Shown here: piece by piece, positions 1 to 64,000 of the stretch | Numbering within the stretch: position 1 is the first letter of the stretch | How the letters are laid out: each line of letters starts with the position of its first letter | Origin: Psammoneis japonica | Taxonomy: Eukaryota | Assembly: GCA_008632985.1 (NCBI GenBank) | Contig: QPGO01000023.1 | Location: 124,001-188,000 of the forward strand | DNA: 64,000 nucleotides | Direction of reading: 5' to 3' | The notes under the pieces: model-generated | Databases searched by the model: none | Seen by the model: only the letters and a program-made list of their open reading frames with translations | What the model was told of the DNA's origin: nothing | Program-made: the position numbers and the translations under genes

Positions 1-2368
1 ATCTTGTACCGAGAGGCTCAAATTCGACATCAAGGTGTCTGATGGAACTACATCTCAGCTCGTCTGCCCGTCTGGCCATGCTCTACAACCATGCGTGGCA
101 CCCACATCGCTAAGGTGCGACTCATCATCACAGTGCCAGCTCCAACGGCGAGAAATTGTTGCCGGGGATGTGCATGCCACCTGTAAGGATTGTGACTTCG
201 ACATTTGTTTTCAATGTTCTTTGACTTTATCGAAGCAGACCTTTTCCCGGGAATTTGGCAGCTCATCTCAGGAAGCCTTTGATACTCTGCTACAAATCTG
301 TGGTGTAGAGTCCGCCGATGTATCCCACCCTACAAATGATGCTGACTACCATTCAGCAGAAAGTCTCACTGAACGCAGGGTCACACTTGATCTCTATGAT
401 CTTGTGAAATCGCTTTTGCTGCGATACAACCAGCGGTGCTCCAATGACGGCGACGTTGCATTCGTTGGTCTGCTCGCATTGAGAAACCTCCTTGGAAAGG
501 AAATCCAAGCTCGTCGTCCGAAGCAACTTGGTGCGGGTGTACTATTTCATGTCCGGAATTTGGCAAGAACATCTGTTGATATTCTTTCCTCCAAAATTGC
601 TGGAAACGAAACCATTACCTCGCTCCCCGTCACAGTCATTCTGAAGCTCCCACGATGGGTCCTGCTCGATTTGGCCAATGCGCAGACGCTCCGAAAGGGT
701 TACTTACGGAATCGCCAGGGCGGATTTTTCTTTGGCACGAAAGCACTTTGCTACCTCAACAGCCACCCAGAGAGCATCTCATTTGTGTTCGACCAGAGCG
801 CAGTTAAGAAGGGGACCCTTCTTCCACACCAATTTTGTGTCGTCAGAGAATTATGCAACTTCGGTTGGGCGCCCTGTTCGCACAAAGATGGGAAATATAT
901 GCACCTGTATATGGGATCGACTCTGCACGCACGATCGACACTAGATGAATGGGCTACTACTGACTTACCCACGCCAACTGCGGTCTTTGGATGTGTTGCT
1001 GCAGTTGGTCGTATATTTGTTTTGGGCGGCGCTACCGGTGATGAAGATCCTGATACGAAAACTTACACAACTTGTAGTGCCAAGGTATATATTGCTAGGT
1101 CACCATTTACCATCAGAGAACATGGCAAGGTTTGGGACGAAGGCGCCAGTCTTATCGAAGCACGACGCGAACTTGGAGCCTGTTTGCTCCGAGACCAAGC
1201 TGGATCTCCGAGGGCAATTCTAGTAGGAGGCGGCTGCGGAACCACTATTCCTGGTGTTACGGCTCCAAGGCTTACTTCCTTGGAGATTTTTTGGTTTGAC
1301 CGGGAGACATGGGAGCCCTATCCCGTTGTGATGCCATGTTCAAGAGTGAGGCATCACATGGTCGAAAGCAATGGATCACTCTTCATCTTTGGTGGCAAGA
1401 CTGAGGAGCCCTGCGAAGGTCAAGACTGTGACATCTTGAATCTCGAGCACTTGGTCTGGCTTAAGGGTCCCGTTCTTCCCATCCCCCTGTACGTGGGCTC
1501 TTTGGTAGTGGTACGAGATCAGTTTGCTGTATTGTTTGGGGGAGTGGAAGAAACTGGTGATGCCCCACGTGCGTACGGGTACTCGTGGGTACTAAATTTG
1601 AAGCCTTGGAGCGAATGGAGCATGCAAGGCGGTGCAGAAGAGCATAGACCTGATGCAGTGTGGACCCAGGGTCCTGCTTTGCCTGTACCTTCGATGTATC
1701 CAAACATTTGCGTGGCGCCTGCTTTGGAAACAGGCTTGTCCCATGATTGGGTGTTAATGGTTTCTCCCCTTGAATTAGGGAACTACTGTTTCGGTCTCTG
1801 TCTCGGTGACCCAACAGATAGTCCGGACTATTGGCTGAGTTTACGATGGCACAGGCTTGGAGCGACACCAGAATGCATAACCATGGGTGCAGTCATTGTT
1901 TCAAACCGAATGCTTGCAATCATTGGTGGCGTGAGTGTTGTCCCTGGTAATTGGGCATCAAAGCATGTACATTTTCGGATCTTGTCTTCGGCATGCGAAT
2001 GCCCTCTTCCACCTTCAAGAAGTGCCGAAAGATATTCACTTTTCCGTGGAAGCATGCCGGCAGATGCTCCAAACGACACGTATCTCATGGGACGTCTCGG
2101 CTTCCCAATCACTGAAGAATACCTCATTGCTCGCGATGGAACGAAAAGGCTAGATCTCCTGCCATATCCACCAGATTCTTTGTTCGCTTCAGAGGCAAGA
2201 TCCCGCATTGGGAAACTCTTTTGCTGGCGCTGTCTTTACTTGACGCGCTCGATGGAGAAAGCGCGGAGTGATGGTAATACGCTATATGGTCTCAGGGCAA
2301 GCGCAACGTCTCGGCGAGTGGCACTGTGCAGCTCCTGCCTGTGCACTCTCTTTGCTCCTGCTGGGTAG
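1..2368 (+). CDS. Kelch-repeat (beta-propeller) protein with N-terminal Cys/His-rich ZZ-like zinc finger; probably 5'-partial
   Basis: 777-aa ORF whose frame stays open to the window edge. N-terminal CPSGH..CD..C..CKDCDFDICFQC; Kelch-type motifs IFVLGG, LFIFGG, VLFGG, IIGG, each followed by W (ETWE, LVWLKGP, VWTQGPALP). Confidence 0.7.
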   Translation, partial: SCTERLKFDIKVSDGTTSQLVCPSGHALQPCVAPTSLRCDSSSQCQLQRREIVAGDVHATCKDCDFDICFQCSLTLSKQTFSREFGSSSQEAFDTLLQICGVESADVSHPTNDADYHSAESLTERRVTLDLYDLVKSLLLRYNQRCSNDGDVAFVGLLALRNLLGKEIQARRPKQLGAGVLFHVRNLARTSVDILSSKIAGNETITSLPVTVILKLPRWVLLDLANAQTLRKGYLRNRQGGFFFGTKALCYLNSHPESISFVFDQSAVKKGTLLPHQFCVVRELCNFGWAPCSHKDGKYMHLYMGSTLHARSTLDEWATTDLPTPTAVFGCVAAVGRIFVLGGATGDEDPDTKTYTTCSAKVYIARSPFTIREHGKVWDEGASLIEARRELGACLLRDQAGSPRAILVGGGCGTTIPGVTAPRLTSLEIFWFDRETWEPYPVVMPCSRVRHHMVESNGSLFIFGGKTEEPCEGQDCDILNLEHLVWLKGPVLPIPLYVGSLVVVRDQFAVLFGGVEETGDAPRAYGYSWVLNLKPWSEWSMQGGAEEHRPDAVWTQGPALPVPSMYPNICVAPALETGLSHDWVLMVSPLELGNYCFGLCLGDPTDSPDYWLSLRWHRLGATPECITMGAVIVSNRMLAIIGGVSVVPGNWASKHVHFRILSSACECPLPPSRSAERYSLFRGSMPADAPNDTYLMGRLGFPITEEYLIARDGTKRLDLLPYPPDSLFASEARSRIGKLFCWRCLYLTRSMEKARSDGNTLYGLRASATSRRVALCSSCLCTLFAPAG

Positions 2369-3282
2369 GCACTGCTGGTGAAGAGCTTGTCCCTCCCCCG
2401 TTTTATTACAGTACTTGTCTTGTTGAGACGCGAAACGGTCGGGTTTGGTGAATTAAAAGGGAGGGGTAAACTCGCACCTGGCTTTCGGTGTTTTAGCGGG
2501 CAGTCGGGATTGCTGTCTCACTAGCCGGAGGAAACCTCCCCTCACTCGAGGCCAAAATTTGAAGAGGAGGATGCGGGGTCATCCATCAACCTTTTGATCG
2601 GCCCAATCAGGGAGGTGCGTGGTTATCTGTCCTTTATCAAACCCAGCTACCAATCTCGCTTTCGGGCTAAGGGGTATATTGAGATGAGGCCAGCTCACAA
2701 AATCGTGACACCCGTAGGAGAGAAACCGACATGATCGACCCGAAGGATATATTTAATGCGCTGCTCTAGCATTTCATTCATGATAACCATGACATCGACG
2801 GCGGATCAAACTGGATTTGAAAGAAGACACGAGATGAAAAGAAAACGAGAGTGACTGAAGTTCATAGCGTCGATAATCCGTACCACATGGGCGGACCGTC
2901 GTAATGGTGGTTCTTCCCCACACTACTTAAAAATCGCACAAAGTATGGTGAGTAATGTCAATTAGTGATAGAGTCAATGGTCTTGAGAAAGTCGCTGGTG
3001 CAACTAGGCGGAAACGGCGCATGGACGAGGTCGGACACGTTCTCGTTGCCATCAACGAAGACAACTGTAGAAATGGACGACTCGAGCTAGCAAGAGCATC
3101 GGTTGATCCAACAACACCCTTTGTGGATGTGAGATGTGATCTCAACCTCTTCTCCACTCCGTAGGATCATACGCCGCTTTCTGTCATACTCTAGGCGTGT
3201 GGGCGCATGCTTTGATTGTGCCTTGTGAAATCTTGCTTCATGTGTCAGTGACTTAGACAAAGTATACTTCAAACTAAACTAT

Positions 3283-3775
3283 TTACACAAATCCGCAAGC
3301 TTGGCTTATTTCACAAAAGACAAGCTTGATATACTTTGTTGGATATTTTCTGAAAAGATACATTCGAACAGAATGGTCGTATTCTCTTCGAAACTCTCTT
3401 ATTTCATGTTCCTTGTAGAACAAATCTTGATTCTTGTCATCTGTAGCTGGAATGTGTCGCACACTCAACACTGGGTTCATGGCAAAGCCCACACACTTTT
3501 CTTTTTCAGAACCTACGAACAGCAGATTATCTTTGCCTATTTCGAATCTGTCGTGTTGGCTGTTTCCATCATTCTGCGCCGATGGGTTTGTCGTCTTCTT
3601 CAAAAAGTGAATTCTCGCGAAGGCACGAGTATCTATCGATTTGATGCATATTCCAATACCAAAACAAAAAGAGTACTTTGTTGTGAGTTCTGATTTCTAT
3701 TTGGCAAAGTAGGATACATCCGAGGTGTGATCTGCGGCATCCGTTGAGCCCGTTCAAAATTTCAAATGCGTCCAC
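3283..3775 (-). CDS. Possible small hypothetical protein, frameshifted or decayed
   Basis: Overlapping minus-strand ORFs. The segment KCVGFAMNPVLSVRHIP...LFYKEHEIREFRREY resembles a recurrent diatom motif (recalled, not searched). Confidence 0.3.
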
Positions 3776-4038
3776 TCACAAAATCGTCGCGCAGAGCACC
3801 GAAAAAGCGCGCGAAATAACAAACCAAGAAAAAGATCGGCATTATCCGCATCATGGGAGATGATGGCACAGAAAACTGCTGCAGCAACCCGAAGGAGAAG
3901 ATTCGTTTTGATTGTCCCTGATTGCTGTACTCTTGCAGTATATTGACTGACACCCTCTATTCAGACTTGTTTAGGGACTAAATTTTTTCTTCCTACAGCT
4001 CATATCAACTCCTTCTTCAATCAACTTAATCACGCAAA

Positions 4039-4866
4039 ATGAATCAGGGTCGCAGCAACTATCGGTCATACTTTACAGAGCTTACGCCTTCCAAGGCTGC
4101 ATTTTACATCATTGCTTGTCTCTACGTGATTTCTGTCTCGATTGTGGTTGTGCTGGAGCCATTCATGTCTCTCAAGTGTGAGTTGTCTCCGAGTCAGGAC
4201 ATTGAATACGCCAATCCGAGCTTTATCGATTATCCGTGTCGGGACCTCCGTCGGGTTAAGCTTTTGTTTCTAACCGAGCAGGAATGCAACTTTGGGCGTC
4301 GGTTGGTGGTTTCGGTGTTACTTGGTGGCGTTGTTGGATGGGAGCGACGCCAGTCGGATCGTCCCGCCGGTATTCGTACCATGGCGGTGGTAGCGCTAGG
4401 ATCGTGTCTCTTTTCGATTTGTTCCGCTTTTGCTTTTATTAGCGGCCCCATGGAGTGGGATGCTTCCCGCGTATCTGCGGCCATTCCGTCTGGTGTTGGA
4501 TTTTTAGGTGCCGGACTTATCTTCAAGCATGATGAAACGGATGAAGAGGGCGAAAAGACGCACTCTGTGCATGGCTTGACTACGGCTGCCTCCCTATGGC
4601 TTTCTGCGGCTGTTGGAATTGCCTGTGGCGGAGAGTTGTACTTTGTAGCTTGTTACTCGGTGGCGTGCATGATGCTGATCCTGCGCTTTGGCCCAAGGAT
4701 CTCCACAGACAGTTATGGCTCTGGTAGTGGATTGATGGAGCAGTGGATTGACGACGATCCAGAAATGCAGCCCTTGAACTCCGTTTCCCCCATGAAGAAC
4801 AACCCTGATGTTTCGCGATTGTCCGCAAGGAAACCGTCAGAGAGAAAGCCGCAATTTGATCTGTAG
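4039..4866 (+). CDS. MgtC/SapB family membrane protein
   Basis: Hallmark motifs RLVVSVLLGGVVGWERR..RPAGIRTM, D.SRVSAAIPSGVGFLGAGLIF, VHGLTTAASLW.SAAVGIACG. Confidence 0.9.
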   Translation: MNQGRSNYRSYFTELTPSKAAFYIIACLYVISVSIVVVLEPFMSLKCELSPSQDIEYANPSFIDYPCRDLRRVKLLFLTEQECNFGRRLVVSVLLGGVVGWERRQSDRPAGIRTMAVVALGSCLFSICSAFAFISGPMEWDASRVSAAIPSGVGFLGAGLIFKHDETDEEGEKTHSVHGLTTAASLWLSAAVGIACGGELYFVACYSVACMMLILRFGPRISTDSYGSGSGLMEQWIDDDPEMQPLNSVSPMKNNPDVSRLSARKPSERKPQFDL

Positions 4867-5411
4867 CTCTCTTTGTGAACTGTCGTGCATTGACTTTATC
4901 AGCGCTACAGGTTTTGGAATACAATATTCATTTTGAATAGTGTACATGAGCAAGACGAAGCGATAGCGCGAGACCTTTTGTAAGAGGAAAGAACCAGGCG
5001 TGATTGATGGAGATACGGTAGTGTATTTTACCCCCTGTTTATGTCATACTGTAGTGTAAGAACAATGAAAGTGAAGCGTGCAGCGTTTTTAGTGCCTTGT
5101 ATGTAGAGCAAGATCGCCCACTGTAGCTTGTCGTTCATTTGTGATATCTATCGGCACCATGCCATATCACAATCTACTTGAAGTACGGTAGTCCCAACTA
5201 TTCAGGTGTAAAAACGCAGCAATGGCCGATAGGGAAACGTGCACGACAGCATTAAGTCTATAGTCATATGGAAGTACGTAACTTGTCCTAAACCTTTCTT
5301 CATCATCTAACTTATAATATGTAGCGAAGCCGTAGCTAGCCATTATCGCTGAATTATTTGCGGCGGTATATTCAAACATACAACAACTCAAGATGCCCTC
5401 AACGTGTGGCT

Positions 5412-5768
5412 TTACACGCTGTTGAGGTAGTTGGAGGAAGAGCCTGGGTGCTGCCTTCCTGGTTTGGGAAGTGGCTTGGCGCTTTTGGGTCCGCGTCGCG
5501 CAGAAGCAGTGTTTGCCATGACAAACTGATCGAGGGTATCGTGTCCCCTCGAAGCCATATATTCTTCAAAGAGTCCCCATTCCTGTGGCTCGACGGGGTC
5601 TTCCACTTGAGGCGTCTCGAGAGAAATGCCACGCTCCTTCATGTACTCTTCGTAAGCTCCCTTGAGAGCAATCTTGGAAGCGGAGAAACCTGGCTGCACT
5701 TGAAAGGCGGTGGCCGTAGTGGAGGCGAGGAGAGCAAGGAGGGCAATCTTGAGGTAAGAGAGAGTCAT
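5412..5768 (-). CDS. Small, probably plastid-targeted hypothetical protein
   Basis: Signal peptide ending TATA-F (diatom ASAF-type cleavage site), two YEEYM/FEEYM repeats, C-terminal SSNYLNSV. Confidence 0.7.
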   Translation of the reverse strand: MTLSYLKIALLALLASTTATAFQVQPGFSASKIALKGAYEEYMKERGISLETPQVEDPVEPQEWGLFEEYMASRGHDTLDQFVMANTASARRGPKSAKPLPKPGRQHPGSSSNYLNSV

Positions 5769-6775
5769 GGTGCTGGGTGAGTACAAGTGTGGATTTACGC
5801 AACAACGTGGTTACAATCGAGAACGAGCGAAATTGTGAGAGCTTTTGTGTGTTTTGGTGGTGTTCGCAAGGCCGGAGACTCTGACGTTGACGTGTCTAAG
5901 ATGATGTGGTTGGCGAAATCTGACGTGGTTGATTGATAATGACGTGGACATGACGTAGCTGTGCTGTCTCCATATGTACAGTATTCGCCGTACCACAGAC
6001 GTACCGTATTGATCTTTTTTTCGCATCGCGCTCGCGGATCTTTGCTTTGAAGAGCTTGGAACACCACAGAGCATGTATTACTAACTAGAGAGTAGAGTAT
6101 CTAGTTTACGTTCCTACCTTAAATCATATTTTGTTTTTCAAAGCCCTTGAGCTTTCGAAAGAAGAAATCGGTGGATACAGACTGTGAGACCAGTAGTGCA
6201 GAGACCTCTCGTCTAGCGAGTGACTCCTCCGATAGCGTAAACCACTCCACTGGTTCAACCCAAGAAACGAAGCTTTGCAGTGTTTATTTTGTCGCTTACC
6301 GTCTTTCATAGTTGCTTAGAGACTGACTGTCTCCCTGATGGACCAATGTGAAATTAACATGGCCTATCTCATTTAAACGACTCGAAAATGCTCTAATTCT
6401 CTCTTTATAAGTTGGCTAAGGCTTCAGTCTTCTATCAACTATTTTTATGATTCTCTGTGTTTATCTCTGCGGTATCAAAGCAGCGCTAGTTTCATGGTCT
6501 TGGCGGTAATAAAGAGTGAGTTAAATCCCTTCAGCAGTTTGTAACACTCGAAATTCACCCATGTGGTGCAACGCTACCTTAGAACGAGCACAAGTTTTGT
6601 TTACCGCTGGTCTACAAACTGCATGCCCCTGCATCAAGAACACGCTTTAGGAAAACAACCGACGGTAGTACTATAGCTATTTGCTCGAATCACTTACGAC
6701 TTCTTAGGATACAATTGCACACTCAAAGTCATGATAACTGAACAAAGCTATAACAATCCATTCAGAATTCAACTC

Positions 6776-7783
6776 TCAGCATTCAGATTCCGTATGAGAC
6801 GTGATACGAAGTCCAAGCAACTTGTGTTTGGCAGCCGTATATTCCTTGTCAGACAACCTTTTGGCCTTGTGCTGACTCGCTAGATTAGCCAGTTGCGAAA
6901 CAATCGCCTCGTCGGGAGAGATCGACCGATAGTTTGACCTTGCCGTCGCCACTGCAATGTACTTGATGTTGGTGGACAGATACTCATTGATTTCCTTGAC
7001 ACGAGGCATGACTCGATCGACATACCAGTCACTGTACTTCATCTTAAAGGCGGACGCGTCGGTTGCGGATGGAGCTGGCTCGAGGAATAAATGAGGCTCG
7101 TCAATCTCACAAATACCGCCTGTTTCAAAGCGAAGAACCATGTTCTGTTTCCAATCCTCGCGACCAACGGAAATCTTGTTAGGAGGTATCCACTCGGGTT
7201 TGGTCCAGGGCTTGCTCTTGTCTTGTTTGAGAACCATGGCTTTAATGGCTGCTTCTAGAAATTTGCGTCTTGACAGCGTCATCAAACAAACGTTTTTTCC
7301 TTCACACGAAATGAGAAGTCGAGACGCAACGGCTGGATCAGCAACGACCTGATTGTTGATGGTAAGCAAGTAATCTCCTACATGCATGCTTGTTTTGCCA
7401 AAGGGACCACGACTATCAATGTGATCAATCCGCACCAAACTCTCGTTCAAACGAGAGAATTCCAACGAGTTAAGCAGCTCGCGCGGATGATTCTGAACAA
7501 ACGTCAGCTCGCCGCCCTTGGGAAACGGATGGTTGGAAGCCATGATGTCGACTGGTCCTTCCACTTGTTTGAGATAGGCCACTGCCTTGTCTGCTTCCGA
7601 AAAGTGCTGGCGGTTAATGGTCAAGATTTCGTATCCAACCTTGAGCGACGTCTTGATGAAGGGACTGTCTGGCGACACGTTGGAGATTACCACATCCCCG
7701 TTTTGCATCATGAGACTGAGACCCAAATGAGAGCTCTGTCGCTGCTTGACAACAGACGCGTGAATGATGGACGGGATAATCAT
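6776..7783 (-). CDS. Tandem PDZ-domain protein with short C-terminal SHOCT-like helix pair
   Basis: LGLSL..VVISNV.PDSP....LKVGYEILTIN; second repeat GPFGKTSMHVGDYLLTINN; C-terminal LANLASQHKAKRLSDKEYTAAKHKLL. Confidence 0.8.
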   Translation of the reverse strand: MIIPSIIHASVVKQRQSSHLGLSLMMQNGDVVISNVSPDSPFIKTSLKVGYEILTINRQHFSEADKAVAYLKQVEGPVDIMASNHPFPKGGELTFVQNHPRELLNSLEFSRLNESLVRIDHIDSRGPFGKTSMHVGDYLLTINNQVVADPAVASRLLISCEGKNVCLMTLSRRKFLEAAIKAMVLKQDKSKPWTKPEWIPPNKISVGREDWKQNMVLRFETGGICEIDEPHLFLEPAPSATDASAFKMKYSDWYVDRVMPRVKEINEYLSTNIKYIAVATARSNYRSISPDEAIVSQLANLASQHKAKRLSDKEYTAAKHKLLGLRITSHTESEC

Positions 7784-7939
7784 GGTGGCAATAATGTATG
7801 GATGGGTACTTCTTACTTCATTCGCGGCAACGCTGATGTGACGATGCCGTGTGGAGTGTGACGGCGGGGCACGAGCGACACGTACCGTACTACCGGGTAC
7901 CAGGTGCCGGGTGCTGTACCGCAGAAACTCATTCTCCTG

Positions 7940-10900
7940 TTTGCAGAGGTGTTTTCTGGCTCATTTCACATCTTTTATCTTTTTGACAAAGCTCAAAGAG
8001 GAGGTTGACCTGGCCTTCTTGCACAGCACTGGCTCTCCTAGGTTGCTCAATGTTGCACAGTGCAAAAAAGACACGCTGCCAACTTGGCTGATCTTTTGCA
8101 GCACATGCAGAAGATGCTTGCAAGAAGGGGTGTCATCTTGAGCTTCTCTGCTGGGGTCCAGACAGCCAGCACTGACCAAAGCTGCACTTGTTTGTTTGCA
8201 GCATCTTGTGCCCCTTTGTGACAAGTGCTGCATCTGAGGCCCAGAGACTCCAATGTGATGACACATCAGGACTGGCCAAATGTGGATGTTTTTCTCTTCT
8301 CCGTGCGCTGTTTTTCTTGGCACATCTTTGGGCACAGTGTGTGGCTCCAGCCATGGTTTGGCATTCGAAAAACTGTTCCCTGGGGATCTCTTGGACAGCA
8401 AAAATGCACTCACAGCTCTTTGTGGGGTGAGAACCCACTCTCCATCACGGCAGTGTGAGTGTGCTGGCAAGATGGCACTTGTGAGAATGTTGCTTGTGTC
8501 ATCTGTTGTGAGCTTCTTGGCTTGATTCAGTTTGGTCAGGTTTTGTGTTGCTTGGCTCATGTGTCAATGAGAAGCTGGAAGTTTTGGTCCTTTGTCCATG
8601 CAAAGAACACCTGGAAAATCATTTTGACTGACAAGACTGCTTGGCATGCAGTGGAAACACAGCACTCTTGTCCTGCCAGGCCATGAAAAAATGGGGCCAT
8701 CAGATCAATTGTTTGGCTCAGAAGATTGGCTCCTGCTCATTTTTTTGTGCAGTCTCTTGTTGTCACTGCACAACAATGATTTCTCTGACTGCATTTCTAT
8801 GAAGGGGTTGATGAAAAAAAACAGCTCTGTGAATTTACACAGGCAAATCACTGAGGTGAGCCAAGGGTGGTTCACACATGAGCTTGCTTGTTGGAGATCG
8901 GCAGAGGTGCTTTTTGATGTGTTCTGTGTGTGTGCCACCATGCACTCTGTTGCAGCCAAAAAAATGCTCAGTTTAAAAGCACTTTTATGTTCATTGTTCA
9001 AAGCAAGTGATTCCACAGTCAACCATGTTAATCTGTTGGCACACACACTCATCCGTTGAGCCCAAGCTTCCTTCTCCCAAACCACACCCAGCTCCAAACA
9101 CCCATGTCATTCACCCCTTCACTGCTCCCTCCCCTGAAAAAAGATGCAGGGGGAGGGAGAGCTGTGGCTCTGTGGATCAGCCTGATGATCCAAACTAAAG
9201 CCAAAAGAGGCAACAACAGTGTCGGTCAGGCAGATTGAAAAACTGACCTTCCTCAGCTGTGCCCCCAAGTGCCTGCCAAAAAAAAGTTCCTCGCAGCACT
9301 GTGCCCCCTCCTTGCAGAAGAATGGACAAGAGTGTGTGGCTTAAAAGAGCAAGGGCCTGTGCACCTGTTGCAGCCAAACTTCCTTGAAGTGCTTGATGAG
9401 AAAATGACCACATCCAAAGACTGCCAAAAAAGAAATGACTGATGACAATGCCCACACACGTGCCAGCTTTCCAGATGCAAGACAGACAAAAAACTGTGGA
9501 TTTTGCTGGAGGCATCATTGTTCCTCAAAGTCATGACACAATGGTCAAATCAGGGGCCAAGGGTGAGCTCACACAAGTGCAGCTCACTTGAGGGGGGGCT
9601 CTGAGATGTGCACACACACATGTGTGCCAGCCTGGCTTGTTGTTGGCTGTGAGGCATGGCAGGGTGTGGTTGGTGGTCCACACACAGAGTGTTGTCATGT
9701 TGCCAAAGCCTTGTTCAGTCAACAGCATGCTCTCCTGGTCATTCAAAATGTCCATGACATGTTTTTGGCACAGCTGCTCAGCACTCATGAGCCACTGACC
9801 ACTCCGCATCTTGAGGCTCCAAAGCTGCTGCACTCTGCCTTGGTTCTGAGAAAGCAGCATGGTTTTTGGCCACCCATTGACTCTCAAAAATGCCCCACGA
9901 CTTTGGCTTGCAGCACCCCATTGCTTGCAACACAAGGAGATCTGCTCATCCAGAAACACCACCTGTTCACAGAGGTTCTCTGGCTTGTTTTGTACATTTT
10001 TTTGACAAAGCTCAAAATGAAAGTTGATCTGGCATGCTTTCACAGCACTGGCTCTCCTGGGTCACTCAGTGTGCAACACACCAAAGCAAGACACATTCCT
10101 GACTCAACTGATTTTTTGCAGTTCATGCAGAAGAGACCTGCAAGGGGGCAGTTTGGGGCTTCTGGGGTTCACACAGTTGATGATGACATCCCAAGTTGCA
10201 CTTGGACATTTGCAGCATCTTGTCCCTTTGACATGAGTGCTGCATTTGAGGCCCTGGGGTTTCAATGTGATCACACAGCAGGATTGGCCAAATGTGCAGA
10301 TTTTTTGCTTCTCTGCTGCTCTTTTTCTTGGCACATCTTTTGTGCACAATGTGCACCACGGTTTCAGCCATGGTTTGGCACCATTTGAAGCTGCACCATG
10401 CTGCAGGGTCCAGGGGTCTCTTGGGCATCAAATGCAATTGTGGCTCTGGATGGGTTGAGAACCCACCACCCTCCAGCCCCCTTCCCAGCAGCACAAGTGC
10501 TGGCAAGATGACGTGCATGAGAATGTTGTGTCATCTGTTTTGTCAGCTTCTTTGTTCAATTTGACCTGGTCCAGTTTTGTGTCACTTGGCTCTCATTTGT
10601 CAATGAGAAGCCAGAAGTTGGAGCCCATTGTCCATCCAAAGAAAACCTGGAGCAGATTTGTTTTGACTGACAAGACTGGCCAGACATTGAGTCTCTCCCC
10701 TGCTTGGTGGTGCAGCGGCATTGCCACACTCTTGTCCCACCTGTGACCACATGCCACTCACTCATGATCAATGCTCTTGTCAAACTTTAAGCTCCAGTCA
10801 TCTGCATCGTCATTCACCCCCCCTTCATTGCTGGCACCTCCCAAAAGAGTCAGGAGGCAGTGAAAAAAAGAGACCTGCAACTTTGTGGATCACCCTGTTG

Positions 10901-11180
10901 GTCAAAACACAAGCTGAAAGAAGAAACAGCAGCATTGGTCAGGCAGATTGAAAAGCTGCCCTTCCTCACCTGAGCCTTCAAACACCTGCCAGTTTGGCAA
11001 ACCCCAAGTGGCAAAGCTCAGCAGCTCAGCTCTTTGCAACACCCTCCTCGCACAAACAACAACAAGGGCATGTGGCACACAAAAGAGCAGGGGTTGCACC
11101 TGCAACCAAACTTCTCATTGCAGTGCTTGATGAGAAAATGACCACAACTGGAGATTGCTGCCAAAAAGAAATGAGTCAGA
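7940..11180 (+). repeat. Diverged direct duplication: copy A ~7940-8690 plus ~9100-9450; copy B ~9965-10750 plus ~10800-11180
   Basis: Shared anchors: ttttgacaaagctcaaa (7981/10000), cacagcactggctctcct, gtgctggcaagatg, ttttgactgacaagactg, ggtcaggcagattgaaaa, gtgcttgatgagaaaatgaccaca. Confidence 0.85.
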
Positions 11181-11419
11181 AAGAGATTGCCTTGGGAAAA
11201 AGATGACTCAAAGATGAAGCTGGCTCAGAAGAAAAAAAGCAACATTTGGAAAATTGATTTAGCAGGGTGACTTGAAAGATGAAGACAACCTGGAAAAAAC
11301 AAAGTTTTGGATGAGAAGGCAAGTTCTTGGAAAAGTGTGCACAACAAAAGATGACAATGTTTTCACCAACATGATTTTCTTTTGAAGAAAGGACAGGACA
11401 ACCAAACAACAAGAAACTG

Positions 11420-11965
11420 TTTCATGCAAGCCAAAACCTTTGCTTTTTTGTGGCTGTGAGTGGGTGAGGAGCCCAGCAACAAGTTTCTGTGCATGCAGTG
11501 TTGGACAACAACATTCTCTCACCCTGTTTGCAGTGGTGTTGCTGGGGTGGGCCCAGGAATGGACCAACTGTGGTCTGTGTTGGAAAACAAGGAAGAGTGG
11601 CACACAGCAGGTTGCTCCATGGGTGTTGGATTTGGTGGATTTTGTTGGCATGGCAGAACTGCCACCTCCCCACATTATGGAGTTCTTCTCAACTGCCATT
11701 TTGTGGTGCAGCACCAGCACAAAGTTGCACCTGCTGTGTGCCTTTTTGATCACAAAGCTTTGCTTGGAGGCATGATGCTCTTCTCTTTCTTGTTGGGTCA
11801 TGTCTGTCCAAGGTGTTGTGTGGGTTTCTGGAGGAAAAAAATCCCCACAGTTGAAAAACATGTCAGGATGTTGAGTGCCATGGAGTGGTTGTTGGTGAAG
11901 AACAGCACACCAACCGTCATTGCTGAAACCACAAAAAGAAGCTTGGATTTAACCTCACTCTGACC
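11420..11965 (-). pseudogene. Decayed gene remnant with N-terminal hydrophobic anchor, product unknown
   Basis: SEVKSKLLFVVSAMTVGVLFFTNN, then frameshifted FFPPETHTTPWTDMTQQEREEHH; no Tyr. Confidence 0.3.
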
Positions 11966-12591
11966 GCTGAATGAGAGAAAAGTGTGTGGCAACAACTGGT
12001 TGACTCTTCTTAAAAAGAAAGAAGAGGTGCAAGATGTTGTCAACACTGTCTTTGCAGCCCGTGCGATGTTCGGCGCTCGTTTTTCATTGGGAGTCAAACA
12101 TCAGAATCACAGCCCATCGCGCGTGCGGGCTCTGCACCACATGTGTGGATATGTCGTTCATTCAGACGGTCCTGACTGAGAGTGGATCAAGCTTCACTGT
12201 AAGACGAGCGGCAATGTAGAATATCTCAAACTGCAACCACTATATCCTCGTCCGGTAACACCACATGGAATAAAACGACTGTGGTTTTCATGCTAGGTTA
12301 GTAGAGGGGCTTGCACCTGACCCTGACAACGGCGAGTCTTGCATTTTCGTTTGATTGTGGGCGTTGGGTAAAGGTAGTTCTATAACTCGAATGATCATTC
12401 AATGGCAAGCTGCGGAATGCTTTGTGGTCGCCGCAAGGAGAGCTCGACCGAACAGGAGCCCCTGACGACTTGCACTCTAGTATGAAGAGCAGCGAGATTA
12501 TGGTCACCGCGTAGGATCGTCTTTCCCTTCGTTCGCATCTGCTATGCTACGCCTATATGTTCCTATGTAGAAGCTGGCCACTGCGACTGGC

Positions 12592-13869
12592 TCAGGACAT
12601 TAGGCGACCTGCTATGACTTCAGAACATCCTCGAGTATCCCCGCCGCCCTTCTTGACCCAAGTTCCATCATTCTGCTTCCAAAATGACTTTGTGTTGCGC
12701 TCAACTCCTTTGTGACGCCCCATTACTTTCCCGCTTTTGGGGTCCTTAATCTTGTGGCCGTAACCTGTAGACTGGTATACAGGAATACGCCATTGTTGGC
12801 CTTTCACGGATTCTGCAGGCCCGGCGACAAAAACAACATGGCCAGTGTTGGATTGGTTTGAATTAAGGGCCTCCTCGATTCTATCCTCTTCCAACAGCAA
12901 AACGTCTTTCAATTCCTTGCTGAGCTTTCTATCTTTCATTTTGGCTCTCAGCTTCTGAAGGTTGTCGATTTTGAGGTTTTTGAGCTTCTCAAGTTTCTCC
13001 GAAATCTCCTTGTCGAAACTTTCGGCTTTTCGGCGATAGTTTGTTTCGTTGTGGACTACGCGTTCGTCCCCATCGTCCTCGCTATCGTCGGCATCGTCTT
13101 CATCATACAGTTCTGAAGTTTTGACTCTTATGAGCAATTCCTTAAGTCCCTCTTCCGACGTTTCATCCTTGACCTTTACGTATTCTGCTCCACCAGCGGC
13201 GCATCCTTTGACCCTGTACACTAGAACATCGCCTGGAACAACCATCCTTATGTCACATATCTGTCGCCAGTCGTAACCAGCCCCCGGCTCTGTCTTATTC
13301 ATTTTGCTAAAATAGTCAAAATAGTCCTTGGCTCTCATGTAGTCTCGGTCACTTATCTGCAAAGTGATTTTCTTACTTTTGATTTCCTCATTCAAGGCCG
13401 TGGATTGAACGAATCGAACGAATCCAGAGCAGTCTACAAACATTTCCCCGTCAACGTCGAACTTTTGTTTTCCCACGAAGCCTTTTTTTGGACCATGTCT
13501 ATAAACTGTAACTGTATCCATCTTTGTACCCTTCTCTTCTTCTCTAATAACTCGGTGAACGGCTCTCTTGGCAACCCTGAGGCATTCTGCTTGATCTGGT
13601 CCAGGCAAAAACTTTAGCAGACCGTCAAAGGTGTCTTTAGACAACCGATGTCCATCAGGTAGGTTCTCATTCACGTTGTCTTTTCCTATACGGCAAGCCA
13701 CGGAAAGTTTCGCAATGGAATCAATATGAGCATATTTCTCTAAATCTCTGCACCGGTTCTTCGCCCATTTCTTGGCGTCGTCTTCCTCTTTCTTCTGCTC
13801 GTAGATCGCGAACGCTTTCAGAGCTTCCTCAAGCTGATGAGCATCACTTTCTCGTGTTTTCCAATTCAT
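12592..13869 (-). CDS. NlpC/P60-superfamily (papain-like amidase) protein with a large acidic insertion
   Basis: 425-aa intact ORF with the ordered motifs VDCSGFV, VPGDVLVY and NTGHVVFV. Confidence 0.65.
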   Translation of the reverse strand: MNWKTRESDAHQLEEALKAFAIYEQKKEEDDAKKWAKNRCRDLEKYAHIDSIAKLSVACRIGKDNVNENLPDGHRLSKDTFDGLLKFLPGPDQAECLRVAKRAVHRVIREEEKGTKMDTVTVYRHGPKKGFVGKQKFDVDGEMFVDCSGFVRFVQSTALNEEIKSKKITLQISDRDYMRAKDYFDYFSKMNKTEPGAGYDWRQICDIRMVVPGDVLVYRVKGCAAGGAEYVKVKDETSEEGLKELLIRVKTSELYDEDDADDSEDDGDERVVHNETNYRRKAESFDKEISEKLEKLKNLKIDNLQKLRAKMKDRKLSKELKDVLLLEEDRIEEALNSNQSNTGHVVFVAGPAESVKGQQWRIPVYQSTGYGHKIKDPKSGKVMGRHKGVERNTKSFWKQNDGTWVKKGGGDTRGCSEVIAGRLMS

Positions 13870-14259
13870 TCTGACTGCAGGGGGGTGTCACTGCTAATCA
13901 AAGTCGTCCTGAACGACAGCCACTGTTCGATCGATGAAGCCTGTATGGTTGCATGCTGTTGAAGTGAACGATTCGATGTGATGAGAGATGAGATGAATCA
14001 AATGATGGATGGTGCGAACGCTGAATCCAGAAATCCAAAATGCAGTCGTGGTCGCGCGGGCGATTCGTGTTACCCGTCAGCGCGAAGTTGAAGTGCGCTC
14101 TCGAGCTTTTTGTCTTTCCAAAAAGCTCAAAATAGCTCGAGCCGCAGGATTTTCTTCTGTCATTGGACTTACGGCATGCATCATGGCATCATCACGATGT
14201 TGTCACAGCAGGGCTACTTCTTGTTCCATCATACTGTAATACGGTAAGGCCGCCAAACC

Positions 14260-15120
14260 ATGAAGACAGATCAAAGTGGCAACGATAAGATTCATGTTGA
14301 TGCCCACAAGGGTGAAGCGTTGTCCAGAAACAACTCGAGAAGGTCTCCAAGAAGCGCGTCAGAAACAGAAACGTTGCTTCTGACGGCTGACGACAAGAAC
14401 GAGTGTGATTCACAACTTGTTGAAACAAACAACAAGAACTCTGTTGCAAGAACAAGCGATTCATCTTCGAGCAATTGGAGCGGATTCTTTGTGCAACATT
14501 TGAATCGAAAGACCATGTTTCTTGCCGGCGTCGCGGTTGTTGTGGGCGTTGGTTTAACAGCAGCAGGTGCCGCCTGTGTGCTTGCATTGATTGCTCTCTT
14601 GACATCTCCCACATGGCTTCCTGTTGGGCTCATGACATGTCCCTTCTGGTCACCACTGGCATTGCTCACGTCTCCTCTGTGGGTGTCGGGGTTGGTCTTG
14701 TTGGCAATCGGATTTGCATGGTGCGTGGCTGGAGCGGCCTTTGTTGCGGCAGTTTTTATCTTTTTCGCGTGGCCGACCGAGTGGTTGCCCAAGGATTCGA
14801 GCAAAGCGGAGTGGTTCTTGATGAAACGGAGTTGCGTGACTCTCTTTCTCATCAAGCTTCAAGCCAAACTTGTTTTGCACTCAGCTGGTGTTGGACCCTT
14901 GGCGGATGCCACCTTTGCGATTGCCGATCGCATTGACCTTGTTGAGTTGCAGAAGGCCATGGCTGACTTTGATTTACAACAGTGGGCTGATCAAGTGAGA
15001 CAAATGGACATTGCGCAAATGCAAGCAGTGCTTGTTGCTGCCATTCGATCCGTGGTTGGTCTGCAATCTGATGAAAGTTTCGAATGTGAGGGGCACTGGG
15101 ATTGTTTCGTGAAAGTCTAA
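14260..15120 (+). CDS. Oleosin-like long hydrophobic hairpin protein; Tyr-free, TA-mutated copy (possibly a pseudogene)
   Basis: ~90-aa hydrophobic stretch with proline-knot-like TSPTWLP/TCPFWSP/LLTSPLW; no Tyr in 286 aa; CG retained while TA is nearly absent. Confidence 0.55.
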   Translation: MKTDQSGNDKIHVDAHKGEALSRNNSRRSPRSASETETLLLTADDKNECDSQLVETNNKNSVARTSDSSSSNWSGFFVQHLNRKTMFLAGVAVVVGVGLTAAGAACVLALIALLTSPTWLPVGLMTCPFWSPLALLTSPLWVSGLVLLAIGFAWCVAGAAFVAAVFIFFAWPTEWLPKDSSKAEWFLMKRSCVTLFLIKLQAKLVLHSAGVGPLADATFAIADRIDLVELQKAMADFDLQQWADQVRQMDIAQMQAVLVAAIRSVVGLQSDESFECEGHWDCFVKV

Positions 15121-15799
15121 TTTAGCACACCACCATGGGCAACAGAAAAAGCAAGGCTGTGTTTCATCACAATGTGCCGTCTTAACAACAACATGCGTGC
15201 TGTGTGCATTGAGCTCAACGAAGAAGCGAGCAGGCAGTCGTGTGGCAGAGAGGGCAAAGGACACTCTTGAAACCACCAGGTGGGTCTGCCCGTCAAGTTG
15301 CAGCAAACGTTCTCGGTTGCCAGAGAGAAGTCAGCCAGAGGACCAATCAAGCAACTGTCACTTGGTGTCAAAAAGTCAAGATGAGGAAGCTCTGCAACAC
15401 CTCAAAAAAGAACTCGACCGGAAAGCTTGTTTCCTGTGGGATTTGACAGAGAGAGGCAATTTGCCGATTTCAGCTGGGACCGTCTCAATGGATTCACCAG
15501 AATGCAACTGGAGATTGCGCAAGCCATCATGTTTGCCAACTGTGCCAGGCAGCCTGCAAGTGAGTTCAGCTGAAAATGATTTGGGCCAACAGGAATGACT
15601 GACTCCAGTGAAGTGGTGAGAGAACCTTCCAGATCATTCTTCTGACCAAAGAAAGGGAAGAGCATCAGATTGGCAGTGAGACAAAACTCTTCAAGATTCT
15701 CCAAGGAGAAAGTTTCAAAAGTGCTGCTTCTTTTTAATTCACGCTGCAAGCAGCAAAAGGTCCTGAGACAAACAATCCCCCCAAGCAGCATCTGCAGCT

Positions 15800-16385
15800 G
15801 TTGAAGCAACTTGGTCTTTCATGGACCACAACTCTTCACCCTTGGTGCCCAAAGCACTGCAGAGCTCCAGTCAGCAGCCACAATGCCCCACAAGCAGCAT
15901 GACTGGCCCTCTTTGTTTGAGCATCAACAGTTGTTGAAGCAGCATCAAACCCATCCTCAGCAAGAATGAAAGACCTTCAATGGAGTTGATTCCTTTGCTT
16001 TTCTCTGTCTTGTCTTCATGCAGCAAAATCTCCAACTCACATTGACTGGAGTCAACTCCAGAAAGAACCTCAATTTTTTGTTGTCGTGTGACTTCCAAGC
16101 TTTTGCTCAGTCCTTCATGGATGATTCTCCATCCTTGGTTCCCAGCACATGACCACCAGAGAGCTCCTGCTGGCAATCACTGAACAGCTCCCAAGAAGCA
16201 GCTTGGGTGCCACAGCTTGTTCTGGCACTGACGACAATTGAAGTTGCTCAGTCTTTCATGGACAACTCTCTGCCCTTGGTCTCCAATGTGCCACAGAGCT
16301 CTGGTCAGGCCAATGGTCACAAAGCAGTCTCCAGGCAGCTTGGTCAGCCTGGTTTGCTTGAGCATCAACAGGTTGAGACAGTGTC
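15800..16385. repeat. Three diverged internal repeats in a decayed gene
   Basis: Recurrent gtc(t/c)ttcatgga..cc(c/a)ttggt..agagctc unit at ~15812, ~16108 and ~16250; tgagcatcaacag recurs at ~15918 and ~16359. Confidence 0.55.
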
Positions 16386-16964
16386 AAGCCCGCTGCTCAC
16401 ATCATGGGTTGCAGCAGACACCCGCATTTCATCAGCGGCAAACAACCTTCCACAGAGTTGAGTGCTTTGCATCTCTGTCTTGTTTTCATTTGGCAAAGTG
16501 TCCAACCTGTGCTCTGGAGATGAAAAAAAGAGAAGCAGCAGGCACAACTTGGCCAAGGCTGCAGCAGCATTGCCAACCACCACAGGCACAAAACACAGCC
16601 ACTTTTCTCACATTGGCAGCAGTGCATCCCCTTGTGTGACATGTGCCAGCAGTCAGTGCTGTTGATGGCAGGACCTTGTGACTTGCTTCTGATGGCCACA
16701 GCAGGGTGCGGCAACACTTCTGCTCCCAAGATTGCTGTCTCAACCTTGCCAGCTGCTTTTTGGGAGAAAACACTGGCCCCAGCAGATGCCTGCTGCACCA
16801 ACCCTTGCCAAAAGAGGGGCCAAAAGCTTTGTGAAGCCCATGTTGCCAGGGCCAAAGCAGAGCTTTTCTTGACAGCAAGAGCTGTTGGAAATGCGTGGCT
16901 TTCTCCCGCTGGACAGCGGCACATCAGGAAAAGGGGAAGACAACCCTGAGAAACCCAAACACAG

Positions 16965-17620
16965 ATGTGAGGTCATGTTTTGTTGGTGTGTTGCTCAATG
17001 ACAAGCCTCCCTCCACAATGTGTCACAAATTGGTGCATTGGCGGAGCCAAAGATGGAACTCACAACCCAAGTTGAGCTGCAGTTTGGTGCAGAGAACAGC
17101 GCAAAACTGACAGCCTGTTGGGCTGTCTGCTCCCCTCCATTGGATTGCATGGCAAGCCTTCAACAAGAGAGATGGAAGAGTTGCCATCACATTCTGTCTT
17201 GGCGCATGGTGTAGATTGATTGGGAGAGTCAATTGGGGGAAAAGGGAGCCAACACATCCAAGAGGCAATTGGAGCAGATTTTCAAATCTTGGTGGCAGAA
17301 AACAATGTCTTTTGACTTCCCCCAGCACATTTGCCTTTGTCTTTGGTGCCTTTGCCAGTGTCAAGAGAACTGGCAAGGGTTTGGACAGTGAGTGTGACAT
17401 TGGAAAGCTTGCTCAATCTTTGTTGAAAAGTTCACACCAGAAGCACAAAAGGGTTGCTCAAGTGAAGCCACCAAGAATTTTGACATTTTCTTGCATGCGA
17501 TGGGTCTCAACCCAAAGGACACACCAAGACAGCAGCAGTCATGTCACCACAAAAGATTGTGTGTGTGTTGAAAAAACCCTTCAATCCATGGAAGATGGCA
17601 GCCTCAAGGTTCGAGTTCAT
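16965..17620 (+). pseudogene. ABC1/UbiB atypical kinase fragment, copy 1 (internally deleted, frameshifted)
   Basis: FPSTFAFVFGAFASVKRTGKGLDSECDIGKLAQ...TLQSMEDGSLKVRV matches the ABC1K C-terminal consensus (FRFP.TF.F..RAF....GIGKGLD). Confidence 0.75.
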
Positions 17621-17702
17621 GAGTTGACCTGTTTTTGTGGGTGTTGGTGTGGTTTTTGCACCAGGGAAAGGGGCAAGACAATTCCGAAAAACTGGGGCAA
17701 AA

Positions 17703-18395
17703 TCTGAGGTCACATTTTGTTGTTGTTAGTGTGTGTCACTCAATGGCAAGCCCCCACAATGTGTCACAAAAATGGGCATCAGCAGAGCCAAAGATGTGGA
17801 GCTCACAACCCAAGCTGAGCTGCAGCTTGGCATGGAGAACAGCACAAAACTGACAGCTTGTTGAGCTGCCTGTTCCTCCATTGGATTGCATGGCAAGCCT
17901 TCAACAAGAGATGGAAGAGTTGCCATCACATTCCACAATGACACGTGGTTTGGATCAAGCAGTGGTGGAAAACAGGCAAGATGCTTTGTGCGTGCTTTCA
18001 GGGACAATCAATTGGAAAAAAAGGGAGCAAGCATCAATGAGACATTTGGGATGGATTTGCAAACCTTGATGGAAAACAATGTTTTTCGATTTCCCATCAC
18101 ATTTGCCTTTGTCTTTTGTGCTTTGGCCAGTGTCGAGGGAATTGGCAAGGGCTTGGGCAGTGAGTGTGACCTTGAAAAGCTTGCTCAACCCTTTGTTGAA
18201 AAGTTCACAGAAGCACAAAAGAGGTGCTCAAGTGAAGCCGCCAAGAATTTTGATGTGTTCTTGTGAGCGACGGGTCACAATCCAAAGGATGTCGAGACGG
18301 CAGTCATGCCGCTACGAATCCATAGATGACGGCAGCCTCAAGGTTCGAGTTCGATCCTTGGAAAACGAAAAAGCCCCGGAGCGAATGGCTCTTTT
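17703..18395 (+). pseudogene. ABC1/UbiB atypical kinase fragment, copy 2 (tandem duplicate)
   Basis: ENNVFRFPITFAFVFCALASVEGIGKGLGSECDLEKLAQPFVEKFTE...GSLKVRVRSLENEKAPERMAL; clear nucleotide alignment with copy 1. Confidence 0.8.
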
Positions 18396-19779
18396 TTTGC
18401 GCAGGGAGGATCGGAAAAGATTTTGGTTGCATCGCTCATGCTCAACTTTGCGGGAATTGAGAGTCGACCCATTTTTTCGGGTGTGGGTGTGGTTGAAGCT
18501 GCAATCGGTGTTCTTCAGGCTGTCACGGCAAACGCAAAGGTCAAGAAGTTCGATAAAACATATGCCAAGTTTGTCCAAACCAAGTTTGAAGGCGAAGCCT
18601 AGAGTTGAAGGTCGAAGTTGTTTTTATATTTGTTGGGTTTGTTGGTTCATTCATCCCTCTATATGTAGAGAACATAGTGCTTTAGTTTTGTCGAATATAA
18701 ACAGTTTGCTTTTTCTCGAAGTTTGGAGAAGAGGCAAGATGAATCAGAAACCCCATCTCTAGCTTATTTCTTAGAGAGTAGATACTCGTAGAGACTGCTA
18801 TTAGGTACTCGCTTGAGAAGGTAGATTGTACCCCGGAACTTGACGATCAAACACGTCGCACCACGAAATGCTCTTTGCACCGACCATTTCGCTGGAATTG
18901 ATCTTTCTTCGGTGTGGGAACAATCCACCGAAGACACAGCACCTTACGATTGCAAAAGGGGTGCGACGCCACAGCAAGATCAACCATCGCGTCTGCAGCT
19001 TTGTCGGGGTGGAGAGCGACAATGGAGCTGGGTGTTTCACCGCAATGAGCAAAACAGCGCCTTGATCTATTTGATGAAAAGTTGTGCCATCTCCATCAGG
19101 CGTGTCCCCAATCCACACCCGCAGTGTTCCATGCGGGGCGACTGCATTGTCTGAGTTGTTGGAATTCGAGGCAGCCCAAGACCACGTTCGCAAGCAAATG
19201 TGCAACACCCCGCTGCAAGAACAAATCCAAGTACGTCATCAATGTGTCAGGGAAGCTATCACCACCAAGATATTATAATCGTGGAGACCACAGCCCAAAG
19301 ATAACCGTCACGATGGCATAATGAAGTCGCTCATACAACATAATCGTGGAGACAACAGCCCATCAGAATACTGGAAAGAACACCCAATCAATCGCCCATG
19401 ATCATCATCGGCGGGCTCATGTAGTTCTTTCACCGGGAAGCGGCAAGACGTTGGTTAGCTTTATAATCTTGCGAGGTTTGCGATAGAAGGAGTGGGGCTA
19501 AGTAGATCAAGAATCCTGTCGGCCGTTTACTTCCGGAGCAAGAGACCCTTTTGACGATACAAGCCAGCACAATGGAGTAGTTGGCGCGTTATTAAGAGGA
19601 ACGGGGAGGAGAAGGACGCATTCAAGCATGGGAATTCCTCATTACGGATGGCCGTGCTTGTATCGGCTCGGTTCATAGCAGCTCGTGCATCTTCTTTCCG
19701 CTGATGGACGAGTTATTCGATGGTCGGCACCAATCTTGAATCGCGGGTAGAAGTGAATTGGGAATGTTCGAGTGCCGTA

Positions 19780-19900
19780 CGGAAGAAAAAGAAGAAGAGT
19801 CGGAGTGTTCGAGAGATAGCTTGAGAGAGAAGAATTTGAGACTTCGAGAGAGATGAGAAGAGGAGTCGGAGAGCTTGAGAGAAGCTAAGCGTGCGAAGCG
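19780..19900 (+). repeat. GA-rich low-complexity tract
   Basis: Irregular gagagaaga/gagtcggag units. Confidence 0.5.
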
Positions 19901-20906
19901 AGCATCAAGTCAGCGGGGAGGTCGGAGAAGTACAGATCTTGAAGCTGTCGCTGGGTTCGCTCAAATTTGCAATTGATGCCATCCGCTCCGATTGATTGTT
20001 CTTTTGTTTCGGTCACAAGTTCTTCGTCCCCACCTTATTGTTCCCTGATGGTTGGCTGGAGGTATTGTGTGATTGCGGATTGGTTGGAGCGGTCAAATCC
20101 TTCCATTTGACACCGGGTGAGAATCGATCATGAACTTATTGTTTCATACTTCGTGGCGCTCGCCGTGACTCATCTATTATGCAACAAAGTTCATACTCAG
20201 CCATGTCACAGACCTGTATCAACAAACAATGTGACTGGAGAAGAACTTCTTGGTCGAACTGAGGGTAATCAATTCTCTTCCAGCCCACCGCAGCCTTAGC
20301 AAAAAATATTGAACCCAAGGAGTGTTCATGGGTCTTCACTTGGTGTGCGAGTGCGATGAAGTACTTGGTAATTACTTCAATCGTTATTTCTGTTAGCGTA
20401 CAAGCAGAAAATGAGTGTAGTATAGTTGTTACGTGATAAATTGTACGGTGTGTGATTTCTGATCAAAGAATTCTCACCTCTAAAGTTCGTTCGAAAGGCT
20501 TAGAACTTGGTGCAGAATCTGGAGAAGCGAGAGAAATCAACGAAGGACCGAGTTCTAGAATCAAATAGTGCATCTACCGTCGGAGTTGAGGCGTGGCGAC
20601 ACAACAAACTCACTTTTCGTCAGGCACAGGATCGTGAGCATGACTTAGTAATGGCGTTGCGGCGAAGTTGTATCAGTTTTGAGAGTTGATGTTCTTGCGA
20701 GAAGCTGCCGGTGTTGTTGGTGTTGGCTCCTGAATCTGATGATGACGCGAAAAGGCACCGCCATTTCCACCCATATCTCGAAACGTAAAGATTCCTCCTC
20801 GTCGTGAGATGGTGTGTATGAACTATGAACAGTGCTGCGAACGAAATGGGAGAAGATGCGCTGCGACAATCTCAAAATCTGCCATGCGTCATTGCGGTGT
20901 GTTTAT

Positions 20907-21255
20907 CCCTGCTTATGCACACGAACCACCTGGTGGTCCGTGTGCATTTTGGGTGCACACGAACCACCTGGTGGTTCGTGTGCACCCTACGCAAAATGCT
21001 GCGTAGATTTGTACAGAATAAATCTGAGTACAGTAAATCCGACGTAGGATCTACGTGTTTGTACCACTCAACACTTGTCCACCGAGCCGGCAGTCTGTGC
21101 CGGCCGTCGTGATAAATATTTTATGTCAAAGAAAGAGTTCGTCAGGGCCGGCGAACAACACCCCACTACGATGCGACTGGTATAAAATGTACGTAAATGC
21201 ACAGGACCAGCATGTGGTTCGTGTGCAAATTAGAGCTCGTGAAAAATAAGCAGGG
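20907..21255. mobile_element. Non-autonomous piggyBac-like element (MITE, 349 bp)
   Basis: TTAT|CCCTGCTTAT ... ATAAGCAGGG|TTAT: 4-bp TSD, CCC/GGG termini, 10-bp TIR. Subterminal palindromes at 20916-20946, 20951-20987 (perfect 18-bp arms) and 21198-21227, asymmetrically spaced. Confidence 0.8.
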
Positions 21256-21344
21256 TTATGCTCGGGCGGGCGGAAGCAGGAAATCTTCTTGGAGCGTGGA
21301 GCTCGTTCAATGACGTCATGGGGTTCGCCCAAGCTAGCTACAGT

Positions 21345-23200
21345 GCACAAAATGTGACAGTGAAAACACCGTTGGTTTCCCGCCACATTTTCAAAAATTT
21401 TGAAACGGCAGACCGGGACACATGAAATCCGAATCACTTTGCTCATTGTTGACGAAGCACACAAATCGCCATTCGACCGTTTGAAACACATCGTTGTCTT
21501 TATTGCCATGGTTGATTCCACAACTCTGCCACAGGTGAGTCGATCGTCTCGTTCTCGTTGAGAACCAGATCTGCTGGAGTCAAGTCATTGAATGTCGTCT
21601 GCACACGATTGCCATGTAGACCTGAAGGCTTGGGTCCTTGACGGTTTTCCTCTGTGTGTTTGATTGCGTGCATCTTTGGAAGTCTGTTCGAGGCGAAATG
21701 ACGATTGCCTGTCAAAGCAGTCCGTGGTTCCGACGGAGATGCACCAAGATTGCCAGCAAACTCGCTTCTTGCGTGTGCGCTGAATGCTTGTGAACATCCA
21801 ATGTGGCAGCAACCCGGTGCCAACCAACGCACTTTTTAGTGCAACGGTTGTTCAAGCAGGAACCACATGAGGGCCAGCCTCTGCTTTCTTTTTGAACGCA
21901 CGCTGAATGCCTGCAGACGTCATGGACCAAGATGGTGTGCTTGACAACCCCGAAGGGCAGCCTTTTTCGTGAAGGTTGCAAGGTGGTTCAGACCGCTTGA
22001 GTTGCTCATTGAGCATCTCACATCTGATCCCCCACAGGTTTGATGCTCCTGTGGGTCACCGGCCCGTTGCATCAGCCACATTCTCCACGCCCCACAGCAC
22101 CTGAAGATCTGTTTTGTTGCATTTGCAATTGTGACCGTCTTGCTGAGTCATGCTTCATGACTCACACTCTTTTTTCAGATTTGATTTCCATTTGGACAGA
22201 CGACATGAATGGAGACATGCAAGAAGGAGGAGCTGCACATTGACAGGTCGTCAACAGCTGGTTCATGTTGGCAATGGTGTTGCTCTTGTTGTCGCTTTAG
22301 TCCCCGAAAGAGCAAGGCACGATGCTCCGTGTCATGGATGCCATTCAAGCCATCTGAATCTAAGTGCTGCGCTCATGTTCTCTCGGACGTGATCTTGGTC
22401 AGTCGCGCAAGCTAGTTCACAAGGCATCCAACCACAATTGGGATGCAAGGCTTTGACGTTTGACAAGGATCGATGCACCATCGTCCTCGTTGCGACCGCA
22501 CGCCGGCGGAAGTCTTCAAAAAGCTTGTTGTTGCGGTCTTCCCAAGTCCCCGCCCCAAGAACACAATCACAGTCTTCCAAGTGGTTCATCATGCAGCAAG
22601 AACTCTTGTCACTGCTCAAGCTCTGTCGAGTCAAAAGAGCCAAAAGGACGCAGCACTGTGGGCATTTCAACGGTCGCCCTTGTTCCGTTGGAATGGCACC
22701 CGTGACCTCCGACAGGCATCTGCATCACAAGACATTCAGGATCATTCAGCAAATGCAAAGCTGTGTGAGCACTCCAAGATTCCGCAGTCCACTTCACTGA
22801 GAGAGTGTTGAGATCAAGAGCCCAATCTGCATTCAAGATCAATCAAGCCCGACAAGGCCAACTGTCTCCAGAAAGAAGAAAGCTGCTGCAGCTTTGATGA
22901 ACCATTGCAATGCTGACCAAGATGTGGCAACAGCTGTGCATTGCAAATTCCAGCCCCATCCAGCACCGCACTGCTCGAAAAGCGATGCAATCTGAAATGC
23001 CATCTCAAGGATCCACTGCTCAGTTGGTCGCAGCAACGACGGCATTCCAAGCTTCGACTGCCTGTGTTGCTCGCAAAGCGTTGGTGCAAGAATGACATTT
23101 GCTCTTGAAGGTCCCCGTTGCTCCAACGTCAGATCACTTGTGCCAGCGGGACATTGATTGAGCAATCTCACTCAAAGCTTGATTGACGAATGCGATCGTT
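21345..23200. other. TA-depleted hypermutated domain 3 (CG partly retained)
   Basis: Very few TA, many CG still present; ORF peptides nearly Tyr-free. Confidence 0.8.
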
Positions 23201-23560
23201 GGAAGCTTGTACCTCTCCAAAAGCTCCGAGAAGCACCCTTCACTCAAATCACGCAAATTTCTTGAGAGCATAAACTGAAGCATCTGCAGCATAGCTTCAT
23301 CGATTCAACAAGACAGACGGCAAGTGAAGAGGCCATTTTGAAGGTTGGATGCTTGCAGTGCGTCTCAAGTACTCTCCTCTCCTGTAAGGCATCCAATTGC
23401 TTCGTGTGGACCCAAGATGCGGCCCCGACTGACGTTCTGGCTTCAAGCGACCGGAAATGGAAGAAAAACGACGGCCAAGCATTCTTGCAGTGTCGGACTG
23501 CGACTCGCCCTCTCTGCAGAAGGACGACTACCATTCATACGTGTGTAGCAAAGAAACATT
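21508..23560 (+). pseudogene. Decayed intron-containing gene of unknown product
   Basis: ATG at 21508, 9-codon exon, GTGAGT..TAG intron 21535-21619, then a protein-like frame interrupted by TGA codons (plausibly former CGA). Confidence 0.35.
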
Positions 23561-23604
23561 TAGTGGAACAATTCGCACTAATGAATAGCTCCATAATTGG
23601 CAAG

Positions 23605-23928
23605 TGCCATGCTTACCTCGATGACGCACTCGCTTCGTTTTGCCTTCATTGCAGCCACATTAATTATTTTAAAACAATGCCTGAGATTGAAAGTGCATCG
23701 GGTATTAATGCGGCTTTGAGTTGCCTTTCTCCAATAGTTGATCACCGTCGCCTCCGTGACTTTTGCCATGCTTACCTCGATGATCGCACTCGCTTCTTTT
23801 TGCCTTCATTGCAGCCACATTATCTTTTTAAAACAATGCCTGAGATTGAAAGTGCATCGGGGTATTAACACGGCTTTGAGTTGCCTTTCTCCAATAGTTG
23901 ATCACCGTCGCCTCCGTGATTTTTGCCA
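23605..23928 (+). repeat. Near-identical ~159-bp tandem duplication
   Basis: tgccatgcttacctcgatga...gatcaccgtcgcctccgtga repeated at 23605 and 23764. Confidence 0.9.
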
Positions 23929-24761
23929 GAGGCATAATGAACGTGGTGAGATATGCAAACAAGCCTCTTAAAGATCCATCATCCGCCAAATAATTCAAGT
24001 GTGGTGTTTCCTCTTTCCCACGTAATCTGTCTCTAGGCTTTTGTATCTGCTGACTCGTCATGCAGTCCTCGGTATAGTAGCTGCAAAATGCTGCGCTGTG
24101 AGTAGTGGAAAGAACCGTGAATGAGAACTGTGCATTACTGCCGGAACTCTGTTTCAATCCATGGTCATGCATGCATCTGAAATGTCGGTAAAAAGGATTG
24201 AGCAAGTCGTTGCGCATACATCGTTGGCGAACAGTAGAGGAGAGAACTTTCATGACACAGAGCACAAGTTCCAAATGAAAACGTTGACTCTTACAATTCT
24301 GCACAGTGTACAAGAAGTAAGCATTTTTATAGAAGAACTTTTTGTCGAACGCAAAATATGAGCAAGAGAAAGACTCACTGATCCAGTCCTTCAGTAGGGT
24401 GCTTTTCGTCATTATACATCGGATTTAGATTCAATACAGTGCATGCATCTCGGTAATCAACAGAAGCTGATTAACGCCGTCGATAAGCAAAGAACACATC
24501 GACAGCAGGATTATGCCATGCATGATGCGGGGCTTGGTGTCACAATGAGGCTGCCAGCTGTTGCGAGTCCACAACGACACGATAGAAACTAACGGACGAA
24601 AGGGACACGAGGTCATGCTCTCCGTCATCCTGTGCGAGTGCTCTCTGTATATGTTTCATTCTGTCCATTTCGTGACCTGGAAAGGACGTCAAAGCACAAG
24701 GCACTGGTAAGGCTGCAGGGCATCTTGCAATGCAAAATTCTCCACGACCAAATCCTTAATT

Positions 24762-25895
24762 TTAGATAGTAGGGCCATTATCAATTTCCATCTCCTCTGC
24801 CCTTTCTCTTTCGTCATTCATGGCGTACGAAAGGTACTGCAAAATCTCTTCATCGGATGATCCGGTGACCTTGTAAAAGCCAGTAAAAGGATAAGACAAG
24901 TCATAGCAAACCACAGCAAGAGAAGCCAAAGTTCCCACGAGCGCTCCCCACAATAGTCTTAATTGAGTATCTGCCACAAAAAACAAGGCATCAACATCCG
25001 TTTCAATCAAGAACGCCAAGCAAATGGCAGACGCCAACACGGTCAGTAAGAGATAGTGCGTCACCGGAAAGGTGGAGCTCATACTTGCTATTCGTATAGC
25101 ACGCTGAGTGTTAATCCTAGTGACGGCATCCAAAGCTCCAGAGAGTATTGCATCGGGGATAGACAAGGAGCAAGCCGGATCGTGATTATCGCGAATCAGT
25201 TTGTCTAGCTCCGAAACAAACCTTTTCAACGATTTGGCGCTTTTCATCGCGTACTGGTCGATTGATGCTCCAAGCACAGCTCCCTCTAGTATATCCTGCG
25301 CATAAACTTTGAGGTATTTCTTTGCCTTGTCACCATGCGTACTCTCGACCCTTTCCAGTAGTTGAAATGTGAAGCGAATCTCCTCCACTTCTTGTGCTAT
25401 GCAACTTCGAATGGTATCTTGACGACCATACAAGTTGGAGATAGTGGTCGATACCAATGTACCAAAGAGTATCGAGATACATGCAATCATGGGCCCATTG
25501 ATAGACGGAGCTAGAAAGCTCGCTGCGAGCTTGCCACCATCAGCAGATTCCCATGTTCGACGGGATACGAGCTCAATGAATGAGTGCAGTGCATGGGATG
25601 ATTCCTCGTATCCAAAGTAAGCAACGACAGCGGATATGAATGGTATAAAGACGAGATCCAAGTGACCGACATGATTCTGTGCTTTCACTTTCTCCTTGAA
25701 CGCCCTGGTCGATGGAGGTGGTGGAGAAGGCAACAGGGACGCATGTAATGGCCTCCGCAAAACGGATTTTTCTGAAAGATAATGGACATCTCGCCATGCC
25801 AGCCTACTTTTTGATGAAACGAATGATGCACTGCTGTGAACATTAGCGAAAAGGATTAAAGATATCAGGAGTTGTCGGACGTCAATCTTCATCAT
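24762..25895 (-). CDS. DUF4239/bestrophin-like membrane protein, probably plastid-targeted
   Basis: Signal peptide followed by SASF; ISILFGTLVSTTISNLYGRQ..IR....QEV, R..R...FP.HY..L, DLSYPFTGFY motifs. Confidence 0.75.
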   Translation of the reverse strand: MMKIDVRQLLISLILFANVHSSASFVSSKSRLAWRDVHYLSEKSVLRRPLHASLLPSPPPPSTRAFKEKVKAQNHVGHLDLVFIPFISAVVAYFGYEESSHALHSFIELVSRRTWESADGGKLAASFLAPSINGPMIACISILFGTLVSTTISNLYGRQDTIRSCIAQEVEEIRFTFQLLERVESTHGDKAKKYLKVYAQDILEGAVLGASIDQYAMKSAKSLKRFVSELDKLIRDNHDPACSLSIPDAILSGALDAVTRINTQRAIRIASMSSTFPVTHYLLLTVLASAICLAFLIETDVDALFFVADTQLRLLWGALVGTLASLAVVCYDLSYPFTGFYKVTGSSDEEILQYLSYAMNDERERAEEMEIDNGPTI

Positions 25896-26118
25896 GGTGC
25901 ATACCGCATACCACTTCTTGCAAAATGGCGAAGATATTGAGCGTCAGTCGAACGAGTCACGTTCGAAACGTGGGAGACAAGACAGAAAACGACACTTTCT
26001 TATGCCCCTCACTTTCATAAAATCTATTCGGCTTCGAATAAAATGGTATTTGCATCTATGACTTCGCGTCTCAGCTCACACACGCTCACAATTTGACGGT
26101 GAAGACAACAAGCGCACA

Positions 26119-27705
26119 ATGAAAAGAAAGAATATTGTGCCGATCCGGACGGCACTAGTCCTTGTCTTTTTCACAATCCATGGAGGCATACAGTTGCGAT
26201 TGCTCCTAGTATCAACAAACTCAAAAGAAAGCACAAACTGGCAAAAAGAAACATTCCACCAACCAATTGTCGAAACGCCACCACAAACCGATGATATAAA
26301 ACCAACCAGACATTTCAATGTATCAACTTCGAATGCTTTTGCCTCATCATCGACGGCAGAGAAGGAAAAAGATTGGGAATTTCTACCCGCAGATAGCAAA
26401 AAAATCCGTAAATGGGGATGCGGCAGAACAGAGACACCGTTCATCTTTGTGCACATTGGAAAGGCTGGCGGGGGGAGCGTACGAGCGAGATTAGCAGCCA
26501 GCAGTCACAATTATACACGAACAAAACCATTGCAACGGGACCTGTCATTTTATCCAATTGGAGGTAGCAACGAAACTGTGGCTCGTTCCTGCAATAGCTG
26601 TTTCTTACACCGACGCCCAACAAAGGAATTTGCGTACGAGGGAACACGACTTTGCCAAGCTAAAACCCCGTTGGGTAGAGCCATTGGATGCCCTGAAGCT
26701 ACTGAGCAATATGCGCAAGAGCTTGGTGGAGTGGCGGATGTTTGTGCACTAGATAGCGATGAGTGTCGACTCGTTTACTTTGGTCATAATATTTTCGGTG
26801 CCGAGATGCACTGGCTTCCGGGGCCTTACCTATCAAAATGGTGGTCCTCGCGGTGGGGCAACAATCCGATGACTCCACTATTTGATTTACTGCATCCAAA
26901 GAATCATTGGTGTTTTTATATAAGCAAGGATCGACCCGACACTAGATATGACTACAAGGAGAAGTATCAACAGTGCTCTATCCCATTGCAAAAATCGGCG
27001 GACAAACAAGCAATAAAATCCCTTTCTCGTTTGATGGCGAAAAATGGCCAATCCGAAATTACATCTTGGGCTCCAGTATACTCATCCATGCCAGTTCTCA
27101 GAGCAACCTTGGTTAGAGACCCACTCGACTGGATACTCTCCAAATTCTTGTGGCATCGCAAACAAAGAAACGTTGAAATGTACGACAAGTGTGACGATAT
27201 AGATCTTGCGGTGCAACAAGGCGTTGTAATACCGGAAAACCAAAGCGGCATGGACAGTAGCGCGCCGGGTTGGCTCATTCGCATGTCACTCGGATACATT
27301 ATGCAATTGTGTGGGGAGGACTGTATTTCGCGATATGCTGCAGGAACAGCCACATTGGAGGATCTCGAAAGGCAGGCGGAAGGCAACCTAAGACAAGGAT
27401 TTGCCGTTGTGGGTGTGCTTGAGGATGGCGTTGACGTATTTTTCGAAATGATTTCAAAGCGTGTTGAATACATTGATACATCGCTCAACCAACAGATAGT
27501 GGGTATGCGGCATTCAACTCAGGGAAGTCCAGAGATGAGTGTCTGTCGCAAGCGGTTTCAGGATCCGGAGTTTCAAAAGGAGCTTTTTGCTAGGGCACCC
27601 GAATTTGAGGCTCTGACTCGACTGTACAAAGTTGCAAAGGAAGTCAATGAATTTCAAAAGCATGAGCTAGAGAAGTGTCCAGGAAATGCTCTCTCCGAAA
27701 GATAA
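26119..27705 (+). CDS. Type II membrane sulfotransferase-like protein
   Basis: N-terminal TM; 5'-PAPS-like FVHIGKAGGGS; 3'-PAPS-like TLVRDPLDWILSKF; FAVVGVLE. Confidence 0.75.
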   Translation: MKRKNIVPIRTALVLVFFTIHGGIQLRLLLVSTNSKESTNWQKETFHQPIVETPPQTDDIKPTRHFNVSTSNAFASSSTAEKEKDWEFLPADSKKIRKWGCGRTETPFIFVHIGKAGGGSVRARLAASSHNYTRTKPLQRDLSFYPIGGSNETVARSCNSCFLHRRPTKEFAYEGTRLCQAKTPLGRAIGCPEATEQYAQELGGVADVCALDSDECRLVYFGHNIFGAEMHWLPGPYLSKWWSSRWGNNPMTPLFDLLHPKNHWCFYISKDRPDTRYDYKEKYQQCSIPLQKSADKQAIKSLSRLMAKNGQSEITSWAPVYSSMPVLRATLVRDPLDWILSKFLWHRKQRNVEMYDKCDDIDLAVQQGVVIPENQSGMDSSAPGWLIRMSLGYIMQLCGEDCISRYAAGTATLEDLERQAEGNLRQGFAVVGVLEDGVDVFFEMISKRVEYIDTSLNQQIVGMRHSTQGSPEMSVCRKRFQDPEFQKELFARAPEFEALTRLYKVAKEVNEFQKHELEKCPGNALSER

Positions 27706-28199
27706 TGGAAATGATACGGATTCCCTGATTCACACAGTCTACCTGATGCACCGCCACAGTAGACAATTTGCAAGAAAAGGAATTCACGATAACAAATGAG
27801 AGTGCAGCACGGCTCAATCTCTTGCTTTGAATGGGTTTCTGGGCGAGTACAGAGCAAGTACCTTCAACCTGGTGCGCAGAACCTACAATCCGAGTCTCGC
27901 TGTAAGTCGTTGGATAATCATCGTGTTGACTCTATACAACTTACACTGCAAACGACGGCTACAGAAGAAATCGTGGGGTAGAAGAAACAATGAGAAACTT
28001 CGTCACATTGGGTGTTGCTCGCCATTTGGTACCTCCTAGAGTTGTAGATCGTGTGTACCGTTTAGCATTGGACCATGTCCTCTAGCTGAAACAAGAAGTA
28101 CACTCCTACCAGAAATAGCTAGCTTGTCAAAGATGTATAGATCTTTAGTGTATAGGTTCGCGCTCGCCTAGTTGGTCATGAATCACTCCTTTCGACTAT

Positions 28200-29701
28200 C
28201 TATTCCCCAAATGATTTCCCAGAACACTCCTCCAGTTCCTTTCGTTGAAACTCATTGACTTCTTTTGCGACTAGATACAGTCGATTGAGAACTCTTAATT
28301 CACGTGACTCCTTCAGCAATTGCGTTTGAAGAACTGGGTCCTGGAAGCGACCCTGACAATCGAGCACTTCCTCTCTTGTTCCAGTCGAATGCCTCTTTCC
28401 TTGGACATGAGGATTGAGCGACGTGTCAATGTAGCGTATTCGTGTCGACAACATGTCATAAAACACATGATCGCCATCTTCCATCACACCCACTACTGCA
28501 AATCCCTGACGCAAATTGCTCTCGGCCTGCAACTCCAAGTCCTCCAACGTGGCAGTGCCCGTATCATATCTGACAATGCAGTCTTCCCCACAAAGAAACA
28601 TAATGTACCCGAGTGACATGCGGTTGATCCATCCCGGTCCAACGCTACCCATTGCAGATTTGTTTGTGGGGACATGTATCTCCCTTCGAACACCAAACGC
28701 TATATTGTCACACTTTTGCTGTTGTTCATTTTGTCTTTGCGATGCCAGAAGAACTTGGACACTAACCAAGAAAACGGATCTCGAACAAGAGTGACTCTGA
28801 GAACGGGAAGAGATGCGTAAATTGGAGCCCATGAAGTGATAATAGATTGATCATTGCTGGGTAGCAAGTGAGAAAGCGATTGAGTTGCTCTGGCGTCCGC
28901 ATGGCCTTGCAAAGGTATGGAGCAATTACTGTACAGGTCGATGTAATCTTGCTTGTTGTATGGTCGACTTGTATTGAAGCGTGGACACCAGGAAGCATGA
29001 TTAGGAGACAAGCGCTCCCATAAGGAAGAAAATGAATTCTTCCCGAATCGATACGACCACCACTTTGAGAGATAAGGTCCTGGAAGCCAATGCATTTCAG
29101 ATCCAAAAATCGTATGCCCCATGAATACTAACCGACATTCGTCCGCATCCAAAGAGCATACACCCGGGTCAGTGGTTTTTATCCTATTGTATCGCTTGGT
29201 ATGCTCTGGACACGCAATCGCTCTTCCTAGAGGGGTCGACGCTTGGCATACGTGGCATCCTTCAAAATGTCTCTCCCAAACTGGACGACGGTGTGAAAAG
29301 CAGCTGTTGCAAGCCCTCGCGATTGTGCTATTGTCAATCGGATAGTACGACATGTCTTGTTCGAGCACCTCTTGACTCGTATAATTGAGACTACTCGCAG
29401 CTATTCTTGCTCGTACGCTTCCTCCGCCGGCCTTTCCAATATGAACAAACACAAAGGGGGTCTCTGTACGATCGCATCCCCATTTACGAATGTTTTTGCT
29501 TTCGGCAGACTGAAACCTCCAATGTTCGTCCTCGTATGGCTTAGGCAGTGGTGTCATCGCATGGCTTGACATGTAGCTTTCTTGTCGTTCATTCATGATG
29601 GAGCTAGAGATTGTCGCTACCGAGACCATCAGAAACTGTGTGCATACAAGCACTAATACGCTGACGAGAATCCATGCCGGAATTCTTTGCGACAGTTCCA
29701 T
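28200..29701 (-). CDS. Sulfotransferase-like paralog in convergent orientation; 1-bp frameshift near 28715
   Basis: Collinear with 26119-27705 (IRKWGC.RTETPF.FVHIGKAGGGSVRAR; RMSLGYIM.LCGEDCI). The two ORFs join if one base is added to the T-run at 28714-28717. Confidence 0.75.
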
Positions 29702-29998
29702 TTTCTCTGCGCGACTTACAGCGCATGTAGCTCTAACTTCCGACTACTGTACTTTACTCTTCCAGTCGATGAGAGACGAGGATAGGGACGTCGTGATTGC
29801 GGTGAGCAAAGGGTGTGAGGTGTGAGTGTGAGCTTTCGGAGGCTCATCACTGTTTCTCTCTAGTTTTTCTCGCACATTTTTTGGCGCGAAGAGTGTACGT
29901 CTGTCGTGCGTCTCATGTCATTTTCGCGCGTTTGCATGCGCGCCGCATTTTTTGTTTCGCCCCCAGCATACCGTAGACAGCATCTCATCACTCCCACC

Positions 29999-31452
29999 AT
30001 GATTGTCTTGAAAAACATGTTCCCGTTGACGCGCTTGTCACTACAACGATGCAGCAAACGACTGTTCTTCCAAGCCTCTGGTTCTCGTGCTTATGAATTT
30101 TATAATTCCACATGCAAGAACAATCGTAATGTTTGTCATACCCAGCGACATTTTTCATCGCAACAACGGTCGGTGATGAGTGATGATGTGACGGGCATAT
30201 TGTCGATACCTCCTCCGTATCTTCGTGGCATGGATCCAAACAACTTTGATGAAACAACTCGTCAACGAACAGATGTTGTATTTGACGTCGAGAACTGCAA
30301 GCCTGCCGATGATTCTCACAACAGAAATAAAGAAAGTACACAATATCAAGCTGTGAAAGAGTCGGTGATGAGTATTCAATCGAGTGGGCCGATGGAGTGA
30401 TTTCACGATATTCAAGTGAATGGGTAGAGAGTACCTTGGCAAAGTGGAATCAATCGTATGAACCAAAGTTAAATCGCATCATGTGGTCCAACCTCAAAGA
30501 ATCCGATGTGCGATCTGCCATGTCTATGAACTTTCAGGACGTTGTGTCTGCACCAGACGGAATGACGACTGCATTGCGGACGCTTTATCAATATGGTATT
30601 TTGCTCGTAACAGAAACTCCTATAGACGATGGTGGCTGTGGTGTAGCTGCTCTGGCGTCCGCCGTGAGTGGCGGATCCATCAAGAACCTCGAGACCACGT
30701 CGCTCTTGGCAAACTACAACAAGTCCAAGGGAAAGGACGGAACTATTTCTCTCCCCAATGGTACCGATGGGCCCTTAAGAACCCTCTATGGTACGGTCTG
30801 GTCTACGGTTTCTTCTGGGCAGCCTGAAGGATCTAGTGTTGCGGACTCTGCCTATGGACAAGGAGCACTGCCTCTTCATACCGACATGACATATCTCTCA
30901 GATCCACCCGGACTACAAATATTTGCAATGGTCACGCCAGCGGTTTCTGGAGGAGAATCCGTGTATGCGGATGGTTTTGCACTTGCCAATCGTCTCCGCC
31001 AAGAAAATCCCGATGCCTTTTCGGTTTTGTCTCGTGTCGAACGCACCTATCAATCCATGGATCCCGCCACGGGTTGGCACCTGGAGGCACACGGACCAGT
31101 GATTTCCACACGACCCAATACGGGAGAGATTGTATCGATTCGTCACAATGATCTCGATCGACTCCCCGATTTACCGCCCCACTACATGACACCGGATGAA
31201 TGTCAAACATCATTTTATGAAAAATTATGGAACGCACACGAGGCCTGGAACGAGCTGTTGAGGGACGATGAGTTTCGTCTCGTCATGGCTTTGCAATCGG
31301 GTGACACGGTTCTTGTAGCCAATCAACGATGCATGCATGGTCGCTTTAGCTTTCAAGCGGACGCTGCGTCACCAAGATCCATCATGGGTTGTTACACGAG
31401 TCAAGATGAATTGAATTCGAGGTTTCGAATGGAGGGATTCCATGTTGCCTAG
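29999..31452 (+). CDS. TauD/TfdA-family Fe(II)/2OG dioxygenase, gamma-butyrobetaine/trimethyllysine hydroxylase-like; frameshift near 30334
   Basis: LPLHTDMTY..DPPGLQIF, GGES.YADGF, ANQRCMHGR; N-terminal-domain IEWADG..SRY is restored by adding one A near 30334. Confidence 0.85.
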
Positions 31453-32024
31453 AAAGAGCAGCAGCGTTGAATGCATTGTAGTTCTAAAATTGCTGGTCCA
31501 GGTCGGCTCATAGTGCGAACGGGAATTTAAATACCAAGCTATTGCCCTCTAGGTCCAGTAGAGATCCTCTAGTTCGGAAAAACCAGATGCTTTGTTCGAT
31601 AGCTGTTGTTGGCGGTTGATCGCTGACGCAATCGAACCGTGAGGGGAGAGATCAGGTTGCAATGCCGATGAGAAAATTGATTGCAACGTACGCTTGCGCT
31701 CTGCAGGATGTTGTAGTAAGAGTACTCAATCCAAGATGAAAGTGCGACAAACCATAAAGGTATTATGCAACAGAATCTAGACAGTGCTTGTACTAGATGT
31801 ACAGAACACGTTATCTTACTTCTTCTCTCCCCTGTGTTTCGCGCTGCTTTGTCTCGAGATTTTTCTCTTATCCGACTGTTTCCCTTTGCAGCGCGCGTTT
31901 GTGATTTTGACAATCAGGCACGCCTTGTTGAATTAACAAAGATGACCACTATGAACAATGTGTCCACCTTCCAGCGGCGGCGAGTAATCCTCCGGTATCT
32001 CGAGAGGTTTCGACGGTTTCAACT

Positions 32025-32884
32025 CTAACGTGGTGTTACGTCTGTCACGCTTCTTGGACTGAGAACTCTGTCCAAGAAAAGATCCAAGTGCTGCGTCGAC
32101 GAGGAATCGTCGTCGCTGTCACTCTCCGTCACCGTGATCACCTCTATTGTTTCTTGCTTTGGTGGGGGTCACGGGCATCTTCTTGCACCGACGCGCATTT
32201 ACTCTTCTCCGCTTTTGTTGCAATCTGCAGCGAAAGCTTTGTAGTTTCGACTCGTTGCTCCTCCATAGCTCGCAAGTAATCATCTTTGATCGACTTGTTC
32301 TCAGTGTCTAGAGCATAGATATCATTCAACACGTTCATTTCCATCACGGTCGCATCCTCTGTCTCTCGTACAATGGTTGTCTTTAGAAATCCAAGAAACT
32401 CTTCGCATCGTTTTGCGGCCAACGTTGACTGAAATAGATAAGCACCCAGCACTTGAGAAGCTCGACATAGCTGAGCTTCCAATGACATGATGTAGGACGA
32501 CTGAATATTGTCTTCCTCTCGACGGGCCTTTTTTACTATCTCAATGTAGGTTTGTGGAGGTGTCGAAAGTTTCGGCTTGCTTGATTCCATTATTGTCCAA
32601 AACTTGTTTTCGTTGAGTTGCATGACACGCTCGTATTCTGCAATGTCGACCTTGAATTGAGAAATCTCGATTGATCGCAAGGACCGAATCTCTTCTAGTT
32701 TGGAACGAACCCGAGCAATCTGAACGTCAAAGTCAGCCAACGACTCCAAGAGGTCAAACTTGTCAACGCTGGTATTCGATGCTGTTTCCACCGTTTCATC
32801 TCCGTCTACCCCAAACGAAGACGAGGGTGTTTTCAAAGGACCTTGGAAATCCTCTTGAACCGGCGTTGCAGCGGCGTTTCCCAT
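32025..32884 (-). CDS. Coiled-coil hypothetical protein, possible N-myristoylation (MGNAA); probable frameshift near 32165
   Basis: 252-aa ORF in the track. The frame continues (PPKQETIEVITVTESDSDDD...) if one C is added in the C-run. Confidence 0.6.
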
Positions 32885-33467
32885 GACTTTGGGATCTCTC
32901 AATAAAAGTGAAGCCTTTAGTTCGGTTTTAGGAACGATTCAATCACGCATAAGATTGCCATCCCATCCCACAACGATCGAAAGGGAATGGATAAATAATT
33001 TCTTTACAGGATTCACTGCACCAAATAGGATAGTCATCGAAAGAGATCAAATTTTCGAATTTCAAATTTATCGTGTGTTTAAGTAATCATATTCAAAATT
33101 GTATACCACTCTTAGGTCTGAATAATATCATACATTTTTCCCCGGTCATTTCTCTAAGTAAACTACCACTATTCGCTTTTTAGTTCGTTTTATGCGTTGA
33201 GTTGAAGTTCCGATCGTGCTCGTCCGTCACCCGCCCGTCACGCACCCGACCCACGACGACACGTCATCATTGGAGGGAATTTTGTGATTTCGAAATTTCC
33301 GCGATGCGATGAACGATGTGCGGTGACCACAACATGCCGTGTACACCACGCAAATGATTCAGTTCATCGCATCCAAAATTGGCTATTCATAATCACCCTG
33401 AGAAGCAACTACCGGTATACTAAACAAACAAGCAAACAAAGCTCCTTTGATTTACTCTTTGGGTTGA

Positions 33468-34616
33468 ATGAAAAGAATGCCTGCAGCTTGCAAAAATCTG
33501 CTTCGTAAGAACAAGGTGCTTTCCGTCAAGACAGCTTTCGATCGGTTTTGGATTGTCATGTCTGTTTTGGCAGTTCTAAAGTCGTTCAAGCCTTGCATGG
33601 TTGAAGCTTTCGTCGCAAGACAAATCAAATTTTCGTTTGGGTCGACACACACAAAATGTTTTTATGTGTCGGAAAATCAACTGCAGCCAATGAGTTTTAC
33701 CGGAGCAGTCTCGACTCTCCGACCAAACGTCTTCTCTTCCAACAGAATCACTCGTCGAAGCCTGCACTTTATGATGACTTCTGACGATGACGACAGTACA
33801 GACGAGACCGCTCTAAGAAAATCAATAGACAGTGAATGGAACATGGGTGGTTTGAAAAAAGAGGTTGCGAGATTGATTTTTCGTTGTCACAAGAAAATTG
33901 GCAAAGCCTCTACGCGTCTAAAGAATGCCAAGGCGACTGTGGAAGACTTGCTGCAAGACGACAATGCCTCCATGGAAGATTTAGAAAACTGTCCCAACGT
34001 CGATGTGCTTGAATTTGAATTAACGGAGCTTCAAAGTCGTCTCGGGAAACTCAATGAATTGGAAGAAAAGATAAAATCGATCAAAAAGAAACATGCGGTA
34101 CTCCCCGAGGACGTGGCTACTCTTGCGTTGGAGTTGGAGGTAAATGACGAGCCCCCTGTAAGAAAGCCTCAACAAAAGAAAAAGCGCAAAGGACCCAAAG
34201 TGGAACCGAAACGACTGCCATACCGACGATACTACACACTTGACAAGACAGAAATTCGCGTCGGTAAACAGGCTGCCGATAACGATATGCTATCTACATC
34301 TCCAGAACATCGCAACGGATCCGATTGGTGGATGCATGCTAGCGGATGCCCTGGAAGTCATGTGGTGATTCGTTGCGATGATGAAAACTTGGATTCAGAA
34401 GTAGTTCAAGATGCCGCTTCCTTGGCTGCTCGACAATCCAAGTGCCAAGGAAACAACATCAAGGTGTCGCTGACTCGATGTCGACAGGTGACCAAACCTC
34501 CTGGTGCCAAGCCGGGGCTAGTACAGCTTAATGGACGGATCCGTACGATTACGGTCAATATGCACGAAGCCGAGGCGAGACTGAAACGTTTGGATGAAAC
34601 GGTGCAAATAAACTAG
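33468..34616 (+). CDS. NFACT RNA-binding (DUF814) domain protein with coiled coil, probably plastid-targeted
   Basis: IRVGKQAADND.LS....DWWMHASGCPGSHVVIR..DAASLAA..SK...VTKPPGAKPGLV; start codon uncertain. Confidence 0.85.
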   Translation: MKRMPAACKNLLRKNKVLSVKTAFDRFWIVMSVLAVLKSFKPCMVEAFVARQIKFSFGSTHTKCFYVSENQLQPMSFTGAVSTLRPNVFSSNRITRRSLHFMMTSDDDDSTDETALRKSIDSEWNMGGLKKEVARLIFRCHKKIGKASTRLKNAKATVEDLLQDDNASMEDLENCPNVDVLEFELTELQSRLGKLNELEEKIKSIKKKHAVLPEDVATLALELEVNDEPPVRKPQQKKKRKGPKVEPKRLPYRRYYTLDKTEIRVGKQAADNDMLSTSPEHRNGSDWWMHASGCPGSHVVIRCDDENLDSEVVQDAASLAARQSKCQGNNIKVSLTRCRQVTKPPGAKPGLVQLNGRIRTITVNMHEAEARLKRLDETVQIN

Positions 34617-34697
34617 AGTTTTGTGCCTCTGCTTTACTTGTAATAGCCAGATTCAAGATGCCCTCCTTTAGCTTTTCTTTTTATTGTACCACCCCGC

Positions 34698-35081
34698 TCA
34701 CACTTTTTCTTTGTTTTCGTTTTCGTCTTCAACCGCCTTTGGTCCCGCCCAATTTCGTCGAACCTCTTCTTGTAGATCGGGGCGTACTGCCACCAATATG
34801 CCCGTCAAAATCAAGGGCATGAAAATTGTAAATACCAATGGATCGACACCAAACACTCTTATTTGCTCTGATCTATCCATCTCGCGAATCGACTCTGTCA
34901 GTGGAGGCCGTGATGACAAAACACCTGCGCCACGTGCTTTCAGCTTGCCAGTCCGCTTGAGCTTGCGTTTCTTCGCCGATGTAATCATGCCTCTGCAAGG
35001 CATCTTGGCAATAGCAAAGCTCCTCCCTTGAGAACTCTGTGATATCCGCGCCCTTGTATGTTGACAAATTCGTCGAAACAT
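34698..35081 (-). CDS. Small single-pass membrane protein, mitochondrial-type presequence
   Basis: Arg/Ser-rich N-terminus, one hydrophobic helix; divergent from RPB12. Confidence 0.55.
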   Translation of the reverse strand: MFRRICQHTRARISQSSQGRSFAIAKMPCRGMITSAKKRKLKRTGKLKARGAGVLSSRPPLTESIREMDRSEQIRVFGVDPLVFTIFMPLILTGILVAVRPDLQEEVRRNWAGPKAVEDENENKEKV

Positions 35082-35258
35082 TTTGAGGTACTTGTATTAG
35101 AGGTTAACACTTGCGGCCCTTCTTCTCGTGAATAAGCGAAAGAAAGTGAGATGATGTCGTCCGTCGTCCGCTTTTTCCCTCGAGTTTTTTTCTGCGGTCG
35201 CGACACTTGAGACGGCAACATACCACACCACATAATATCACCGCAACTAAACTCCACC

Positions 35259-35573
35259 ATGACGAGCAACGCTCCTGCTTCTGCGACACCTAGTAGCACC
35301 TCCTTAACAACTCCAGGCGTACCCATAATCAAGGGAGTGGAATACAAATGTGGTGATTGTGGTGCACGAAATGTCATCAAGCCGGGTGATCCCGTTCGCT
35401 GTCGGCAGTGTGGATTTCGTATCCTCTACAAGACACGTACCAAACGATGTGAGTGCTATACTAGCAAGAGTTATGCAAGGAGTTTTTTTCTGTGCATCAT
35501 GTGTTATTCTTCTCACTTGTGACCTTTGAATGTTCGCTACTTTCCTTTAGTGATTCAATTCGAGGCGAGATAG
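35259..35573 (+). CDS. RPB12: RNA polymerase I/II/III shared subunit RPB12 (RPABC4); intron 35449-35550
   Basis: [32 protein letters not shown]; splicing gives LIQFEAR*. Confidence 0.95.
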
Positions 35574-35884
35574 AGAGTTTGGGAAATACCGCACAACACT
35601 GCAGCTGTCTTCGTACTGTTTACGGTAGGACCGCCTGGGTTTACTTTTATGGATTATTAGGAAGCCTAGTGGTGTGATTGAACTATGATTGGGGATGGAA
35701 CTATTGTCGGGTGGTTGGTTGTAGAAAGAAAGAATATTAATTTAGAATGCATTGGATGCGGGGATTGAGATGGCACGTTTGGAGCTTGCGGATGTTTGCT
35801 TTAGAGGCGCTCCTAACATACTAATGGTTTGTTACCACGAGGAAGGCCAGGTCTGGTTGCCATCTCTCTATTCATGATTCAATT

Positions 35885-37141
35885 TTAAAGGTTGTCAAAG
35901 CTTCTACTATGTTGCATAGAAATACCCCGCCGTATTAGAGGAAGAGTCGTGTCTGCTATAGCGACTGATGCGACCTTGCGAACCTGCGACCCATAGCCTA
36001 CAGTAGAGGTAACTTCATGTTGATGAGCTAGACATTCGGAAGCGAGCAAGGCGCATATACATGTAGAAAACGCACACATCATTGCTTGGATATCATATTC
36101 ATAGTACAGAAAGAAGTCGGGCGATGCAAGGCACAAGCATGCCGCAACATGAACAAAGAGGATGAACCTCTGCGTCGACCAATTGTTGCGTTCAACTACA
36201 ATGTTATGCTCAAAACTATCTATCCCACCTCAACATCATGCGCGTGACCAGCGTTAGTCAAACCCACAGATGCGTACTCTAGGTAATGGGTGCTCCGGGA
36301 AGGAAGCGGCCGTCCCTTCGGTAGATAGTAGCCTCCACATTATTCTCCACCGTCGCAGTGCACAGTGTCAAAGGCTTGACGCTCACGAACCATCCTCTTA
36401 GAAGATAAGTACAGCAAAAGGGAGGGAAGACTACCAGATGAATTGAAGACAGCAAAATGTGCTCGTTCAAACTGGACAGTATTTCTCGTGGTCTATAATG
36501 CGGATATGCTCTAGATTGTTCCAGGAAGGCACCATTGCGCTGGTAACCCTCAGTCATGCCCTACTAATTCCATTTTCCAGTCGGTCTCTTTCTATTTGAT
36601 TTGTACAGTGCAGTATGCTGGCCTCGAGTGCTTGTAAGTTTGCTTTGCCAACAAAACTACCAGAAACATTGGAATAAAGCCGGGCTTGCTCTTGGCAAGC
36701 TCAGTAAGCTGCCACTTGGTGTCCAGTGCCTATTGGTGGTGTTCTATTGAAGACGTGAGAAGATAAATATGAGTATCCAGTATACAGTAAGCACAGGACA
36801 TCGCCGACATTTCTTCTGAACAAAACGCAATGACCAATCGTGTCTCGAGCTAATGCGATTAGCAGAAGTCACCTCTACGTTTCACAGCATTCTCTAAAAC
36901 CAAAAACTGATGCACAATCCATGACAAAGCTCCTCATACACACAAGTCCCGGATCGCGGCAAAGCATTGCTTTTCTGAAATAAACATGACTGATCAACGG
37001 CATCATGGCATCTTTTTCATACCTTAGCAAGTCATCTCGATGGCTTTCTTCTCTAATGCAACGATCAAAATTGATATTCCTTGCAAGATACGCAACAAGG
37101 GCAAAGGATAAAACAAATATCATTCTCTTGATGAAACACAA
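35885..37141 (-). pseudogene. Possible decayed or multi-exon membrane-protein gene
   Basis: Scattered hydrophobic minus-strand ORF pieces with stops; no recognisable family. Confidence 0.2.
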
Positions 37142-37840
37142 CGCAAGTCACAAACTGTGATGTTCGCATTCGCAATTGTTCGGAAAGTAGGGCCCCTACA
37201 GCTCTTGACGATGGTCGGTCGCGATCGCGAACGGGACTTTTGTTTTTGGCAAGAACCCGTTGAAAATGTACGAGAGAGCACGTGGACGTTCGGATGGCAA
37301 AAAGGCATTACTGTAGTCACGGATGGGAAAAGTACATAAATCTGATGAATACGAGTAAAATACTAAATTTTTTGAATCAAGCAATACTTATATGGGCTAC
37401 CGGATATTTTATAATTTATACGTCAGTAACGTCAGCTTCACCTGTCTGTCCGTCAGTCATAAAAAGATGAGTTGACGACCAAGACTTGTCGCAATCGACT
37501 GTCCAATTGCCCTTCCTTTTTTATTCATATTCCTTATCGTTTAAAATATTTAGTCTTATATCATCATTGAACATAGTAAGAAACAAAGGTTGGATAGACA
37601 AACCGTTGAGTTGGTCGCGCGAGACGGCGAAATTTTTGGCTGAACGGTATGTTCGCCGTCGTTCATCACAGCGAAACCACGAATAAAACCACAAACCATC
37701 AGCGGCTTCAAGAACACAACACCTTGTTACTTCCGGGATTGCTCATTCTTTGTTGATTCCTTGTGTATTTGATTAGGCTACTCTTTACTATTCGAGCATA
37801 ACAGCAACAAATATTATTTGAGCAATATCGAGAAACAAAT

Positions 37841-39223
37841 ATGCCACCGAATCAAGCAGACGACGATGCCAAGCTTGCTCGTATGCTTCAAGAGTTGGAG
37901 AATGAAGAAGCGCGGTATGCTTCGCAACGCAACATGTCGCCGGCTGTGATTCCCAGTGCTCCCGTCTATGATTACCCCAATGATACTCCCGTCACATCAC
38001 CGTTGTCTTCCAATGGCTCTATGGAACTGTCTGATGAAGCATATGCTCGTGGAGTGCAAGCACAGCTACAACGTTCTTCTGCTGCACGTGGTAGTAGTAG
38101 TATGCGTGTTGTAAGCAACGATGTTGATTTTGCTCGCAAGGTGGAGCAAGAAATGAGAGATGAACAAGTCGCTCGACGTTTGGAACAAGAAGAACAAGAA
38201 GCGGCCAATGCACAAGCAGCTGCAGCAAGTCAACAACAACAACAACAACGTCGTGGAGGAGGAGCTCCTAGAAACCGTCGCACGTGGACCTTGGGCCGAA
38301 TGTGTATTTTTGTGATTCCCGTGGCAATTGCGGTTGGAACAGCTCTCGTTTTATTCATGGTGTTTTCGGGAAGCACGCCGGATATTCCCTTTTTGGGACC
38401 CAAAGAAGACGATGGCTTTAATGGAATGGAACAAGGTGATATTCATCAGTGGAAACAAAAGGATGGACTCGAATTGACTCTGTTGAATGCTCTTGACGCT
38501 ACGTGGCAAGAACCCTATGAACATGCCTTTGACGATTGGGAGACTGGTGTACCCGATGTCTTGACGCTCAAGAGTAAAAACGTGCCATATGAAAAGGCGT
38601 GTGTTCCCGAAAAGAACGTTATGAAGGTATGCAACGGAGAATACGGAGACACGGGATGGCGCGGTGTCAACTCTCTCACGATTCAAAATGGGTGGATCAC
38701 GAGGAGTGTCGCCAAGCTCAATGATTCATACTTGAAAAAGGCGCCCTATGCCGATCGTGTCTACACGGCTTGTCACGAGATTGGTCATGGATGGGGTTTG
38801 CCTCATACCGATGAGGATTTCAACAATAAGGACTTGGGGAACTGCATGGATTACACCAATACTCCAGAAAACAACATGCAGCCGGACTTGTCCAATTTTT
38901 TGCTCTTGGCAGAGCTGTATGGTACGGCCGATGGTGTCGAATACGAGGGGGGTACGGAGCAACCACCGGATGCCGACAAGCCGGGTGATGATGATCGTCG
39001 AAGATACTTGCGAAGACAACGCGATTTGGGTGATTATGATGCGTGCGGGACACCTCAGGCCATGGCGCGCTACGACGAAATCATGCAAGCCTTTGATCAA
39101 GGAGCTCCACAAGAGTCTGACGATTGCAAACGGGTGAAGAATAGCAAGTTTGGAAGCTTGTGGAAAATTAGTCTTGCTACGGATTGTGATATGGAAGTAA
39201 ATCTCTTGAGAGCGTTGCCGTAA
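37841..39223 (+). CDS. Membrane-anchored metzincin zinc metalloprotease with N-terminal D..(L/A)AR.L repeats
   Basis: CHEIGHGWGLPH (HExxHxxGxxH), Met-turn NCMDY; TM at ~aa 155-175. Confidence 0.85.
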   Translation: MPPNQADDDAKLARMLQELENEEARYASQRNMSPAVIPSAPVYDYPNDTPVTSPLSSNGSMELSDEAYARGVQAQLQRSSAARGSSSMRVVSNDVDFARKVEQEMRDEQVARRLEQEEQEAANAQAAAASQQQQQQRRGGGAPRNRRTWTLGRMCIFVIPVAIAVGTALVLFMVFSGSTPDIPFLGPKEDDGFNGMEQGDIHQWKQKDGLELTLLNALDATWQEPYEHAFDDWETGVPDVLTLKSKNVPYEKACVPEKNVMKVCNGEYGDTGWRGVNSLTIQNGWITRSVAKLNDSYLKKAPYADRVYTACHEIGHGWGLPHTDEDFNNKDLGNCMDYTNTPENNMQPDLSNFLLLAELYGTADGVEYEGGTEQPPDADKPGDDDRRRYLRRQRDLGDYDACGTPQAMARYDEIMQAFDQGAPQESDDCKRVKNSKFGSLWKISLATDCDMEVNLLRALP

Positions 39224-39372
39224 TGCTGCAGCGCACAGCAGCAGCAGCAGCATTTTGTAAACATGTGTCAATGTAAAACAATAGAGAATCATAAAATGAC
39301 TCATTACGTGGTTGGTTAATTCCCTAGCTAGAGCTGACTCCGAAGCATTGCTTTGTGCTGTCGGAACTCTTA

Positions 39373-42271
39373 TCACGGAGCCGCACCATTTTGAAACGAT
39401 GCATAGAATTCAACCATTTCGGGTGTGATTTGGCGTTGCATTTCGTTGGCTGCTCGGAGCAAATGTTTCATTCCAACACGTGGGTGGCTGTCGCGGTTCG
39501 TACTAGTGGACATGGTTTCATCGTCCTCTTCAATGGCAAACAGTGCCGCCTCGCGACAAATGGCAATCATTTCTGCACCGGAAAAGCCGCCAGTCACCTC
39601 ATCACTCGCAAGGAGTGGAATCTATGGACAGAGACGGAACAAGAGGGGAAAATGAGAACGATGAAACATGACCGAATAAGTTCTCGCCAGTAACCATAGG
39701 TTCAACTTACGTCAATGTCATTTTGACAAGCTTTTCCCTTCAAACCAATCTCTAAAATATTTGCCCGGCTCTTGCCATCGGGTACTCCAACATAAATCAT
39801 TCGATCGATACGACCAGGTCGCATCAGAGCGCTGTCGAGAAGATCTGGTCTGTTTGTGGCGCCAACCACAACGACTCGCTTGTTTCTCGCGTTCTTGTCA
39901 TTTGGAACCGAGCTCCCAACACTATTGATTCCATCCAATTCGGTAAGCAACTGAGAAAGTAGCCTTTCACCACCCGAATGACTACCACTTCCTCGTTTGG
40001 AGGCAATTGCGTCAATCTCATCAAAGAAAATAATGCAGGGACTCGCCATTCTTGCTCGACGAAACAGGGATGCCAATGCTCGTTCACTCTCACCCAACCA
40101 CTTGCTGAGTAGTTCGGGACCCTTGACGGCCAAAAAGTTCATTTGGCCTTCTGTAGCAAGTGCCCGGGCCATGAGTGTCTTGGAACAACCAGGTGGTCCG
40201 TACAAAAGGACTCCTCGGGGTGGAGGGATACTCAGTGCCTCGAATAAATGTGCATGCGTCAAGGGCAGTTCAATAGCCTCGCGCAGCTTTTCCTTGACGC
40301 TATCCATCCCACCGATCGACGACCAACGTACTTGAGGGATCTCGACAGTGATGGATTTGATTGTGGATGGCTTGATTGAGCGAATGGAGGACCTCAAATC
40401 TTGAAGATCTAGACAAACGACAGGTGGTGAAGGATTCGTATCGAGCGAGGATGAAACGGAACGAATCATTGCGGTTCGCAACGCTTCCTTGATTGCTAGC
40501 AACAATCGGCACCATTGAAGCCCTTGGCCAGACGGGAAAGGTCCATGATATCGGCTTCTGAAAAACTTGGTAGCTCAACACCTTGACCAAGCTGGTTGAG
40601 TTGAAAACGGATAATGGATGCACGTGTTTTCTCGTCGGGAATCGGGACTTCCACCTCGGCGTCTAAACGCCCGGGTCTCCTCAATGCGGGGTCCAACAGG
40701 GAAGTATTCGTCGTAACACCGAGAATCATGACTGTTGCCTTTTTGTCCTTGGTCGACCCACCGATTCCGTCCAACAGGGCGAGAAGTGTCGCAGAGAGTC
40801 GGTCCAAGCCAGCACTGCTTCCTCCTCTCTTGGGGCAAATGAGGTGAATATCGTCCAGAACAAGCAGAGACGGCTGATTTAGTTTCTCAACAGATCGAAA
40901 TAGTCTTCCTAGACGTTGTTCTGCTTCCCCGACAATAGCTGTATGGGACTGTAGCGATGTGCAATTGACAGAAACAACATGGATACCTCGCTTCTTCATG
41001 TCGTTTGAAATTTGTTGGGCAAGGGCTGACTTTCCAACACCGCTAGGTCCGTGCAGCAACAATCCCCGTGGCGGTCGAAGCGAACCCTTGGCGAATAATT
41101 CGGGTTGAAGAAGGGGTGGGAGGAGAAGGGACTCTACTTCCTCAATCGTAGGATCCAAGCCTGCTACAAGGGGATAATGATCTTCGTCGTCACGGCCCGG
41201 GGATTCCAATCCATTGTCGCTGTCTTGCTCAATGAAAATTTCCGTCTTGTAATCCATTTTGTACAGAGTCAGTCCATTTTCACCACCCTGATTTATTCTA
41301 TCCTTGACAGACTGTAGTATATCATTTAGCATCGAGCTTTCGAGATTTGCTTCTTCGAGACTGAGTTCTGCAAAGTCCTCCTCCAAACTTGAATCGGCTG
41401 CAGTCTCAGCACCAGATTGTATTGATTTCACTTCCCATTCCACCGGAACACCCCGAAAGGAGGATAATATCAAATCACCAACCTGATAGAAGTTTCCAGC
41501 ACCCGACGCGAGAATGAGTCGGCTCAAAATGCGCCTACAAGAGGAAATCGTATCCTGGTCGTCTAGTGACGACGATTCGCTTTCAACGGGAGCTAGACAA
41601 ATGGCCGATGCTTCACGACAAAGCATGGACTGGAGTTTAAAGCCCAAGTCTGAATCCAAAGGAATGACGCAAACCATATTTTTTGAGATAGCAGCGGGTT
41701 TGGATGGAGTAGAAGGTGTTCTCGGAGGTGAAATCAAATCATCGCCTCCGCCGCCCTTGGCAAAGGAAAAGGAAGATTTCGAAGAAGATGTTGAAAGGGG
41801 AGTTTTGGGTGGAGAAACAACACTCGATGGTGTCTGCACCGATGATTTCGTGACGGTATCCTCGCCAGTACCAAGCAATCGGTATGCCAAGGAGATGGGT
41901 TCAACACGGCAACTCCCTACTCGCAAATTTTTGTTGCCTTCCCGTTTTGAGGGAGTTCCGCCAATTGATGTGGGCGGGATAATGCGAGCGTTGCACAATG
42001 CAGCCATCTTGTCGGAACCATCTTTTCTTTTATTCGGAGAAATCAGCAATACCTGGTCGCCATTGCTTACATCAAGTTGCTTCGCATCGTTTTCGGTCAA
42101 AAATACCGTCTGCCCTTGCGTGATGCTATGGGGAGCCCGAGTCTTTGCGTTAGCTGGTGGCCGCAAAAGTCTTAGTTCCAATGCATCCTTTACAGGTACC
42201 TCGGTGCTGTGGGATGAGATAGGTGTGTTTTGTGTATTTCTTGGTGACTGGCCCTTTTTCTTTCGACCCAT
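39373..42271 (-). CDS. AFG2: Double-ring AAA+ ATPase, AFG2/SPATA5 (CDC48-related) family; intron 39622-39710, frameshift near 40503
   Basis: Two AAA modules: GPSGVGKS...LDPALRRPGRLD and GPPGCSKT..VKGPELLSKW.GESER..FFDEID..RPGRIDR. GPPGCSKT is typical of AFG2/SPATA5. Confidence 0.8.
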
Positions 42272-42709
42272 TTTATGCTCGTGTGTCGTGTGAGTGTGTC
42301 GAAAAACAGAAATTCAGCTTTTTCTTGATCATGCCTTATAACGTCAGAAAAAATTCAGATAAGTGTTCTCCAGTCAATCGATTCGTTCTGTCCTTCATCT
42401 CGCTAGATGTACTGTGATAATCAACGAGGCACTTCGCCTCGGTTAATAATGTTCTTGCTTGTCTGCCATGTATTACCGGTGTATCGAGAGGAAATGCGAT
42501 CGATGATTTGCGATCGCGAGGGTTGCGGTTTGCGGTGTCCTGACGATGTCAGATCGGCGCGTGTACTTCAAATTTGATTTCAAAACCGTTCTTCATGAAT
42601 GTATTTTTTCATGTTTCATCGTCACAGAAAAAGATCGTGAGAAACCCGTGACGTCAAAAGAGTTGACCCAACGGCAACGCAGAACTCAGCAACACTATAT
42701 AACCACCCA

Positions 42710-44504
42710 ATGACAATGACATCGTTTTGGACGGCTCTTCTTCTCCTGAGCTTTCTTCCAGCTACCGAAGCGCTTTCCCCTGACATTGTTTGGGGGCTGA
42801 ATGTTAGCCAGTACGGTTCTTTGCTCGGAGGAAATGGTTTTGTAGAGTCGAACGGTCGAGTCTTTGTGACCTTGAGCGAATGCACACTGCTCGTTCTGGA
42901 CAGTACAGACGGAAGCGTTGAAGGACAGTATGATATGTTTACCAACAATACGCAATCCACTTTTTGCGACACTGCTCCAATTCGTACAGCATCCAACGAG
43001 ACAATTGTGTTTTACTCTCGAGCAGGTCACGTGGCGGCGGTAAAGAACGATGATTTCAGTGAGTTGTTTTTAGTTCAACTAGATGGAGAGATTGCTGGTA
43101 TTGATAATGCGAGACCTCGCTCTATGAATCATGTCGTCGTGGCGCACAATGTGTAAGTACAGCACATACTTGTGAAATGAAGATAGAGGTCCAGATTTAT
43201 TTCTTATGCTTCATGGTGTCTTTTCTGTTCACACAGGGCGAATCAAACTGGAGGAGGAACAGAGGGACGTATTTCGTACCTGAATGCAGAGGATGGCACC
43301 GTTGATGCGGATTTATCGGCGGTGGTGACGGGTGAAAGGATTGGACCTCTCTCCAATTTTAATGGACGTGAGGGGACGGAACTTTTCGAGGAGCGCTACT
43401 TTTATGGAATAACTTCGGGCAATCTGTACTACTTTCAAGGAACGAGGAATGGCCCACCAATCATTACTAATCTGGGACAGCTTGGAAGACCCGGAATGTA
43501 AGAGGAAAATGTTTCAGTGTTTCTGATGAAGACCGTCTTGGCTGATTCTCAAAGTTTTCTCCTATATTATGTTGTCGATGAATCAAAATCCAGTCCTGGC
43601 GGCCCGCCGGTCTTGTCGCCATTTCCAACAATTGATTCGGCGCGTCTTTACGTCCAAACCCCCGAGCCACAGCTTGAAAGTGACCCGTTTGCAACCATTT
43701 TCTACTGGAACTATTCATTCGGTTCTAGTCCCATTATTGGGAAAGAGAGAGCTAGTGTAGCTGTCGACGAACGCATGGATGGTGGATTGCTTTATTATGA
43801 ATCAACTAACGGCACTGTTGGCGTCTGCTATGCCTATGGGTCGAGCACATTTACCTGTACCAACTCGGAACTTGTTAGCTTGTGGGCCCGCGATGATCTC
43901 TCAAAATTCGGAGCCGCCTCGGGTGTGAGTATGGTACCCCTGAGTAGCCTTAGTTTCAATGTTGGATCACGCTACTCTTGAGACTATGTTGCTCACGATT
44001 CTTTCAATTTTTATTCAGGGTGGCCCCAATCTTTTTTCGTCCAATCCATCCACCTTTGGCGACGTGGTAATGAGAAACGATCTGAGGGCGGACCAGTCTG
44101 TCTTTGGACTCGACATTGCAACCGGCAATACTCTTTGGACGCTCAACTGTAGCAATTACGGTGACTTTGATGCACTTGCAAGCGCTTGTGGTCCAGTCAC
44201 TGCCTCTGGGCGATTCATGGCGTTGGATCAGTCTGGAGACAATTTCTTTTTTACTCCTCTCGACAATTGGATTCTAAAGGCAGACATTCCTACCCCTCCG
44301 CCGCCCACTCCTCCGCCGACACAAGCGCCGACCGTGTCCTTCATGCCGAGCGTAGTCCCACCTGCCACAAGTGCGCCTTCCGCAAATCCAACTCCAGTGC
44401 CAACCGATTCCCCTCCCACTGATAACACTAGCGGTGGTAGCTCGGCCATGTCTGTTGCGATGAATGCAATTGCCATGTTGGTGTCAATGCATCTCGTTCT
44501 TTAA
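42710..44504 (+). CDS. Secreted beta-propeller-like (PQQ-like) protein with Pro/Thr stalk and GPI-like tail; introns ~43153-43236 and ~43925-44018; in-frame TAA at 43499
   Basis: Signal peptide, LDSTDGSV/LNAEDGTV/LDIATGNTLW repeats, PTQAPT stalk, hydrophobic C-terminus. Confidence 0.6.
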
Positions 44505-45099
44505 AAAACAAATGCCTCAACTTGGACTTTTATACATTTAAATTGAAACCCAGTCCATATCACGAGTTCACTACTCTTTTGATCCTGTACCCACATTTTT
44601 ATCGTCCTCGCTTAGCTCTACCCGTCAAATGGCCAATGTGGTGGTAACGATCGACTAGTAGCCGTACTGGTGAGCAAAGTTCCGCATGTACTTTGAGTCA
44701 CGGCAAAAATAGGATGTTGAAACGCAAAAACTCAAATAGCACTTTCTAGATAGTGGAGAGTCATTGCTCATTGGCAGTGTAGCCGCGATGTCGTCCTCGC
44801 TTCACTCCTCCCCGCCAAACTCAAATTTCGAAATTGAAATTTGATGAACCAAAAAAGCATGGACTCCCTTTTCCAATAGATAATCTCGAAATATATTTAA
44901 TATTCTAAAGATTGTATAAAAAGGAATGTTCACTTATTTAACGACCTATTGCCCCGAATTCAAACGCCGAATGCCGCACGACACAACGAAACTTTTTTGG
45001 TGCCGCTTTTACGTCGGCAATGACATTCGTCGGCAGCTTTCGGCTTCCTCCATACACCACCTCCATTGCTTTAAATAAGCTACCATTGCTCGTAGCAAC

Positions 45100-46760
45100 A
45101 TGTCTCACTGGATGACGTCGGGAGCGGCACGCCTCAAGGCGAGGCAAAAGAGAGAGTTTGGCAAAAGGTCGCAAGTGACACCGGCACCCCGGACAACTCG
45201 AGCTCGTTCCACCGCCGCTCGTCGTGGACGTGCTTCGAAAATAACGTCGGCGGCACAATTTCTACCGAATGGACATCGTCGTATCAAAGGTAAGGCCAAG
45301 CGTGGTTGCTTCTGTCGTGTTGCGTTGCCAATGATCGAAATACGTTGTCCAAAGCTGCGTAGTCATTCTACGTGTTTCACTACAACGAGAAACGAATTGT
45401 GAATCTCAATCCGTCTTCCCCATTCATCCTTTGCTCACGAATTTTTGTTTTTCCTTCATTTGGCCTTGCCGAACTTGCAGAAAGTGGTTGGGTGACTATA
45501 CCAAGGCACAGAGTACCCCCGGCACCTCCACCAGTCGATTCCGTTGCGGTGTCTCATACAGTCGATGAATGGGAATCCGTGTTATCCATGGAGTCTTCTC
45601 CAAGACAAGAGTTTCAATACGAGAGGGGGCAAGACTCCTCAAATACTTTTGTAAATGATCGCGGAATCGTGCAGCAGCCAAATGCCCGCGCTCCCGCGGT
45701 AACGTCGAAACGACCCTTCTATCCGTTCAATCGAGAGCTGATGTACCGCCAACCACATAAAAACCCATCATATACTCACACTGACACCGATACTTCAAGA
45801 CAAGGTTACTCACAGTATAGCCACCAAACGGTCGCAAAAGTGCGTTCGAGCGGAGCTGGGGACCAATTTGATGAAGCGCCTTTTGAACAAGGGCGGCAAG
45901 CCTATCCACGACGAGGCGGCCTGAACTTGCCCAAACGGACAAACAGGAAGGGTTTGCCAACAAATCTAATGGACAGGCCACCGGGGTTTTTGGACGATGT
46001 GGCTCCCAAATCACTCGACGAAGTGTACGAATCCAATATACAAACACAAGGAAACATGTCCTTTTCGAGTGATCCTTTTGACGCCGCAACCGCCTTGCAA
46101 AGGAAACGAAAGAGCAGCGACGCTTTCCTCGAAGCTGAGAGCCACCTTTCTGAACCAATAGCTCCCTCTGCTCACCCTGCAAGAGGAACACGCGGAATTT
46201 CAAGATTTAGCCGGAGGAACCGTGAAAGTATTACAGACATGCCGGTAGCAGCTGATTCGTCAAAGCCCTTGTTCATGAAAAGCAACGATGAATTCTTTGA
46301 ACCGGATGAGAGTGCAATCGAGTCGTCGCAATTCGATGGACGCCAATTTTTAGCCACTCGGCAAATGGAGCGCACGGCACCCAAGCGACACCATTTGCAG
46401 ATGCCCCATCGTACGATTCGATATTTCAACAATGGCGAGGAGGTGGATGCTGACGGGGTACCTCTAGTCATTTCCGTCAAGCGCAACCAACAAGAGCCGG
46501 ATACTTCTCAGAATTTCAAAACAAACATCACTTCAGATGTCGACGATTTTCCGGCACACGACAATTCAAACCCAAGCCTAAATGAGAGCTACGTTGACGA
46601 TAGACCGCAGCGTGGAATTTTCCAGCGGAGACATACCGAAGCCGATCATGACCGAATTAGCAACTCTACAAGAACCAACCCTACGGGGACGGATGCGATG
46701 GCTATGAGACGGCGGGAGGGTCCACTTTCAGGGTTCATTGATGAAATTTTCGGACTGTAA
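45100..46760 (+). CDS. Hypothetical low-complexity protein; intron ~45290-45480
   Basis: ATG at 45100, GTAAGG donor and TTGCAG acceptor join into the 462-aa ORF frame. Confidence 0.6.
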
Positions 46761-47072
46761 AGCATCGTGGAGTGCGGCTTGGGGAACACCTACTAGTATT
46801 GCAGGCAACAGGTTTATACCTCATCCAATGATATCCTTGGACCGCGCAGCACCGGTTTGGGGGCATCTCTTCATTCAACTCCATACGTAGCCATCTCATT
46901 AGCATCGTGGAGTGCGGCTTGGAGAGCACCTACTAGAGTATTGCAGGCAACATGATTATTATACCTCATCCAATGATATCCTTGGACCGCGCAGCACCGG
47001 CTTGGGGGCAGCTTCTTAATCCTGGTCAGCAGGATTATCTCTTCATTACGCTCCATATGTAGCCATCTCATT
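46761..47072 (+). repeat. ~140-bp tandem duplication between convergent gene 3' ends; second copy has a short insertion
   Basis: agcatcgtggagtgcggcttgg... at 46761 and 46901. Confidence 0.85.
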
Positions 47073-47088
47073 TTGTAAATCACACTCG

Positions 47089-48441
47089 TCATACGTAAGC
47101 TTCCCAACCAAAGCGAGTGAGAGGATGTGTAACTCGATACAGATTTCCGTGAATAGAAACGTATCCAGTAGACCTCTTGCGATAGTCTTCAATGAGCTCG
47201 GACAAAGGCGGCAGTGGTGTAGATACAATGTCTCTTTCCGCTTGTACGATATTCAAAATAGAACCAAGCAAGCTCGTGACATGACGCCCAATACCCAAGC
47301 TTGCCGTCAAGCCTGTTGATCGAATTCCCGTGGCCGCAATCCAACGCTTGTCGGCGTTGAGGTGAATTTGATAGTCGCGACGGGTGGTGCCAGGCCGAAT
47401 TCCAACATAGTCTCCCACGTAATCATTCTCGGCATCAAGTTCTGGTACGATACGTTGAATGTGTGATGTGAGTTGTTCTGCCACAGCTGGATCAATTGTG
47501 CGGTCCGTCTTGGATGCTTGATCCAAGGCGGTCGGACCGACGACCAATTGATTGTACAAGGTGGAAAACACAAAGATCCCCTTGGTTTGTTGCGTGGGGA
47601 CGGGCTGAATGGGACATGTAATTTGTGTCTTTGTGTTGGATGAAAAGATTCGGTATTGTCCACGTCTTGGCTTGGCAGACCACGACGGTGTTGGTGCGTC
47701 TTGTGTGTGTTGTTGTAGAACATCGGAATACACGCCTGTTGCATTGACAACCACTTTTGCCTTGATGGATAAAGGAGCTGCAGATTGATCATCGTCACGC
47801 GTACGACGTATTGTCCATATCTTTGTCTCGGCATCAAAGAAAGACTGTTGTGGATCAAAGGTAAACCTTGTGTATATTGTGGCTCCGTTTTCTCGCGCAT
47901 GAAGGGCAAATACAATTGAAAACAGCCAAGGATCCAATACAATCTCCCCAGGAATGTGTACAGCCCCACAACAAGAGTTAGAAAGACTGGATTCTCGCTC
48001 TTGCACTTGTTCCGAAGTTAAAAGAGTAGCATGAGCATCCCCGGCATTCCAAGATTCGTCCAAGACGTGCGATAGATGAGTTGTTCCTTGTTCTTTTTGT
48101 TGTTCCTCTTGAGCTTGATCCCACGGCCACTGACACACTAGAGACCCACAGGGTCGGTACGGAATGTTGAATTCTTGACAAAAGAGTCTAATTTGAGAAA
48201 TAGAATCCCGAATCAAGGCTCGTTCTAATGTTCCAGGAGATGCATCGACACCGGTACAAGCAATACCACTGTTGGAACCGCTGGCACACGAAAGCAAATC
48301 ATCTTGGGCTTCCACTAGTGCGCATGACCAACCCGCCAGAGTTGCCCATCTCAAAATGCTCAAACCAACCACACCTCCACCCACAATGACGATATCAAAA
48401 GACGGTGAGGAATCATCATCGTCGTCAGTTTGATTGCTCAT
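47089..48441 (-). CDS. FAD-dependent oxidoreductase (DAO family; GlpA/L-2-hydroxyglutarate oxidase-like)
   Basis: DIVIVGGGVVG, ASGSNSGI, VVNATGVYSD, PRRGQY, GIRSTGLTASLGIG. Confidence 0.85.
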   Translation of the reverse strand: MSNQTDDDDDSSPSFDIVIVGGGVVGLSILRWATLAGWSCALVEAQDDLLSCASGSNSGIACTGVDASPGTLERALIRDSISQIRLFCQEFNIPYRPCGSLVCQWPWDQAQEEQQKEQGTTHLSHVLDESWNAGDAHATLLTSEQVQERESSLSNSCCGAVHIPGEIVLDPWLFSIVFALHARENGATIYTRFTFDPQQSFFDAETKIWTIRRTRDDDQSAAPLSIKAKVVVNATGVYSDVLQQHTQDAPTPSWSAKPRRGQYRIFSSNTKTQITCPIQPVPTQQTKGIFVFSTLYNQLVVGPTALDQASKTDRTIDPAVAEQLTSHIQRIVPELDAENDYVGDYVGIRPGTTRRDYQIHLNADKRWIAATGIRSTGLTASLGIGRHVTSLLGSILNIVQAERDIVSTPLPPLSELIEDYRKRSTGYVSIHGNLYRVTHPLTRFGWEAYV

Positions 48442-48874
48442 TACAGTCGTTGTTGGATATGGACGAGAAATGTTAGCAAAGCCTCCACGCGGTGTGTGAT
48501 GAACAAAAAAGTGAGGGGAAGAAGGACGGTGAGCGCAAAACGTCATTCGCGTGATGTCATGAAATGACCCAAAGTTCTGTTTGCATAAACAATGATGACG
48601 TTTCAAGGTATTGTGGTTTTAACTAAATTAATCTCACTTCTACTCAGAGTATCATGGTATGTTTTCGACGTGACTCGTGCTGTACAGCGAGGAAGAGGGG
48701 GACAGTCCGCGGATGGAGACCGCGCTTCACGTAGAGCGTGGTATGAATCGCCGTAGCGGAGCGCCTCTGAAGCAACCTCTTGTGCTGTCTGTTGCGGTTG
48801 ACGCTCTTGTTGTTATCGACAAGGAGAGTTGAGAATAGCAAACTCTTTATTTTGTGACACATCGTCCTTTTGCT

Positions 48875-50162
48875 ATGGACGGAGCTCCGAATCCTGCGAG
48901 CAGTTCTGCATCGTCGGTAGCATCGGGCGGCTCTCGAACGAACGGCAGCAGCGGAGACTTGGGCGGTATGTTTGGGCACGATCTAAGCGGTGCTTCTGCG
49001 TTTGGTGCTTCTCTCATGAATGGCTACGGACTCGATACTACTGCTACTGATACGAAGCCTTCTGCAGCATTGGATATGAGTGACTTTCCCAGTCTAGACG
49101 GAGGAGCAGGAGCAAATCAGAACGGACTGGCAGCGGCGCTCAGACAGCAACAACAGCAGCAGCAACAACAACAACTTTTGGCCCAACAACAACAGCAGCA
49201 ACGACACTTATTACAGAGTGCTTCACCCGGAGGAGGTGGTGGTTCTGGTGACGGAGCATGGCCAGCACTACCGGGAGCACCACCAGGAAGAACCAACGGT
49301 GGGACGAATTCACCTTTTGTTTTGAGAAGTGATGGAGGAGCCGCAGCTCACGAGAACAAGTCACCGATTGTTTCACGGACGTCGTCTGCGGGCAGTGCGT
49401 TTTACAATGCGGGGACTGATGATTCGAGTGATGCTGGTTTGTCATTGCAGCACCAACAACGCTCGTCGACACCGTCATCGGCTTCTGGAGGAGGAGGACA
49501 ATCTACGGCACCAGCCGGAGGTGGTGCAGGATCCACGCTTAGCAGAGAGTACGGACTGTTGGGTTTGCTTGGCTTGATACGTATGCCAGATTCAGATAGA
49601 AAGGCATTGGCACTGGGCACAGATCTGACAGTTATGGGACTTACCGATAGCTCTTCTTCCAAAGAACCTCATTATCAGGTAAATGTTTTGATTGCTATTC
49701 GTTGTGCGCTTTGTATGTGGTGATTTTGAGCTTGACCTGAGTTCTCTCCATCACTTACCCCTTTTATTGATTGTTACTCTCCCTAATCCACAAATCCCAT
49801 AGCTTCCATTCTGTTACTACGTTTCGGCTCCAACACTCAAGACGGGTCATTTCTCAACCTTTGCGCTGGAAACTCTCTTTTACATTTTCTACGGACTCCC
49901 AAAAGACGCTCTGCAAGCATACGCAGCCCAAGAATTGTACGGTAGGGGCTGGCGGTACCATGTAGAACTAGAGTTGTGGTTCAAGGAGGTGGGACCGGCA
50001 GATGGTGTCAATGTACCGGCAGGGAACGGACCGCAGTACATGTACTTTGACAGCAACTCGTGGGAACGACGTCTGTGCAGCCAAGCCATGATGAACAACA
50101 AGAACATTACCAGTGGATTCTTGCCAGAAGAAGAGACAAGGGTCAAGTATCAGCAGTCGTAG
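48875..50162 (+). CDS. NOT2: CCR4-NOT subunit NOT2; intron 49679-49802
   Basis: DFPSL, YGLLGLL.LIRM...LALGTDLT.MGL; spliced NOT box LP.CYY...LETLFYIFYGLPKD.LQAYAAQELY.RGWRYH..L..W. Confidence 0.88.
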
Positions 50163-50949
50163 GAGTATGCTATGGCTTGGTAATGATGATGTGGTGGCTT
50201 TGGTTGTCAATACGATGGAATGAGACATAATATACAGGGGTTGGTGTTTTTTCTTTTTTGCAATTTTGCGTTTTGGAAATTATAGAAAATGGCGTGCAGT
50301 GTTGTTTCAGAAATGCAAGGCAATAAAATAAAAGAATACACAAACACGGTTATCTCTTGGATAGGTTGGTTGTTGATTGTGCATGCATTCTGCGTTGCAT
50401 TTTGTTTTGGCAGACCTAGTTTATCAACTCTGTAATTTTCTGCTTTTATTCCATTCGAGTGCTCACTATGATAGATGCCAGGCTGAAACATGAACCGGTT
50501 CAAGAGTTTTTCTTACGACTACGTAAACCGCGAAGACAGGTGGAGATGAGATGCAGTGAAAAAGTGAAACCAGTTTCCGTGACTGAAAGTTACGCAAAGG
50601 TGATATTGGTGAAATGGTATCCTCAAGAAACGAATAAAAGGTTAATGATTCTCCTTCCGTTGAAATGCATAACTATTTCTCGTAGCCATAATTTTCTATT
50701 GAATTTTTGGTGCGATGATGCTATCTCGCTCGCTCGCTCTGCTCTGATGGCGGATTTTTGTTGCCCATTGCCCATTGCGTTCGTGCATAATTTCAAGTAG
50801 AAGTAGTCAGTAGTCGTACCAGGTAGCCATCTCTCCTTTTCGTGACACCTGGCTTTCCTTATTATCATAGGAAGCCCATACAGTCTCCCTTTCTACAGAC
50901 TTGTACAACGGGTGTCTTGAGACGAGTAGGGCCTGTAGCAAACTCGAGA

Positions 50950-52483
50950 ATGGTGACGGTCTTTCCTTTTCTGACATCATCATGGCCTGTACTCGGCCCG
51001 CTGCTGTTGACATACCTTTCGGGAGAATTTATCTTTTTCTTCTTTTATCATCATGTTTTATTTCCGAGATGCAACCGACGGACTGAACCTCCGGAGTATC
51101 GTGACTATGGTAGGGAGAGACGTAAGCTTATGCAGCGCATACTGAAAAGAATGGATCGAACATGCCGTGCCACTGGAACTGCCTTTATGCCGGCATTTGC
51201 CACCTTTTTGAGAGAATGGTTTCTTCCACCCATTCAACACCACGAAAGCAAAAAACGAAAAACCAAAGTAGAGGAGGAGAAGGAATATGACGAATACCTT
51301 GCATCACCCAATCGGATCTCCACGTTGCCTCTCAAAGGAGATGTGCATGCTTTCTTCACGTGGGTCTTTTTTGCAAAAGATCCTTCTGAACTGGATGAAT
51401 GGATGCTACGCGAAGTGGACGCCATGTATGGAATGGTGTACAAGTCTCACGGTATTACCTTTGCTCCAGGCCGAACGCCCAATCCAGACATTAAACCCAT
51501 GAGCTTTGCATCGACGATATCCAACCCTCTTACAAGCCGCTTTTAGTGTACATTTTTTTCTCGGGTGTACGCCTTTTTGGAATATCTTTCTCTGGGCCTG
51601 TGGTTTTCAACGCTACACGATTCCAGGCAGTAGTTTGCGATACTGGTACCGTTCTCAGCGACGCATGTTGCCACCGAAAATCGGTACTACGACACGTGCC
51701 CCGTTGGAGAATCTCTTGCCTATGATTTTCTTTCATGGTATTGCTCCCGGAGGAGTTGCCTTGTACCTCCCCATGCTGTTGGGAGGCTTTGGACGTGATG
51801 GTCGGGCGATCTATATATTTGAAAATGAAACCATTTCCTTTCGATTGTGTCCTCGGATTCACACCGAGGAAGAGACTGTCAAGGGAGTTTGGGAAGCCGT
51901 CAATCGTCACGACGGACCCAACGCGATTGTGACTCTCATGGCGCATTCCTTTGGTACTTTTCAGGCCACGTGGCTGTTAAAGTCATCCATGGGACATCGC
52001 ATTCGCCAAGCAACACTGATTGATCCGGTATCCATCATGCTTAGTGAACCCGACGTCATGACGAATTTTCTCTACCAACGCCATGGCTACTCCCACAAGC
52101 ACAAGCCGGTCATTGACAAATTTGCCGTTGTGGCGAATGAAATATTTATCGAGCATTATCTCCGTCGGCACTTTGCGTGGTATAACAGTGAACTGTGGTT
52201 GGAGGACATACCCGAAGACACCAAGGTTGTCATTTGCCTCGCGTCGGACGACGAGATTCTGAATGCATCCAAAATCAAGCGCGAGGTGGAAATTTACATG
52301 GACGACATTGGTGGTTCCATGAAGGGGGGTCTGAAATCAAACTCCAAGCTAGAGCTGTTGGTGTGGGACAATGTTGGCCATGGCTATTGCATATCGTGTT
52401 CTCGTGCATGGAAGGAAACGCGCTCACTAATGAGACGTCAAGAGCACCTGATTCTCAAGGAAGAATCTTTAAAGGAGAGCTAA
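50950..52483 (+). CDS. Alpha/beta-hydrolase-fold membrane protein; two 1-bp frameshifts near 51505 and 51580
   Basis: PMIFFHGI, AHSFGT nucleophile elbow, LIDPV, D..L and GHG motifs. Confidence 0.8.
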
Positions 52484-52575
52484 CCAACTAGTTTTATGTG
52501 TTGAGTTTGCATCTGCAACGCCCCGTAGGTTGCATCAGCTTCTCTCGCCGGAGAAGGACGCGGTATGCAACAATT

Positions 52576-53046
52576 TCAATAGTTTCCTGGTAACAGCGCA
52601 TCAGGAGCGTCATGCAGTTCGTTAAGCTCTGATATTTTCTTCAAACCGTACTGGTAGATTCCCCATAGCTCCTGCTGTTTGCGAAAGATCGTTCGTCGCT
52701 TCTTTTTCATCTGTTCAACGTCGTCTCGGAGTTTTTCCCTTTTCTTTTGCAACTTCTGAATTGTCTCACTCGTCACTTTATCCTTTTCTGTTGGTGTTTC
52801 TTCTGTTGCTTCGGTCTCTTCTTTGGGATCCGTATCCTCCGTTGAATCTTTTATTGTTGCTGCTATGGCTTTGGCGTTGGGTTGTCTCTTGATACCGGAA
52901 GCGGGCAAGACAAGCGGCACGGTGGAGGCAATCACTCGGCTCCGCTCAGACAAAGACATTGACCGTTTGCTTTCATCTCGAGGCCGCTTTAATGAATCAG
53001 CAAGAGAAGAAAGATTCTCTCCGATTGTCCGTCCAGAGCTTGTCAT
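52576..53046 (-). CDS. Small coiled-coil hypothetical protein
   Basis: 156-aa ORF with charged heptads and normal dinucleotide composition. Confidence 0.65.
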   Translation of the reverse strand: MTSSGRTIGENLSSLADSLKRPRDESKRSMSLSERSRVIASTVPLVLPASGIKRQPNAKAIAATIKDSTEDTDPKEETEATEETPTEKDKVTSETIQKLQKKREKLRDDVEQMKKKRRTIFRKQQELWGIYQYGLKKISELNELHDAPDALLPGNY

Positions 53047-53239
53047 GATTTATATCTCTAATGTGTGGCAGAAGTGCAGCAGCTACACCGCACGCAAGCG
53101 CTCTGTGGCAGACGCGACACGCGCGATTGTTCGCAGTGGCTGCACACACACCGTGTACTCTCTCTACTGCCGGCAGCTAGAGCTGGACACTCTCTACACT
53201 TTACTAGAGTAGAGTCTACAATGGAACACACTCGTGCTG

Positions 53240-54240
53240 AATCTGCGGAACAGCACACGAAACAGCATGTTTGTTTGTTGTTTGTGATGCAATCATGTGG
53301 AACTTGCACCTCTCCATTTGTCCATGCCTCAAAGCAAAACTTGAAAGATCCGAGAGCACATGCGATGATGATGCGCTTGCTCTCAATGGTGCGGCATTGA
53401 GCGACAAATCTGTTGTTCCACAAGAGGCTGGCAACATTGACCAAGTTGAGCGCAATGTGCAGCACAGTCAACACAGCACAGAAATGAAAGGGGCTCACTC
53501 TGACTCTTTAGAGCTTTTGGAGCAGCACAAGCAGGTTGTCTTTTTCCATGTGTTCCTTGTCAAGACAGGGTGGGAAAAGCCATCAGAAATCCTTGCTTTG
53601 GTTCTTGAGGACTTTGAAGCCTTTTTGTGGAATGTCCCAGCCATGGGATTCATCTGTGGCACTGCCAAAGATGTGAGAGAGTGCATGCAGGCCAAGCCAA
53701 CAAGCACTTCCAGAGGAGCACAAAGTGAGGCATCATGAAAACACTGCCAGAGTGCTGGTCGTCAAAAAAAAATCACCAGCTTGTGCTGCAGCTCACTCCC
53801 AATGCAAGTTTGGCACATGAAATGGAAGTGGTGCATGTTGTGCATCTGCAGCTGCTGGCATTTTCTTTGTGGTGGTGACTGGGGTGGCTGGCAGCCTGGA
53901 TGACACAATGCATGTGTTGCCATCTGTGCACATCAAGACAATGACGGTGGTGAGTGGACATGGCCAATTGAGCCAGCAGCGCTTGGCAGCATCCTTCAGC
54001 AAAGATGGCAGGGTGTTGGCTCTTGGAGCCAAATGCAGTGGCAGCAGTGTTGGGGGGGCATCTCCAGCCAGCAGCTGGCCAAAGAATCTTGTGTGAAACT
54101 GGTGTGGTGCTGAAAGAGTCTGTCAATCAGCGCATTTGGGGGATTTGGCCAGGATTTGGTGAATGCTGGACAGACTCAATGCAGGAGAATTTCCCTGCCA
54201 ATTTAGAGGAAGCAACACCTGCTCAAATCTGCAAGTGAAA
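53240..54240 (-). pseudogene. Decayed gene, membrane-protein-like C-terminus, unknown product
   Basis: Protein-like frames QILAKSPK...RFFGQLLAGDAPP...RCWLNWPCP and AVLTVLHIALNLVNVASLLW...IIIACALGSFKFCF. Confidence 0.3.
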
Positions 54241-54943
54241 CAACGCTTGTTTTTTATCTATGACGGGAGATGGAGTTGCAGTCAAAAATCTGTTCTGTCA
54301 TTGTCACCTGGACAGCAATTCTGCACCCAGATGCGCTTGATTGCACAAGTTAAGAGCAACTCTGGGAAGCAGCCCCCCTTTTTTTTTTGCCAAATGCCCT
54401 TTTTTTTTTGCAAGTTGTTGGCACAGTTCACAGTGGGACAAACAGAAGCAAATGGCTCAGTTTGGTGGCAGCACGCAGTGATGTGCCATGCAACAAAAGC
54501 CAACTTGTGCAGTCATGTTTTGTGCAACAGACAATGTGCCACAAAACACAGTTGAATCAGTGATGATGCCATGCAATGTGTGCCATGCAGCCAATGTGCC
54601 AATGCAACAAACATGCCAAGTTGTGTGGCTGCATCAGGCAGCACGCTGCAAAACACAACTGAGTCTGGTGATGCCATGTCACAAGTGCCAAATGGCATGG
54701 TTGCAACACACATGAAACTGAAGCTCACTGGGAAAATGACCCTTGTTGCACCTGTGCTGGCAGCAGATGCATGGATTGCTGCTTTTCAAGTGCTCATCAA
54801 TGCAGGTCAACCCTTGGCCCTGATCCTTTCAACACACCAGCAGTGCACCCACACTCCACACACCACCACCAAACTGTCTTGTCTGACTCACAGGAAGAGT
54901 GTCAAAATCAACACCTCAACCTTTTTTTTAATTTTCTCCTTTG

Positions 54944-55339
54944 GACGCGTTCCAGCCCTAGGTGGGAGCTCGTAGTACTGACGTGTGACAACAATAATTT
55001 TTATCATCCGTCGTATGTTTCGTACGTAGATTTCTACGTGTGATATTTAAAAAAAATTGTCCAGACTCGCTGTTTTGCGAAGCCCCAGACGTTTTATATG
55101 ACAAATTTATAGAAACAATAATGCGCCAGTTACATTCTTCAATGTCTGAAGAATGTAACTGGCTAAGTAAAAAATGATGTACTTCAATCATGTGCGAGTT
55201 TGTGCGTTCGCAAAATTGCCTCATTTTCTGTTGGCGATCATTGACATTTTAATTACCGTATAATTTTACTACGGAGTTCGCACGTAGAAGTCTACGGGCC
55301 CAATGTCACACGGATTCCCACCTACGTCTGGAACGCGTC
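54944..55339. mobile_element. Non-autonomous TIR element (MITE, ~396 bp)
   Basis: Imperfect ~24-bp TIR gacgcgttccagccctaggtggga / tcccacctacgtctggaacgcgtc, flanked by TTTG on both sides; internal inverted pair cgtagatttctacgtgtga / tcgcacgtagaagtctacg. Confidence 0.8.
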
Positions 55340-56439
55340 TTTGGCAAAAAAGACAGCTGTTCAGAGAGAGCATTGTGTGGTGCTGTCTGTCATCACCAAA
55401 GCAGGATGACGATGCTGTGGTCTTTCACTGCTTGAATTGATCATGCAACAAAACACAGCTTGGAATTGTGCAAGTGCTCAAACAGCACTGAGTTGAAGAG
55501 GTTGTTCTCATTTCCTGATGCACAATGCCCCTGCCTATGTGTTGGTGTTGTTCCAGTCCTTCTCAACTCATTTTGCACTCCATCTGTGTGCTTCATCACC
55601 CAAGATGACCATCAGTGTGCATGTCTTTGACAAGAAGGATCTTTTCCAGGAGAATGAAAATTGTGCTCAACCTTTCTTTCAACACTTGCTGGTTGTCAGA
55701 TTCCTGCTCCAGAGTTTTCTGCCCTCTGGATGATTTTTGCAACTCAAGTGTCAAGAAAAGAGCAGAGACAAACCTGGCTTCCAAGTTTGATTTCTCTGAT
55801 TTTGAACCAGCACAGAGGGTGGCATCATCAAAGGCAATTGAAACTTTGTCCAGGCAATGTGTCGCATGTTCAATGGCCCATGCATGGCAGTCATCTCAAA
55901 ACAAGCAACAGACAAATGGCAAACAGTTGTTGGCCTGAGGATGGGCACACGCGGGGGCAAGATCTAGATGCTTGCAGGCCATGCAATTCCCACACTTGAC
56001 AGCATCAATTTTGCCTGCCTTGGAGCACCCCCAAATGCTTGTTTGCTTGTTGAACCCTTGCCAGGGCTGCTGTGCTGCTGCAAGAGCTTCTGCATGACCC
56101 CCCTTGAAACTTCAGGTGTCACATGTCCACCTGTGCCCTGTTGCTGGGTTGAAATTGCTGCCAATTTTTGCCAAAATTGTGTGACTTGTGGCAGACAAGT
56201 GCCAACAATTGGTGTTTGACTGGCTGCAGGCATGTCTGTTGTCTGTGCATTCCATCATGTCATGCAAGTGAACAATGTTTGGGCTGTCCTGCTGGAGTTC
56301 TGCTTTGGTGAGCTCCTGCATTTGATGCTGTTGTTGGAAGTTTTTTTTTCAAAGAACAAAGGGCCACAAACATGACCAAAATGTCAATGGTCTTTGTGAG
56401 GTTTGCATTGATGTGCACAATTTCCACCTTTTTGTGTTG

Positions 56440-57465
56440 TTCTCACATCACATGTCTTTGACTCTTGTTTTGACAGGACAGATTTGAGCTTGCTGGTTTT
56501 TTTCTGAGGACACCAAGGCACTGCCAGCTCACATCAGTGCATGTCATGCACAAGGCTGGATTGCTTGTCTTGGTCTCAGTGGCTTCTGATGTTGTGCTAA
56601 AAATGAGAAGCAAAAATGCCCCACAACAACCCTGTGGTTTCACAGCACAGACCAGGCACCACCAGTCAAGATGGGCTGCCATCTGTCAAACCACAGACAC
56701 CCATGCCATTGATGAAAAAATCTGAAGATGCAAAAGAACAATGGCCCCTGCTGATCTTCTTGACTGCAAGCATCATGCCAACTGCAGAATGTGTGGGTGT
56801 GTCATGCAGAGTTTTGAGTGTCACTTTTCCATTTGTTGTGCTGGCCAGAAAGATCTGCAACACATGGATGTGAGAAGCTGTGAGACAAGGTTTGCCATGA
56901 TGTTGTGTTGACCACCATGCACAATTTCTCTAAGTTGGGAGAGAGGTGCACAGCTTGCAGACAAGTGTGAGCATGTGTGCTTTGGGAGGCAGCGGAGGCA
57001 ACCAGATCAAGAGCCAATCTCTTGACAACATCTTCCATCTCTTTGGTCCCAAGAAATCTGGCAGAACTTGAACCCAGTGGGAGAGTCGTCAAACATCAAT
57101 TCAAGCAAAATGTTGAGTCCTTGAAAACAGACAGGTGTTCTGGCGAGATTGCACCATTTGATGTGGTTGTGGAAGAGGAGTGATTGCTCATCAGTTAAAC
57201 GCCAATCGCAGGTCCTGTCCATGTGGTTGTCCCATTCCCTGTTTGTGGCCACCGGCACGAAGCTTTGAATGCAACATTTTGATGGCTGCAAGACCTCCAT
57301 GAGATTGTCGATCAGGTGAATGTTGCTATGATGTGAAGAAAAGTCCCCATCCCAATGACATTCTTTTAGCTTGAAACCTCGTCTTGTGTCATCCTCTTGT
57401 CGTCTGAGAGCTGCAAGCAAAATTTCATCTAAATTGCACCCATTGACACTTAAAAATCCCGCCAA
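56440..57465 (-). pseudogene. Decayed protein gene, possibly diatom LRR-like family
   Basis: MAGFLSVNG.NLDEILLAALRRQ..., LQIFLAST....TLKTL, C-terminal ..GVLRKKP; several frameshifts. Confidence 0.3.
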
Positions 57466-57689
57466 CGAAGCTTCCTAAAGTCGTGTTTTGAAAAGCAAGG
57501 TTCGCTGCCGACAGTTCGTGATGCTCTTTTCTTGCATTCCATGGCGCTTCTGCTTGGCACACAGGTCATCATTGGAAGAACATGATTCGAAAGGAATCTG
57601 AGCTGGATTGCTGGTTCTTCTTCCTTTTCGTCGACAAAGTCCTGAAGCTCAAGTTCGTTCACAACATCCACCCCACAAGTGTTCCCTGC

Positions 57690-58760
57690 AAACTGCTCTC
57701 CATGTGCCCCTGCCTCTTTGCTGTCATCCTTCTTGTCCGACTTGTTGTTGTGCCTGCATGAGCGTGGATGTCGAGATGTTCCTTCTCGTGAGTGACTCGA
57801 ATCTGGAGTGAAATCATCACCGTCGCCTTGGCCATCTTTGGACGGGTTTCTCTTGTCATCAAAAGGTTGTTTCCGCAAAACATGCACCATGCAGAACAAC
57901 CAAGAAAGTCCATCCGAAACAAAGTGACATCAACAGAGTCGGAAATGTCAAACATGTGCTCCAAATGGATCTTTTCTTTGCTGCCGGTGCGGATGACACA
58001 TTGGGACAATCTTCCACGTTGTGAGCCAAACCAGTGGAAATGCCATCTCTTGTTGAGATTGGTCATCACAGTCAGTGCACTTTTGTCAGGATTCAGGGAT
58101 GAAGCAGCAAGATGCTGGAGGATGACCTGGTGTTCATGGGCTCCAGCATTGGTGTCTTTCTGATGCTCCACACCTGCCCACATGTTCTGGCAAATTGCGG
58201 CATTGTTGACTTCTTTGCCCTCTGCAAGAACTGTGTCAACATTGCCCGATGCCTTGTGCTTCCCACCGCCCAGTTTTGGCACACACAGCAGGTCTTTACA
58301 TTCATTGCATTCGGCAAAAGCGCATTCCTGTGGTCATTGCATTTTGTCTTCAAGACAATTCATGTGCCCGTCGCGATTCTCCTGGCTGTCTTCTTTGCTT
58401 TTGAACCAAGTAAAAAAGCCCACATCAGGCAGGTTGGCAGGCCACTTGCTCCATTCGGCACCGGTCAGTTTGGGGCCCAAGTCATCACTCACTTCGTGAT
58501 GGCATCAGACTTTGCCTCTGAAAATGCCAAAGTCTCTGCCTCACGCTGCTGCTTTCAGACGCATTCCACAACCTCCAGTGCACCAGCATTGAGCTGTTGC
58601 TGCTGAAGTTGTTGTGCACCAATGCAACAGCGTGTCTCCCCGATGGTCAAAATTCCACCATCACAGAAGATGAGAGTGCCGAATCTCTTGACAAAAGGCT
58701 CTTTCTTGTTGGCTTTGATGGTGCTGCATGGAATGAACAGGGTGGATGCGAGCACATGTT
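57690..58760 (-). pseudogene. Crinkler (CRN)-like protein pseudogene
   Basis: GNVDTVLAE...WAGVEHQK...QVILQHLAAS.LNP....LTVMTNLNKRWHFHWF resembles the restriction-endonuclease-like CRN C-terminal domain found in stramenopiles (recalled, not searched). Confidence 0.55.
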
Positions 58761-58979
58761 GGAGTGAATTGCTGTTGTTTCTTCATCATCCCACTTCACC
58801 AATGCAAGGCCATTGGCAGCCAGCACCTCCACTGCAGGCAATTCCGCCTCCTCCTCCAACTGAGCTGCTGAAGTGGCGTCCATTTTCTTGTTTGTTGTCG
58901 TTCATGGCAGTTGTTTGTGTTTTTGCTCGCATCTCGCATGCTCTGCATCCATGTCATCTTCTTCTGTGTCACAATGAAG

Positions 58980-60010
58980 AAATGCATCAACACAATCCTG
59001 AATTCCCCATCACATCAAAATCATCAGCATTGTTGAAAGATGCCGGTGTTCAATCAACACACCATGTCTGGGGTGTGACCTCATTTCTCCAAGAGCGCCG
59101 TGACCGCACCTGCGTCCAATTTGTTGCTTCCGACTGTTGCGCACAACCCCAACATGTTTTGAACTTGGCGGCACAAGAGTGCATTGCCCACAATGCAAAC
59201 ATTGACCAGACATGCATTGGACAGCTTGTGAGCAAACATTCCTGCATCACATGGCTGACTTGACATTTGCACATCTTGGATGGCAACAATCGGCGACAGT
59301 CGTTGGCATTTGGAACTTCCAAAAGTGGTGAAATCATTCATCCTGATCAAATGGGATGATGCTGTTTCATTGATAAAATGTTCAATGGATCATTTGCATT
59401 GATTCTCCATGATCTGTCCCATCAAATGGCACAGCGTCATCTCTCTCTCCAGTTGTCAAATTGAGGATTGGCAAACACAGGTGCATTGGGCAGCACTGAA
59501 GCGTGCACTCCAATCAATCGTTTCTGGCCAATTGAGTCTTGCCCATAAAACTTGTTCTTCATGAAATGTGGGGCCTTGGCAACGGATGGAATGCGAACAG
59601 TGTCATTTTGTTGTCCCAAATGCCACGGATCATTCCCTCGAGAATCTCTTCTTCCAACATGTTGTGACAAATGACGGTTCAAGCCATGTGGCGGAGATTG
59701 CATGATTCCTGCTCTCATGTTGTGGCTTTCAAGGATGAATGTCGACATGACATGTGTTGCTCAAGGCATGAGCTCCCCAATCCGTTCTCGACGACACTTG
59801 GATGTTTTCACAATTGTCAGGCCCAACCAGCTGGCAGACCGCTTTTAGAATCTGTCGCTCAAAACAGAAAACAGTCCCTCCAATCGGTGCCATCCTCTAA
59901 AATGCAGTCTTCTTGGTTTTGCTGACATGAGAATCCCAGAAACGGAGCACCATTGTGCTGAACCGGAAAGGCATGTCGACAAAATCCATCCAATCGGGTC
60001 ACTGCCATGC
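58980..60010 (-). pseudogene. Decayed gene of unknown product
   Basis: MAVTRLDGFCRHAFPV... followed by frameshifted protein-like segments with TGA interruptions. Confidence 0.3.
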
Positions 60011-60084
60011 GTGCACACCAGAAAACGCGAAAAAATGAGGCTGCAAACAAATTCGCGTTTTGAGAACAAAAAGCAAAAATCTTG

Positions 60085-60255
60085 GAGGTCTAAATTTCAA
60101 AATGGTTTTCTCAAAAAAGCATTAGACCTCTAATCGTTTTTTATCTGTACCTCAGACCTCGAGGTCTAATGGTTTCTTCGAAAAAGCATTAGACCTCTAA
60201 TGGTTTTTTATCTGTACCTCAGACCTCGAGGTCTAATGGCTTCTTCGAGACCTCG
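60085..60255. repeat. 67-bp tandem array (~2.3 copies) built from AGACCTC/GAGGTCT palindromic motifs
   Basis: Units start at 60101, 60168 and 60235; each full unit contains agacctcgaggtct and attagacctctaat. Confidence 0.9.
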
Positions 60256-60847
60256 TAGAATTTTGAATTCTCCAACTCTCAACGCAACACACCTTACACC
60301 TGATGCGCCGACGACGAGTTGGAGTTATGACGAGCGTTGTTGCAATACAACCGCGACAACCAACGAGGATATCAGCAAGCTTTTCTTACAGACTGCGCAG
60401 GTATATGTTTTATCAATTGTCAACGTTGCATGGTTCTACTTTGGTGGTTGTAGTGTAACGAGTAGAGCAAACGACGGGTGGGAGCGGTGGAGTTGAACGC
60501 TCGCATTAAACTCCTTTTGAGAATCGAGAAACTCCTTTATCGGTACGTGCTAAGTTGACGTCCGTTAGTTTTGACGACAGAAAACAAGGGTTAAATGCAG
60601 CCGGGAACTAATACGTTCATTCTGTAATTCTTTCTTTTTCTCAGCTCGGGTTTACGCGATCCTGACCATCGTTGAGCGATTCGGATTCATACTAGTGCCC
60701 TCCTCGAGTCTTTGCTCTCATCATCAAGCTATGGTGCCTTAACGGCTTCATACATGCTAGTAAACTCTGAGTGCATTTGAGGAGCTCAGTACTGTAGGGC
60801 TTCTCACATTTCTGGTTGGGCGAGAGTAGAACAATAAGTATTCAAGA

Positions 60848-63288
60848 ATGGATCTCGCTCGCCGTTGTCTCCTGGGCGCTGTTGCTGGAGTTTTCCTTGC
60901 TGCTGTTTGCGCACTACGCGTCGACTTTCAGGATGACTTGTCATCGTACTTTGTCTCGCATCATGGCGCACTTCTGTTTAAGGCAGACTGTGGGATTGCT
61001 GTCTTCTTGGATGGAGCCTGGCAGAGTCAGACAACCGAATCACTTCGTCTGCGAGAAAAGAAGGTGGTTTCTGGTAAAGATCTTGGACTCGGTAGATACC
61101 ATGGGATAGAACTCTCTTGGCTTGCTGGTCCCGGTAGCACTCCATTTGTCACAACAGTGAAATCCTATGAATCAGGGTTTGATGTTGCATTCGAGTACAG
61201 ATTCCCGTCGGGGGCCAAGGGACAAGTCTTGTAGATTATCAACCGAATGCCACACGAGACGACGTGATTACAAACTTTCCGGCTTTCAATAATATTGCGC
61301 TTCCTAATTCACTCTCTTGGAGTGGAAGCTTTGTTCAACCTGTGACTGGGATGTCCAAGGGCCCTACCGGCGGCCCTACGGTATTCTTCAGAGCTGCCGA
61401 TCCAGAACTCAAAACTGTGGTAGTCGGAAGTGCCATCAACCATTTCAAGGCGAGCTCCGCAGGACCAGGGATTACGTGGGATGGAACAAGGGGCGCTTGG
61501 GTACCAGGAACAACAGCAACCATTCGAAATCTCGAGCCCGGCTTTCGCCACAAATTCCTTCTCCATCTCGGAAGACACGAAGGCATCACTGCTGCCGTGT
61601 CAGAGTGGGGAGCGATTCTTCAGCGATTGTATCGCACCTACAAGATTCCAGATGTCACTCTGACTACTATCGGATATCAAACGGACAATGGAGCTGCATA
61701 CACCTTCTGTACAGGAAATTGCACACTGACGCTCTTGCGAAAGATGAAGGAACTAAATGAAATCGGTGTCCCGATGGGGTATTTGTCCTTTCAAGGCCGA
61801 GGTGCAAGCCTTCCAATTTCGTCCGAAGAAGAGAGAAGAGCGCAATATGTTGCGAAGAATGGAGCTCCTTGGTGCATCGACACCTGGGGCCCGGATTTGC
61901 AGAATGGGACAAACGAGTATCCTGTTTCGCTCAAGGAGTTCCAACGGGCATTAGGTATACCGCTTCAGCTTTACGCCCCGTACTTTTGTCCCTCTTCCCC
62001 ATACTTTTATCCTACAAACGCCTCCTCACCATGGAGGTCCATATTCTCAAATTCGACGCTGGATGGTTGCGACTCTTTTGATTTCCAAAACGTCGAACCT
62101 AGTCAGTCGCGTGCCTTTTATGAATGGCTTTTTGCAAAAGGACGTAATGTGGGCATGTTGTCATTCGAACCAGACTTTATGAATCAGAACTACATTTGTG
62201 TCCCTTGTTTTATTCACTCTGCCACCAAGTCTCCGCAGTTTCTACACGCCATGGCCGATGCAGCGCTAGACGCGAATCTCACAATCCAATGGTGCTATGC
62301 GAGTCCAACTGATGTCCTTGAATCCCTTGCAATGCCTTCCGTCACCAACTTTCGTGTGAGTTTTGACTTTTGCTATGGCGAAAGTTGGAACATTGGAACC
62401 AGTTCATTGCTGGTCTGGGCTCTTGGTGCTTTTCCTTCCAAGGACACTCTGTGGACAACTGATAACAACCGTCTCATCGTGCCAGGGTGCACCTGGACAC
62501 CCGACCACGAAGGGCCGGCCGCCGAGCTACACTTGGTACTTGCATTGATGAGCATGGGTCCGGTAGGCATCTCAGACGCACTGGGATTCTCTAACGCAAC
62601 ACTGTTAAAACGAGCAATTACTCAGAATGGGACGCTTCTAAAGCCGTCAAAGTCAATCACCACAGTTGATTCGTTTTTGGCTCTCGGCAACAAGCACCCA
62701 AGGCCATGTGTATGGAACCTATTCGACCGTCGGCGAGGTTACAGTGCACCAGCTGGTTTCGTTCCAACTGGAGAGTACGTGCTCACTTAATCCTCTTGAT
62801 TTGTTTCCCCCAGTGGATAGCGCGACTCGTACCTACGTTTACCGAAGATTTGGGTCAACTTGCAACAACGGCACGAACGCCACTTCATGCGTAAGTGTTG
62901 TCAAAGCCGAAGCATTAGCCTCTATTTTACTACCAAGAGCCGACTTTGAGAACGAGACAAATGGAAACAGCTTCTCGCCAACCACCACAACCATTTGGCC
63001 TGTATGCGAAGCTCGGGTTGGGTTGTGCTTGGTGACTTGGGCAAGTATGTTCCCTTAAGTTCCATTCGATTCGTAGACGTGAATTGCACATTGCATGGAG
63101 CTGACTTCAAAGTCAAGGGAATACCAGGGGAAGTCGTCCCGGTCACAATTCTGACCAATGTGCTCTCCTCTGAAGCAGAAGTTCTGGTGTTACGTTTAAG
63201 ACTCCCGGCGGATCTGGGTAATCTCGCGGTAAGGTGTCAGTACAACGACTGCATCGCCGGCCGCAATAAATATGCAGCAAATGTTTAG
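60848..63288 (+). CDS. Secreted or membrane-anchored glycoside-hydrolase-like protein (clan-D GH27/GH36-like); frameshifts near 61221, 62690 and 63010
   Basis: Signal anchor, GYQTDNGA, FEPDF, FRVSFD, SMGPVGISD...LLKPS resemble the raffinose-synthase/GH36 C-terminal motif; four ORFs tile the gene. Confidence 0.6.
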
Positions 63289-63299
63289 TTGGAGCAAGC

Positions 63300-63898
63300 A
63301 GTGCAAATGAGTTTGAATGAAACACAGGATGCAGTTCCCGCACAGGCTTAATTGCAGAATGATAGTCAGTCGGCAATTGCATCATGACTTTGATGAGTAG
63401 TTTGCGCTCCAGCTGCCTCTCGTTATCCGCCATCAACAAACCACCAGCGTAAGAAATCGCCTTCCGAATCATTTTGGCAGACAATTTTGGAAAGAGCAGA
63501 GCAAGAACGGCCTTTTTTTTTGCAAAGAAATGGCGCAAGTCAGCAGAGGAGAGCGTGTCAGCGCTAGGCTCAGCCACGCGTCATGGAACACTTCGTGCCG
63601 CACAATACCGGCGGATCTCCCATTTCTCAGATTGCCGTGGGGATCGTGGCATGGACTCGCATCGAATTTGGCGTAGAAAACCAATCGACGATGGTAATGT
63701 GGAATCAAGCGAAATAACGACAACAGAAGTAGTTCCAAAGACTCGACCGACGAGACCCACACTGGTGTATCCACACGCCCTTACTGATGTGGCCGTTTTG
63801 TTCACGAAATTGCATGTAACAAATCGCACAGTGTCAGATTGGCGCAGGGTGGTAAAGTGTACACATGGGGTGCCAGTCATGTCGGACAATGTGGTCAC
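63300..63898 (-). pseudogene. Possible gene remnant with in-frame TGA at 63581
   Basis: ORFs 63581-63898 and 63143-63577 share a frame separated by one TGA; no family recognised. Confidence 0.2.
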
Positions 63899-64000
63899 AT
63901 CCCTGATAATGCACAGAAGGTTGTACTACTACTTACTCTTATCTCTACTAGAGGGCTACCGGTATCAGGTATAGGCTCGCCTCACTACTGCATCGGTAGC

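Follow-up and report, generated by a model that had tools for sequence, protein, structure and literature searches.

To our knowledge no cellular process strips TpA from genomic DNA, and the targeted mutators that we know of (RIP, AID/APOBEC and methyl-CpG decay) are all cytosine-directed. In fungal RIP, C:G pairs are turned into T:A mostly at CpA, and so TpA is created and the DNA becomes AT-rich. Decay of methylated CpG converts a palindromic dinucleotide to TG/CA, on both strands and in particular segments only. Transitions also cluster in the repeated copies of retroelements hypermutated by APOBEC or ADAR, where they accompany reverse transcription and affect one strand (as G->A or A->G). 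An outcome that reads A->G with a 5' T (U) belongs to TadA, which naturally acts on U-A-C-G within the loop of a tRNA, and to the mRNA editing of filamentous fungi, often at UAG/UAA; in both the targets are hairpin loops of RNA, and the genome is not altered. The fungal editing enzyme is Tad2-Tad3 (PMC11087585), and RID-related DNMT4 genes of unassigned function occur in many diatoms (PMC9998398). A literature search found no description of a TA-erasing, segment-bounded mutation, and the domains considered here, in which TA has given way to TG and CA, are not accounted for by any mutation or genome-defence process so far described.

The window, a 64,000-nt stretch of diatom nuclear genome DNA, has a background TA o/e of 0.60 and contains four TA-poor domains (TA o/e 0.01-0.06), which sit where the first-pass annotation had placed them. 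Their combined length is 16,609 bp; at the background rate of 0.0416 TA per bp this should contain 691 TA, and it contains 55. D1 (7961-12190) has a TA o/e of 0.06 and a CG o/e of 0.12. D2 consists of D2a (14246-15735, plus strand; TA 0.06, a figure for 14287-15735, and CG 0.62), which holds an intact gene, and D2b (15736-18313; 0.01 and 0.17), a repeat core with tandem duplications. The left part of D3 (21340-23210; 0.05 and 0.73) is a high-copy repeat, and D4, interrupted by a 393-bp island of normal composition, is made up of its left part D4a (53218-54929; 0.04 and 0.18), D4b (55323-57196; 0.04 and 0.10) and D4c (57197-60091, minus strand; 0.06 and 0.55), which holds a broken gene remnant; the other domains have no strand assigned. 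Most edges are sharp to about 10-60 bp, and at the left edge of D4a TA occurs each 5-13 bp until 53217 and not again before 53509. The TA-free runs spotted by eye in the annotation are exact (759 bp at 8039-8798 and 1,477 bp at 15735-17212), the second being the longest run of all (P about 2e-27, with 4e-24 such runs expected per window), and outside the domains the longest is one of 231 bp that abuts D2, followed by one of 164 bp. TG and CA reach 1.5-2.0 times expectation within the domains, where the GC content is the same as in the background, and the Tyr-poor, Cys/His-rich peptides and TGA-only stops are a trivial consequence of this dinucleotide content. The TA poverty that was first noticed stands, and to it has to be added that CG is nearly gone in D1, D2b, D4a and D4b (o/e 0.10-0.18), while being retained in D2a, D3 and D4c (o/e 0.55-0.73). 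The CG loss is separable from the TA loss and confined to repeat cores. Methyl-CpG decay accounts for it in those four segments and was rejected as the full explanation, since TA is down 10-60 fold, also where CG is normal, as in the gene of D2a (P0121).

That the TA steps were changed by transition is established by the composition of the domains. The YpR total is kept, at 0.2390 in the pooled domains against 0.2419 +/- 0.0076 in 73 background windows of 2 kb, and in D1 the excess of TG+CA (about 319, computed by hand) is near the deficit of TA+CG (about 364). Forward simulations that start from the window's own background compared transitions (TA->TG/CA and CG->TG/CA) with any substitution and with no change. 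For the TA-only domains the RMSD was 0.0015 with transitions only (r = 0.999), 0.0073 with any substitution and 0.0148 with no change, and the transitions-only run also yielded the side effects of a raised GC and a lowered AT step. For the TA+CG domains the corresponding values were 0.0058, 0.0117 and 0.0225, and the match was imperfect, with 49.8 AT per 1000 where the simulation gave 64.4, and 72.5 GC where it gave 61.1; overall the transitions-only simulation correlated with domain composition at r of 0.99-0.999. The kept YpR total and the better fit of transitions bear out the earlier proposal that a process distinct from 5mC decay turned TpA into TpG/CpA within bounded segments. These same results weigh against selection, in which recognition by a nuclease, a transposase or an RNA-decay factor would cause TA (and CG) to be purged. 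In its favour, many cytoplasmic RNAs and RNA viruses are poor in both UpA and CpG (PMC3829696), and the window background is itself already TA-poor. However selection would accept any substitution, for which the model is 2-5 times worse, and the purge includes non-coding tandem repeats and a broken pseudogene, has eliminated an invariant Tyr, and at an o/e of 0.01-0.06 far exceeds known selective depletion, and so selection is very improbable.

The likenesses to fungal RIP are several: transition-only hypermutation, on both strands, of sharply bounded segments that here include diverged duplications and a high-copy repeat, with spread into an adjacent gene. [quoted passage not shown] Fungal-type RIP was rejected on this reversed polarity. 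The domains also differ from RIP in that no strand-coordinated tracts were seen in them (runs-test z of -0.1 to -2.6, inside the background range). The change is strand-symmetric, with 1,830 TG and 1,773 CA, and has a context rule in which T-A-Y is lost far more than T-A-R (equivalently R-T-A on the opposite strand). In an additive per-strand model the rates are 2.32 for TAC, 2.17 for TAT, 0.96 for TAG and 0.33 for TAA (likelihood-ratio chi2 = 70 on 3 df), and the rule persists against the abundance of TG/CA precursors (chi2 40, p 6.5e-6). All losses fall on TpA and take the form of transitions. A TadA/ADAT-type conversion of adenine after a T would act at this step, but with a palindrome such as TpA an A->G change on one strand looks the same as T->C on the opposite one. 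The fungal editing preference for UAG/UAA differs from the T-A-Y preference of the domains, and unlike RNA editing the change is heritable, on both strands of DNA and nearly saturating; editing by TadA/ADAT at the RNA level was rejected since the change is present in genomic DNA and in read-derived contigs. Retrocopies edited by APOBEC or ADAR were rejected too, given the near equality of TG and CA, the lack of run clustering and a host gene with its own start, and because no reverse transcriptase or integrase domain rose above the Pfam cut-off in 133 + 49 = 182 domain ORFs.

The gene in D2a, P0121 (plus strand, ATG at 14260, stop TAA at 15118-15120), is an intact and conserved diatom gene with 27 homologues at E<=1e-3 (best 3e-60) and a coding score of 0.080 per codon, comparable to real genes. 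Its 290 codons contain 4 TA where about 30 are expected, with a normal CG count (43 against about 49), and its TA o/e is 0.09, whereas five of five homologous loci have 0.42-0.64 in their coding regions. The only invariant Tyr position of the family is His211 in P0121 (CAC at 14878-14880, plus strand): Tyr is found there in 15 of 15 aligned homologues, and the codon is TAC or TAT at all five homologous loci. P0121 keeps all 23 remaining invariant columns, and its branch is not long, the identity to its three nearest homologues being 55/51/49% and that among those three 56/59/47%. Comparison across the family thus shows the TA-poor state of P0121 to be derived, and the TA loss at normal CG together with the Tyr-to-His replacement again sustains a process apart from 5mC decay. 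The ORF extends 18 codons beyond the end of its two closest homologues, the stops of the homologous loci are TGA in four of five and TAA in one, and it is only a possibility that an ancestral stop at 15064 went from TAA to CAA. At the present stop the T of 15118 reads C (CAA) in a read-derived contig, supported by the entire depth there (51.7 of 51.7).

This gene also bears on the proposal that the domains are foreign DNA, from a virus or by horizontal transfer, and were TA- and CG-poor on arrival. Their edges are sharp and insertion-like, and 132 of the 133 longer domain ORFs are without a Pfam match above cut-off. Against this, the P0121 family is found in diatom-type contigs, P0121 is no more divergent than its members are among themselves, its homologues have ordinary TA content, and of 119 pattern matches in viral contigs none was confirmed as a viral relative. 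The sole ORF above the Pfam cut-off is a broken, diatom-type remnant of a tRNA pseudouridine synthase in D4c (59084-59389, minus strand; PF01416, E 1.3e-5, 26.1 bits where the cut-off is 23.3), and it is nearest to diatom clusters, all 30 of its 30 hits in the Atlas being tRNA pseudouridine synthase clusters (best 0.94), mostly of Bacillariophyta. In the tandem duplicates, moreover, the outcomes of TG versus CA are independent and hence arose after duplication, and a foreign origin is scarcely credible.

The suggestion that duplicated or accessory DNA is the target holds in part: D1 and D2b have tandem duplications and D3 is high-copy, but no duplication was found for D4 or demonstrated for D2a. 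The D1 duplication is diverged and of about 2 kb (7936-8644 with 9962-10683, and 9139-9438 with 10852-11174), with 71.6% base identity and 84.5% in purine/pyrimidine code, and with 100 transitions to 56 transversions. In D2b (16920-17553 with 17657-18318, and 15786-15955 with 16223-16394) the identity in purine/pyrimidine code is about 91%, with 73 transitions to 24 transversions. TG stands opposite CA in 18 of 115 steps of the D1 duplicates and in 10 of 104 of the other tandem duplicates, while a control pair of paralogues gives 5 of 99. Across 21175-22308 in the D3 region the summed contig depth is 1,739-2,220 against 50-75 in single-copy parts, an over-coverage of roughly 25-35-fold. Read contigs differ from the window at 302 positions in all, of which 40 are listed; at three of the four listed for D3 the window's TG/CA is TA or CG in the other copies. 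The polarity of the change has a narrow base, namely these differences, the one invariant Tyr and composition arguments. For D1 and D2 the 33 differences listed include 8 of TA<->TG/CA and 10 of CG<->TG/CA, with about 6 of each estimated from composition alone, and so are not clearly above that estimate as a sign of ongoing mutation.

Read contigs also speak to an artefact of sequencing, base calling or assembly. A single sample from a single study, perhaps the one used for the assembly, supplied all the sequencing runs that were found, and their library type is unrecorded. However contigs of one run carry the same TA-poor sequence at flank depth (summed depth 50-136 over D1 and D2 against 55-68 in the left flank), span both D1 edges, and differ from the window by 4 of 937, 8 of 1,420, 2 of 1,093 and 1 of 1,077 bases, a result that makes a base-calling artefact unlikely, with the reservation that the run is possibly from the assembly's own sample. 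A modified base misread on both strands would be expected to give conflicting TG/CA reads and not clean contigs, the flanks and the element inserted in D4 are normal, and the frame and conserved residues of P0121 are intact. An artefact is accordingly most improbable. One read contig omits 791 bp of D2b, from 17254 to 18046.

It seems probable, if far from certain, that the domains arose by an in-situ, segment-targeted and TpA-specific A:T->G:C hypermutation, joined in the repeats by methyl-CpG-type decay. The substrate would be native diatom nuclear segments, repeat cores together with an adjoining gene, mutated in place. At each TA one A:T pair would become G:C, giving TG or CA at random, and as this product is no longer a target no CG would be created. 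The preference is for T-A-Y, some 2-7 fold above T-A-R. Of all TA about 92% has been removed, the figure rising to 97-100% for the most favoured contexts, and the loss halts within tens of bases at the domain boundaries. In repeat cores a second and separable process, ordinary methyl-CpG-type C->T decay, would strip CG, and the combination of the two losses would explain why the YpR steps there are all TG/CA and the GC content is level.

A different origin for the same transitions would be an epigenetic by-product, in which a mispairing mark directed to TpA on silenced segments lets TA decay slowly to TG/CA much as methylated CG does, the candidate marks being an oxidised thymine (5-hydroxymethyl- or 5-formyluracil, via a TET/JBP-type dioxygenase) or N6-methyladenine. 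The 5hmU of dinoflagellates and the base J of trypanosome telomeres are located at TpA. As with CpG methylation the target is palindromic and both strands are equally affected, TA and CG loss coincide in the repeat cores, and if TA mutated about 30-60 fold faster than other sites (D1 has 16 TA against 937 TG+CA), it would be lost by the time ordinary sites had diverged by only a few per cent, which fits a gene as well kept as P0121. On the other side the 10-60 bp edges are sharper than usual chromatin domains, the TA loss extends over an apparently unmethylated gene with normal CG, a miniature element inside D4 is untouched, and, among the matches listed, the literature found for 5-hydroxymethyluracil together with diatoms concerns dinoflagellates. 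Such a mark is on the whole unlikely.

For direct hypermutation the agent would be a DNA-acting enzyme, and the chemically simplest activity adenine-to-hypoxanthine deamination at TpA, an enzymology that is at best tentatively put forward and on the doubtful side. Its aim may be repeated or silenced DNA, with spread into neighbours, and its role may be the disabling of such DNA, whereby Tyr codons, TAA/TAG stops and TA-rich signals would be destroyed without AT-richness. Taken furthest, this would be a RIP-like defence of diatoms with the opposite chemistry, a natural DNA adenine "base editor" that works through repeated or silenced segments until TA is gone, deaminating adenine at TpA in either strand and most readily at T-A-Y. 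Transposons and duplicated genes would thereby lose their Tyr codons, TAA/TAG stops and TA-rich signals with GC unchanged. In this full form the proposal is rather unlikely. Diatoms are major marine primary producers. If true, an A:T->G:C mutator aimed at particular segments would add a new class to the forces that defend or shape genomes, and it might supply a natural DNA adenine-editing activity whose context, T-A-Y, is defined. Caution would also be due in diatoms with repeat and pseudogene detection, dinucleotide RIP indices and substitution models, all of which could fail. Harm to a repeat-adjoining gene is seen in P0121, with its invariant Tyr gone and its stop codon unstable.

The island in D4 is a miniature inverted-repeat element (54944-55339, no strand assigned) with normal TA and CG, the o/e values over 54930-55322 being 0.83 and 1.47. 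It has 24-nt terminal inverted repeats (54944-54967 and 55316-55339, 92% complementary) and is flanked on both sides by TTTG. It was inserted later and is untouched by the TA loss, which favours either a process that acts in episodes or an insertion of very recent date. A second, TA-rich element of this kind (20904-21258, likewise unstranded) lies just left of D3. One pair of inverted repeats (24 nt, 92%) occupies 20916-20939 and 21204-21227, and another pair 20904-20916 and 21246-21258. The element is missing from other copies of the surrounding repeat, and in one read contig 20906 is followed directly by 21263, so that 356 bp are absent.

TA counts per 500-bp window fall from 11-42 outside to 0-6 within the four regions that the first-pass annotation had named as TA-poor, and so those domains are borne out. 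Pooled, the domains hold 55 TA against 691 expected, with TG and CA at an observed/expected ratio (o/e) of 1.5-2.0, equally between strands, and with base composition unchanged. TA-free runs of 1,477, 963, 821, 797, 795 and 759 bp occur, the expected number of each in the window being below 1e-10, and at most domain edges the change is complete within about 10-60 bp. Against the rest of the window (TA o/e 0.60, CG o/e 0.98) the domains exist in two states. Loss of TA alone is seen in D2a (14287-15735; TA 0.06, CG 0.62), D3 (21340-23210; TA 0.05, CG 0.73) and D4c (57197-60091; TA 0.06, CG 0.55), and loss of both TA and CG in D1 (7961-12190; TA 0.06, CG 0.12), D2b (15736-18313; TA 0.01, CG 0.17), D4a (53218-54929; TA 0.04, CG 0.18) and D4b (55323-57196; TA 0.04, CG 0.10). 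The longest TA-free run outside the domains (231 bp, 18323-18554) abuts D2 directly to the right of D2b and has normal CG, so here too the TA-less state extends past the CG-less core.

The first-pass annotation had also proposed a region-targeted conversion of TpA to TpG/CpA, and the kind of change is as claimed. Transitions that turn TA and CG into TG/CA cannot alter the pyrimidine-purine total, and that total is indeed level, at 0.2390 in the pooled domains (0.229-0.258 in single domains) versus 0.2419 +/- 0.0076 in 73 background windows. A forward simulation applying TA to TG/CA and CG to TG/CA alone to the window's own background sequence reproduces all 16 dinucleotides of the TA-only domains (RMSD 0.0015, r = 0.999), as against an RMSD of 0.0148 with no change and 0.0073 when any substitution may remove TA and CG. 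The rise of the GC step in these domains is recovered (69.7 per 1000 observed, 68.0 simulated, 57.1 in background), as is the fall of the AT step, and trinucleotides agree (r 0.997). For the domains lacking both TA and CG the fit is good and incomplete (RMSD 0.0058; per 1000, AT 49.8 observed versus 64.4 simulated, GC 72.5 versus 61.1). Selection against the TA step is disfavoured by these specific results, namely the constant pyrimidine-purine total and the worse fit of the any-substitution model. The best-supported explanation is instead a TpA-specific process that makes transitions only and acts in situ within bounded segments. Like RIP it is a transition mutator, segment-limited and repeat-associated, but it fails the defining chemistry of RIP, whose indices are reversed in the domains (0.062 and 1.90 versus 0.625 and 1.23 in background). 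RID-related DNMT4 genes, described as lacking a known function, are present in diatoms (PMC9998398).

The direction of change is seen in a conserved gene inside D2a (14260-15120, + strand), the protein of which is here called P0121. It is an intact ORF with transmembrane hairpins (ATG 14260, stop 15118), and in an exhaustive HMMER search 27 relatives reached E<=1e-3, led by one with E 3e-60 and 55% identity, and all are unnamed proteins or metagenome contigs; an Atlas search with P0121 gave no usable match. The family, conserved membrane proteins with no Pfam model, looks diatom-type and is marked by repeated SP(L/I)W(L/I)P hairpin motifs and an invariant QAK...YAAGVGPxAD block. Coding-region TA o/e is 0.09 in the window gene versus 0.42-0.64 in five homologous metagenome loci, and the window's 14 clear genes predict about 30 TA and about 49 CG for it, against 4 and 43 present. 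The sole invariant Tyr of the family, which all 15 aligned homologues have and which TAC or TAT encodes in all five loci, is His (CAC) in P0121. The other 23 invariant columns are all kept and divergence is ordinary (55/51/49% identity to the three nearest homologues, which are 56/59/47% identical mutually), so that the one conserved residue lost is the one requiring TA. A foreign origin of the domains, which would have them arrive already TA-poor, is disfavoured on specific grounds, since homologues of P0121 have ordinary TA, P0121 is no more distant from family members than these are from one another, and the broken tRNA pseudouridine synthase gene remnant within D4c is of diatom type. For the remnant, a word-based protein search gave no match, as did a PDB phmmer search with 59084-59389 and 59440-59760 at E<=10. 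Across 133 domain ORFs of at least 70 aa PF01416 alone scored above its Pfam cut-off, and none did so across 49 ORFs of 40-69 aa in D4b and D4c. The P0121 ORF runs 18 codons beyond the end of its two closest homologues, the extension beginning with CAA. That this Gln codon (15064-15066) was once a TAA stop is no more than a possibility, since four of the five homologous loci, the nearest included, end in TGA. The present TAA stop at 15118 is CAA in a read-derived contig.

Read-derived contigs over the stretch come from one study. Those of run X1, possibly the assembly's own sample, have a summed depth of 50-136 over D1 and D2 versus 55-68 in the left flank, and differ from the window at 4 in 937, 8 in 1,420, 2 in 1,093 and 1 in 1,077 bases. 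Both edges of D1 are spanned by single contigs (7000-8028 with no differences, 11575-12667 with two). An artefact is accordingly disfavoured: reproduction of D1 and D2 at flank-like depth, with few differences, rules out an error of assembly or polishing, rather than every library artefact, as X1 may be the same sample as the assembly. Had a modified base been misread on both strands, each palindromic site should show a TG/CA conflict and the contigs should not be clean. Run X2 has no depth in bins wholly inside D1, D2 and D3, and run X3 contributed no coverage; neither is informative on expression or absence. Seven listed differences cluster within 200 bp in the 5' part of the gene for P0121 (14268-14460); a single short contig of depth 111 carries six of them, which hints at a second allele or paralogue that has diverged slightly.

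That the affected DNA is duplicated or accessory, as the first-pass annotation had it, is supported for some domains, with tandem duplications in D1 and D2b and high copy number in D3, but in D4 self-comparison within the window found no duplication. A diverged tandem duplication, about 2 kb in size, makes up D1, and D2b carries one of about 0.7 kb plus smaller ones. Their copies are 72-83% identical in bases versus 84-91% in a purine/pyrimidine code, with transitions to transversions of 100:56 and 73:24. The control, an inverted pair of paralogous genes outside any known family (26363-27686 and 28216-29532; 65% identical, normal composition), gives 224:258. Of 115 and 104 aligned steps in the duplicates, 18 and 10 respectively pair TG with CA, as do 5 of 99 in the control. 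Such pairs are what one ancestral TA or CG resolved independently in two copies would give, and conversion is therefore, at least partly, later than duplication. Self-comparison in the purine/pyrimidine alphabet linked no domain to any normal region of the window. One read contig omits 791 bp (17254-18046), one D2b tandem unit, with 12 other letters instead, and so differs in copy number, either between haplotypes or between copies. In D3 the summed contig depth is 1,739-2,220, about 25-35x single copy. Of the 302 differences found, 40 are listed, 4 of them in D3, and at 3 of these 4 the TG/CA of the window is matched by TA or CG in contigs from other copies.

Surviving TA is non-random with respect to tetranucleotide context. 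Retention, the surviving TA per bp relative to background, is nil for ATAC/GTAT (0 versus 319 background occurrences), 0.02 for ATAT, 0.03 for GTAC, 0.04 for CTAC, 0.05 for both GTAA and ATAG, 0.08 for ATAA and 0.09 for CTAG, rising to 0.34 for CTAA/TTAG and 0.49 for TTAA. A model with independent T-A-N hits on each strand fits all ten context classes, with rates k(TAC) 2.32, k(TAT) 2.17, k(TAG) 0.96 and k(TAA) 0.33 (likelihood-ratio chi2 70, 3 df, versus one rate). The bias stays when surviving TA is set against how abundant TG/CA precursors are (chi2 40, p 6.5e-6) and so is not merely a pattern of new mutations. CG is not elevated where TA loss occurs alone, which indicates one hit per site. 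The choice of TG or CA forms no runs along the domains, nor are there strand-coordinated tracts.

A target that is palindromic, a rule at the tetranucleotide level and near-saturation together point to an enzyme, rather than chemistry or selection, as the agent. It would act on either strand, the simplest chemistry being adenine deamination at T-A-Y, and in repeat cores a methyl-CpG-type decay would be added; at a palindromic TpA, A to G and T to C are inseparable. The rival rated next is a slow decay of TpA through a modified base directed to that step. Editing by tRNA-type adenosine deaminases likewise needs a 5' T/U (PMC11156358, PMC11087585), but the process here works in DNA, on both strands and with a 3' pyrimidine preferred. 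Full-text searches of the openly accessible literature, main texts only, listed no description of TpA-erasing domains.

Within D4 a miniature inverted-repeat element (54944-55339; 396 bp, 24-nt terminal repeats), inserted between D4a and D4b, has normal TA and CG; it has an inner 17-nt perfect hairpin (55125-55163) and TTTG on each flank. A second, unrelated element (20904-21258), with a doubled palindromic end at 20916-20984, borders D3 on the left; the high-copy repeat around it lacks this element in other copies, as shown by a read contig in which 20906 is joined to 21263. Unless the two insertions are very recent, the process must be episodic. Between 7961 and 15735, 4 of the 23 TA (border TA 14286 included) are among the differences listed, so remaining TA is far more often polymorphic than average sites. 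The 33 differences listed for D1 and D2 include 8 between TA and TG/CA and 10 between CG and TG/CA, not clearly above the roughly 6 each of 27 transitions that we estimate from composition alone.

The window is nuclear DNA from a diatom and is rich in genes. Its mitochondrial-type FAD oxidoreductase (47089-48618) has its best named relatives in Seminavis, Nitzschia, Fragilaria, Pseudo-nitzschia and other diatoms, at 54-60% identity; unnamed matches reach 63%, and among 5.8 billion proteins there was no closer relative. Rfam and tRNA scans over the whole window gave no match. The flanks carry ordinary genes (Kelch, MgtC, PDZ, bestrophin-like, TauD, NFACT, AAA), and Pfam on 42 flank ORFs returned such genes only (MgtC, TauD, NFACT, AAA). 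Short tandem repeats, 90-95% identical, lie at 23605-23928, 46761-47013 and 60101-60250 and have unit lengths of about 160, 140 and 67 bp respectively, the last beginning 10 bp past the right edge of D4.

Follow-up and report, generated by a model that had tools for sequence, protein, structure and literature searches.

A 64-kb stretch of DNA from a diatom-like genome (the window, meaning the whole stretch that was analysed) contains discrete domains that have quite probably undergone context-specific transition hypermutation at TA and CG dinucleotides. This confidence covers the context, the direction and the domains; the enzymes and the trigger named below are put forward only tentatively. 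TpA would have been changed to TpG or CpA, through an A:T to G:C transition that hits the A of one strand or the other. CpG would likewise have been changed to TpG or CpA, through a G:C to A:T transition that hits the C of one strand or the other, and both changes have gone nearly to completion. We establish here the direction and context of both changes, the mass balance, the sharp borders and the lack of strand coordination; the A:T to G:C direction at TpA comes from the mass balance, from residue changes relative to outgroups and from differences to a public sequencing run (X1).

Islands depleted of TA and CG

Seven segments with the composition of Island 1 make up 26% of the window. They are sharply bounded, with TA odds of 0.02-0.10 and TG/CA odds of 1.5-2.0, and in four of them the CG odds are 0.05-0.18. 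The six segments beyond Island 1 have no detectable similarity to Island 1. The islands are as follows (no strand is assigned).

7925..12010: Island 1, nearly TA- and CG-free
14250..18310: Island 2, TA lost throughout; CG lost only in about 15520-18260
21260..23520: Island 3, TA 13 vs 93 expected; CG kept, 109 vs 124 expected
53220..54925: Island 4, TA 5 vs 70 expected; CG 18 vs 93 expected
55340..60090: Islands 5-6, TA lost throughout; CG lost in 55340-56990 and about half lost beyond

Island 1 has 14 TA where 168 are expected and 19 CG where 224 are expected (Poisson P 2e-53 and 2e-70, respectively). Its odds are 0.05 for TA, 0.08 for CG and about 1.8 for TG/CA at unchanged G+C, and the background odds in the window are 0.59-0.64 for TA and 0.92-1.0 for CG. 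On the left, TA is dense up to 7917 and CG up to 7920; on the right, the density is back from 12011/12060. The borders of the islands coincide with gene-sized units.

The G+C content of the islands (0.47-0.51) matches the background and AA is not depleted. In all seven segments the loss of TA+CG approximately equals the gain of TG+CA: the changes (TA+CG/TG+CA) are −0.088/+0.077, −0.046/+0.044, −0.086/+0.070, −0.042/+0.043, −0.082/+0.099, −0.091/+0.096 and −0.062/+0.062. When the DNA is examined in 500-base windows (n=255), 36 are low in TA and CG, 24 are low in TA only and 194 in neither; a single one (1/255) is low in CG only, a borderline case inside Island 1. CG loss is thus nested within TA loss in the window, and TA loss reaches further.

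The order of TG and CA along the islands gives runs-test z values of 0.07 (Island 1), −1.37, 0.13, −0.15 and −2.07, and background stretches give 0.26 to −2.37. No strand-coordinated mutation clusters were found in the islands by this test, and the random interspersion of TG and CA is what one would see if the two DNA strands were hit independently.

A tandem duplication in Island 1

The first-pass annotation of this DNA had described a duplicated block whose copies differ reciprocally, TG in one copy facing CA in the other. The block is real (71.6% identity over 708 columns for 7977-8639 vs 9996-10678 and 69.8% over 311 columns for 9157-9438 vs 10870-11174, both by blastn), and the two examples that had been quoted are in place: ctccTAggtTGctc (8035-8048) vs ctccTGggtCActc (10054-10067), and ctTGtgagaatg (8478-8489) vs tgCAtgagaatg (10514-10525). 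We divide the island as follows.

7936..8644, plus strand: copy A, first part; pairs with 9962-10683
8645..9138: part of copy A to which nothing recognisable in copy B corresponds, depleted to the same degree; 5 TA and 2 CG in 494 bases
9139..9438, plus strand: copy A, second part; pairs with 10852-11174
9439..9961: spacer between the copies, not duplicated; 0 TA and 3 CG
9962..10683, plus strand: copy B, first part; pairs with 7936-8644
10852..11174, plus strand: copy B, second part; pairs with 9139-9438
11175..12010: tail of Island 1, not duplicated; 3 TA and 2 CG

At the place of 8645-9138 in copy A, copy B has 10684-10851.

The copies were compared in a global MAFFT alignment, of which 995 columns (in 30-column stretches of at least 60% identity) were kept. 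They are 73% identical over these columns, with 164 transitions and 101 transversions. The commonest dinucleotide difference is CA<->TG, at 29 of 969 columns (34 over the whole alignment), where about 3.3 are expected if the two transitions are independent (Poisson P 5e-18). The excess is seen in both parts of the duplication: 22 such columns vs 2.2 expected in the first parts (75% identity in four letters, 84% when bases are coded as purine or pyrimidine) and nine vs 1.3 expected in the second parts (69% identity). Among columns with TG or CA in both copies 29 out of 163 are discordant, as compared with 22 out of 448 for six other double-transition pairs (Fisher P 3e-6), and no TA<->CG column is found between A and B. 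A TA or CG remains in one copy at 20 columns, and at 15 of these it faces TG or CA; the TA that had been noted in copy A is one such site (TA at 8039 vs TG at 10058). The transition/transversion ratio of the pair falls from 1.6 to about 0.93 once about 70 transitions tied to TA or CG sites are left out, and a diverged pair in the background has 0.87.

These columns bear out the earlier proposal that they are the trace of a palindromic TA or CG hit by a transition on either strand. Because TA and CG are palindromic, chance decides whether a given site becomes TG or CA. Two copies that started with the same TA or CG will then disagree at about half of such sites, which gives the reciprocal columns.

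It had also been proposed that the mutation followed the duplication. If each copy has about 78 derived TG/CA sites, of which half are discordant and a fraction of 0.65 survives other mutations, about 25 discordant columns are predicted; 29 are observed, so the count agrees with most of the loss having followed the duplication. This order of events is only plausible, as two copies and no outgroup do not polarise the columns and a continuous process predicts nearly the same number. Under such a process the block was already free of TA and CG when it was duplicated, and any new TA or CG has since been promptly resolved, half of them to the other form: about 216 TG/CA sites times a transition divergence of about 0.107 gives about 23 columns. 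The residual TA and CG sites, and the X1 differences at such sites (see below), also suggest a recent or ongoing process. But the discordant share (29/163, 18%) is higher than the roughly 11% that continuous turnover predicts, a difference that is not decisive, and independent resolution at about 36% derived sites would give a similar share. We regard continuous turnover as possible but less likely than not.

The block stems from an old tandem duplication of a roughly 2-kb unit; about 20% of ordinary divergence has built up in it, and it is non-coding or long dead. The minus-strand gene that had been suspected here was not recovered. Mismatches between A and B have no codon phase (49/218, 52/217 and 60/219) and only six out of 30 gaps are multiples of three; translations of the longest A and B frames are rich in Cys and His and have no similarity beyond the DNA identity. 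No Pfam family was matched by the six read-through frames of Island 1, and no homologue of the minus frame 7964-8743 was found at E <= 0.01. A codon-bias scan in purine/pyrimidine code gave a weak preference for a minus frame over 7925-8765; this candidate was dropped, as the scan missed the DAO gene and the TruA pseudogene.

Repeats inside and outside the islands

Two further diverged tandem repeats lie in Island 2, the first of them found via purine/pyrimidine coding.

15786..16513, plus strand: diverged tandem repeat (15786-16043 vs 16223-16513); 14 CA/TG columns vs 1.8 expected
16920..18318, plus strand: diverged tandem repeat (16920-17553 vs 17657-18318), 82% identity; 12 CA/TG columns vs 1.5 expected

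CA/TG discordance is thus 7- to 10-fold over expectation in all four repeat blocks (three pairs) in islands. It is at expectation (five columns vs 4.7) in the sole diverged duplicate outside the islands, an inverted duplicate in normal sequence (26362-27686 vs 28216-29533). Two other repeats outside the islands, a 160-base tandem repeat at 23605-23928 (96% identical) and the repeat at 46761-47018, are unaffected. Two MITE-like insertions in or beside islands are TA- and CG-rich and unmutated: the process may be slow or no longer active at these places, or newly arrived DNA may escape it. The left part of Island 3 is a portion of a high-copy repeat (X1 word depth 1570-2569 over 20850-22117).

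The first-pass annotation read the reciprocal differences as consistent with a repeat-induced process, in which, as in fungal RIP, being duplicated is what marks DNA for mutation of both copies, possibly with the same chemistry as proposed here. Several observations fit this: there are tandem duplicates in Islands 1 and 2, Island 3 overlaps the high-copy repeat, the stretch that contains the gene at 14260-15120 is at about twice the baseline X1 depth, and the TruA-type pseudogene described below is presumably a spare gene copy. Diatom DNMT4 enzymes, moreover, are described as grouping with fungal RID (PMC9998398). Other observations speak against it. The non-duplicated parts of Island 1 are depleted as much as the duplicated ones (nine TA and nine CG in about 2.0 kb vs five TA and 10 CG in about 2.05 kb), and by X1 depth this island is single copy: its word depth (51-73) is like that of the flanking genes, which implies a single copy at the level of at least 90% likeness. 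The border of Island 3 at about 21260 falls within the high-depth stretch, and an intact gene of a conserved family and a pseudogene are found in islands that lack detectable similarity to Island 1. The three duplicates outside islands (23605-23928, 46761-47018 and 26362-29533) are untouched, although they are short or diverged and hence weak evidence, and the two MITE-like elements retain TA and CG. The hypermutable viral region of Bigelowiella natans is likewise described as single copy (bioRxiv 10.64898/2026.01.13.699255). We consider duplication a rather unlikely trigger.

Genes and pseudogenes inside islands

Besides the tandem repeats and the copy of a high-copy repeat described above, one pseudogene and one intact gene have been affected:

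59084..60008, minus strand: TruA-type pseudouridine synthase pseudogene (Pfam PF01416, E 1.3e-5)
14260..15120, plus strand: intact TA-free gene of a conserved family with repeated SPxWLP motifs (27 representative relatives, best E 6.7e-63)

The reading frame of the TruA-type pseudogene shifts near 59870 and is interrupted by in-frame TGA codons. Ten homologues were found, and tblastn places the match in one frame over 60008-59877 and in another over 59860-59084. At nine columns with Tyr in the homologues it has five Cys, two His, one Gly and one Tyr (i.e. Cys or His at seven out of nine), and Phe is kept at nine out of 11 columns and Val is replaced by Ala at four out of 20. Arg is changed at 14 columns, at eight of them to Gln, Trp, His, Cys or stop. 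When only strictly conserved columns are considered, Tyr is replaced by Cys at three out of three, and seven out of nine Arg changes are CGN to TGN or CAN. A PDB sequence search with the read-through of this pseudogene gave 0 matches at E <= 1.

The intact gene has four TA (TA odds 0.07, vs 0.43-0.64 in five metagenome relatives) and encodes no Tyr. It has His (CAC, at 14878) where Tyr is invariant in all 15 aligned relatives, ATG where 11 out of 15 relatives have Ile, and CAA at 15064, within two residues of the ends of its three closest relatives.

TA and CG are both ancestral, as had been allowed for in the reading of the duplicated block: elsewhere in the window Tyr (TAY) has become Cys or His, and Arg (CGN) has become Gln, Trp, Cys, His or stop, relative to outgroups. 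For the genome it is not the case that all sites go back to CG with TA already absent, since outgroups show TAY and CGN both changed. This bears on ordinary CpG decay of methylated repeats whose sequence had been poor in TA all along. Diatom transposons are known to carry CpG methylation (PMC9998398), and the change of CG to TG or CA is clearly present in the islands. But CpG decay alone leaves the 24 TA-only low windows, the Tyr to Cys or His changes of the pseudogene, the loss of the invariant Tyr in the second gene, the normal TA of that gene's relatives and the TA<->TG/CA differences in X1 without a cause; it is refuted for Islands 2 and 6, and we find it very improbable overall.

The same residues argue against selection, by which the islands would be kept free of TA and CG because these are harmful there (e.g. 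as targets of nucleases or transposons, or for RNA stability). UpA and CpG are reported to be counter-selected in some cytoplasmic RNAs and viruses (PMC3829696). The changes in the islands, however, abolish function (Tyr and Arg residues that are conserved elsewhere have been lost, and the pseudogene has stops and a frame shift), copies A and B are without coding constraint, and the balance to TG+CA fits transitions rather than a free choice of substitutes. Selection is highly implausible as the cause, and the preferred reading remains mutation at TA and CG.

No viral or transposon domains were found in 49 ORFs of the islands or in six-frame read-through of 57000-60101 and Island 1, and the 49 ORFs matched no relevant Pfam family except PF01416. 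A search of Rfam gave 0 families in the window, and no tRNAs were found in it.

Comparison with a public sequencing run

Contigs of X1, which may be the window's own source sample, match the window sequence at 99.4-99.9%, and they reproduce Island 1 with one to eight differences per 0.9-1.4 kb. The differences discussed here are the best-supported 40 out of 305, and their counts should be taken as a rough guide. Among those listed for Islands 1-2, 17 out of 30 are TA/CG<->TG/CA (about 44% are expected from random transitions here); both TA<->TG/CA and CG<->TG/CA types occur among the listed differences, and a CA to TG double change at 10811-10812 is also included. X1 differs from the window at three out of 33 residual TA/CG sites of Island 1, and in 21685-21914 all four listed differences have TA or CG in X1 and TG or CA in the window. 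One X1 contig joins 17254 to 18046, omitting 791 bases.

The run also bears on a technical cause, namely that genuine CG and TA appear as TG or CA because modified bases were miscalled when the DNA was sequenced or the assembly polished. Symmetric modified sites read from opposite strands could resolve randomly to TG or CA. But the depletion is near total and comes with 20% ordinary divergence, indels, frame shifts and stop codons; its sharp borders match gene-sized units, and the X1 contigs agree with the window, though X1 is maybe not independent. We give such an artefact hardly any weight.

A possible mechanism and its implications

By analogy with the proposal made for B. natans, the TA step may be an enzymatic deamination of adenine in DNA at 5'-TpA-3'. 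The CG step would be deamination of 5-methylcytosine in methylated, silenced chromatin, and one silencing mark, rather than sequence homology as such, might recruit both. More speculatively, a diatom defence system could erase TpA and CpG from marked DNA. TpA would be the target of a DNA adenine deaminase and CpG that of an activity that deaminates cytosine or 5-methylcytosine (perhaps the RID-like DNMT4), and duplicated, foreign or silenced segments would draw in both of them within sharp limits. If Bigelowiella is considered as well, immunity by editing would be an ancient trait common to stramenopile-alveolate-rhizarian lineages, playing the part that RIP has in fungi but acting on TpA in the opposite way; we think this wider scheme is rather unlikely to hold as a whole.

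We found no report of TpA to TpG/CpA hypermutation or of TA-free islands in diatoms in the literature searched. The signature in a diatom-like genome suggests that, in a major group of marine primary producers, the process occurs widely and influences which genes survive duplication or transfer. TA and CG odds, taken with the mass balance of TG+CA, provide a simple test for such domains in any genome, and alignment in purine/pyrimidine code recovers repeats missed by ordinary searches. Annotators should be aware that long TA-free 'ORFs' in the islands are by-products of the loss of two of the three stop codons.

Comparison with known systems

Fungal RIP changes C to T, mostly at CpA, which creates TpA and lowers G+C; it acts before meiosis, only on duplicated sequence and on all copies of it, and depends on a RID-type methyltransferase. 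As in RIP, context-specific transitions have riddled non-essential or duplicated DNA here, leaving diverged copies and skewed dinucleotides. Unlike in RIP, TpA is destroyed and G+C is unchanged, and although duplicates are present in Islands 1-3, the non-duplicated parts are equally depleted. An enzyme may yet connect the two, as many diatoms encode the RID-like DNMT4, listed without a known function in PMC9998398.

CpG decay (as in vertebrates and plants, or basidiomycete CpG hypermutation) shares with the islands the change of CG to TG or CA and the matching excess of TG and CA, but it explains only half of the loss here, where CG loss is nested inside TA loss. Decay by deamination of 5-methylcytosine is confined to silenced DNA. 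ADAR-type A-to-I hyperediting fixed via retrocopies also gives A to G changes with a preference for a 5' U or T; its runs are strand-coordinated, whereas here TG and CA alternate randomly and AA is not depleted.

The closest system is the TpA hypermutation of integrated giant-virus and virophage DNA in B. natans (Mettrop et al., bioRxiv 10.64898/2026.01.13.699255). According to this preprint, mutation-accumulation lines had 231 mutations in two integrated viral regions, all on TpA and all but one A to G or T to C, at a rate about 1000-fold over the rest of the genome, and the genome has 124 TpA-poor, CpA+TpG-rich clusters (bioRxiv 10.64898/2026.01.13.699255). In both cases TpA to TpG/CpA transitions are confined to discrete regions and leave a TpA-poor, CpA+TpG-rich footprint, and most genes in the B. 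natans clusters are described as unannotated. The mutations were seen directly in the B. natans lines, whereas ours are deduced from the footprint in the sequence. TA-poor genes of B. natans are reported as enriched in reverse-transcriptase and DDE domains; here one repeat copy is hit. No viral gene was found in the island ORFs and read-through frames scanned, unlike in the B. natans regions described, and the targets include host-type genes, a pseudogene and tandem duplicates. TA odds in the islands are 0.02-0.10, vs 0.45 in the B. natans viral region and a cluster threshold of 0.43 given in the preprint. The word 'CpG' occurs 0 times in the main text of the preprint (bioRxiv 10.64898/2026.01.13.699255), while TA loss here is coupled to near-total CpG loss, so that this coupling has no precedent in that text to lean on. 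B. natans is a chlorarachniophyte (Rhizaria), and the host here is diatom-like (a stramenopile). Within the literature searched, programmed A:T to G:C mutation of chromosomal DNA is represented by that one 2026 preprint on one alga; new here are another lineage, a far more complete loss of TpA, its coupling to CpG loss, and the involvement of host-type genes and repeats.

TA- and CG-depleted islands

Island 1 (7925-12010) has 14 TA dinucleotides (168 expected) and 19 CG (224 expected); TG and CA stand at 1.8 times expectation and G+C is unchanged. Its borders are sharp: dense TA/CG stop at 7917/7920 and return at 12011/12060. Depletion is equal in its unique and duplicated parts, and we observed similar composition in the following stretches, none with detectable similarity to island 1:

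14250-18310, depleted stretch (island 2)
21260-23520, depleted stretch (island 3)
53220-54925, depleted stretch (island 4)
55340-60090, depleted stretch (islands 5 and 6)

The duplicated pair in island 1 (copies A and B) is thus not special: the true feature is the set of islands scrubbed of TA and CG, with depleted stretches totalling 16.9 kb (26% of the window). The TA step extends further than the CG step: TA alone is lost in 14250-15520, 21260-23520 and (largely) 56990-60090, and no stretch of CG-only loss is found within the window. Across 255 windows (500 bases each), both dinucleotides are low in 36, TA only in 24, neither in 194 and CG only in one (borderline, within island 1). In every island segment the missing TA and CG are balanced by surplus TG and CA, as predicted by conversion through transitions. 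The islands also have slightly low AT and slightly high GC (by 0.01-0.03 in frequency), a putative side effect of the overlapping contexts ATA, TAT, GTA and TAC.

Island 1 fills the gap between two genes on the minus strand (6776-7783 and 12592-13869). Flanking genes are of eukaryotic type, long and with few introns (Kelch, PDZ, NFACT, bestrophin-like). The named best matches of a DAO-family protein are all diatoms (52-60% identity), and by this one protein the host looks diatom-like. No Pfam family and no RNA family matched island 1. Long frames are expected there because TAA and TAG cannot occur, and no homologue was found for the minus-strand frame suspected in the first-pass annotation.

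Two unrelated MITE-like elements lie beside islands. One (54944-55339, 396 bases, with 24-base terminal inverted repeats and TTTG on each flank) divides islands 4 and 5 and is very TA/CG-rich amid scrubbed sequence; either the element postdates the hypermutation or it resists it. The other (20916-21227, ~34-base inverted repeats, normal TA/CG) is immediately left of island 3. A contig of X1 (a public sequencing run, possibly the source sample of the window) joins 20906 to 21263 without this element, which makes it an insertion polymorphism.

Reciprocal differences between repeat copies

By blastn, the direct duplication comprises 7977-8639 vs 9996-10678 (71.6% identity) and 9157-9438 vs 10870-11174 (69.8%). 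Purine/pyrimidine coding, which is blind to transitions and so exposes diverged repeats, widens these blocks to 7936-8644 / 9962-10683 and 9139-9438 / 10852-11174. The first-pass annotation had described reciprocal TG/CA differences between the copies, and both pairs it quoted were found where it had placed them. The global alignment it proposed (MAFFT; 995 columns retained, from stretches with 60% identity or more) gave 73% identity; the mismatches are 164 transitions and 101 transversions. The top dinucleotide difference is CA<->TG (29 out of 969 columns; ~3.3 expected with independent T/C and G/A differences, Poisson P 5e-18), and TA<->CG columns number zero. Among columns with TG or CA in both copies 29 out of 163 are discordant, vs 22 out of 448 for the six other double-transition pairs; where TA or CG survives in one copy, the opposite copy has TG or CA in 15 out of 20 columns. 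The reciprocal pattern is confirmed, far beyond chance. Removing ~70 TA/CG-linked transitions brings the transition/transversion ratio from 1.6 to ~0.93 (0.87 in the control pair described below).

The copies evolve without coding constraint: mismatches per codon phase are 49/218, 52/217 and 60/219, and six out of 30 gaps have a length divisible by three. TG/CA hits fall on either strand, uncoordinated (runs test z 0.07), and retro-fixed RNA editing was rejected on this lack of strand coordination. It is possible, though doubtful, that the TG/CA columns arose by flip-flop under a continuing process: ~23 columns would be expected, vs ~25 for independent resolution after duplication, values that two copies do not separate, and the chemistry is common to both.

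Purine/pyrimidine coding revealed further pairs:

16920-17553 / 17657-18318, diverged tandem repeat, island 2
15786-16043 / 16223-16513, diverged tandem repeat, island 2

CA/TG columns number 12 (1.5 expected) and 14 (1.8 expected) in these pairs, respectively, and 22 (2.2 expected) and 9 (1.3 expected) in the two A/B parts; an inverted duplicate in normal sequence, used as control (26362-27686 / 28216-29533), has 5 (4.7 expected). The two members of the control pair are diverged paralogues, ORFs 63% identical in DNA, with normal TA and CG and no Pfam family. One X1 contig skips 791 bases (17254-18046), about one unit of the island 2 tandem repeat, which suggests copy-number variation. Just outside island 3, a two-copy 160-base tandem repeat (23605-23928; 94-96% identical) has normal composition.

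Direction of change

Copies A and B have no outgroup; direction was judged from outgroups of two other islands:

60008-59877, then 59860-59084 in another frame, minus strand, TruA-type pseudouridine synthase pseudogene with in-frame TGA (island 6)
14260-15120, intact 286-codon gene of a conserved family, at the exact start of island 2

Compared with ten homologues, the pseudogene has Cys (five), His (two), Gly (one) and Tyr (one) at the nine columns where half or more of the aligned homologues have Tyr, and retains Phe in nine out of 11 columns. Eight out of 14 changed Arg columns became Gln, Trp, His, Cys or stop, and Val became Ala in four out of 20. Under stricter conservation, Tyr became Cys in 3/3 columns, and 7/9 changed Arg codons went from CGN to TGN or CAN.

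The intact gene (27 representative relatives, best E-value 6.7e-63) has four TA and no Tyr: His (CAC) stands at the one Tyr invariant in 15 out of 15 aligned relatives, and ATG at a mostly-Ile column. A CAA lies about at the end of the three closest relatives (within two residues), followed by 18 codons to TGA, and is probably a lost stop codon. TA odds are 0.07, vs 0.43-0.64 in the genes of five metagenome relatives. The family is membrane-like, with repeated SPxWLP motifs, FFAWPxEWLP and AGVGPLADA. X1 depth is ~2x baseline over 13242-16411, and the stretch may have a second copy.

The outgroup comparisons in islands 6 and 2 thus establish TA to TG/CA as well as CG to TG/CA as genuine directions of mutation in this genome. 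The opposing case considered in the first-pass annotation (all sites from CG, TA natively absent) does not hold, as the outgroups show TA to TG/CA. CpG decay alone was rejected on the TA-only stretches and on Tyr to Cys/His relative to outgroups.

Support from run X1

X1 contigs over island 1 differ from the window at 4/937, 8/1420, 2/1093 and 1/1077 bases, and word depth there (51-73) is like that of its neighbours, indicating a single copy. Among the 40 differences listed out of 305, 17 of the 30 in islands 1 and 2 are TA/CG<->TG/CA, in either direction, including a CA to TG double at 10811-10812; at least three of the 33 TA/CG sites left in island 1 are different in X1. As ~44% of random transitions in such sequence are expected in this class and 40 of 305 differences are listed, the spectrum is only suggestive of a recent process.

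Word depth reaches 1570-2569 at 20850-22117 (about 55-70 elsewhere), a high-copy repeat family in which no protein domain was found and whose right part is TA-depleted in the window copy. At all four differences listed there the other copies have TA or CG and the window TG or CA, so island 3 is a mutated copy of this repeat.

Mechanism and trigger

The islands result from two context-specific transitions, restricted to discrete domains. The TpA step would be adenine deamination in DNA, as proposed for Bigelowiella natans, and the CpG step deamination of methylated cytosine; both may be recruited by a silencing state. The mutational origin proposed in the first-pass annotation stands; its repeat induction is unproven. 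The tandem repeats, dispersed repeats and spare gene copies among the targets favour homology as the trigger; against it, unique segments are depleted too, short or diverged duplicates are unaffected and the two MITE-like insertions are unmutated. A homology trigger seems rather improbable.

Comparison with known systems

Repeat-induced point mutation (RIP) was rejected for the islands, since RIP creates TpA. RID-like DNMT4 enzymes, described as present in many diatoms with function unassigned (PMC9998398), are a lead, not evidence. The sole description of TpA to TpG/CpA hypermutation we found in the literature is a 2026 B. natans preprint (bioRxiv 10.64898/2026.01.13.699255). The chemistry and clustered footprint are common to both cases, which differ in lineage, completeness of depletion and targets, and also in that CpG loss is nested within TA loss in the window ('CpG' is absent from the preprint's main text). 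Set against that text, the islands are a further form, distinct from the B. natans case, of a type of process first described very recently.

Follow-up and report, generated by a model that had tools for sequence, protein, structure and literature searches.

Genes and features of the locus

The window is the whole stretch of DNA that was analysed (64,000 nt); all positions refer to it. The source organism is non-fungal, as judged from gene content and homologues. The features of the window are sorted by their relation to one ORF, which lies in a domain poor in TA.

13870..14259, no strand: intergenic region between two divergent genes; TA density is normal.
14260..15120, + strand: host-type ORF of 286 aa (861 nt) whose translation lacks Tyr and has 5 His and 7 Cys.
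14246..18554, no strand: TA-poor domain with 12 TA in about 4.3 kb (window-wide median TA spacing, 16 nt).
About 15518..18087, no strand: core poor in CG and TA, nested in 14246-18554, without a Pfam domain and with an internal tandem duplication.
16925..17620, + strand: copy A of the tandem duplicate, wholly in the core.
17662..18352, + strand: copy B of the tandem duplicate, spanning the right edge of the domain.
8039..11950, no strand: further domain poor in TA and CG in the same window.
21339..23210, no strand: TA-poor domain that keeps CG (o/e 0.5-0.8); part of it coincides with a high-copy repeat, judged by contig depth.
53217-54929, no strand: TA-poor domain with a CG-poor core at 53451-54946.
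55323-60091, no strand: TA-poor domain with a CG-poor core at 55410-56993; 57000-60091 is TA-poor only.

The ORF occupies the left flank of the domain at 14246-18554. The left edge of this domain is sharp, with four TA in 14232-14245. The TA-poor state ends 15 nt before the ATG; on the other side it runs on unbroken into 3.4 kb of non-coding DNA 3' of the ORF. Domain edges are sharp to about 15 nt. A TIR element of 396 bp at 54944-55339, inside a depleted domain, has a normal content of TA and CG.

The stop-to-stop ORFs of at least 110 aa in TA-poor domains (n = 37) gave two chance-level matches only when compared with Pfam, and three translated ORFs from these domains resemble random frames. 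No further host-type gene was found within the TA-poor flank in 17800-21400. A tRNA scan returned 0 genes. Counts of strand-coordinated runs of TG type or CA type per 500-nt window vary as much in the background as elsewhere.

The ORF product and its family

The protein has 36 homologues (10 from one search and 27 from another), all of them without a name. Every name among the 16 homologue clusters that were looked up is 'hypothetical protein'. The family alignment comprises 28 homologues; the eight others (P0009, P0018, P0020 and P0032-P0036) were omitted, being either weak matches or fragments no longer than 182 aa. Orthologues are only 40-55% identical to the window protein, which makes inferences on ancestral codons weak. 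The window protein retains 38 of the 42 strongly conserved family columns. Judged by these sequence comparisons, the ORF is a real and conserved host-type gene for a predicted membrane protein, unnamed and without a transposon domain. The claim of the sequence-only reading that the TA loss reaches a host-type gene is thus borne out by the homologues found and by the absence of such a domain.

The protein is predicted to begin with a disordered stretch, followed by a hydrophobic hairpin of helices and then by a C-terminal domain that is also helical. AlphaFold2 helices lie at residues 83-126, 130-137 and 139-170 (pLDDT about 62-85). The central hydrophobic segment is broken by prolines and carries three SPxW motifs that are conserved in the family. 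The sole match of a Pfam-A hmmscan at E <= 1 was NblA (E = 0.019, under its cut-off); oleosin (PF01277) was absent. Because this profile match is missing, the protein is not an oleosin by the Pfam test, and the label 'oleosin-like', given earlier from the sequence alone, finds no backing in Pfam. Foldseek of the model against PDB gave nothing at E <= 0.001, and a Protein Atlas search with the protein gave no usable match. Oleosins, StLDP and LDSP, as described in an excerpt of PMC8100218, resemble the window protein in its proline-punctuated hydrophobic segment and its predicted helical hairpin. The window protein differs from oleosins by the lack of a Pfam oleosin match and of any named homologue, and its family differs from all three by a conserved helical C-terminal domain besides the hairpin.

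Composition of the ORF and of the TA-poor domains

The 861-nt ORF contains 5 TA (o/e 0.09), 42 CG (0.81), 63 CA (1.50) and 99 TG (1.47). These counts agree with those given in the sequence-only reading, which had described an open 286-aa frame with CG-rich strings, about 5 TA and no Tyr codon. Among the 17 further window ORFs of 250 aa or more, TA o/e lies at 0.42-0.67, and in the coding sequences of five orthologues at 0.39-0.59. With the average of those long window ORFs (TA o/e 0.54), the ORF should hold 29.2 TA; the Poisson probability of 5 or fewer is 4.5e-8, so that the deficit goes far past chance. The 187 conserved codons hold 3 TA in the window and 11-17 in the orthologues. The TA left per codon phase number 1, 2 and 2 in the window vs 1-4, 5-13 and 7-11 in the orthologues; all three phases are hit. 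Comparable loci of relatives do not show the depletion, since no 500-nt stretch with TA o/e below 0.33 occurs in their orthologous metagenome loci.

In the TA-poor domains, TA o/e is 0.03-0.09 and CA/TG reach 1.5-1.8. A simulation in which all TA and CG of the background are converted to TG/CA gives CA/TG of 1.96/1.93 (observed, 1.84/1.83); one in which only TA is converted gives 1.50/1.49 (observed in TA-only zones, 1.61/1.61). The composition of the blocks is reproduced by such conversion, which speaks for a mutational process. CG o/e is 0.09 in the cores. In TA-only zones it is 0.63, vs 0.83 simulated for TA-only conversion of the background. The ORF value (0.81) is close to that simulated value, in line with the earlier claim that TA loss is independent of CG loss. 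AA o/e in the domains is 1.27-1.31 (background, 1.14; simulated conversion of TA, with or without CG, 1.15-1.28).

The TA loss is also wider than the CG loss, as had been proposed. It overhangs the CG-poor core of the domain at 14246-18554 by 1.27 kb on the left and by about 0.2-0.45 kb on the right. The tandem duplicate agrees at the right edge: past 18087, 9 CG and 2 TA survive in copy B at sites that are TG/CA in copy A, and no site shows the reverse. Three TG<->CA double differences between copies A and B fall where copy B retains CG, so TA loss outruns CG loss on this side too.

In all three repeat pairs inside blocks, CA<->TG is by far the commonest double difference (10, 18 and 8 cases; runner-up, at most 5); for a control pair outside blocks it does not appear in the list of the eight most frequent ones. 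Surviving TA in the domains stand in a TTA/TAA context in 39 of 50 cases, vs 735 of 1978 (37%) outside domains. Simple arithmetic on these context counts puts the loss of VTAB sites at about 97%.

Second copy and read contigs

Self-comparison within the window does not show the ORF as repeated; read contigs contain two forms of it. The second copy of the gene region is about 90% identical and collinear from 12666 to 15132. Its contig depth is similar to that of the window copy (62 against 67). The 20 differences listed within the ORF include 6 in which the window has TG/CA and the second copy TA, and 1 that is reversed. Five of these 6 TA-type differences alter the amino acid. At 4 of the listed differences CG stands in the window copy, and at 1 in the second copy; this contrast can equally be put down to ordinary CpG decay of the latter.

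Read contigs also bear on whether the TA loss is real. Modified bases at palindromic CG and TA steps might have been misread by a long-read basecaller or polisher, the true DNA keeping its TA and the gene being unchanged. Both lost dinucleotides are indeed palindromic, as typical modification sites are, and the read run, for which no platform is recorded, could be the very data from which the assembly was made. Independently built contigs (word depth 50-67), read with this restriction on the run, nevertheless repeat the window with 0-1 differences inside and outside blocks, and one that lies within the core (16087-17163) agrees with it. Run X2 left the two cores uncovered and run X3 yielded nothing; neither outcome is given weight. 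At ancestral sites held in common, one duplicate reads TG and its partner CA, a pattern that strand-independent miscalling does not give. The normal TA and CG of the TIR element in a depleted domain and the sharpness of the edges also speak against miscalling, and an artefact is regarded as very improbable.

Recoded residues and direction of change

14404..14406, + strand: TGT, Cys49; TAT (Tyr) in the second copy in read contigs.
14515..14517, + strand: ATG, Met86; ATA (Ile) in the second copy; the near-orthologue consensus is Ile (8/9).
14878..14880, + strand: CAC, His207; Tyr in 28/28 homologues and TAC in 5/5 orthologue DNAs.

LVLHSAG of the window reads LVLYAAG in relatives. His207 stands at the invariant Tyr of the family and, on the alignment, its CAC is the product expected of TAC by a TA to CA change. 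The suggestion that Tyr codons were recoded to His and Cys therefore stands for His207 and, from the second copy, for Cys49. Its extent does not: about 2-3 codons are concerned. The family is naturally Tyr-poor (one Tyr in 10 of the 28 homologues, three or fewer in 23), so that the lack of Tyr alone is weak evidence resting on 2-3 codons; widespread Tyr recoding finds no support.

Deviations from the near-orthologue consensus that one transition can explain number 22. The ancestral state deduced for them is TA in 6 and CG in 5; none of these 22 amino-acid deviations has produced a new TA or a new CG in the window.

Taken alone, the differences between window and second copy carry no direction. 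A RIP-like C to T change at CpA could have made TA in the second copy, the window copy being unmutated, and diatoms possess DNMT4 enzymes akin to RID, the enzyme of RIP in fungi (excerpt of PMC9998398). The ORF is a conserved gene with outgroups; TA can thus be taken as the ancestral state and the process acquires a direction. At the invariant site the outgroups have Tyr (28/28) where the window has His, and at Met86 the consensus and the second copy both have Ile. The window ORF is the outlier in TA o/e with respect to neighbouring genes and orthologues alike, and CA and TG stand above expectation in the domains, not below it. Mutation in the opposite direction is hardly credible.

The C-terminal end

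15064..15066, + strand: CAA, Gln269, where the frames of the family end; probable former stop codon (presumed TAA to CAA).
15064..15120, + strand: C-terminal extension of 18 residues (QSDESFECEGHWDCFVKV) and TAA stop; missing from all homologues.

The frame was reported to read IRSVVGL and then CAA, with a tail up to a TAA. This is found in the sequence, with CAA at 15064-15066, 17 more codons and TAA at 15118-15120. From Ser264 of the window protein to the end, 28/28 homologues have 3-6 residues and the window protein 22; relatives thus stop near 15064, as the proposed extension implies. AlphaFold2 gives pLDDT below 50 at residues 268-271 and 273-286. On alignment, the stop codon of the window copy was probably erased and the protein lengthened by 18 residues. 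Both the erased stop and its identity as TAA are unproven, because the orthologue DNAs end with TGA in 5/5 cases. The lost stop might also lie one codon further on: the orthologue L005 / P0012 terminates in ..GKQ*, and its Gln aligns with Gln269 of the window.

Relatives that are equally Tyr-free and TA-poor, with the same C-terminus, would have refuted the sequence-only interpretation. The orthologues are neither Tyr-free nor TA-poor, and they do not have the C-terminus of the window protein. It could still be supposed that no targeted mutation occurred and that odd codon usage or a lineage-specific composition is combined with a lineage-specific longer C-terminus; a Tyr-poor family whose C-termini differ by few residues accords with this. 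The TA-poor state, however, spans 3.4 kb of non-coding DNA downstream and stops sharply before the ATG, the loss of TA extends to every codon phase and has the low Poisson probability given above, and an invariant residue is altered. This explanation is given next to no weight.

State of the window copy

Neither a frameshift nor a TGA interrupts the 286 codons of the ORF. In the genetic code, conversion of TA to TG or CA turns no sense codon into a stop. An open frame is therefore uninformative on whether the window copy works. Cross-codon T|G is 0.164 in the ORF vs 0.108 in other ORFs, and the synonymous cross-codon C|A is 0.077 vs 0.082; this bias towards T|G fits a copy that is no longer under strong selection.

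With the mutations taken as they are, the window copy may already be a silenced, decaying allele, a reading that rivals only the view of the gene as intact. The invariant Tyr is gone, the 18-residue tail is predicted to be unstructured, cross-codon conversions favour the non-synonymous T|G, and five of the six TA-type differences listed against the second copy are non-synonymous; the frame would stay open in any case, given the nature of the conversions. The 38 of 42 strongly conserved columns that are retained, and the 286 codons free of frameshift and TGA, count against decay. A decaying allele comes close to an even chance without reaching it.

Comparison with known mutation systems

Known repeat hypermutation comprises C to T change at CpA (RIP, in fungi) and decay of methylated CpG. 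Fungal RIP converts CpA to TpA by C to T, makes DNA AT-rich and leaks into neighbouring single-copy genes. The locus resembles it in showing transitions at one dinucleotide, a sharp-edged repeat block and a spill-over that recodes a flanking single-copy gene. The RIP trait of duplicated DNA with leakage into unique DNA has its counterpart here: the cores hold diverged duplicates and the ORF lies in a TA-poor flank. The polarity is opposite: RIP makes TpA, whereas the window domains turn TpA into CpA/TpG. RIP itself was rejected; instead of an excess of TpA and a deficit of CpA/TpG, TA o/e is low, CA/TG are 1.5-1.8 and outgroups show TA to be ancestral. Diatom DNMT4 enzymes are relatives of RID, the fungal RIP enzyme, and RIP is named in the excerpt of PMC9998398 concerned.

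Deamination of 5mCpG is similar in that a palindromic dinucleotide is lost to TG/CA, as found in the block cores (CG o/e 0.09). It is unable to act on TpA, and the ORF lost TA, not CG. Decay of 5mCpG was rejected for the ORF, whose 42 CG (o/e 0.81) compare with 0.83 simulated without CG loss.

ADAR A-to-I hyper-editing and WA-motif mutagenesis by polymerase eta change A to G, prefer a 5' T/U and also hit AA. The change of A to G and the 5' T/U are shared with the process proposed for the window. The domains differ in that AA o/e is not depleted and the TA loss is nearly complete. The substrate of ADAR is RNA; the window copy sits collinear with a second genomic copy. Mutagenesis of the ADAR type or the polymerase eta type was rejected on the AA o/e (1.27-1.31 in domains vs 1.14 in the background).

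An enzyme acting on YpA had been suggested, which would also generate CG from CA. Such an enzyme would lower CA, and raise CG at unmethylated edges. The opposite is observed: CA is enriched (1.5-1.8), CG in TA-only zones (0.63) is below the simulated 0.83, and the search for new CG derived from CA/TG gave 0 among the 22 single-transition deviations. These results contradict a YpA-directed enzyme.

Proposed explanation

Recoding of a conserved gene by local TpA-specific transitions in a 4.3-kb domain is, as a whole, the best explanation and is held to be likely. A single-copy membrane-protein gene would sit in the domain 14246-18554, in which nearly every TpA would have become TpG or CpA by transition. 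This domain would enclose the repeat-containing core (about 15518-18087), also stripped of CpG as in methylated DNA. Since the TpA process would reach further than the CpG loss, some 80% of the TA in the gene would have gone while its CG stayed whole. On the comparisons above, its outcomes in the gene are TAC to CAC (invariant Tyr to His), TAT to TGT (Tyr to Cys) and ATA to ATG (Ile to Met); conversion of the stop to Gln (TAA to CAA), with 18 residues added, is a probable further one.

The mechanism may be enzyme-like, specific for the TpA step, limited by position and not by sequence, and active on silenced chromatin. It would act best on VTAB and less well on TTA/TAA. Deamination of adenine to hypoxanthine in DNA, read as A to G on either strand, is the tentatively favoured chemistry, with more doubt than trust attached; mispairing of oxidised thymine (5hmU/5fU) with G is the second candidate and an unlikely one. 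Full-text literature searches found no description of hypermutation by TpA loss, nor did PMC2806351 offer a pertinent passage. The process might be a previously undescribed 'anti-RIP' at the DNA level: an A:T to G:C change at TpA that prefers VTAB, extends over silenced domains, is independent of cytosine methylation and wider than it, removes about 97% of its targets and recodes host genes, catalysed on genomic DNA by a naturally occurring adenine deaminase or by an enzyme that modifies thymine. This full reading is judged slightly less probable than its opposite.

If true, erasure of TpA by A:T to G:C change in domains of kilobase size would represent a novel mutational force for a eukaryotic genome and suggest that an enzyme for editing adenine, or for modifying thymine, in DNA exists in nature. 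Host genes would pay, with an invariant residue altered and a stop codon probably lost. The process would skew base composition, remove TAA/TAG stops and be able to yield false long ORFs in annotation.

Composition of the ORF

14260..15120, + strand: open reading frame (ORF) of 286 aa, from translation

The ORF, a membrane-protein gene recoded by TA to TG/CA changes, encodes 0 Tyr, 5 His and 7 Cys. Its 861 nt include 5 TA (observed/expected ratio, o/e, 0.09), 42 CG (0.81), 63 CA (1.50) and 99 TG (1.47). In the 17 other ORFs of at least 250 aa found in the window, TA o/e is 0.42-0.67 and Tyr content 0.8-3.6%; from their mean o/e, the ORF should contain 29.2 TA (P(<=5) = 4.5e-8). The Tyr-free, TA-depleted and CG-rich open frame noticed in the sequence-only reading is thus confirmed. 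All five remaining TA belong to the TTA/TAA class. In the ORF frame, ..IRSVVGL is followed by CAA (15064-15066), 17 further codons and a TAA stop (15118-15120). The other ORFs of the window end with TAA (6), TAG (6) or TGA (5).

TA-poor domains

Five stretches of the window have lost nearly all TA (TA-poor domains), the background being at TA o/e 0.60 and CG o/e 0.98. The parts that are also CG-poor are called cores; no Pfam domain was found in them.

TA-poor domains of the window
8039-11950: CG-poor core 7920-11915
14246-18554: nested CG-poor core about 15518-18087
21339-23210: no CG-poor core
53217-54929: CG-poor core 53451-54946
55323-60091: nested CG-poor core 55410-56993

TA loss extends beyond CG loss in three domains (14246-15518, 21339-23210, 57000-60091). 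The left edge of the domain carrying the ORF is sharp: four TA lie within 14232-14245 and the next ones at 14286 and 14555.

Other sequences were noted in or near these domains. The segment 20608-22308 is a high-copy repeat (summed contig depth of 1000-2400 in read run X1, versus about 55-67 for single contigs elsewhere), whose right part is TA-poor and keeps CG at o/e 0.5-0.8. A 396-bp element (54944-55339) inside a depleted domain ends in 24-nt terminal inverted repeats (92% complementary) and carries additional subterminal inverted repeats, possibly with TTTG flanking both sides; TA o/e (0.60) and CG o/e (1.09) are normal at 55001-55500. It resembles a recent insertion of the MITE type, later than the conversions or spared by them. 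The smaller read run, X2, gives no contig on the cores at 8134-12102 and 15505-18339 and covers their flanks, which could be due to chance or to a filter effect.

Conversion of TA to TG or CA

All TA, or all TA and CG, of the background were randomly changed to TG or CA in a simulation. The observed dinucleotide tables are reproduced, and AA is not depleted. Conversion of TA and CG gives CA/TG of 1.96/1.93 (observed, 1.84/1.83); conversion of TA only gives 1.50/1.49 with CG 0.83 (observed, 1.61/1.61 with CG 0.63). The CG o/e of the ORF (0.81) is that simulated for TA only (0.83), hence the ORF lost no CG. With the three overhanging domains, this bears out the earlier proposal that TA loss is independent of CG loss and wider. 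The YpA-directed enzyme creating CG that had also been proposed is contradicted by the enrichment of CA and by a CG value below, not above, the simulated one.

CA<->TG is by far the top double difference in all three diverged core repeat pairs (10, 18 and 8 cases; next, <=5) and ranks first or third among all their dinucleotide differences. For a control pair located outside the cores, it is not in the list of the eight most frequent double differences. This excess is the mark of one ancestral dinucleotide converted independently in each copy.

Tandem duplicate at the right edge of the ORF's domain
16925-17620: copy A
17662-18352: copy B

Beyond 18087, copy B retains 9 CG and 2 TA (18313, 18323) at sites that are TG/CA in copy A; the reverse was found at 0 sites. 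Duplicates of one sequence fared differently depending on where they lie. At 18254-18290, where CG is still present in copy B, the copies show three TG<->CA double differences, so that TA loss outruns CG loss at the right edge too. One X1 contig (depth 37) lacks 792 nt, i.e. one tandem unit, at 17254-18046 and has 12 other letters instead; a single-unit form of the duplication seems to exist.

Within domains, 39 of the 50 TA that remain have a TTA/TAA context, versus 735 of 1978 outside. With the outside density scaled to domain length, survival is about 2.5% for VTAB sites and about 15% for TTA/TAA sites.

Homologues and predicted structure

The ORF is a genuine conserved membrane-protein gene of a family without a name. 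A word-indexed search found 10 homologues (E 2e-62 to 2e-49, 40-55% identity) and an exhaustive one over 1.84 billion representatives gave 27 (E <= 0.001); pooled, these are 36 distinct proteins, whose conservation upholds the description of the ORF as a host-type gene. In the 16 homologue clusters examined, the sole label is 'hypothetical protein'. The label 'oleosin-like' refers to a resemblance only: Pfam gives no oleosin match, its sole hit being NblA, below threshold. The predicted hydrophobic hairpin of the ORF protein, punctuated by prolines, is like that described in reviews for stramenopile lipid-droplet proteins (PMC8100218). A Foldseek comparison of the model with the PDB gave no match, and an Atlas search with the protein gave no hit.

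AlphaFold2 model of the ORF protein (mean pLDDT 66)
residues 1-81: disordered N-terminus
residues 83-126, 130-137, 139-170: hydrophobic helices
residues 181-265: helical domain
tail: pLDDT <50 at 268-271 and 273-286

The window protein was aligned with 28 homologues, 8 of the 36 being excluded as fragments or weak hits. Orthologues as Tyr-free and TA-poor as the ORF, with its C-terminus, had been set as the refuting outcome; instead, orthologues were found to have Tyr, TA and another C-terminus. Their coding sequences show TA o/e 0.39-0.59 and CG o/e 0.81-1.02, and the conserved last 187 codons contain 11-17 TA versus 3 in the window. Tyr recoding holds at His207, which is Tyr in 28/28 homologues and whose codon is CAC in the window versus TAC in 5/5 orthologous loci from metagenome contigs; the family is naturally poor in Tyr (one in 10/28 homologues, at most three in 23/28).

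All 28 homologues end 3-6 residues past the column of window Ser264, whereas the window protein continues for 22. A stop lost at 15064 agrees with these ends; that it was TAA is unproven, the orthologue stop being TGA in 5/5 loci of metagenome contigs. One orthologue terminates ..GKQ*, its Gln aligning with window Gln269. The most economical reading is TAA to CAA, which takes one change of the type that is rampant locally.

Among 22 one-transition amino-acid deviations from the near-orthologue consensus, the inferred ancestor is TA in 6 and CG in 5; none of the 22 creates TA or CG in the window.

Second copy of the ORF region

A public read run contains 84% of the words sampled from 13000-19000. 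Its contigs show 0-1 differences from the window in several places of 7000-24000 (0 on the neighbouring gene, 12666-13605; 1 on the core, 16087-17163). A second form was also found, with 107 differences over 12666-13605 (940 nt) and, over 14233-15132 (900 nt), 71 differences as well as 29 gap letters. The two forms are thus about 8-11% apart over 12666-15132, at similar depth (62.3 for the second form, 66.8 for the window form). The second form is either a divergent allele, the haplotypes then being far apart, or a segmental duplicate of recent origin, and is collinear over at least 2.5 kb.

Of 20 differences listed inside the ORF (up to 14532), the second copy has TA where the window has TG/CA at 6, and the opposite holds at 1. 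Cys49 (TGT) corresponds to TAT (Tyr), and Met86 (ATG) to ATA (Ile, also the near-orthologue consensus).

State of the recoded gene

Of the 42 columns strongly conserved in the family, the window protein keeps 38. Against conservation, it has lost an invariant Tyr and gained an 18-residue low-confidence tail, and cross-codon TA sites gave the non-synonymous T|G, not C|A. A sense codon cannot become a stop through TA to TG/CA changes; the open frame is therefore no evidence of function. The chance that the window copy is already decaying is put at slightly under even.

Nature of the process

Among dinucleotides the process is TpA-specific; it consists of transitions only, is bounded by position, is independent of CpG loss and further-reaching, and is nearly saturating. 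It could correspond to an enzyme-like activity that works on silenced chromatin, with a methylated repeat as the seed. The chemically simplest route, and a tentative first candidate, is deamination of adenine in DNA; oxidised thymine mispairing with G is an improbable second one. The sparing of AA speaks against ADAR-type and polymerase-eta-type routes, and the collinearity of the window copy with a second genomic copy speaks against an RNA intermediate.

Full-text literature searches on the phenomenon yielded no account of hypermutation by TpA loss. The nearest known kind, RIP leaking into flanking genes, differs in target, in polarity, which is opposite, and in lineage. Diatoms encode DNMT4 enzymes related to RID, described as of unknown function (PMC9998398); their link to the process is a lead only, and one that would apply to a diatom alone. 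A dedicated enzyme, if it exists, would be new.

Other features of the window

26119-27705, + strand, and 28700-29701, - strand: inverted pair of paralogous ORFs
23605-23928: short tandem duplication, 166 nt, 95% identity
46761-47013: short tandem duplication, 113 nt, 90% identity
60101-60248: short tandem duplication, 81 nt, 94% identity

The paralogous ORFs, about 65% identical over 1.3 kb, have no Pfam match and a normal dinucleotide composition.

What the first reader, a model, noticed from the sequence alone, without database searches (positions are those of the whole stretch)
53220..60060. Surviving TA sites are mostly TTTA/TAAA: a sequence-context signature
Seen: residual TAs are mostly preceded by T or followed by A, e.g. 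ctaaat, ttaaaa, ctaaag (57430-57480), cttta (58295), gtaaaa (58411), ataaaa (59374, 59546), tttta (59846), ctaaaa (59898). The same holds in domain 1 (tttaaa, tttta) and domain 2 (tttaa, tttta, ttta). Exceptions such as ctat, ctag and gtac are few. Inference: the mutagen avoids TA within A/T tracts, which suggests an enzyme with flanking-base or DNA-shape preference rather than general GC-biased drift.
Basis: seen in the sequence. Interest (0 to 1): 0.7.

Follow-up and report, generated by a model that had tools for sequence, protein, structure and literature searches.

The report
Flank rule of diatom TA erasure
In silent blocks of this diatom's DNA a local mutation process has turned nearly every TA step into TG or CA, fastest where the A is followed by C or T and slowest in TTTA/TAAA, a fingerprint that fits a natural DNA adenine-editing enzyme of a kind reported so far in one preprint on an unrelated alga.

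Summary
Observation confirmed. In the TA-poor parts of 53218-60090, 16 of 22 surviving TA steps are TTTA/TAAA (14% outside). Copies with known parents show why. The block holds a decayed copy of an intact tRNA pseudouridine synthase gene in which 35 of 40 TA became CA or TG. In 29 older copies of the 396-bp MITE inserted here, 29.7% of TA half-sites carry A>G against 0.4-2% of other A. A model fitted on 379 other parent sites gives rates relative to TA(C/T) of 0.15 for TAAA, 0.5 for TAG and for TTTA, and 2 for AATA; it predicts the held-out MITE sites (rho 0.80). So the rule is directional, not 'A/T-rich is safe' (ATAT has no survivors). The process acts on DNA, on both strands, gradually, spares the parent gene and far outruns CpG decay. 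The genome is a diatom's. Best reading: a targeted adenine deaminase with TadA-like TAY>TAR preference; no enzyme is identified. Closest known: TpA hypermutation in Bigelowiella natans (2026 preprint, no flank rule in the text read). This scan has reported the same process and a TAY rule many times on other pieces of this genome.

The parts
53218..54943 (.). TA-erased block, left part (6 TA left; CG o/e 0.18); origin of the DNA not identified
   Evidence: last TA of the normal flank at 53217, next TA at 53509; no Pfam match in frames of 75 aa or more; no homologue among loci held
54944..55339 (.). young 396-bp MITE with terminal inverted repeats and a 4-bp target duplication; 30 of 31 family TA sites intact; serves as internal clock and as reference for older, mutated copies
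   Evidence: 4-bp duplication in 25 of 25 young copies whose two ends were found (of 28); a contig of run X1 shows the empty site
55340..60090 (.). TA-erased block, right part (16 TA left; TA o/e 0.05, CG o/e 0.38); mosaic of decayed repeats and gene copies
   Evidence: dense TA resumes at 60091
55967..56238 (.). decayed piece (67-77% identity) of a dispersed repeat of about 0.5 kb with many copies in the genome
57481..57703 (-). 72% match to TA-bearing sequence on contig C36; 4 of its 6 TA read TG/CA here, 2 read AA
59072..60047 (-). frameshifted copy of an intact tRNA pseudouridine synthase (TruA-type) gene at C19:598317-599300; of the parent's 40 TA, 19 read CA, 16 TG, 1 CG, 2 are transversions, 2 are kept (TTAG, TTAT); of 57 CG, 26 read CA/TG and 24 are kept
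   Evidence: PF01416 E 2e-26 in the parent, 1e-5 in the copy
60101..60234 (.). two 67-bp tandem, partly palindromic repeats just outside the right edge; TA not depleted
8040..12149 (.). TA-erased block elsewhere in the window, same rule (11 of 13 survivors TTA/TAA)
14287..18553 (.). TA-erased block elsewhere in the window
21340..23209 (.). TA-erased block with CG largely kept (TA o/e 0.05, CG o/e 0.73); member of a dispersed repeat family

Best explanation
The survivors are the residue of a near-saturating, local DNA mutation process TpA>TpG (read as TpA>CpA on the other strand) that acts on silent repeats and gene duplicates after they insert. SHOWN: direction (TA is ancestral), transition-only chemistry, strict need for the 5' T, both strands interleaved, gradual load, parent gene spared, and a graded flank rule read on the strand of the A: TAC/TAT 1.0, TA-A-notA 0.57, TAG 0.48, TAAA 0.15, times 0.55 after TT and 2 after AA. 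With about 95% of sites gone, these 2-7-fold rate differences give the strong enrichment of TTTA/TAAA among survivors. INFERRED: the lesion is deamination of the adenine to hypoxanthine in chromosomal DNA by a zinc deaminase of the TadA/ADAT fold, brought to CG-methylated silent chromatin; replication fixes A:T>G:C. The extra shielding by an adjoining A run on either strand suggests that the stiffness of the duplex limits base opening. The effect is a genome defence that runs opposite to fungal RIP.
For: Gene copy versus intact parent: 35 of 40 TA to CA/TG. 29 older MITE copies: A>G at 516 of 1740 TA half-sites (29.7%) against 18 of 2028 AA, 8 of 1276 CA, 5 of 1217 GA after removing variants shared by 3 or more copies; transversions at TA 12 of 1740; without that removal 571 changes at 62 TA bases and 106 at 171 other A/T bases in 30 copies, a 15-fold ratio. 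Strand choice at mutated non-MITE sites, which does not depend on survival: TAC beats TAA 31.9 of 43, TAG 31.5 of 44, TAT 34.2 of 54; TAT beats TAA 29.7 of 47. Competing-risk fit on 379 non-MITE parent sites with site bootstrap: TAAA 0.15 (0.06-0.25), TAG 0.48 (0.35-0.67), TTTA 0.55 (0.27-0.81), AATA 1.96 (1.28-3.26); it predicts the 30 held-out MITE sites (rho 0.80 for total loss, 0.80 for direction on 28). No strand clustering (247 of 485 neighbours concordant, null 241.6 +/- 7.2), Poisson-like loads in 28 young copies (mean 0.86, variance 0.77), TA loss 75% against CG loss 12% in 21 heavily hit copies, parent gene keeps 24 of 40 TA that could change silently. TadA-derived editors show TA-centred A>G/T>C genome-wide (PMC13225742, passages) and one variant a YAY>YAR hierarchy (PMC12528748, passages). 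Genome encodes ADAT2-like, TadA-like and two ADAT1-like genes.
Against: TA is palindromic, so sequence cannot tell an adenine lesion in TAY from a thymine lesion in RTA. The deaminases found look like ordinary housekeeping tRNA and nucleotide enzymes; none is expanded or fused to a chromatin domain in the frames scanned. TadA editors were evolved in the laboratory, need single-stranded DNA and also accept CA (YA), whereas CA is at background here (0.6%). The preference is not absolute: TTAA, ATAA and GTAA sites were mutated in the gene copy, and TAC versus TAT is not resolved (2.85 and 3.7 with overlapping intervals). DNA methylation of the blocks is inferred from CG loss, not measured, and a CG within 4 bases makes no difference to TA survival (15.9 of 99 against 42.3 of 280). 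Parent-child polarity in repeat families rests on taking the TA-rich copy as ancestral.
Confidence: 0.5

Rival explanations
1. The lesion is on the thymine: a repeat-marking T modification (5-hydroxymethyluracil, oxidised further to a G-pairing base) laid at RTA, giving T>C.
For: Same sequence outcome. In dinoflagellates 5hmU marks transposons and replaces T preferentially in TA and TC (PMC11572971, passages). Miscoding by the further oxidised base is recalled, not from a call.
Against: No Tet_JBP (PF12851) match in this genome, but the control did not ring, so absence is not shown. T>C in TC (= A>G in GA) is at background, 5 of 1217.
Confidence: 0.15
2. Two steps on the adenine: a methyltransferase marks the A of TAY in silent DNA and the modified base is then deaminated or miscopied; the flank rule would be that of the marking enzyme.
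For: Strict dinucleotide requirement and shielding of both strands by an adjoining A run suit an enzyme that flips bases out of duplex DNA. Diatom TE islands are methylation targets (for cytosine: PMC9998398, passages).
Against: No adenine methyltransferase was searched for here; known eukaryotic 6mA lies at ApT in active genes (recalled; title of PMC12695648 seen in a listing).
Confidence: 0.12
3. Error-prone gap filling: repair of methyl-C damage in silent DNA recruits a Y-family polymerase that puts G opposite T at TA (as polymerase eta at WA in somatic hypermutation, or polymerase iota).
For: TA loss and CG loss co-occur in blocks and correlate over 57 MITE copies (rho 0.80).
Against: AA is barely touched (0.9% against 29.7%) and transversions are rare (0.7%), unlike the recalled WA spectrum; no strand tracts and no effect of a nearby CG; TA loss is about six times CG loss; the correlation also follows from age alone.
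Confidence: 0.12
4. RNA editing by an ADAR-like enzyme fixed by reverse transcription.
For: ADAR prefers a 5' U; two A_deamin genes are present.
Against: A DNA-transposon MITE and a gene copy are hit after insertion, on both strands interleaved; UAG is the ADAR2 hot spot (PMC10661471, passage) but TAG is slow here.
Confidence: 0.02
5. No targeted mutator: composition, GC-biased conversion, selection against TA, or an assembly artefact.
For: Background genes already have TA o/e 0.42-0.68; runs of A and T are somewhat more common inside the blocks, which raises the chance share of TTA/TAA to 0.55.
Against: Observed share exceeds that expectation; GC is flat; other A/T bases are not converted; each copy has its own pattern; contigs of run X1 carry the same TA-poor sequence with 3-6 differences per 0.6-1.2 kb (library not on record, possibly the assembly's own sample).
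Confidence: 0.02

Closest known systems
TpA hypermutation of integrated NCLDV and virophage DNA in Bigelowiella natans (Mettrop et al., bioRxiv 10.64898/2026.01.13.699255; parts 1-3 of 5 read, abstract to start of methods)
   Same: TpA>TpG/CpA transitions on both strands, confined to silent foreign or repeated DNA, TA-poor and CA/TG-rich clusters, parent need not be multi-copy-paired; authors propose an ADAT2-type DNA deaminase.
   Different: Different supergroup (diatom). Targets here are a MITE, other repeats and a host-gene duplicate, erased to about 5%, with added CG loss; 63% of a 130-kb stretch of C36 is affected. The preprint's main text has no match for 'context', 'flank' or 'diatom'; its mutation table is in a supplement that could not be seen. 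There the process was watched in real time; here it is read from copies.
Repeat-induced point mutation (RIP) of Neurospora and other ascomycetes
   Same: Dense, dinucleotide-specific transitions in repeats with sharp edges; destroys mobile DNA.
   Different: Opposite chemistry (RIP makes TA from CA/TG; this removes TA). The parent of the duplicate is untouched and strands are interleaved with Poisson-like loads, unlike pairing-triggered bursts on both copies (RIP properties recalled; abstract lines).
TadA-derived adenine base editors (ABE8e, ABE8e-YA, ABE3.1)
   Same: A>G on DNA, TA preference, YAY>YAR hierarchy in one variant.
   Different: Engineered, guide-directed, act on displaced single strands, accept CA; no such natural enzyme is identified here.
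CG-methylated TE islands of diatoms (DNMT5a; PMC9998398, passages)
   Same: [quoted passage not shown]
   Different: 5mC decay gives only CG>TG/CA and cannot remove TA; methylation was not measured here.

Membership tests
Bigelowiella-type TpA hypermutation | Almost only A>G / T>C transitions | tested here: met
   516 A>G against 12 transversions at 1740 TA half-sites; 35 of 38 changed TA in the gene copy are single transitions
Bigelowiella-type TpA hypermutation | Restricted to TpA | tested here: met
   29.7% at TA against 0.4-0.9% at AA, CA, GA; 15-fold without removing shared variants
Bigelowiella-type TpA hypermutation | Local, in silent foreign or repeated DNA, genes spared | tested here: met
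   five blocks with edges within about 100-300 bases; ten window gene frames and the parent gene at TA o/e 0.42-0.68; silence itself not measured
Bigelowiella-type TpA hypermutation | Targets of viral origin | tested here: inconclusive
   identified parts are a MITE, a dispersed repeat and a host-gene copy; most of the block has no family match
Bigelowiella-type TpA hypermutation | Rate about 1000 times background per generation, on in only some lines | not testable with these tools
   needs accumulation lines; 25 of 62 substitutions in 28 young MITE copies are TA-type, so it is recent or ongoing
Bigelowiella-type TpA hypermutation | Same enzyme (ADAT2/3 proposed, not shown) | tested here: inconclusive
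   an ADAT2-like gene is present; Asn at the place that seems to match TadA Asp108 read by eye, and recalled to be usual for ADAT2
Fungal RIP | C>T transitions that create TpA | tested here: not met
   TA is removed; CA and TG are enriched 1.6-2.0-fold
Fungal RIP | Both copies of a duplication are mutated | tested here: not met
   parent gene keeps 24 of 40 silently mutable TA, o/e 0.55; one case; selection on the parent cannot be fully excluded
Fungal RIP | Needs RID/DNMT4 | not tested
   C5 methyltransferases were listed but not classified
ADAR-type RNA editing fixed by retrotransposition | One strand per copy, retro-elements only, UAG preferred | tested here: not met
   both strands interleaved in a MITE; TAG 0.48x

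The most novel reading that the evidence does not exclude
Diatoms of this lineage carry a dedicated natural DNA adenine deaminase, active on duplex or transiently opened chromosomal DNA with a strict 5' T, a TAY>TAR>TAAA gradient and no CA activity, that is steered to silent chromatin as an 'inverse RIP' defence and is shared in origin with the Bigelowiella process across SAR. It would be the first chromosomal A-to-I genome defence and a new scaffold for adenine base editing.
Probability: 0.35. Interest if true: 0.92.

Novelty: new variant of a known kind. Interest (0 to 1): 0.7.

Why it matters
Known mutational genome defences (RIP, APOBEC, CpG decay) act on cytosine, and DNA adenine editors had to be evolved in the laboratory. 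A TA-specific A:T>G:C process was reported once, in a 2026 preprint. Here it has rewritten a large share of a diatom genome, and the flank rule measured from parent-copy pairs gives a quantitative fingerprint that any candidate enzyme must reproduce in vitro, and that can be laid against the 231 Bigelowiella mutations to ask whether the two algae use one mechanism. In practice it also warns that repeat ages, repeat annotation and ORF calls in this genome are distorted: loss of TA removes TAA/TAG stops and tyrosine codons.

Tried and rejected
General A/T richness as the shield: rejected. Strand-coordinated bursts: no support. Dependence on a nearby CG: none. Naming the element that fills the block: 114 frames of 75 aa or more from the five blocks gave one Pfam match over cut-off, the pseudouridine synthase piece; DNA searches found only the parts listed. 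Allele of this block on C36: the C36 stretch fetched is homologous to window 7.9-29.5 kb only. Unusual deaminase: PF00383, PF14437 and PF02137 gave housekeeping-type genes; other deaminase clans, adenine methyltransferases and Y-family polymerases were not searched. Tet_JBP: no match, control silent. Other diatoms: 8 metagenome contigs with a silicon transporter (1.8-19.8 kb) show no TA-erased block, one single 500-base bin at 0.10; too little gene-free DNA to say anything. No RNA holder listed. A protein-atlas look-up of a window gene did not help place the organism. Literature: searches found no paper on TA erasure in a diatom; one search returned nothing; the library lacks most subscription papers. 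No look-alike stretch in other genomes of the scan.
Full report
Setting. The window is C19:124001-188000 of a 91.4-Mb assembly in 597 contigs. The genome has 24 matches to the silicon transporter family, best E 2e-208, so it is a diatom's. Most of the window is ordinary genes with TA observed/expected near 0.4-0.8, broken by five blocks at 0.04-0.05 in which CA and TG rise to 1.6-2.0 while GC stays at 0.47-0.50. The finding covers the last two blocks and a TA-rich island between them.

The observation. The cited sites exist. Of 51 TA left in the five blocks, 40 are TTA or TAA, against 733 of 1973 outside; the expectation from the blocks' own neighbour frequencies is 0.547 (p = 4e-4). Retention relative to outside is TAA/TTA 0.18, TAG/CTA 0.10, TAT/ATA 0.03, TAC/GTA 0.02. 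In the finding's range without the island 16 of 22 survivors are TTTA/TAAA. On 130 kb of contig C36, of which 81,475 bases are TA-poor, 179 of 342 survivors are TTTA/TAAA against 290 of 2057 outside; RTAY 9 of 342 against 580 of 2057; ATAT 0 against 128. Six-mers made only of A and T are enriched in C36 (54 of 342 against 140 of 2057) but not in the window (3 of 57 against 149 of 1971). The class labels YTAR/RTAY were taken from earlier notes of the scan.

Direction of change, inside the finding. Window 59072-60047 is an 85% copy of an intact 383-codon frame with a tRNA pseudouridine synthase domain elsewhere on C19. Of the parent's 40 TA, 19 read CA, 16 TG, 1 CG, 2 are transversions and 2 are kept; of 57 CG, 26 read CA or TG. 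The parent has TA o/e 0.55, like ten window gene frames (0.42-0.68), and 24 of its 40 TA could have changed silently, so it was not hit.

The island is a 396-bp MITE with inverted ends and a 4-bp target duplication (25 of 25 young copies with both ends found); a contig of run X1 shows the empty site. Two searches gave 58 distinct copies, 28 at 97.5% or more and 30 older; only the best 40 of about 1400-1500 candidates were scored each time, and the second query was itself a mutated copy, which biases hits toward its states. One 72% copy and one TA site that marks a subfamily were dropped. In the 29 older copies A>G occupies 516 of 1740 TA half-sites against 18 of 2028 AA, 8 of 1276 CA and 5 of 1217 GA, after variants shared by three or more copies were removed; transversions at TA are 12 of 1740. 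With nothing removed the ratio is 15-fold. Each copy has its own pattern. Neighbouring changes are not strand-clustered (247 of 485, null 241.6 +/- 7.2), young copies carry Poisson-like loads (mean 0.86, variance 0.77), and in 21 heavily hit copies TA loss is 75% while CG loss is 12%.

The flank rule. From all-against-all alignments of the loci held (1890 distinct copy sites) I kept MITE-free blocks with a clear TA-rich parent and states TA, CA or TG: 692 events at 379 parent sites; leftovers of multi-copy families with an arbitrary parent were dropped. Pairs were chosen for a TA-poor copy, so overall loss is inflated, but which strand's A changed is not. TAC wins against TAA 31.9 of 43 times, against TAG 31.5 of 44 and against TAT 34.2 of 54; TAT wins against TAA 29.7 of 47; TAG and TAA tie. 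A competing-risk fit with one exposure per copy block and a bootstrap over sites gives, relative to TA followed by C or T: TAAA 0.15 (0.06-0.25), TA-A-notA 0.57 (0.35-0.99), TAG 0.48 (0.35-0.67), TT before TA 0.55 (0.27-0.81), AA before TA 1.96 (1.28-3.26). A position-wise version predicts the held-out MITE sites, rho 0.80 for loss (30 sites) and 0.80 for direction (28 sites). A symmetric count of flanking A/T adds little (likelihood ratio 4.1 against 54.5). The MITE alone gives a steeper +1 gradient (C 0.89, T 0.77, G 0.33, A 0.13). Against a strict rule: TTAA, ATAA and GTAA sites did mutate in the gene copy, and TAC versus TAT is unresolved.

Mechanism. Shown: a DNA-level, post-insertion, transition-only process needing a 5' T, gradual and two-stranded, confined to blocks. 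Inferred: adenine deamination, because hypoxanthine codes only as G, and TadA-derived editors leave TA-centred A>G/T>C changes genome-wide (PMC13225742, passages) with a YAY>YAR hierarchy in one variant (PMC12528748, passages). The genome has ADAT2-like, TadA-like, dCMP-, guanine- and riboflavin-pathway deaminases and two ADAT1-like genes (functional names by my reading of the motifs); none stands out. A thymine lesion gives the same sequence outcome: dinoflagellate 5hmU prefers TA and TC (PMC11572971, passages), but TC is at background here and no Tet_JBP match was found, with a silent control. Polymerase error is disfavoured by the missing AA changes and transversions; ADAR by the slow TAG (PMC10661471, passage) and both-strand changes in a DNA element. 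Targeting by CG-methylated chromatin is inferred from CG loss, from 27 C5 methyltransferase matches and from the TE-island methylome of other diatoms (PMC9998398, passages). An assembly artefact is unlikely: contigs of run X1 repeat the TA-poor sequence with 3-6 differences per 0.6-1.2 kb, though that run may be the assembly's own sample.

What is known. The one precedent found is Mettrop et al. (bioRxiv 10.64898/2026.01.13.699255; parts 1-3 of 5 read): in Bigelowiella natans 230 of 231 mutations in two integrated viral regions are A>G or T>C, all at TpA, and an ADAT2 is proposed. Its main text has no match for 'context', 'flank' or 'diatom'; the mutation table is a supplement that could not be seen and may hold the flanks. 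Searches (listings and abstract openings) found nothing on TA erasure in diatoms; PMC12344493 (passages) has no 'TpA'. The case meets the spectrum, dinucleotide and locality features of the Bigelowiella process, fails the defining features of RIP, and adds a new lineage, new target classes, near-saturation and a measured flank rule: a new variant of a known kind.

Earlier notes of this scan. The same process (1119 notes match the words, those shown all from this genome) and a TAY/YTAR rule were noted on other pieces of this genome. My reading was written down before those look-ups and the +1 and +2 effects were measured. They are not independent evidence. What this locus adds is an in-place gene copy with an untouched parent, a dated MITE, and a rate model validated on held-out sites that separates the 3' base preference from A-run shielding. 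Whether other diatoms do this is open.

Verdict. Real, strong and well measured; mechanism inferred at about even odds; interest 0.70.

Noticed in passing
window 54944-55339 family; loci L006-L065: Young MITE copies sit mostly in already TA-erased DNA: 52 of 56 flanks of 500 bases have under 15 TA per kb, against 152 of 260 bins on C36 and 32 of 128 in the window. Insertion preference or selection against genic insertions.
   Followed up: partly
window 54940-55343: The MITE insertion is polymorphic: a contig of run X1 carries the empty site.
   Followed up: partly
window 7926-29515 and C36:381106-400089: A second, rearranged copy of 21 kb of the window on C36 (94% in genes, 78-85% in blocks). 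Some stretches are TA-rich here and erased there (window 23826-24934: 45 against 11 TA per kb), so blocks can spread or differ between copies.
   Followed up: partly
L160, L161, L162, L166 (C301, C297): Several C5 DNA methyltransferase genes lie inside TA-erased DNA, probably carried by a mobile or foreign element, while others lie in normal gene context.
   Followed up: no
L163/L164 (C34:41951-45664): A C5 methyltransferase frame with a chromodomain in the upstream frame; such an architecture is described for some diatom DNMT4. Not classified.
   Followed up: no
window 20906-21256: A second young short element of about 350 bp with 93-99% copies elsewhere and a palindromic end, at the edge of the 21340-23209 block.
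   Followed up: no
window 26062-29743: Two paralogous genes (547 and 347-aa frames, no Pfam match) in inverted orientation, 71-78% alike.
   Followed up: no
window 7977-11158 and 17010-18289: Old tandem duplications (periods about 2.0 kb and 0.74-0.77 kb) inside TA-erased blocks.
   Followed up: no
window 53150-53220 and 60101-60234: Short hairpin-like and palindromic repeats with intact TA lie right at both edges of the block; they may mark element ends or boundaries.
   Followed up: no
L005 2613-2969 (C19 about 597.8-598.2 kb): The parent pseudouridine synthase gene is followed by two more partial copies of its 3' end.
   Followed up: no
C38:226311-230342: One 1511-codon frame holds three silicon transporter domains in tandem.
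   Followed up: no
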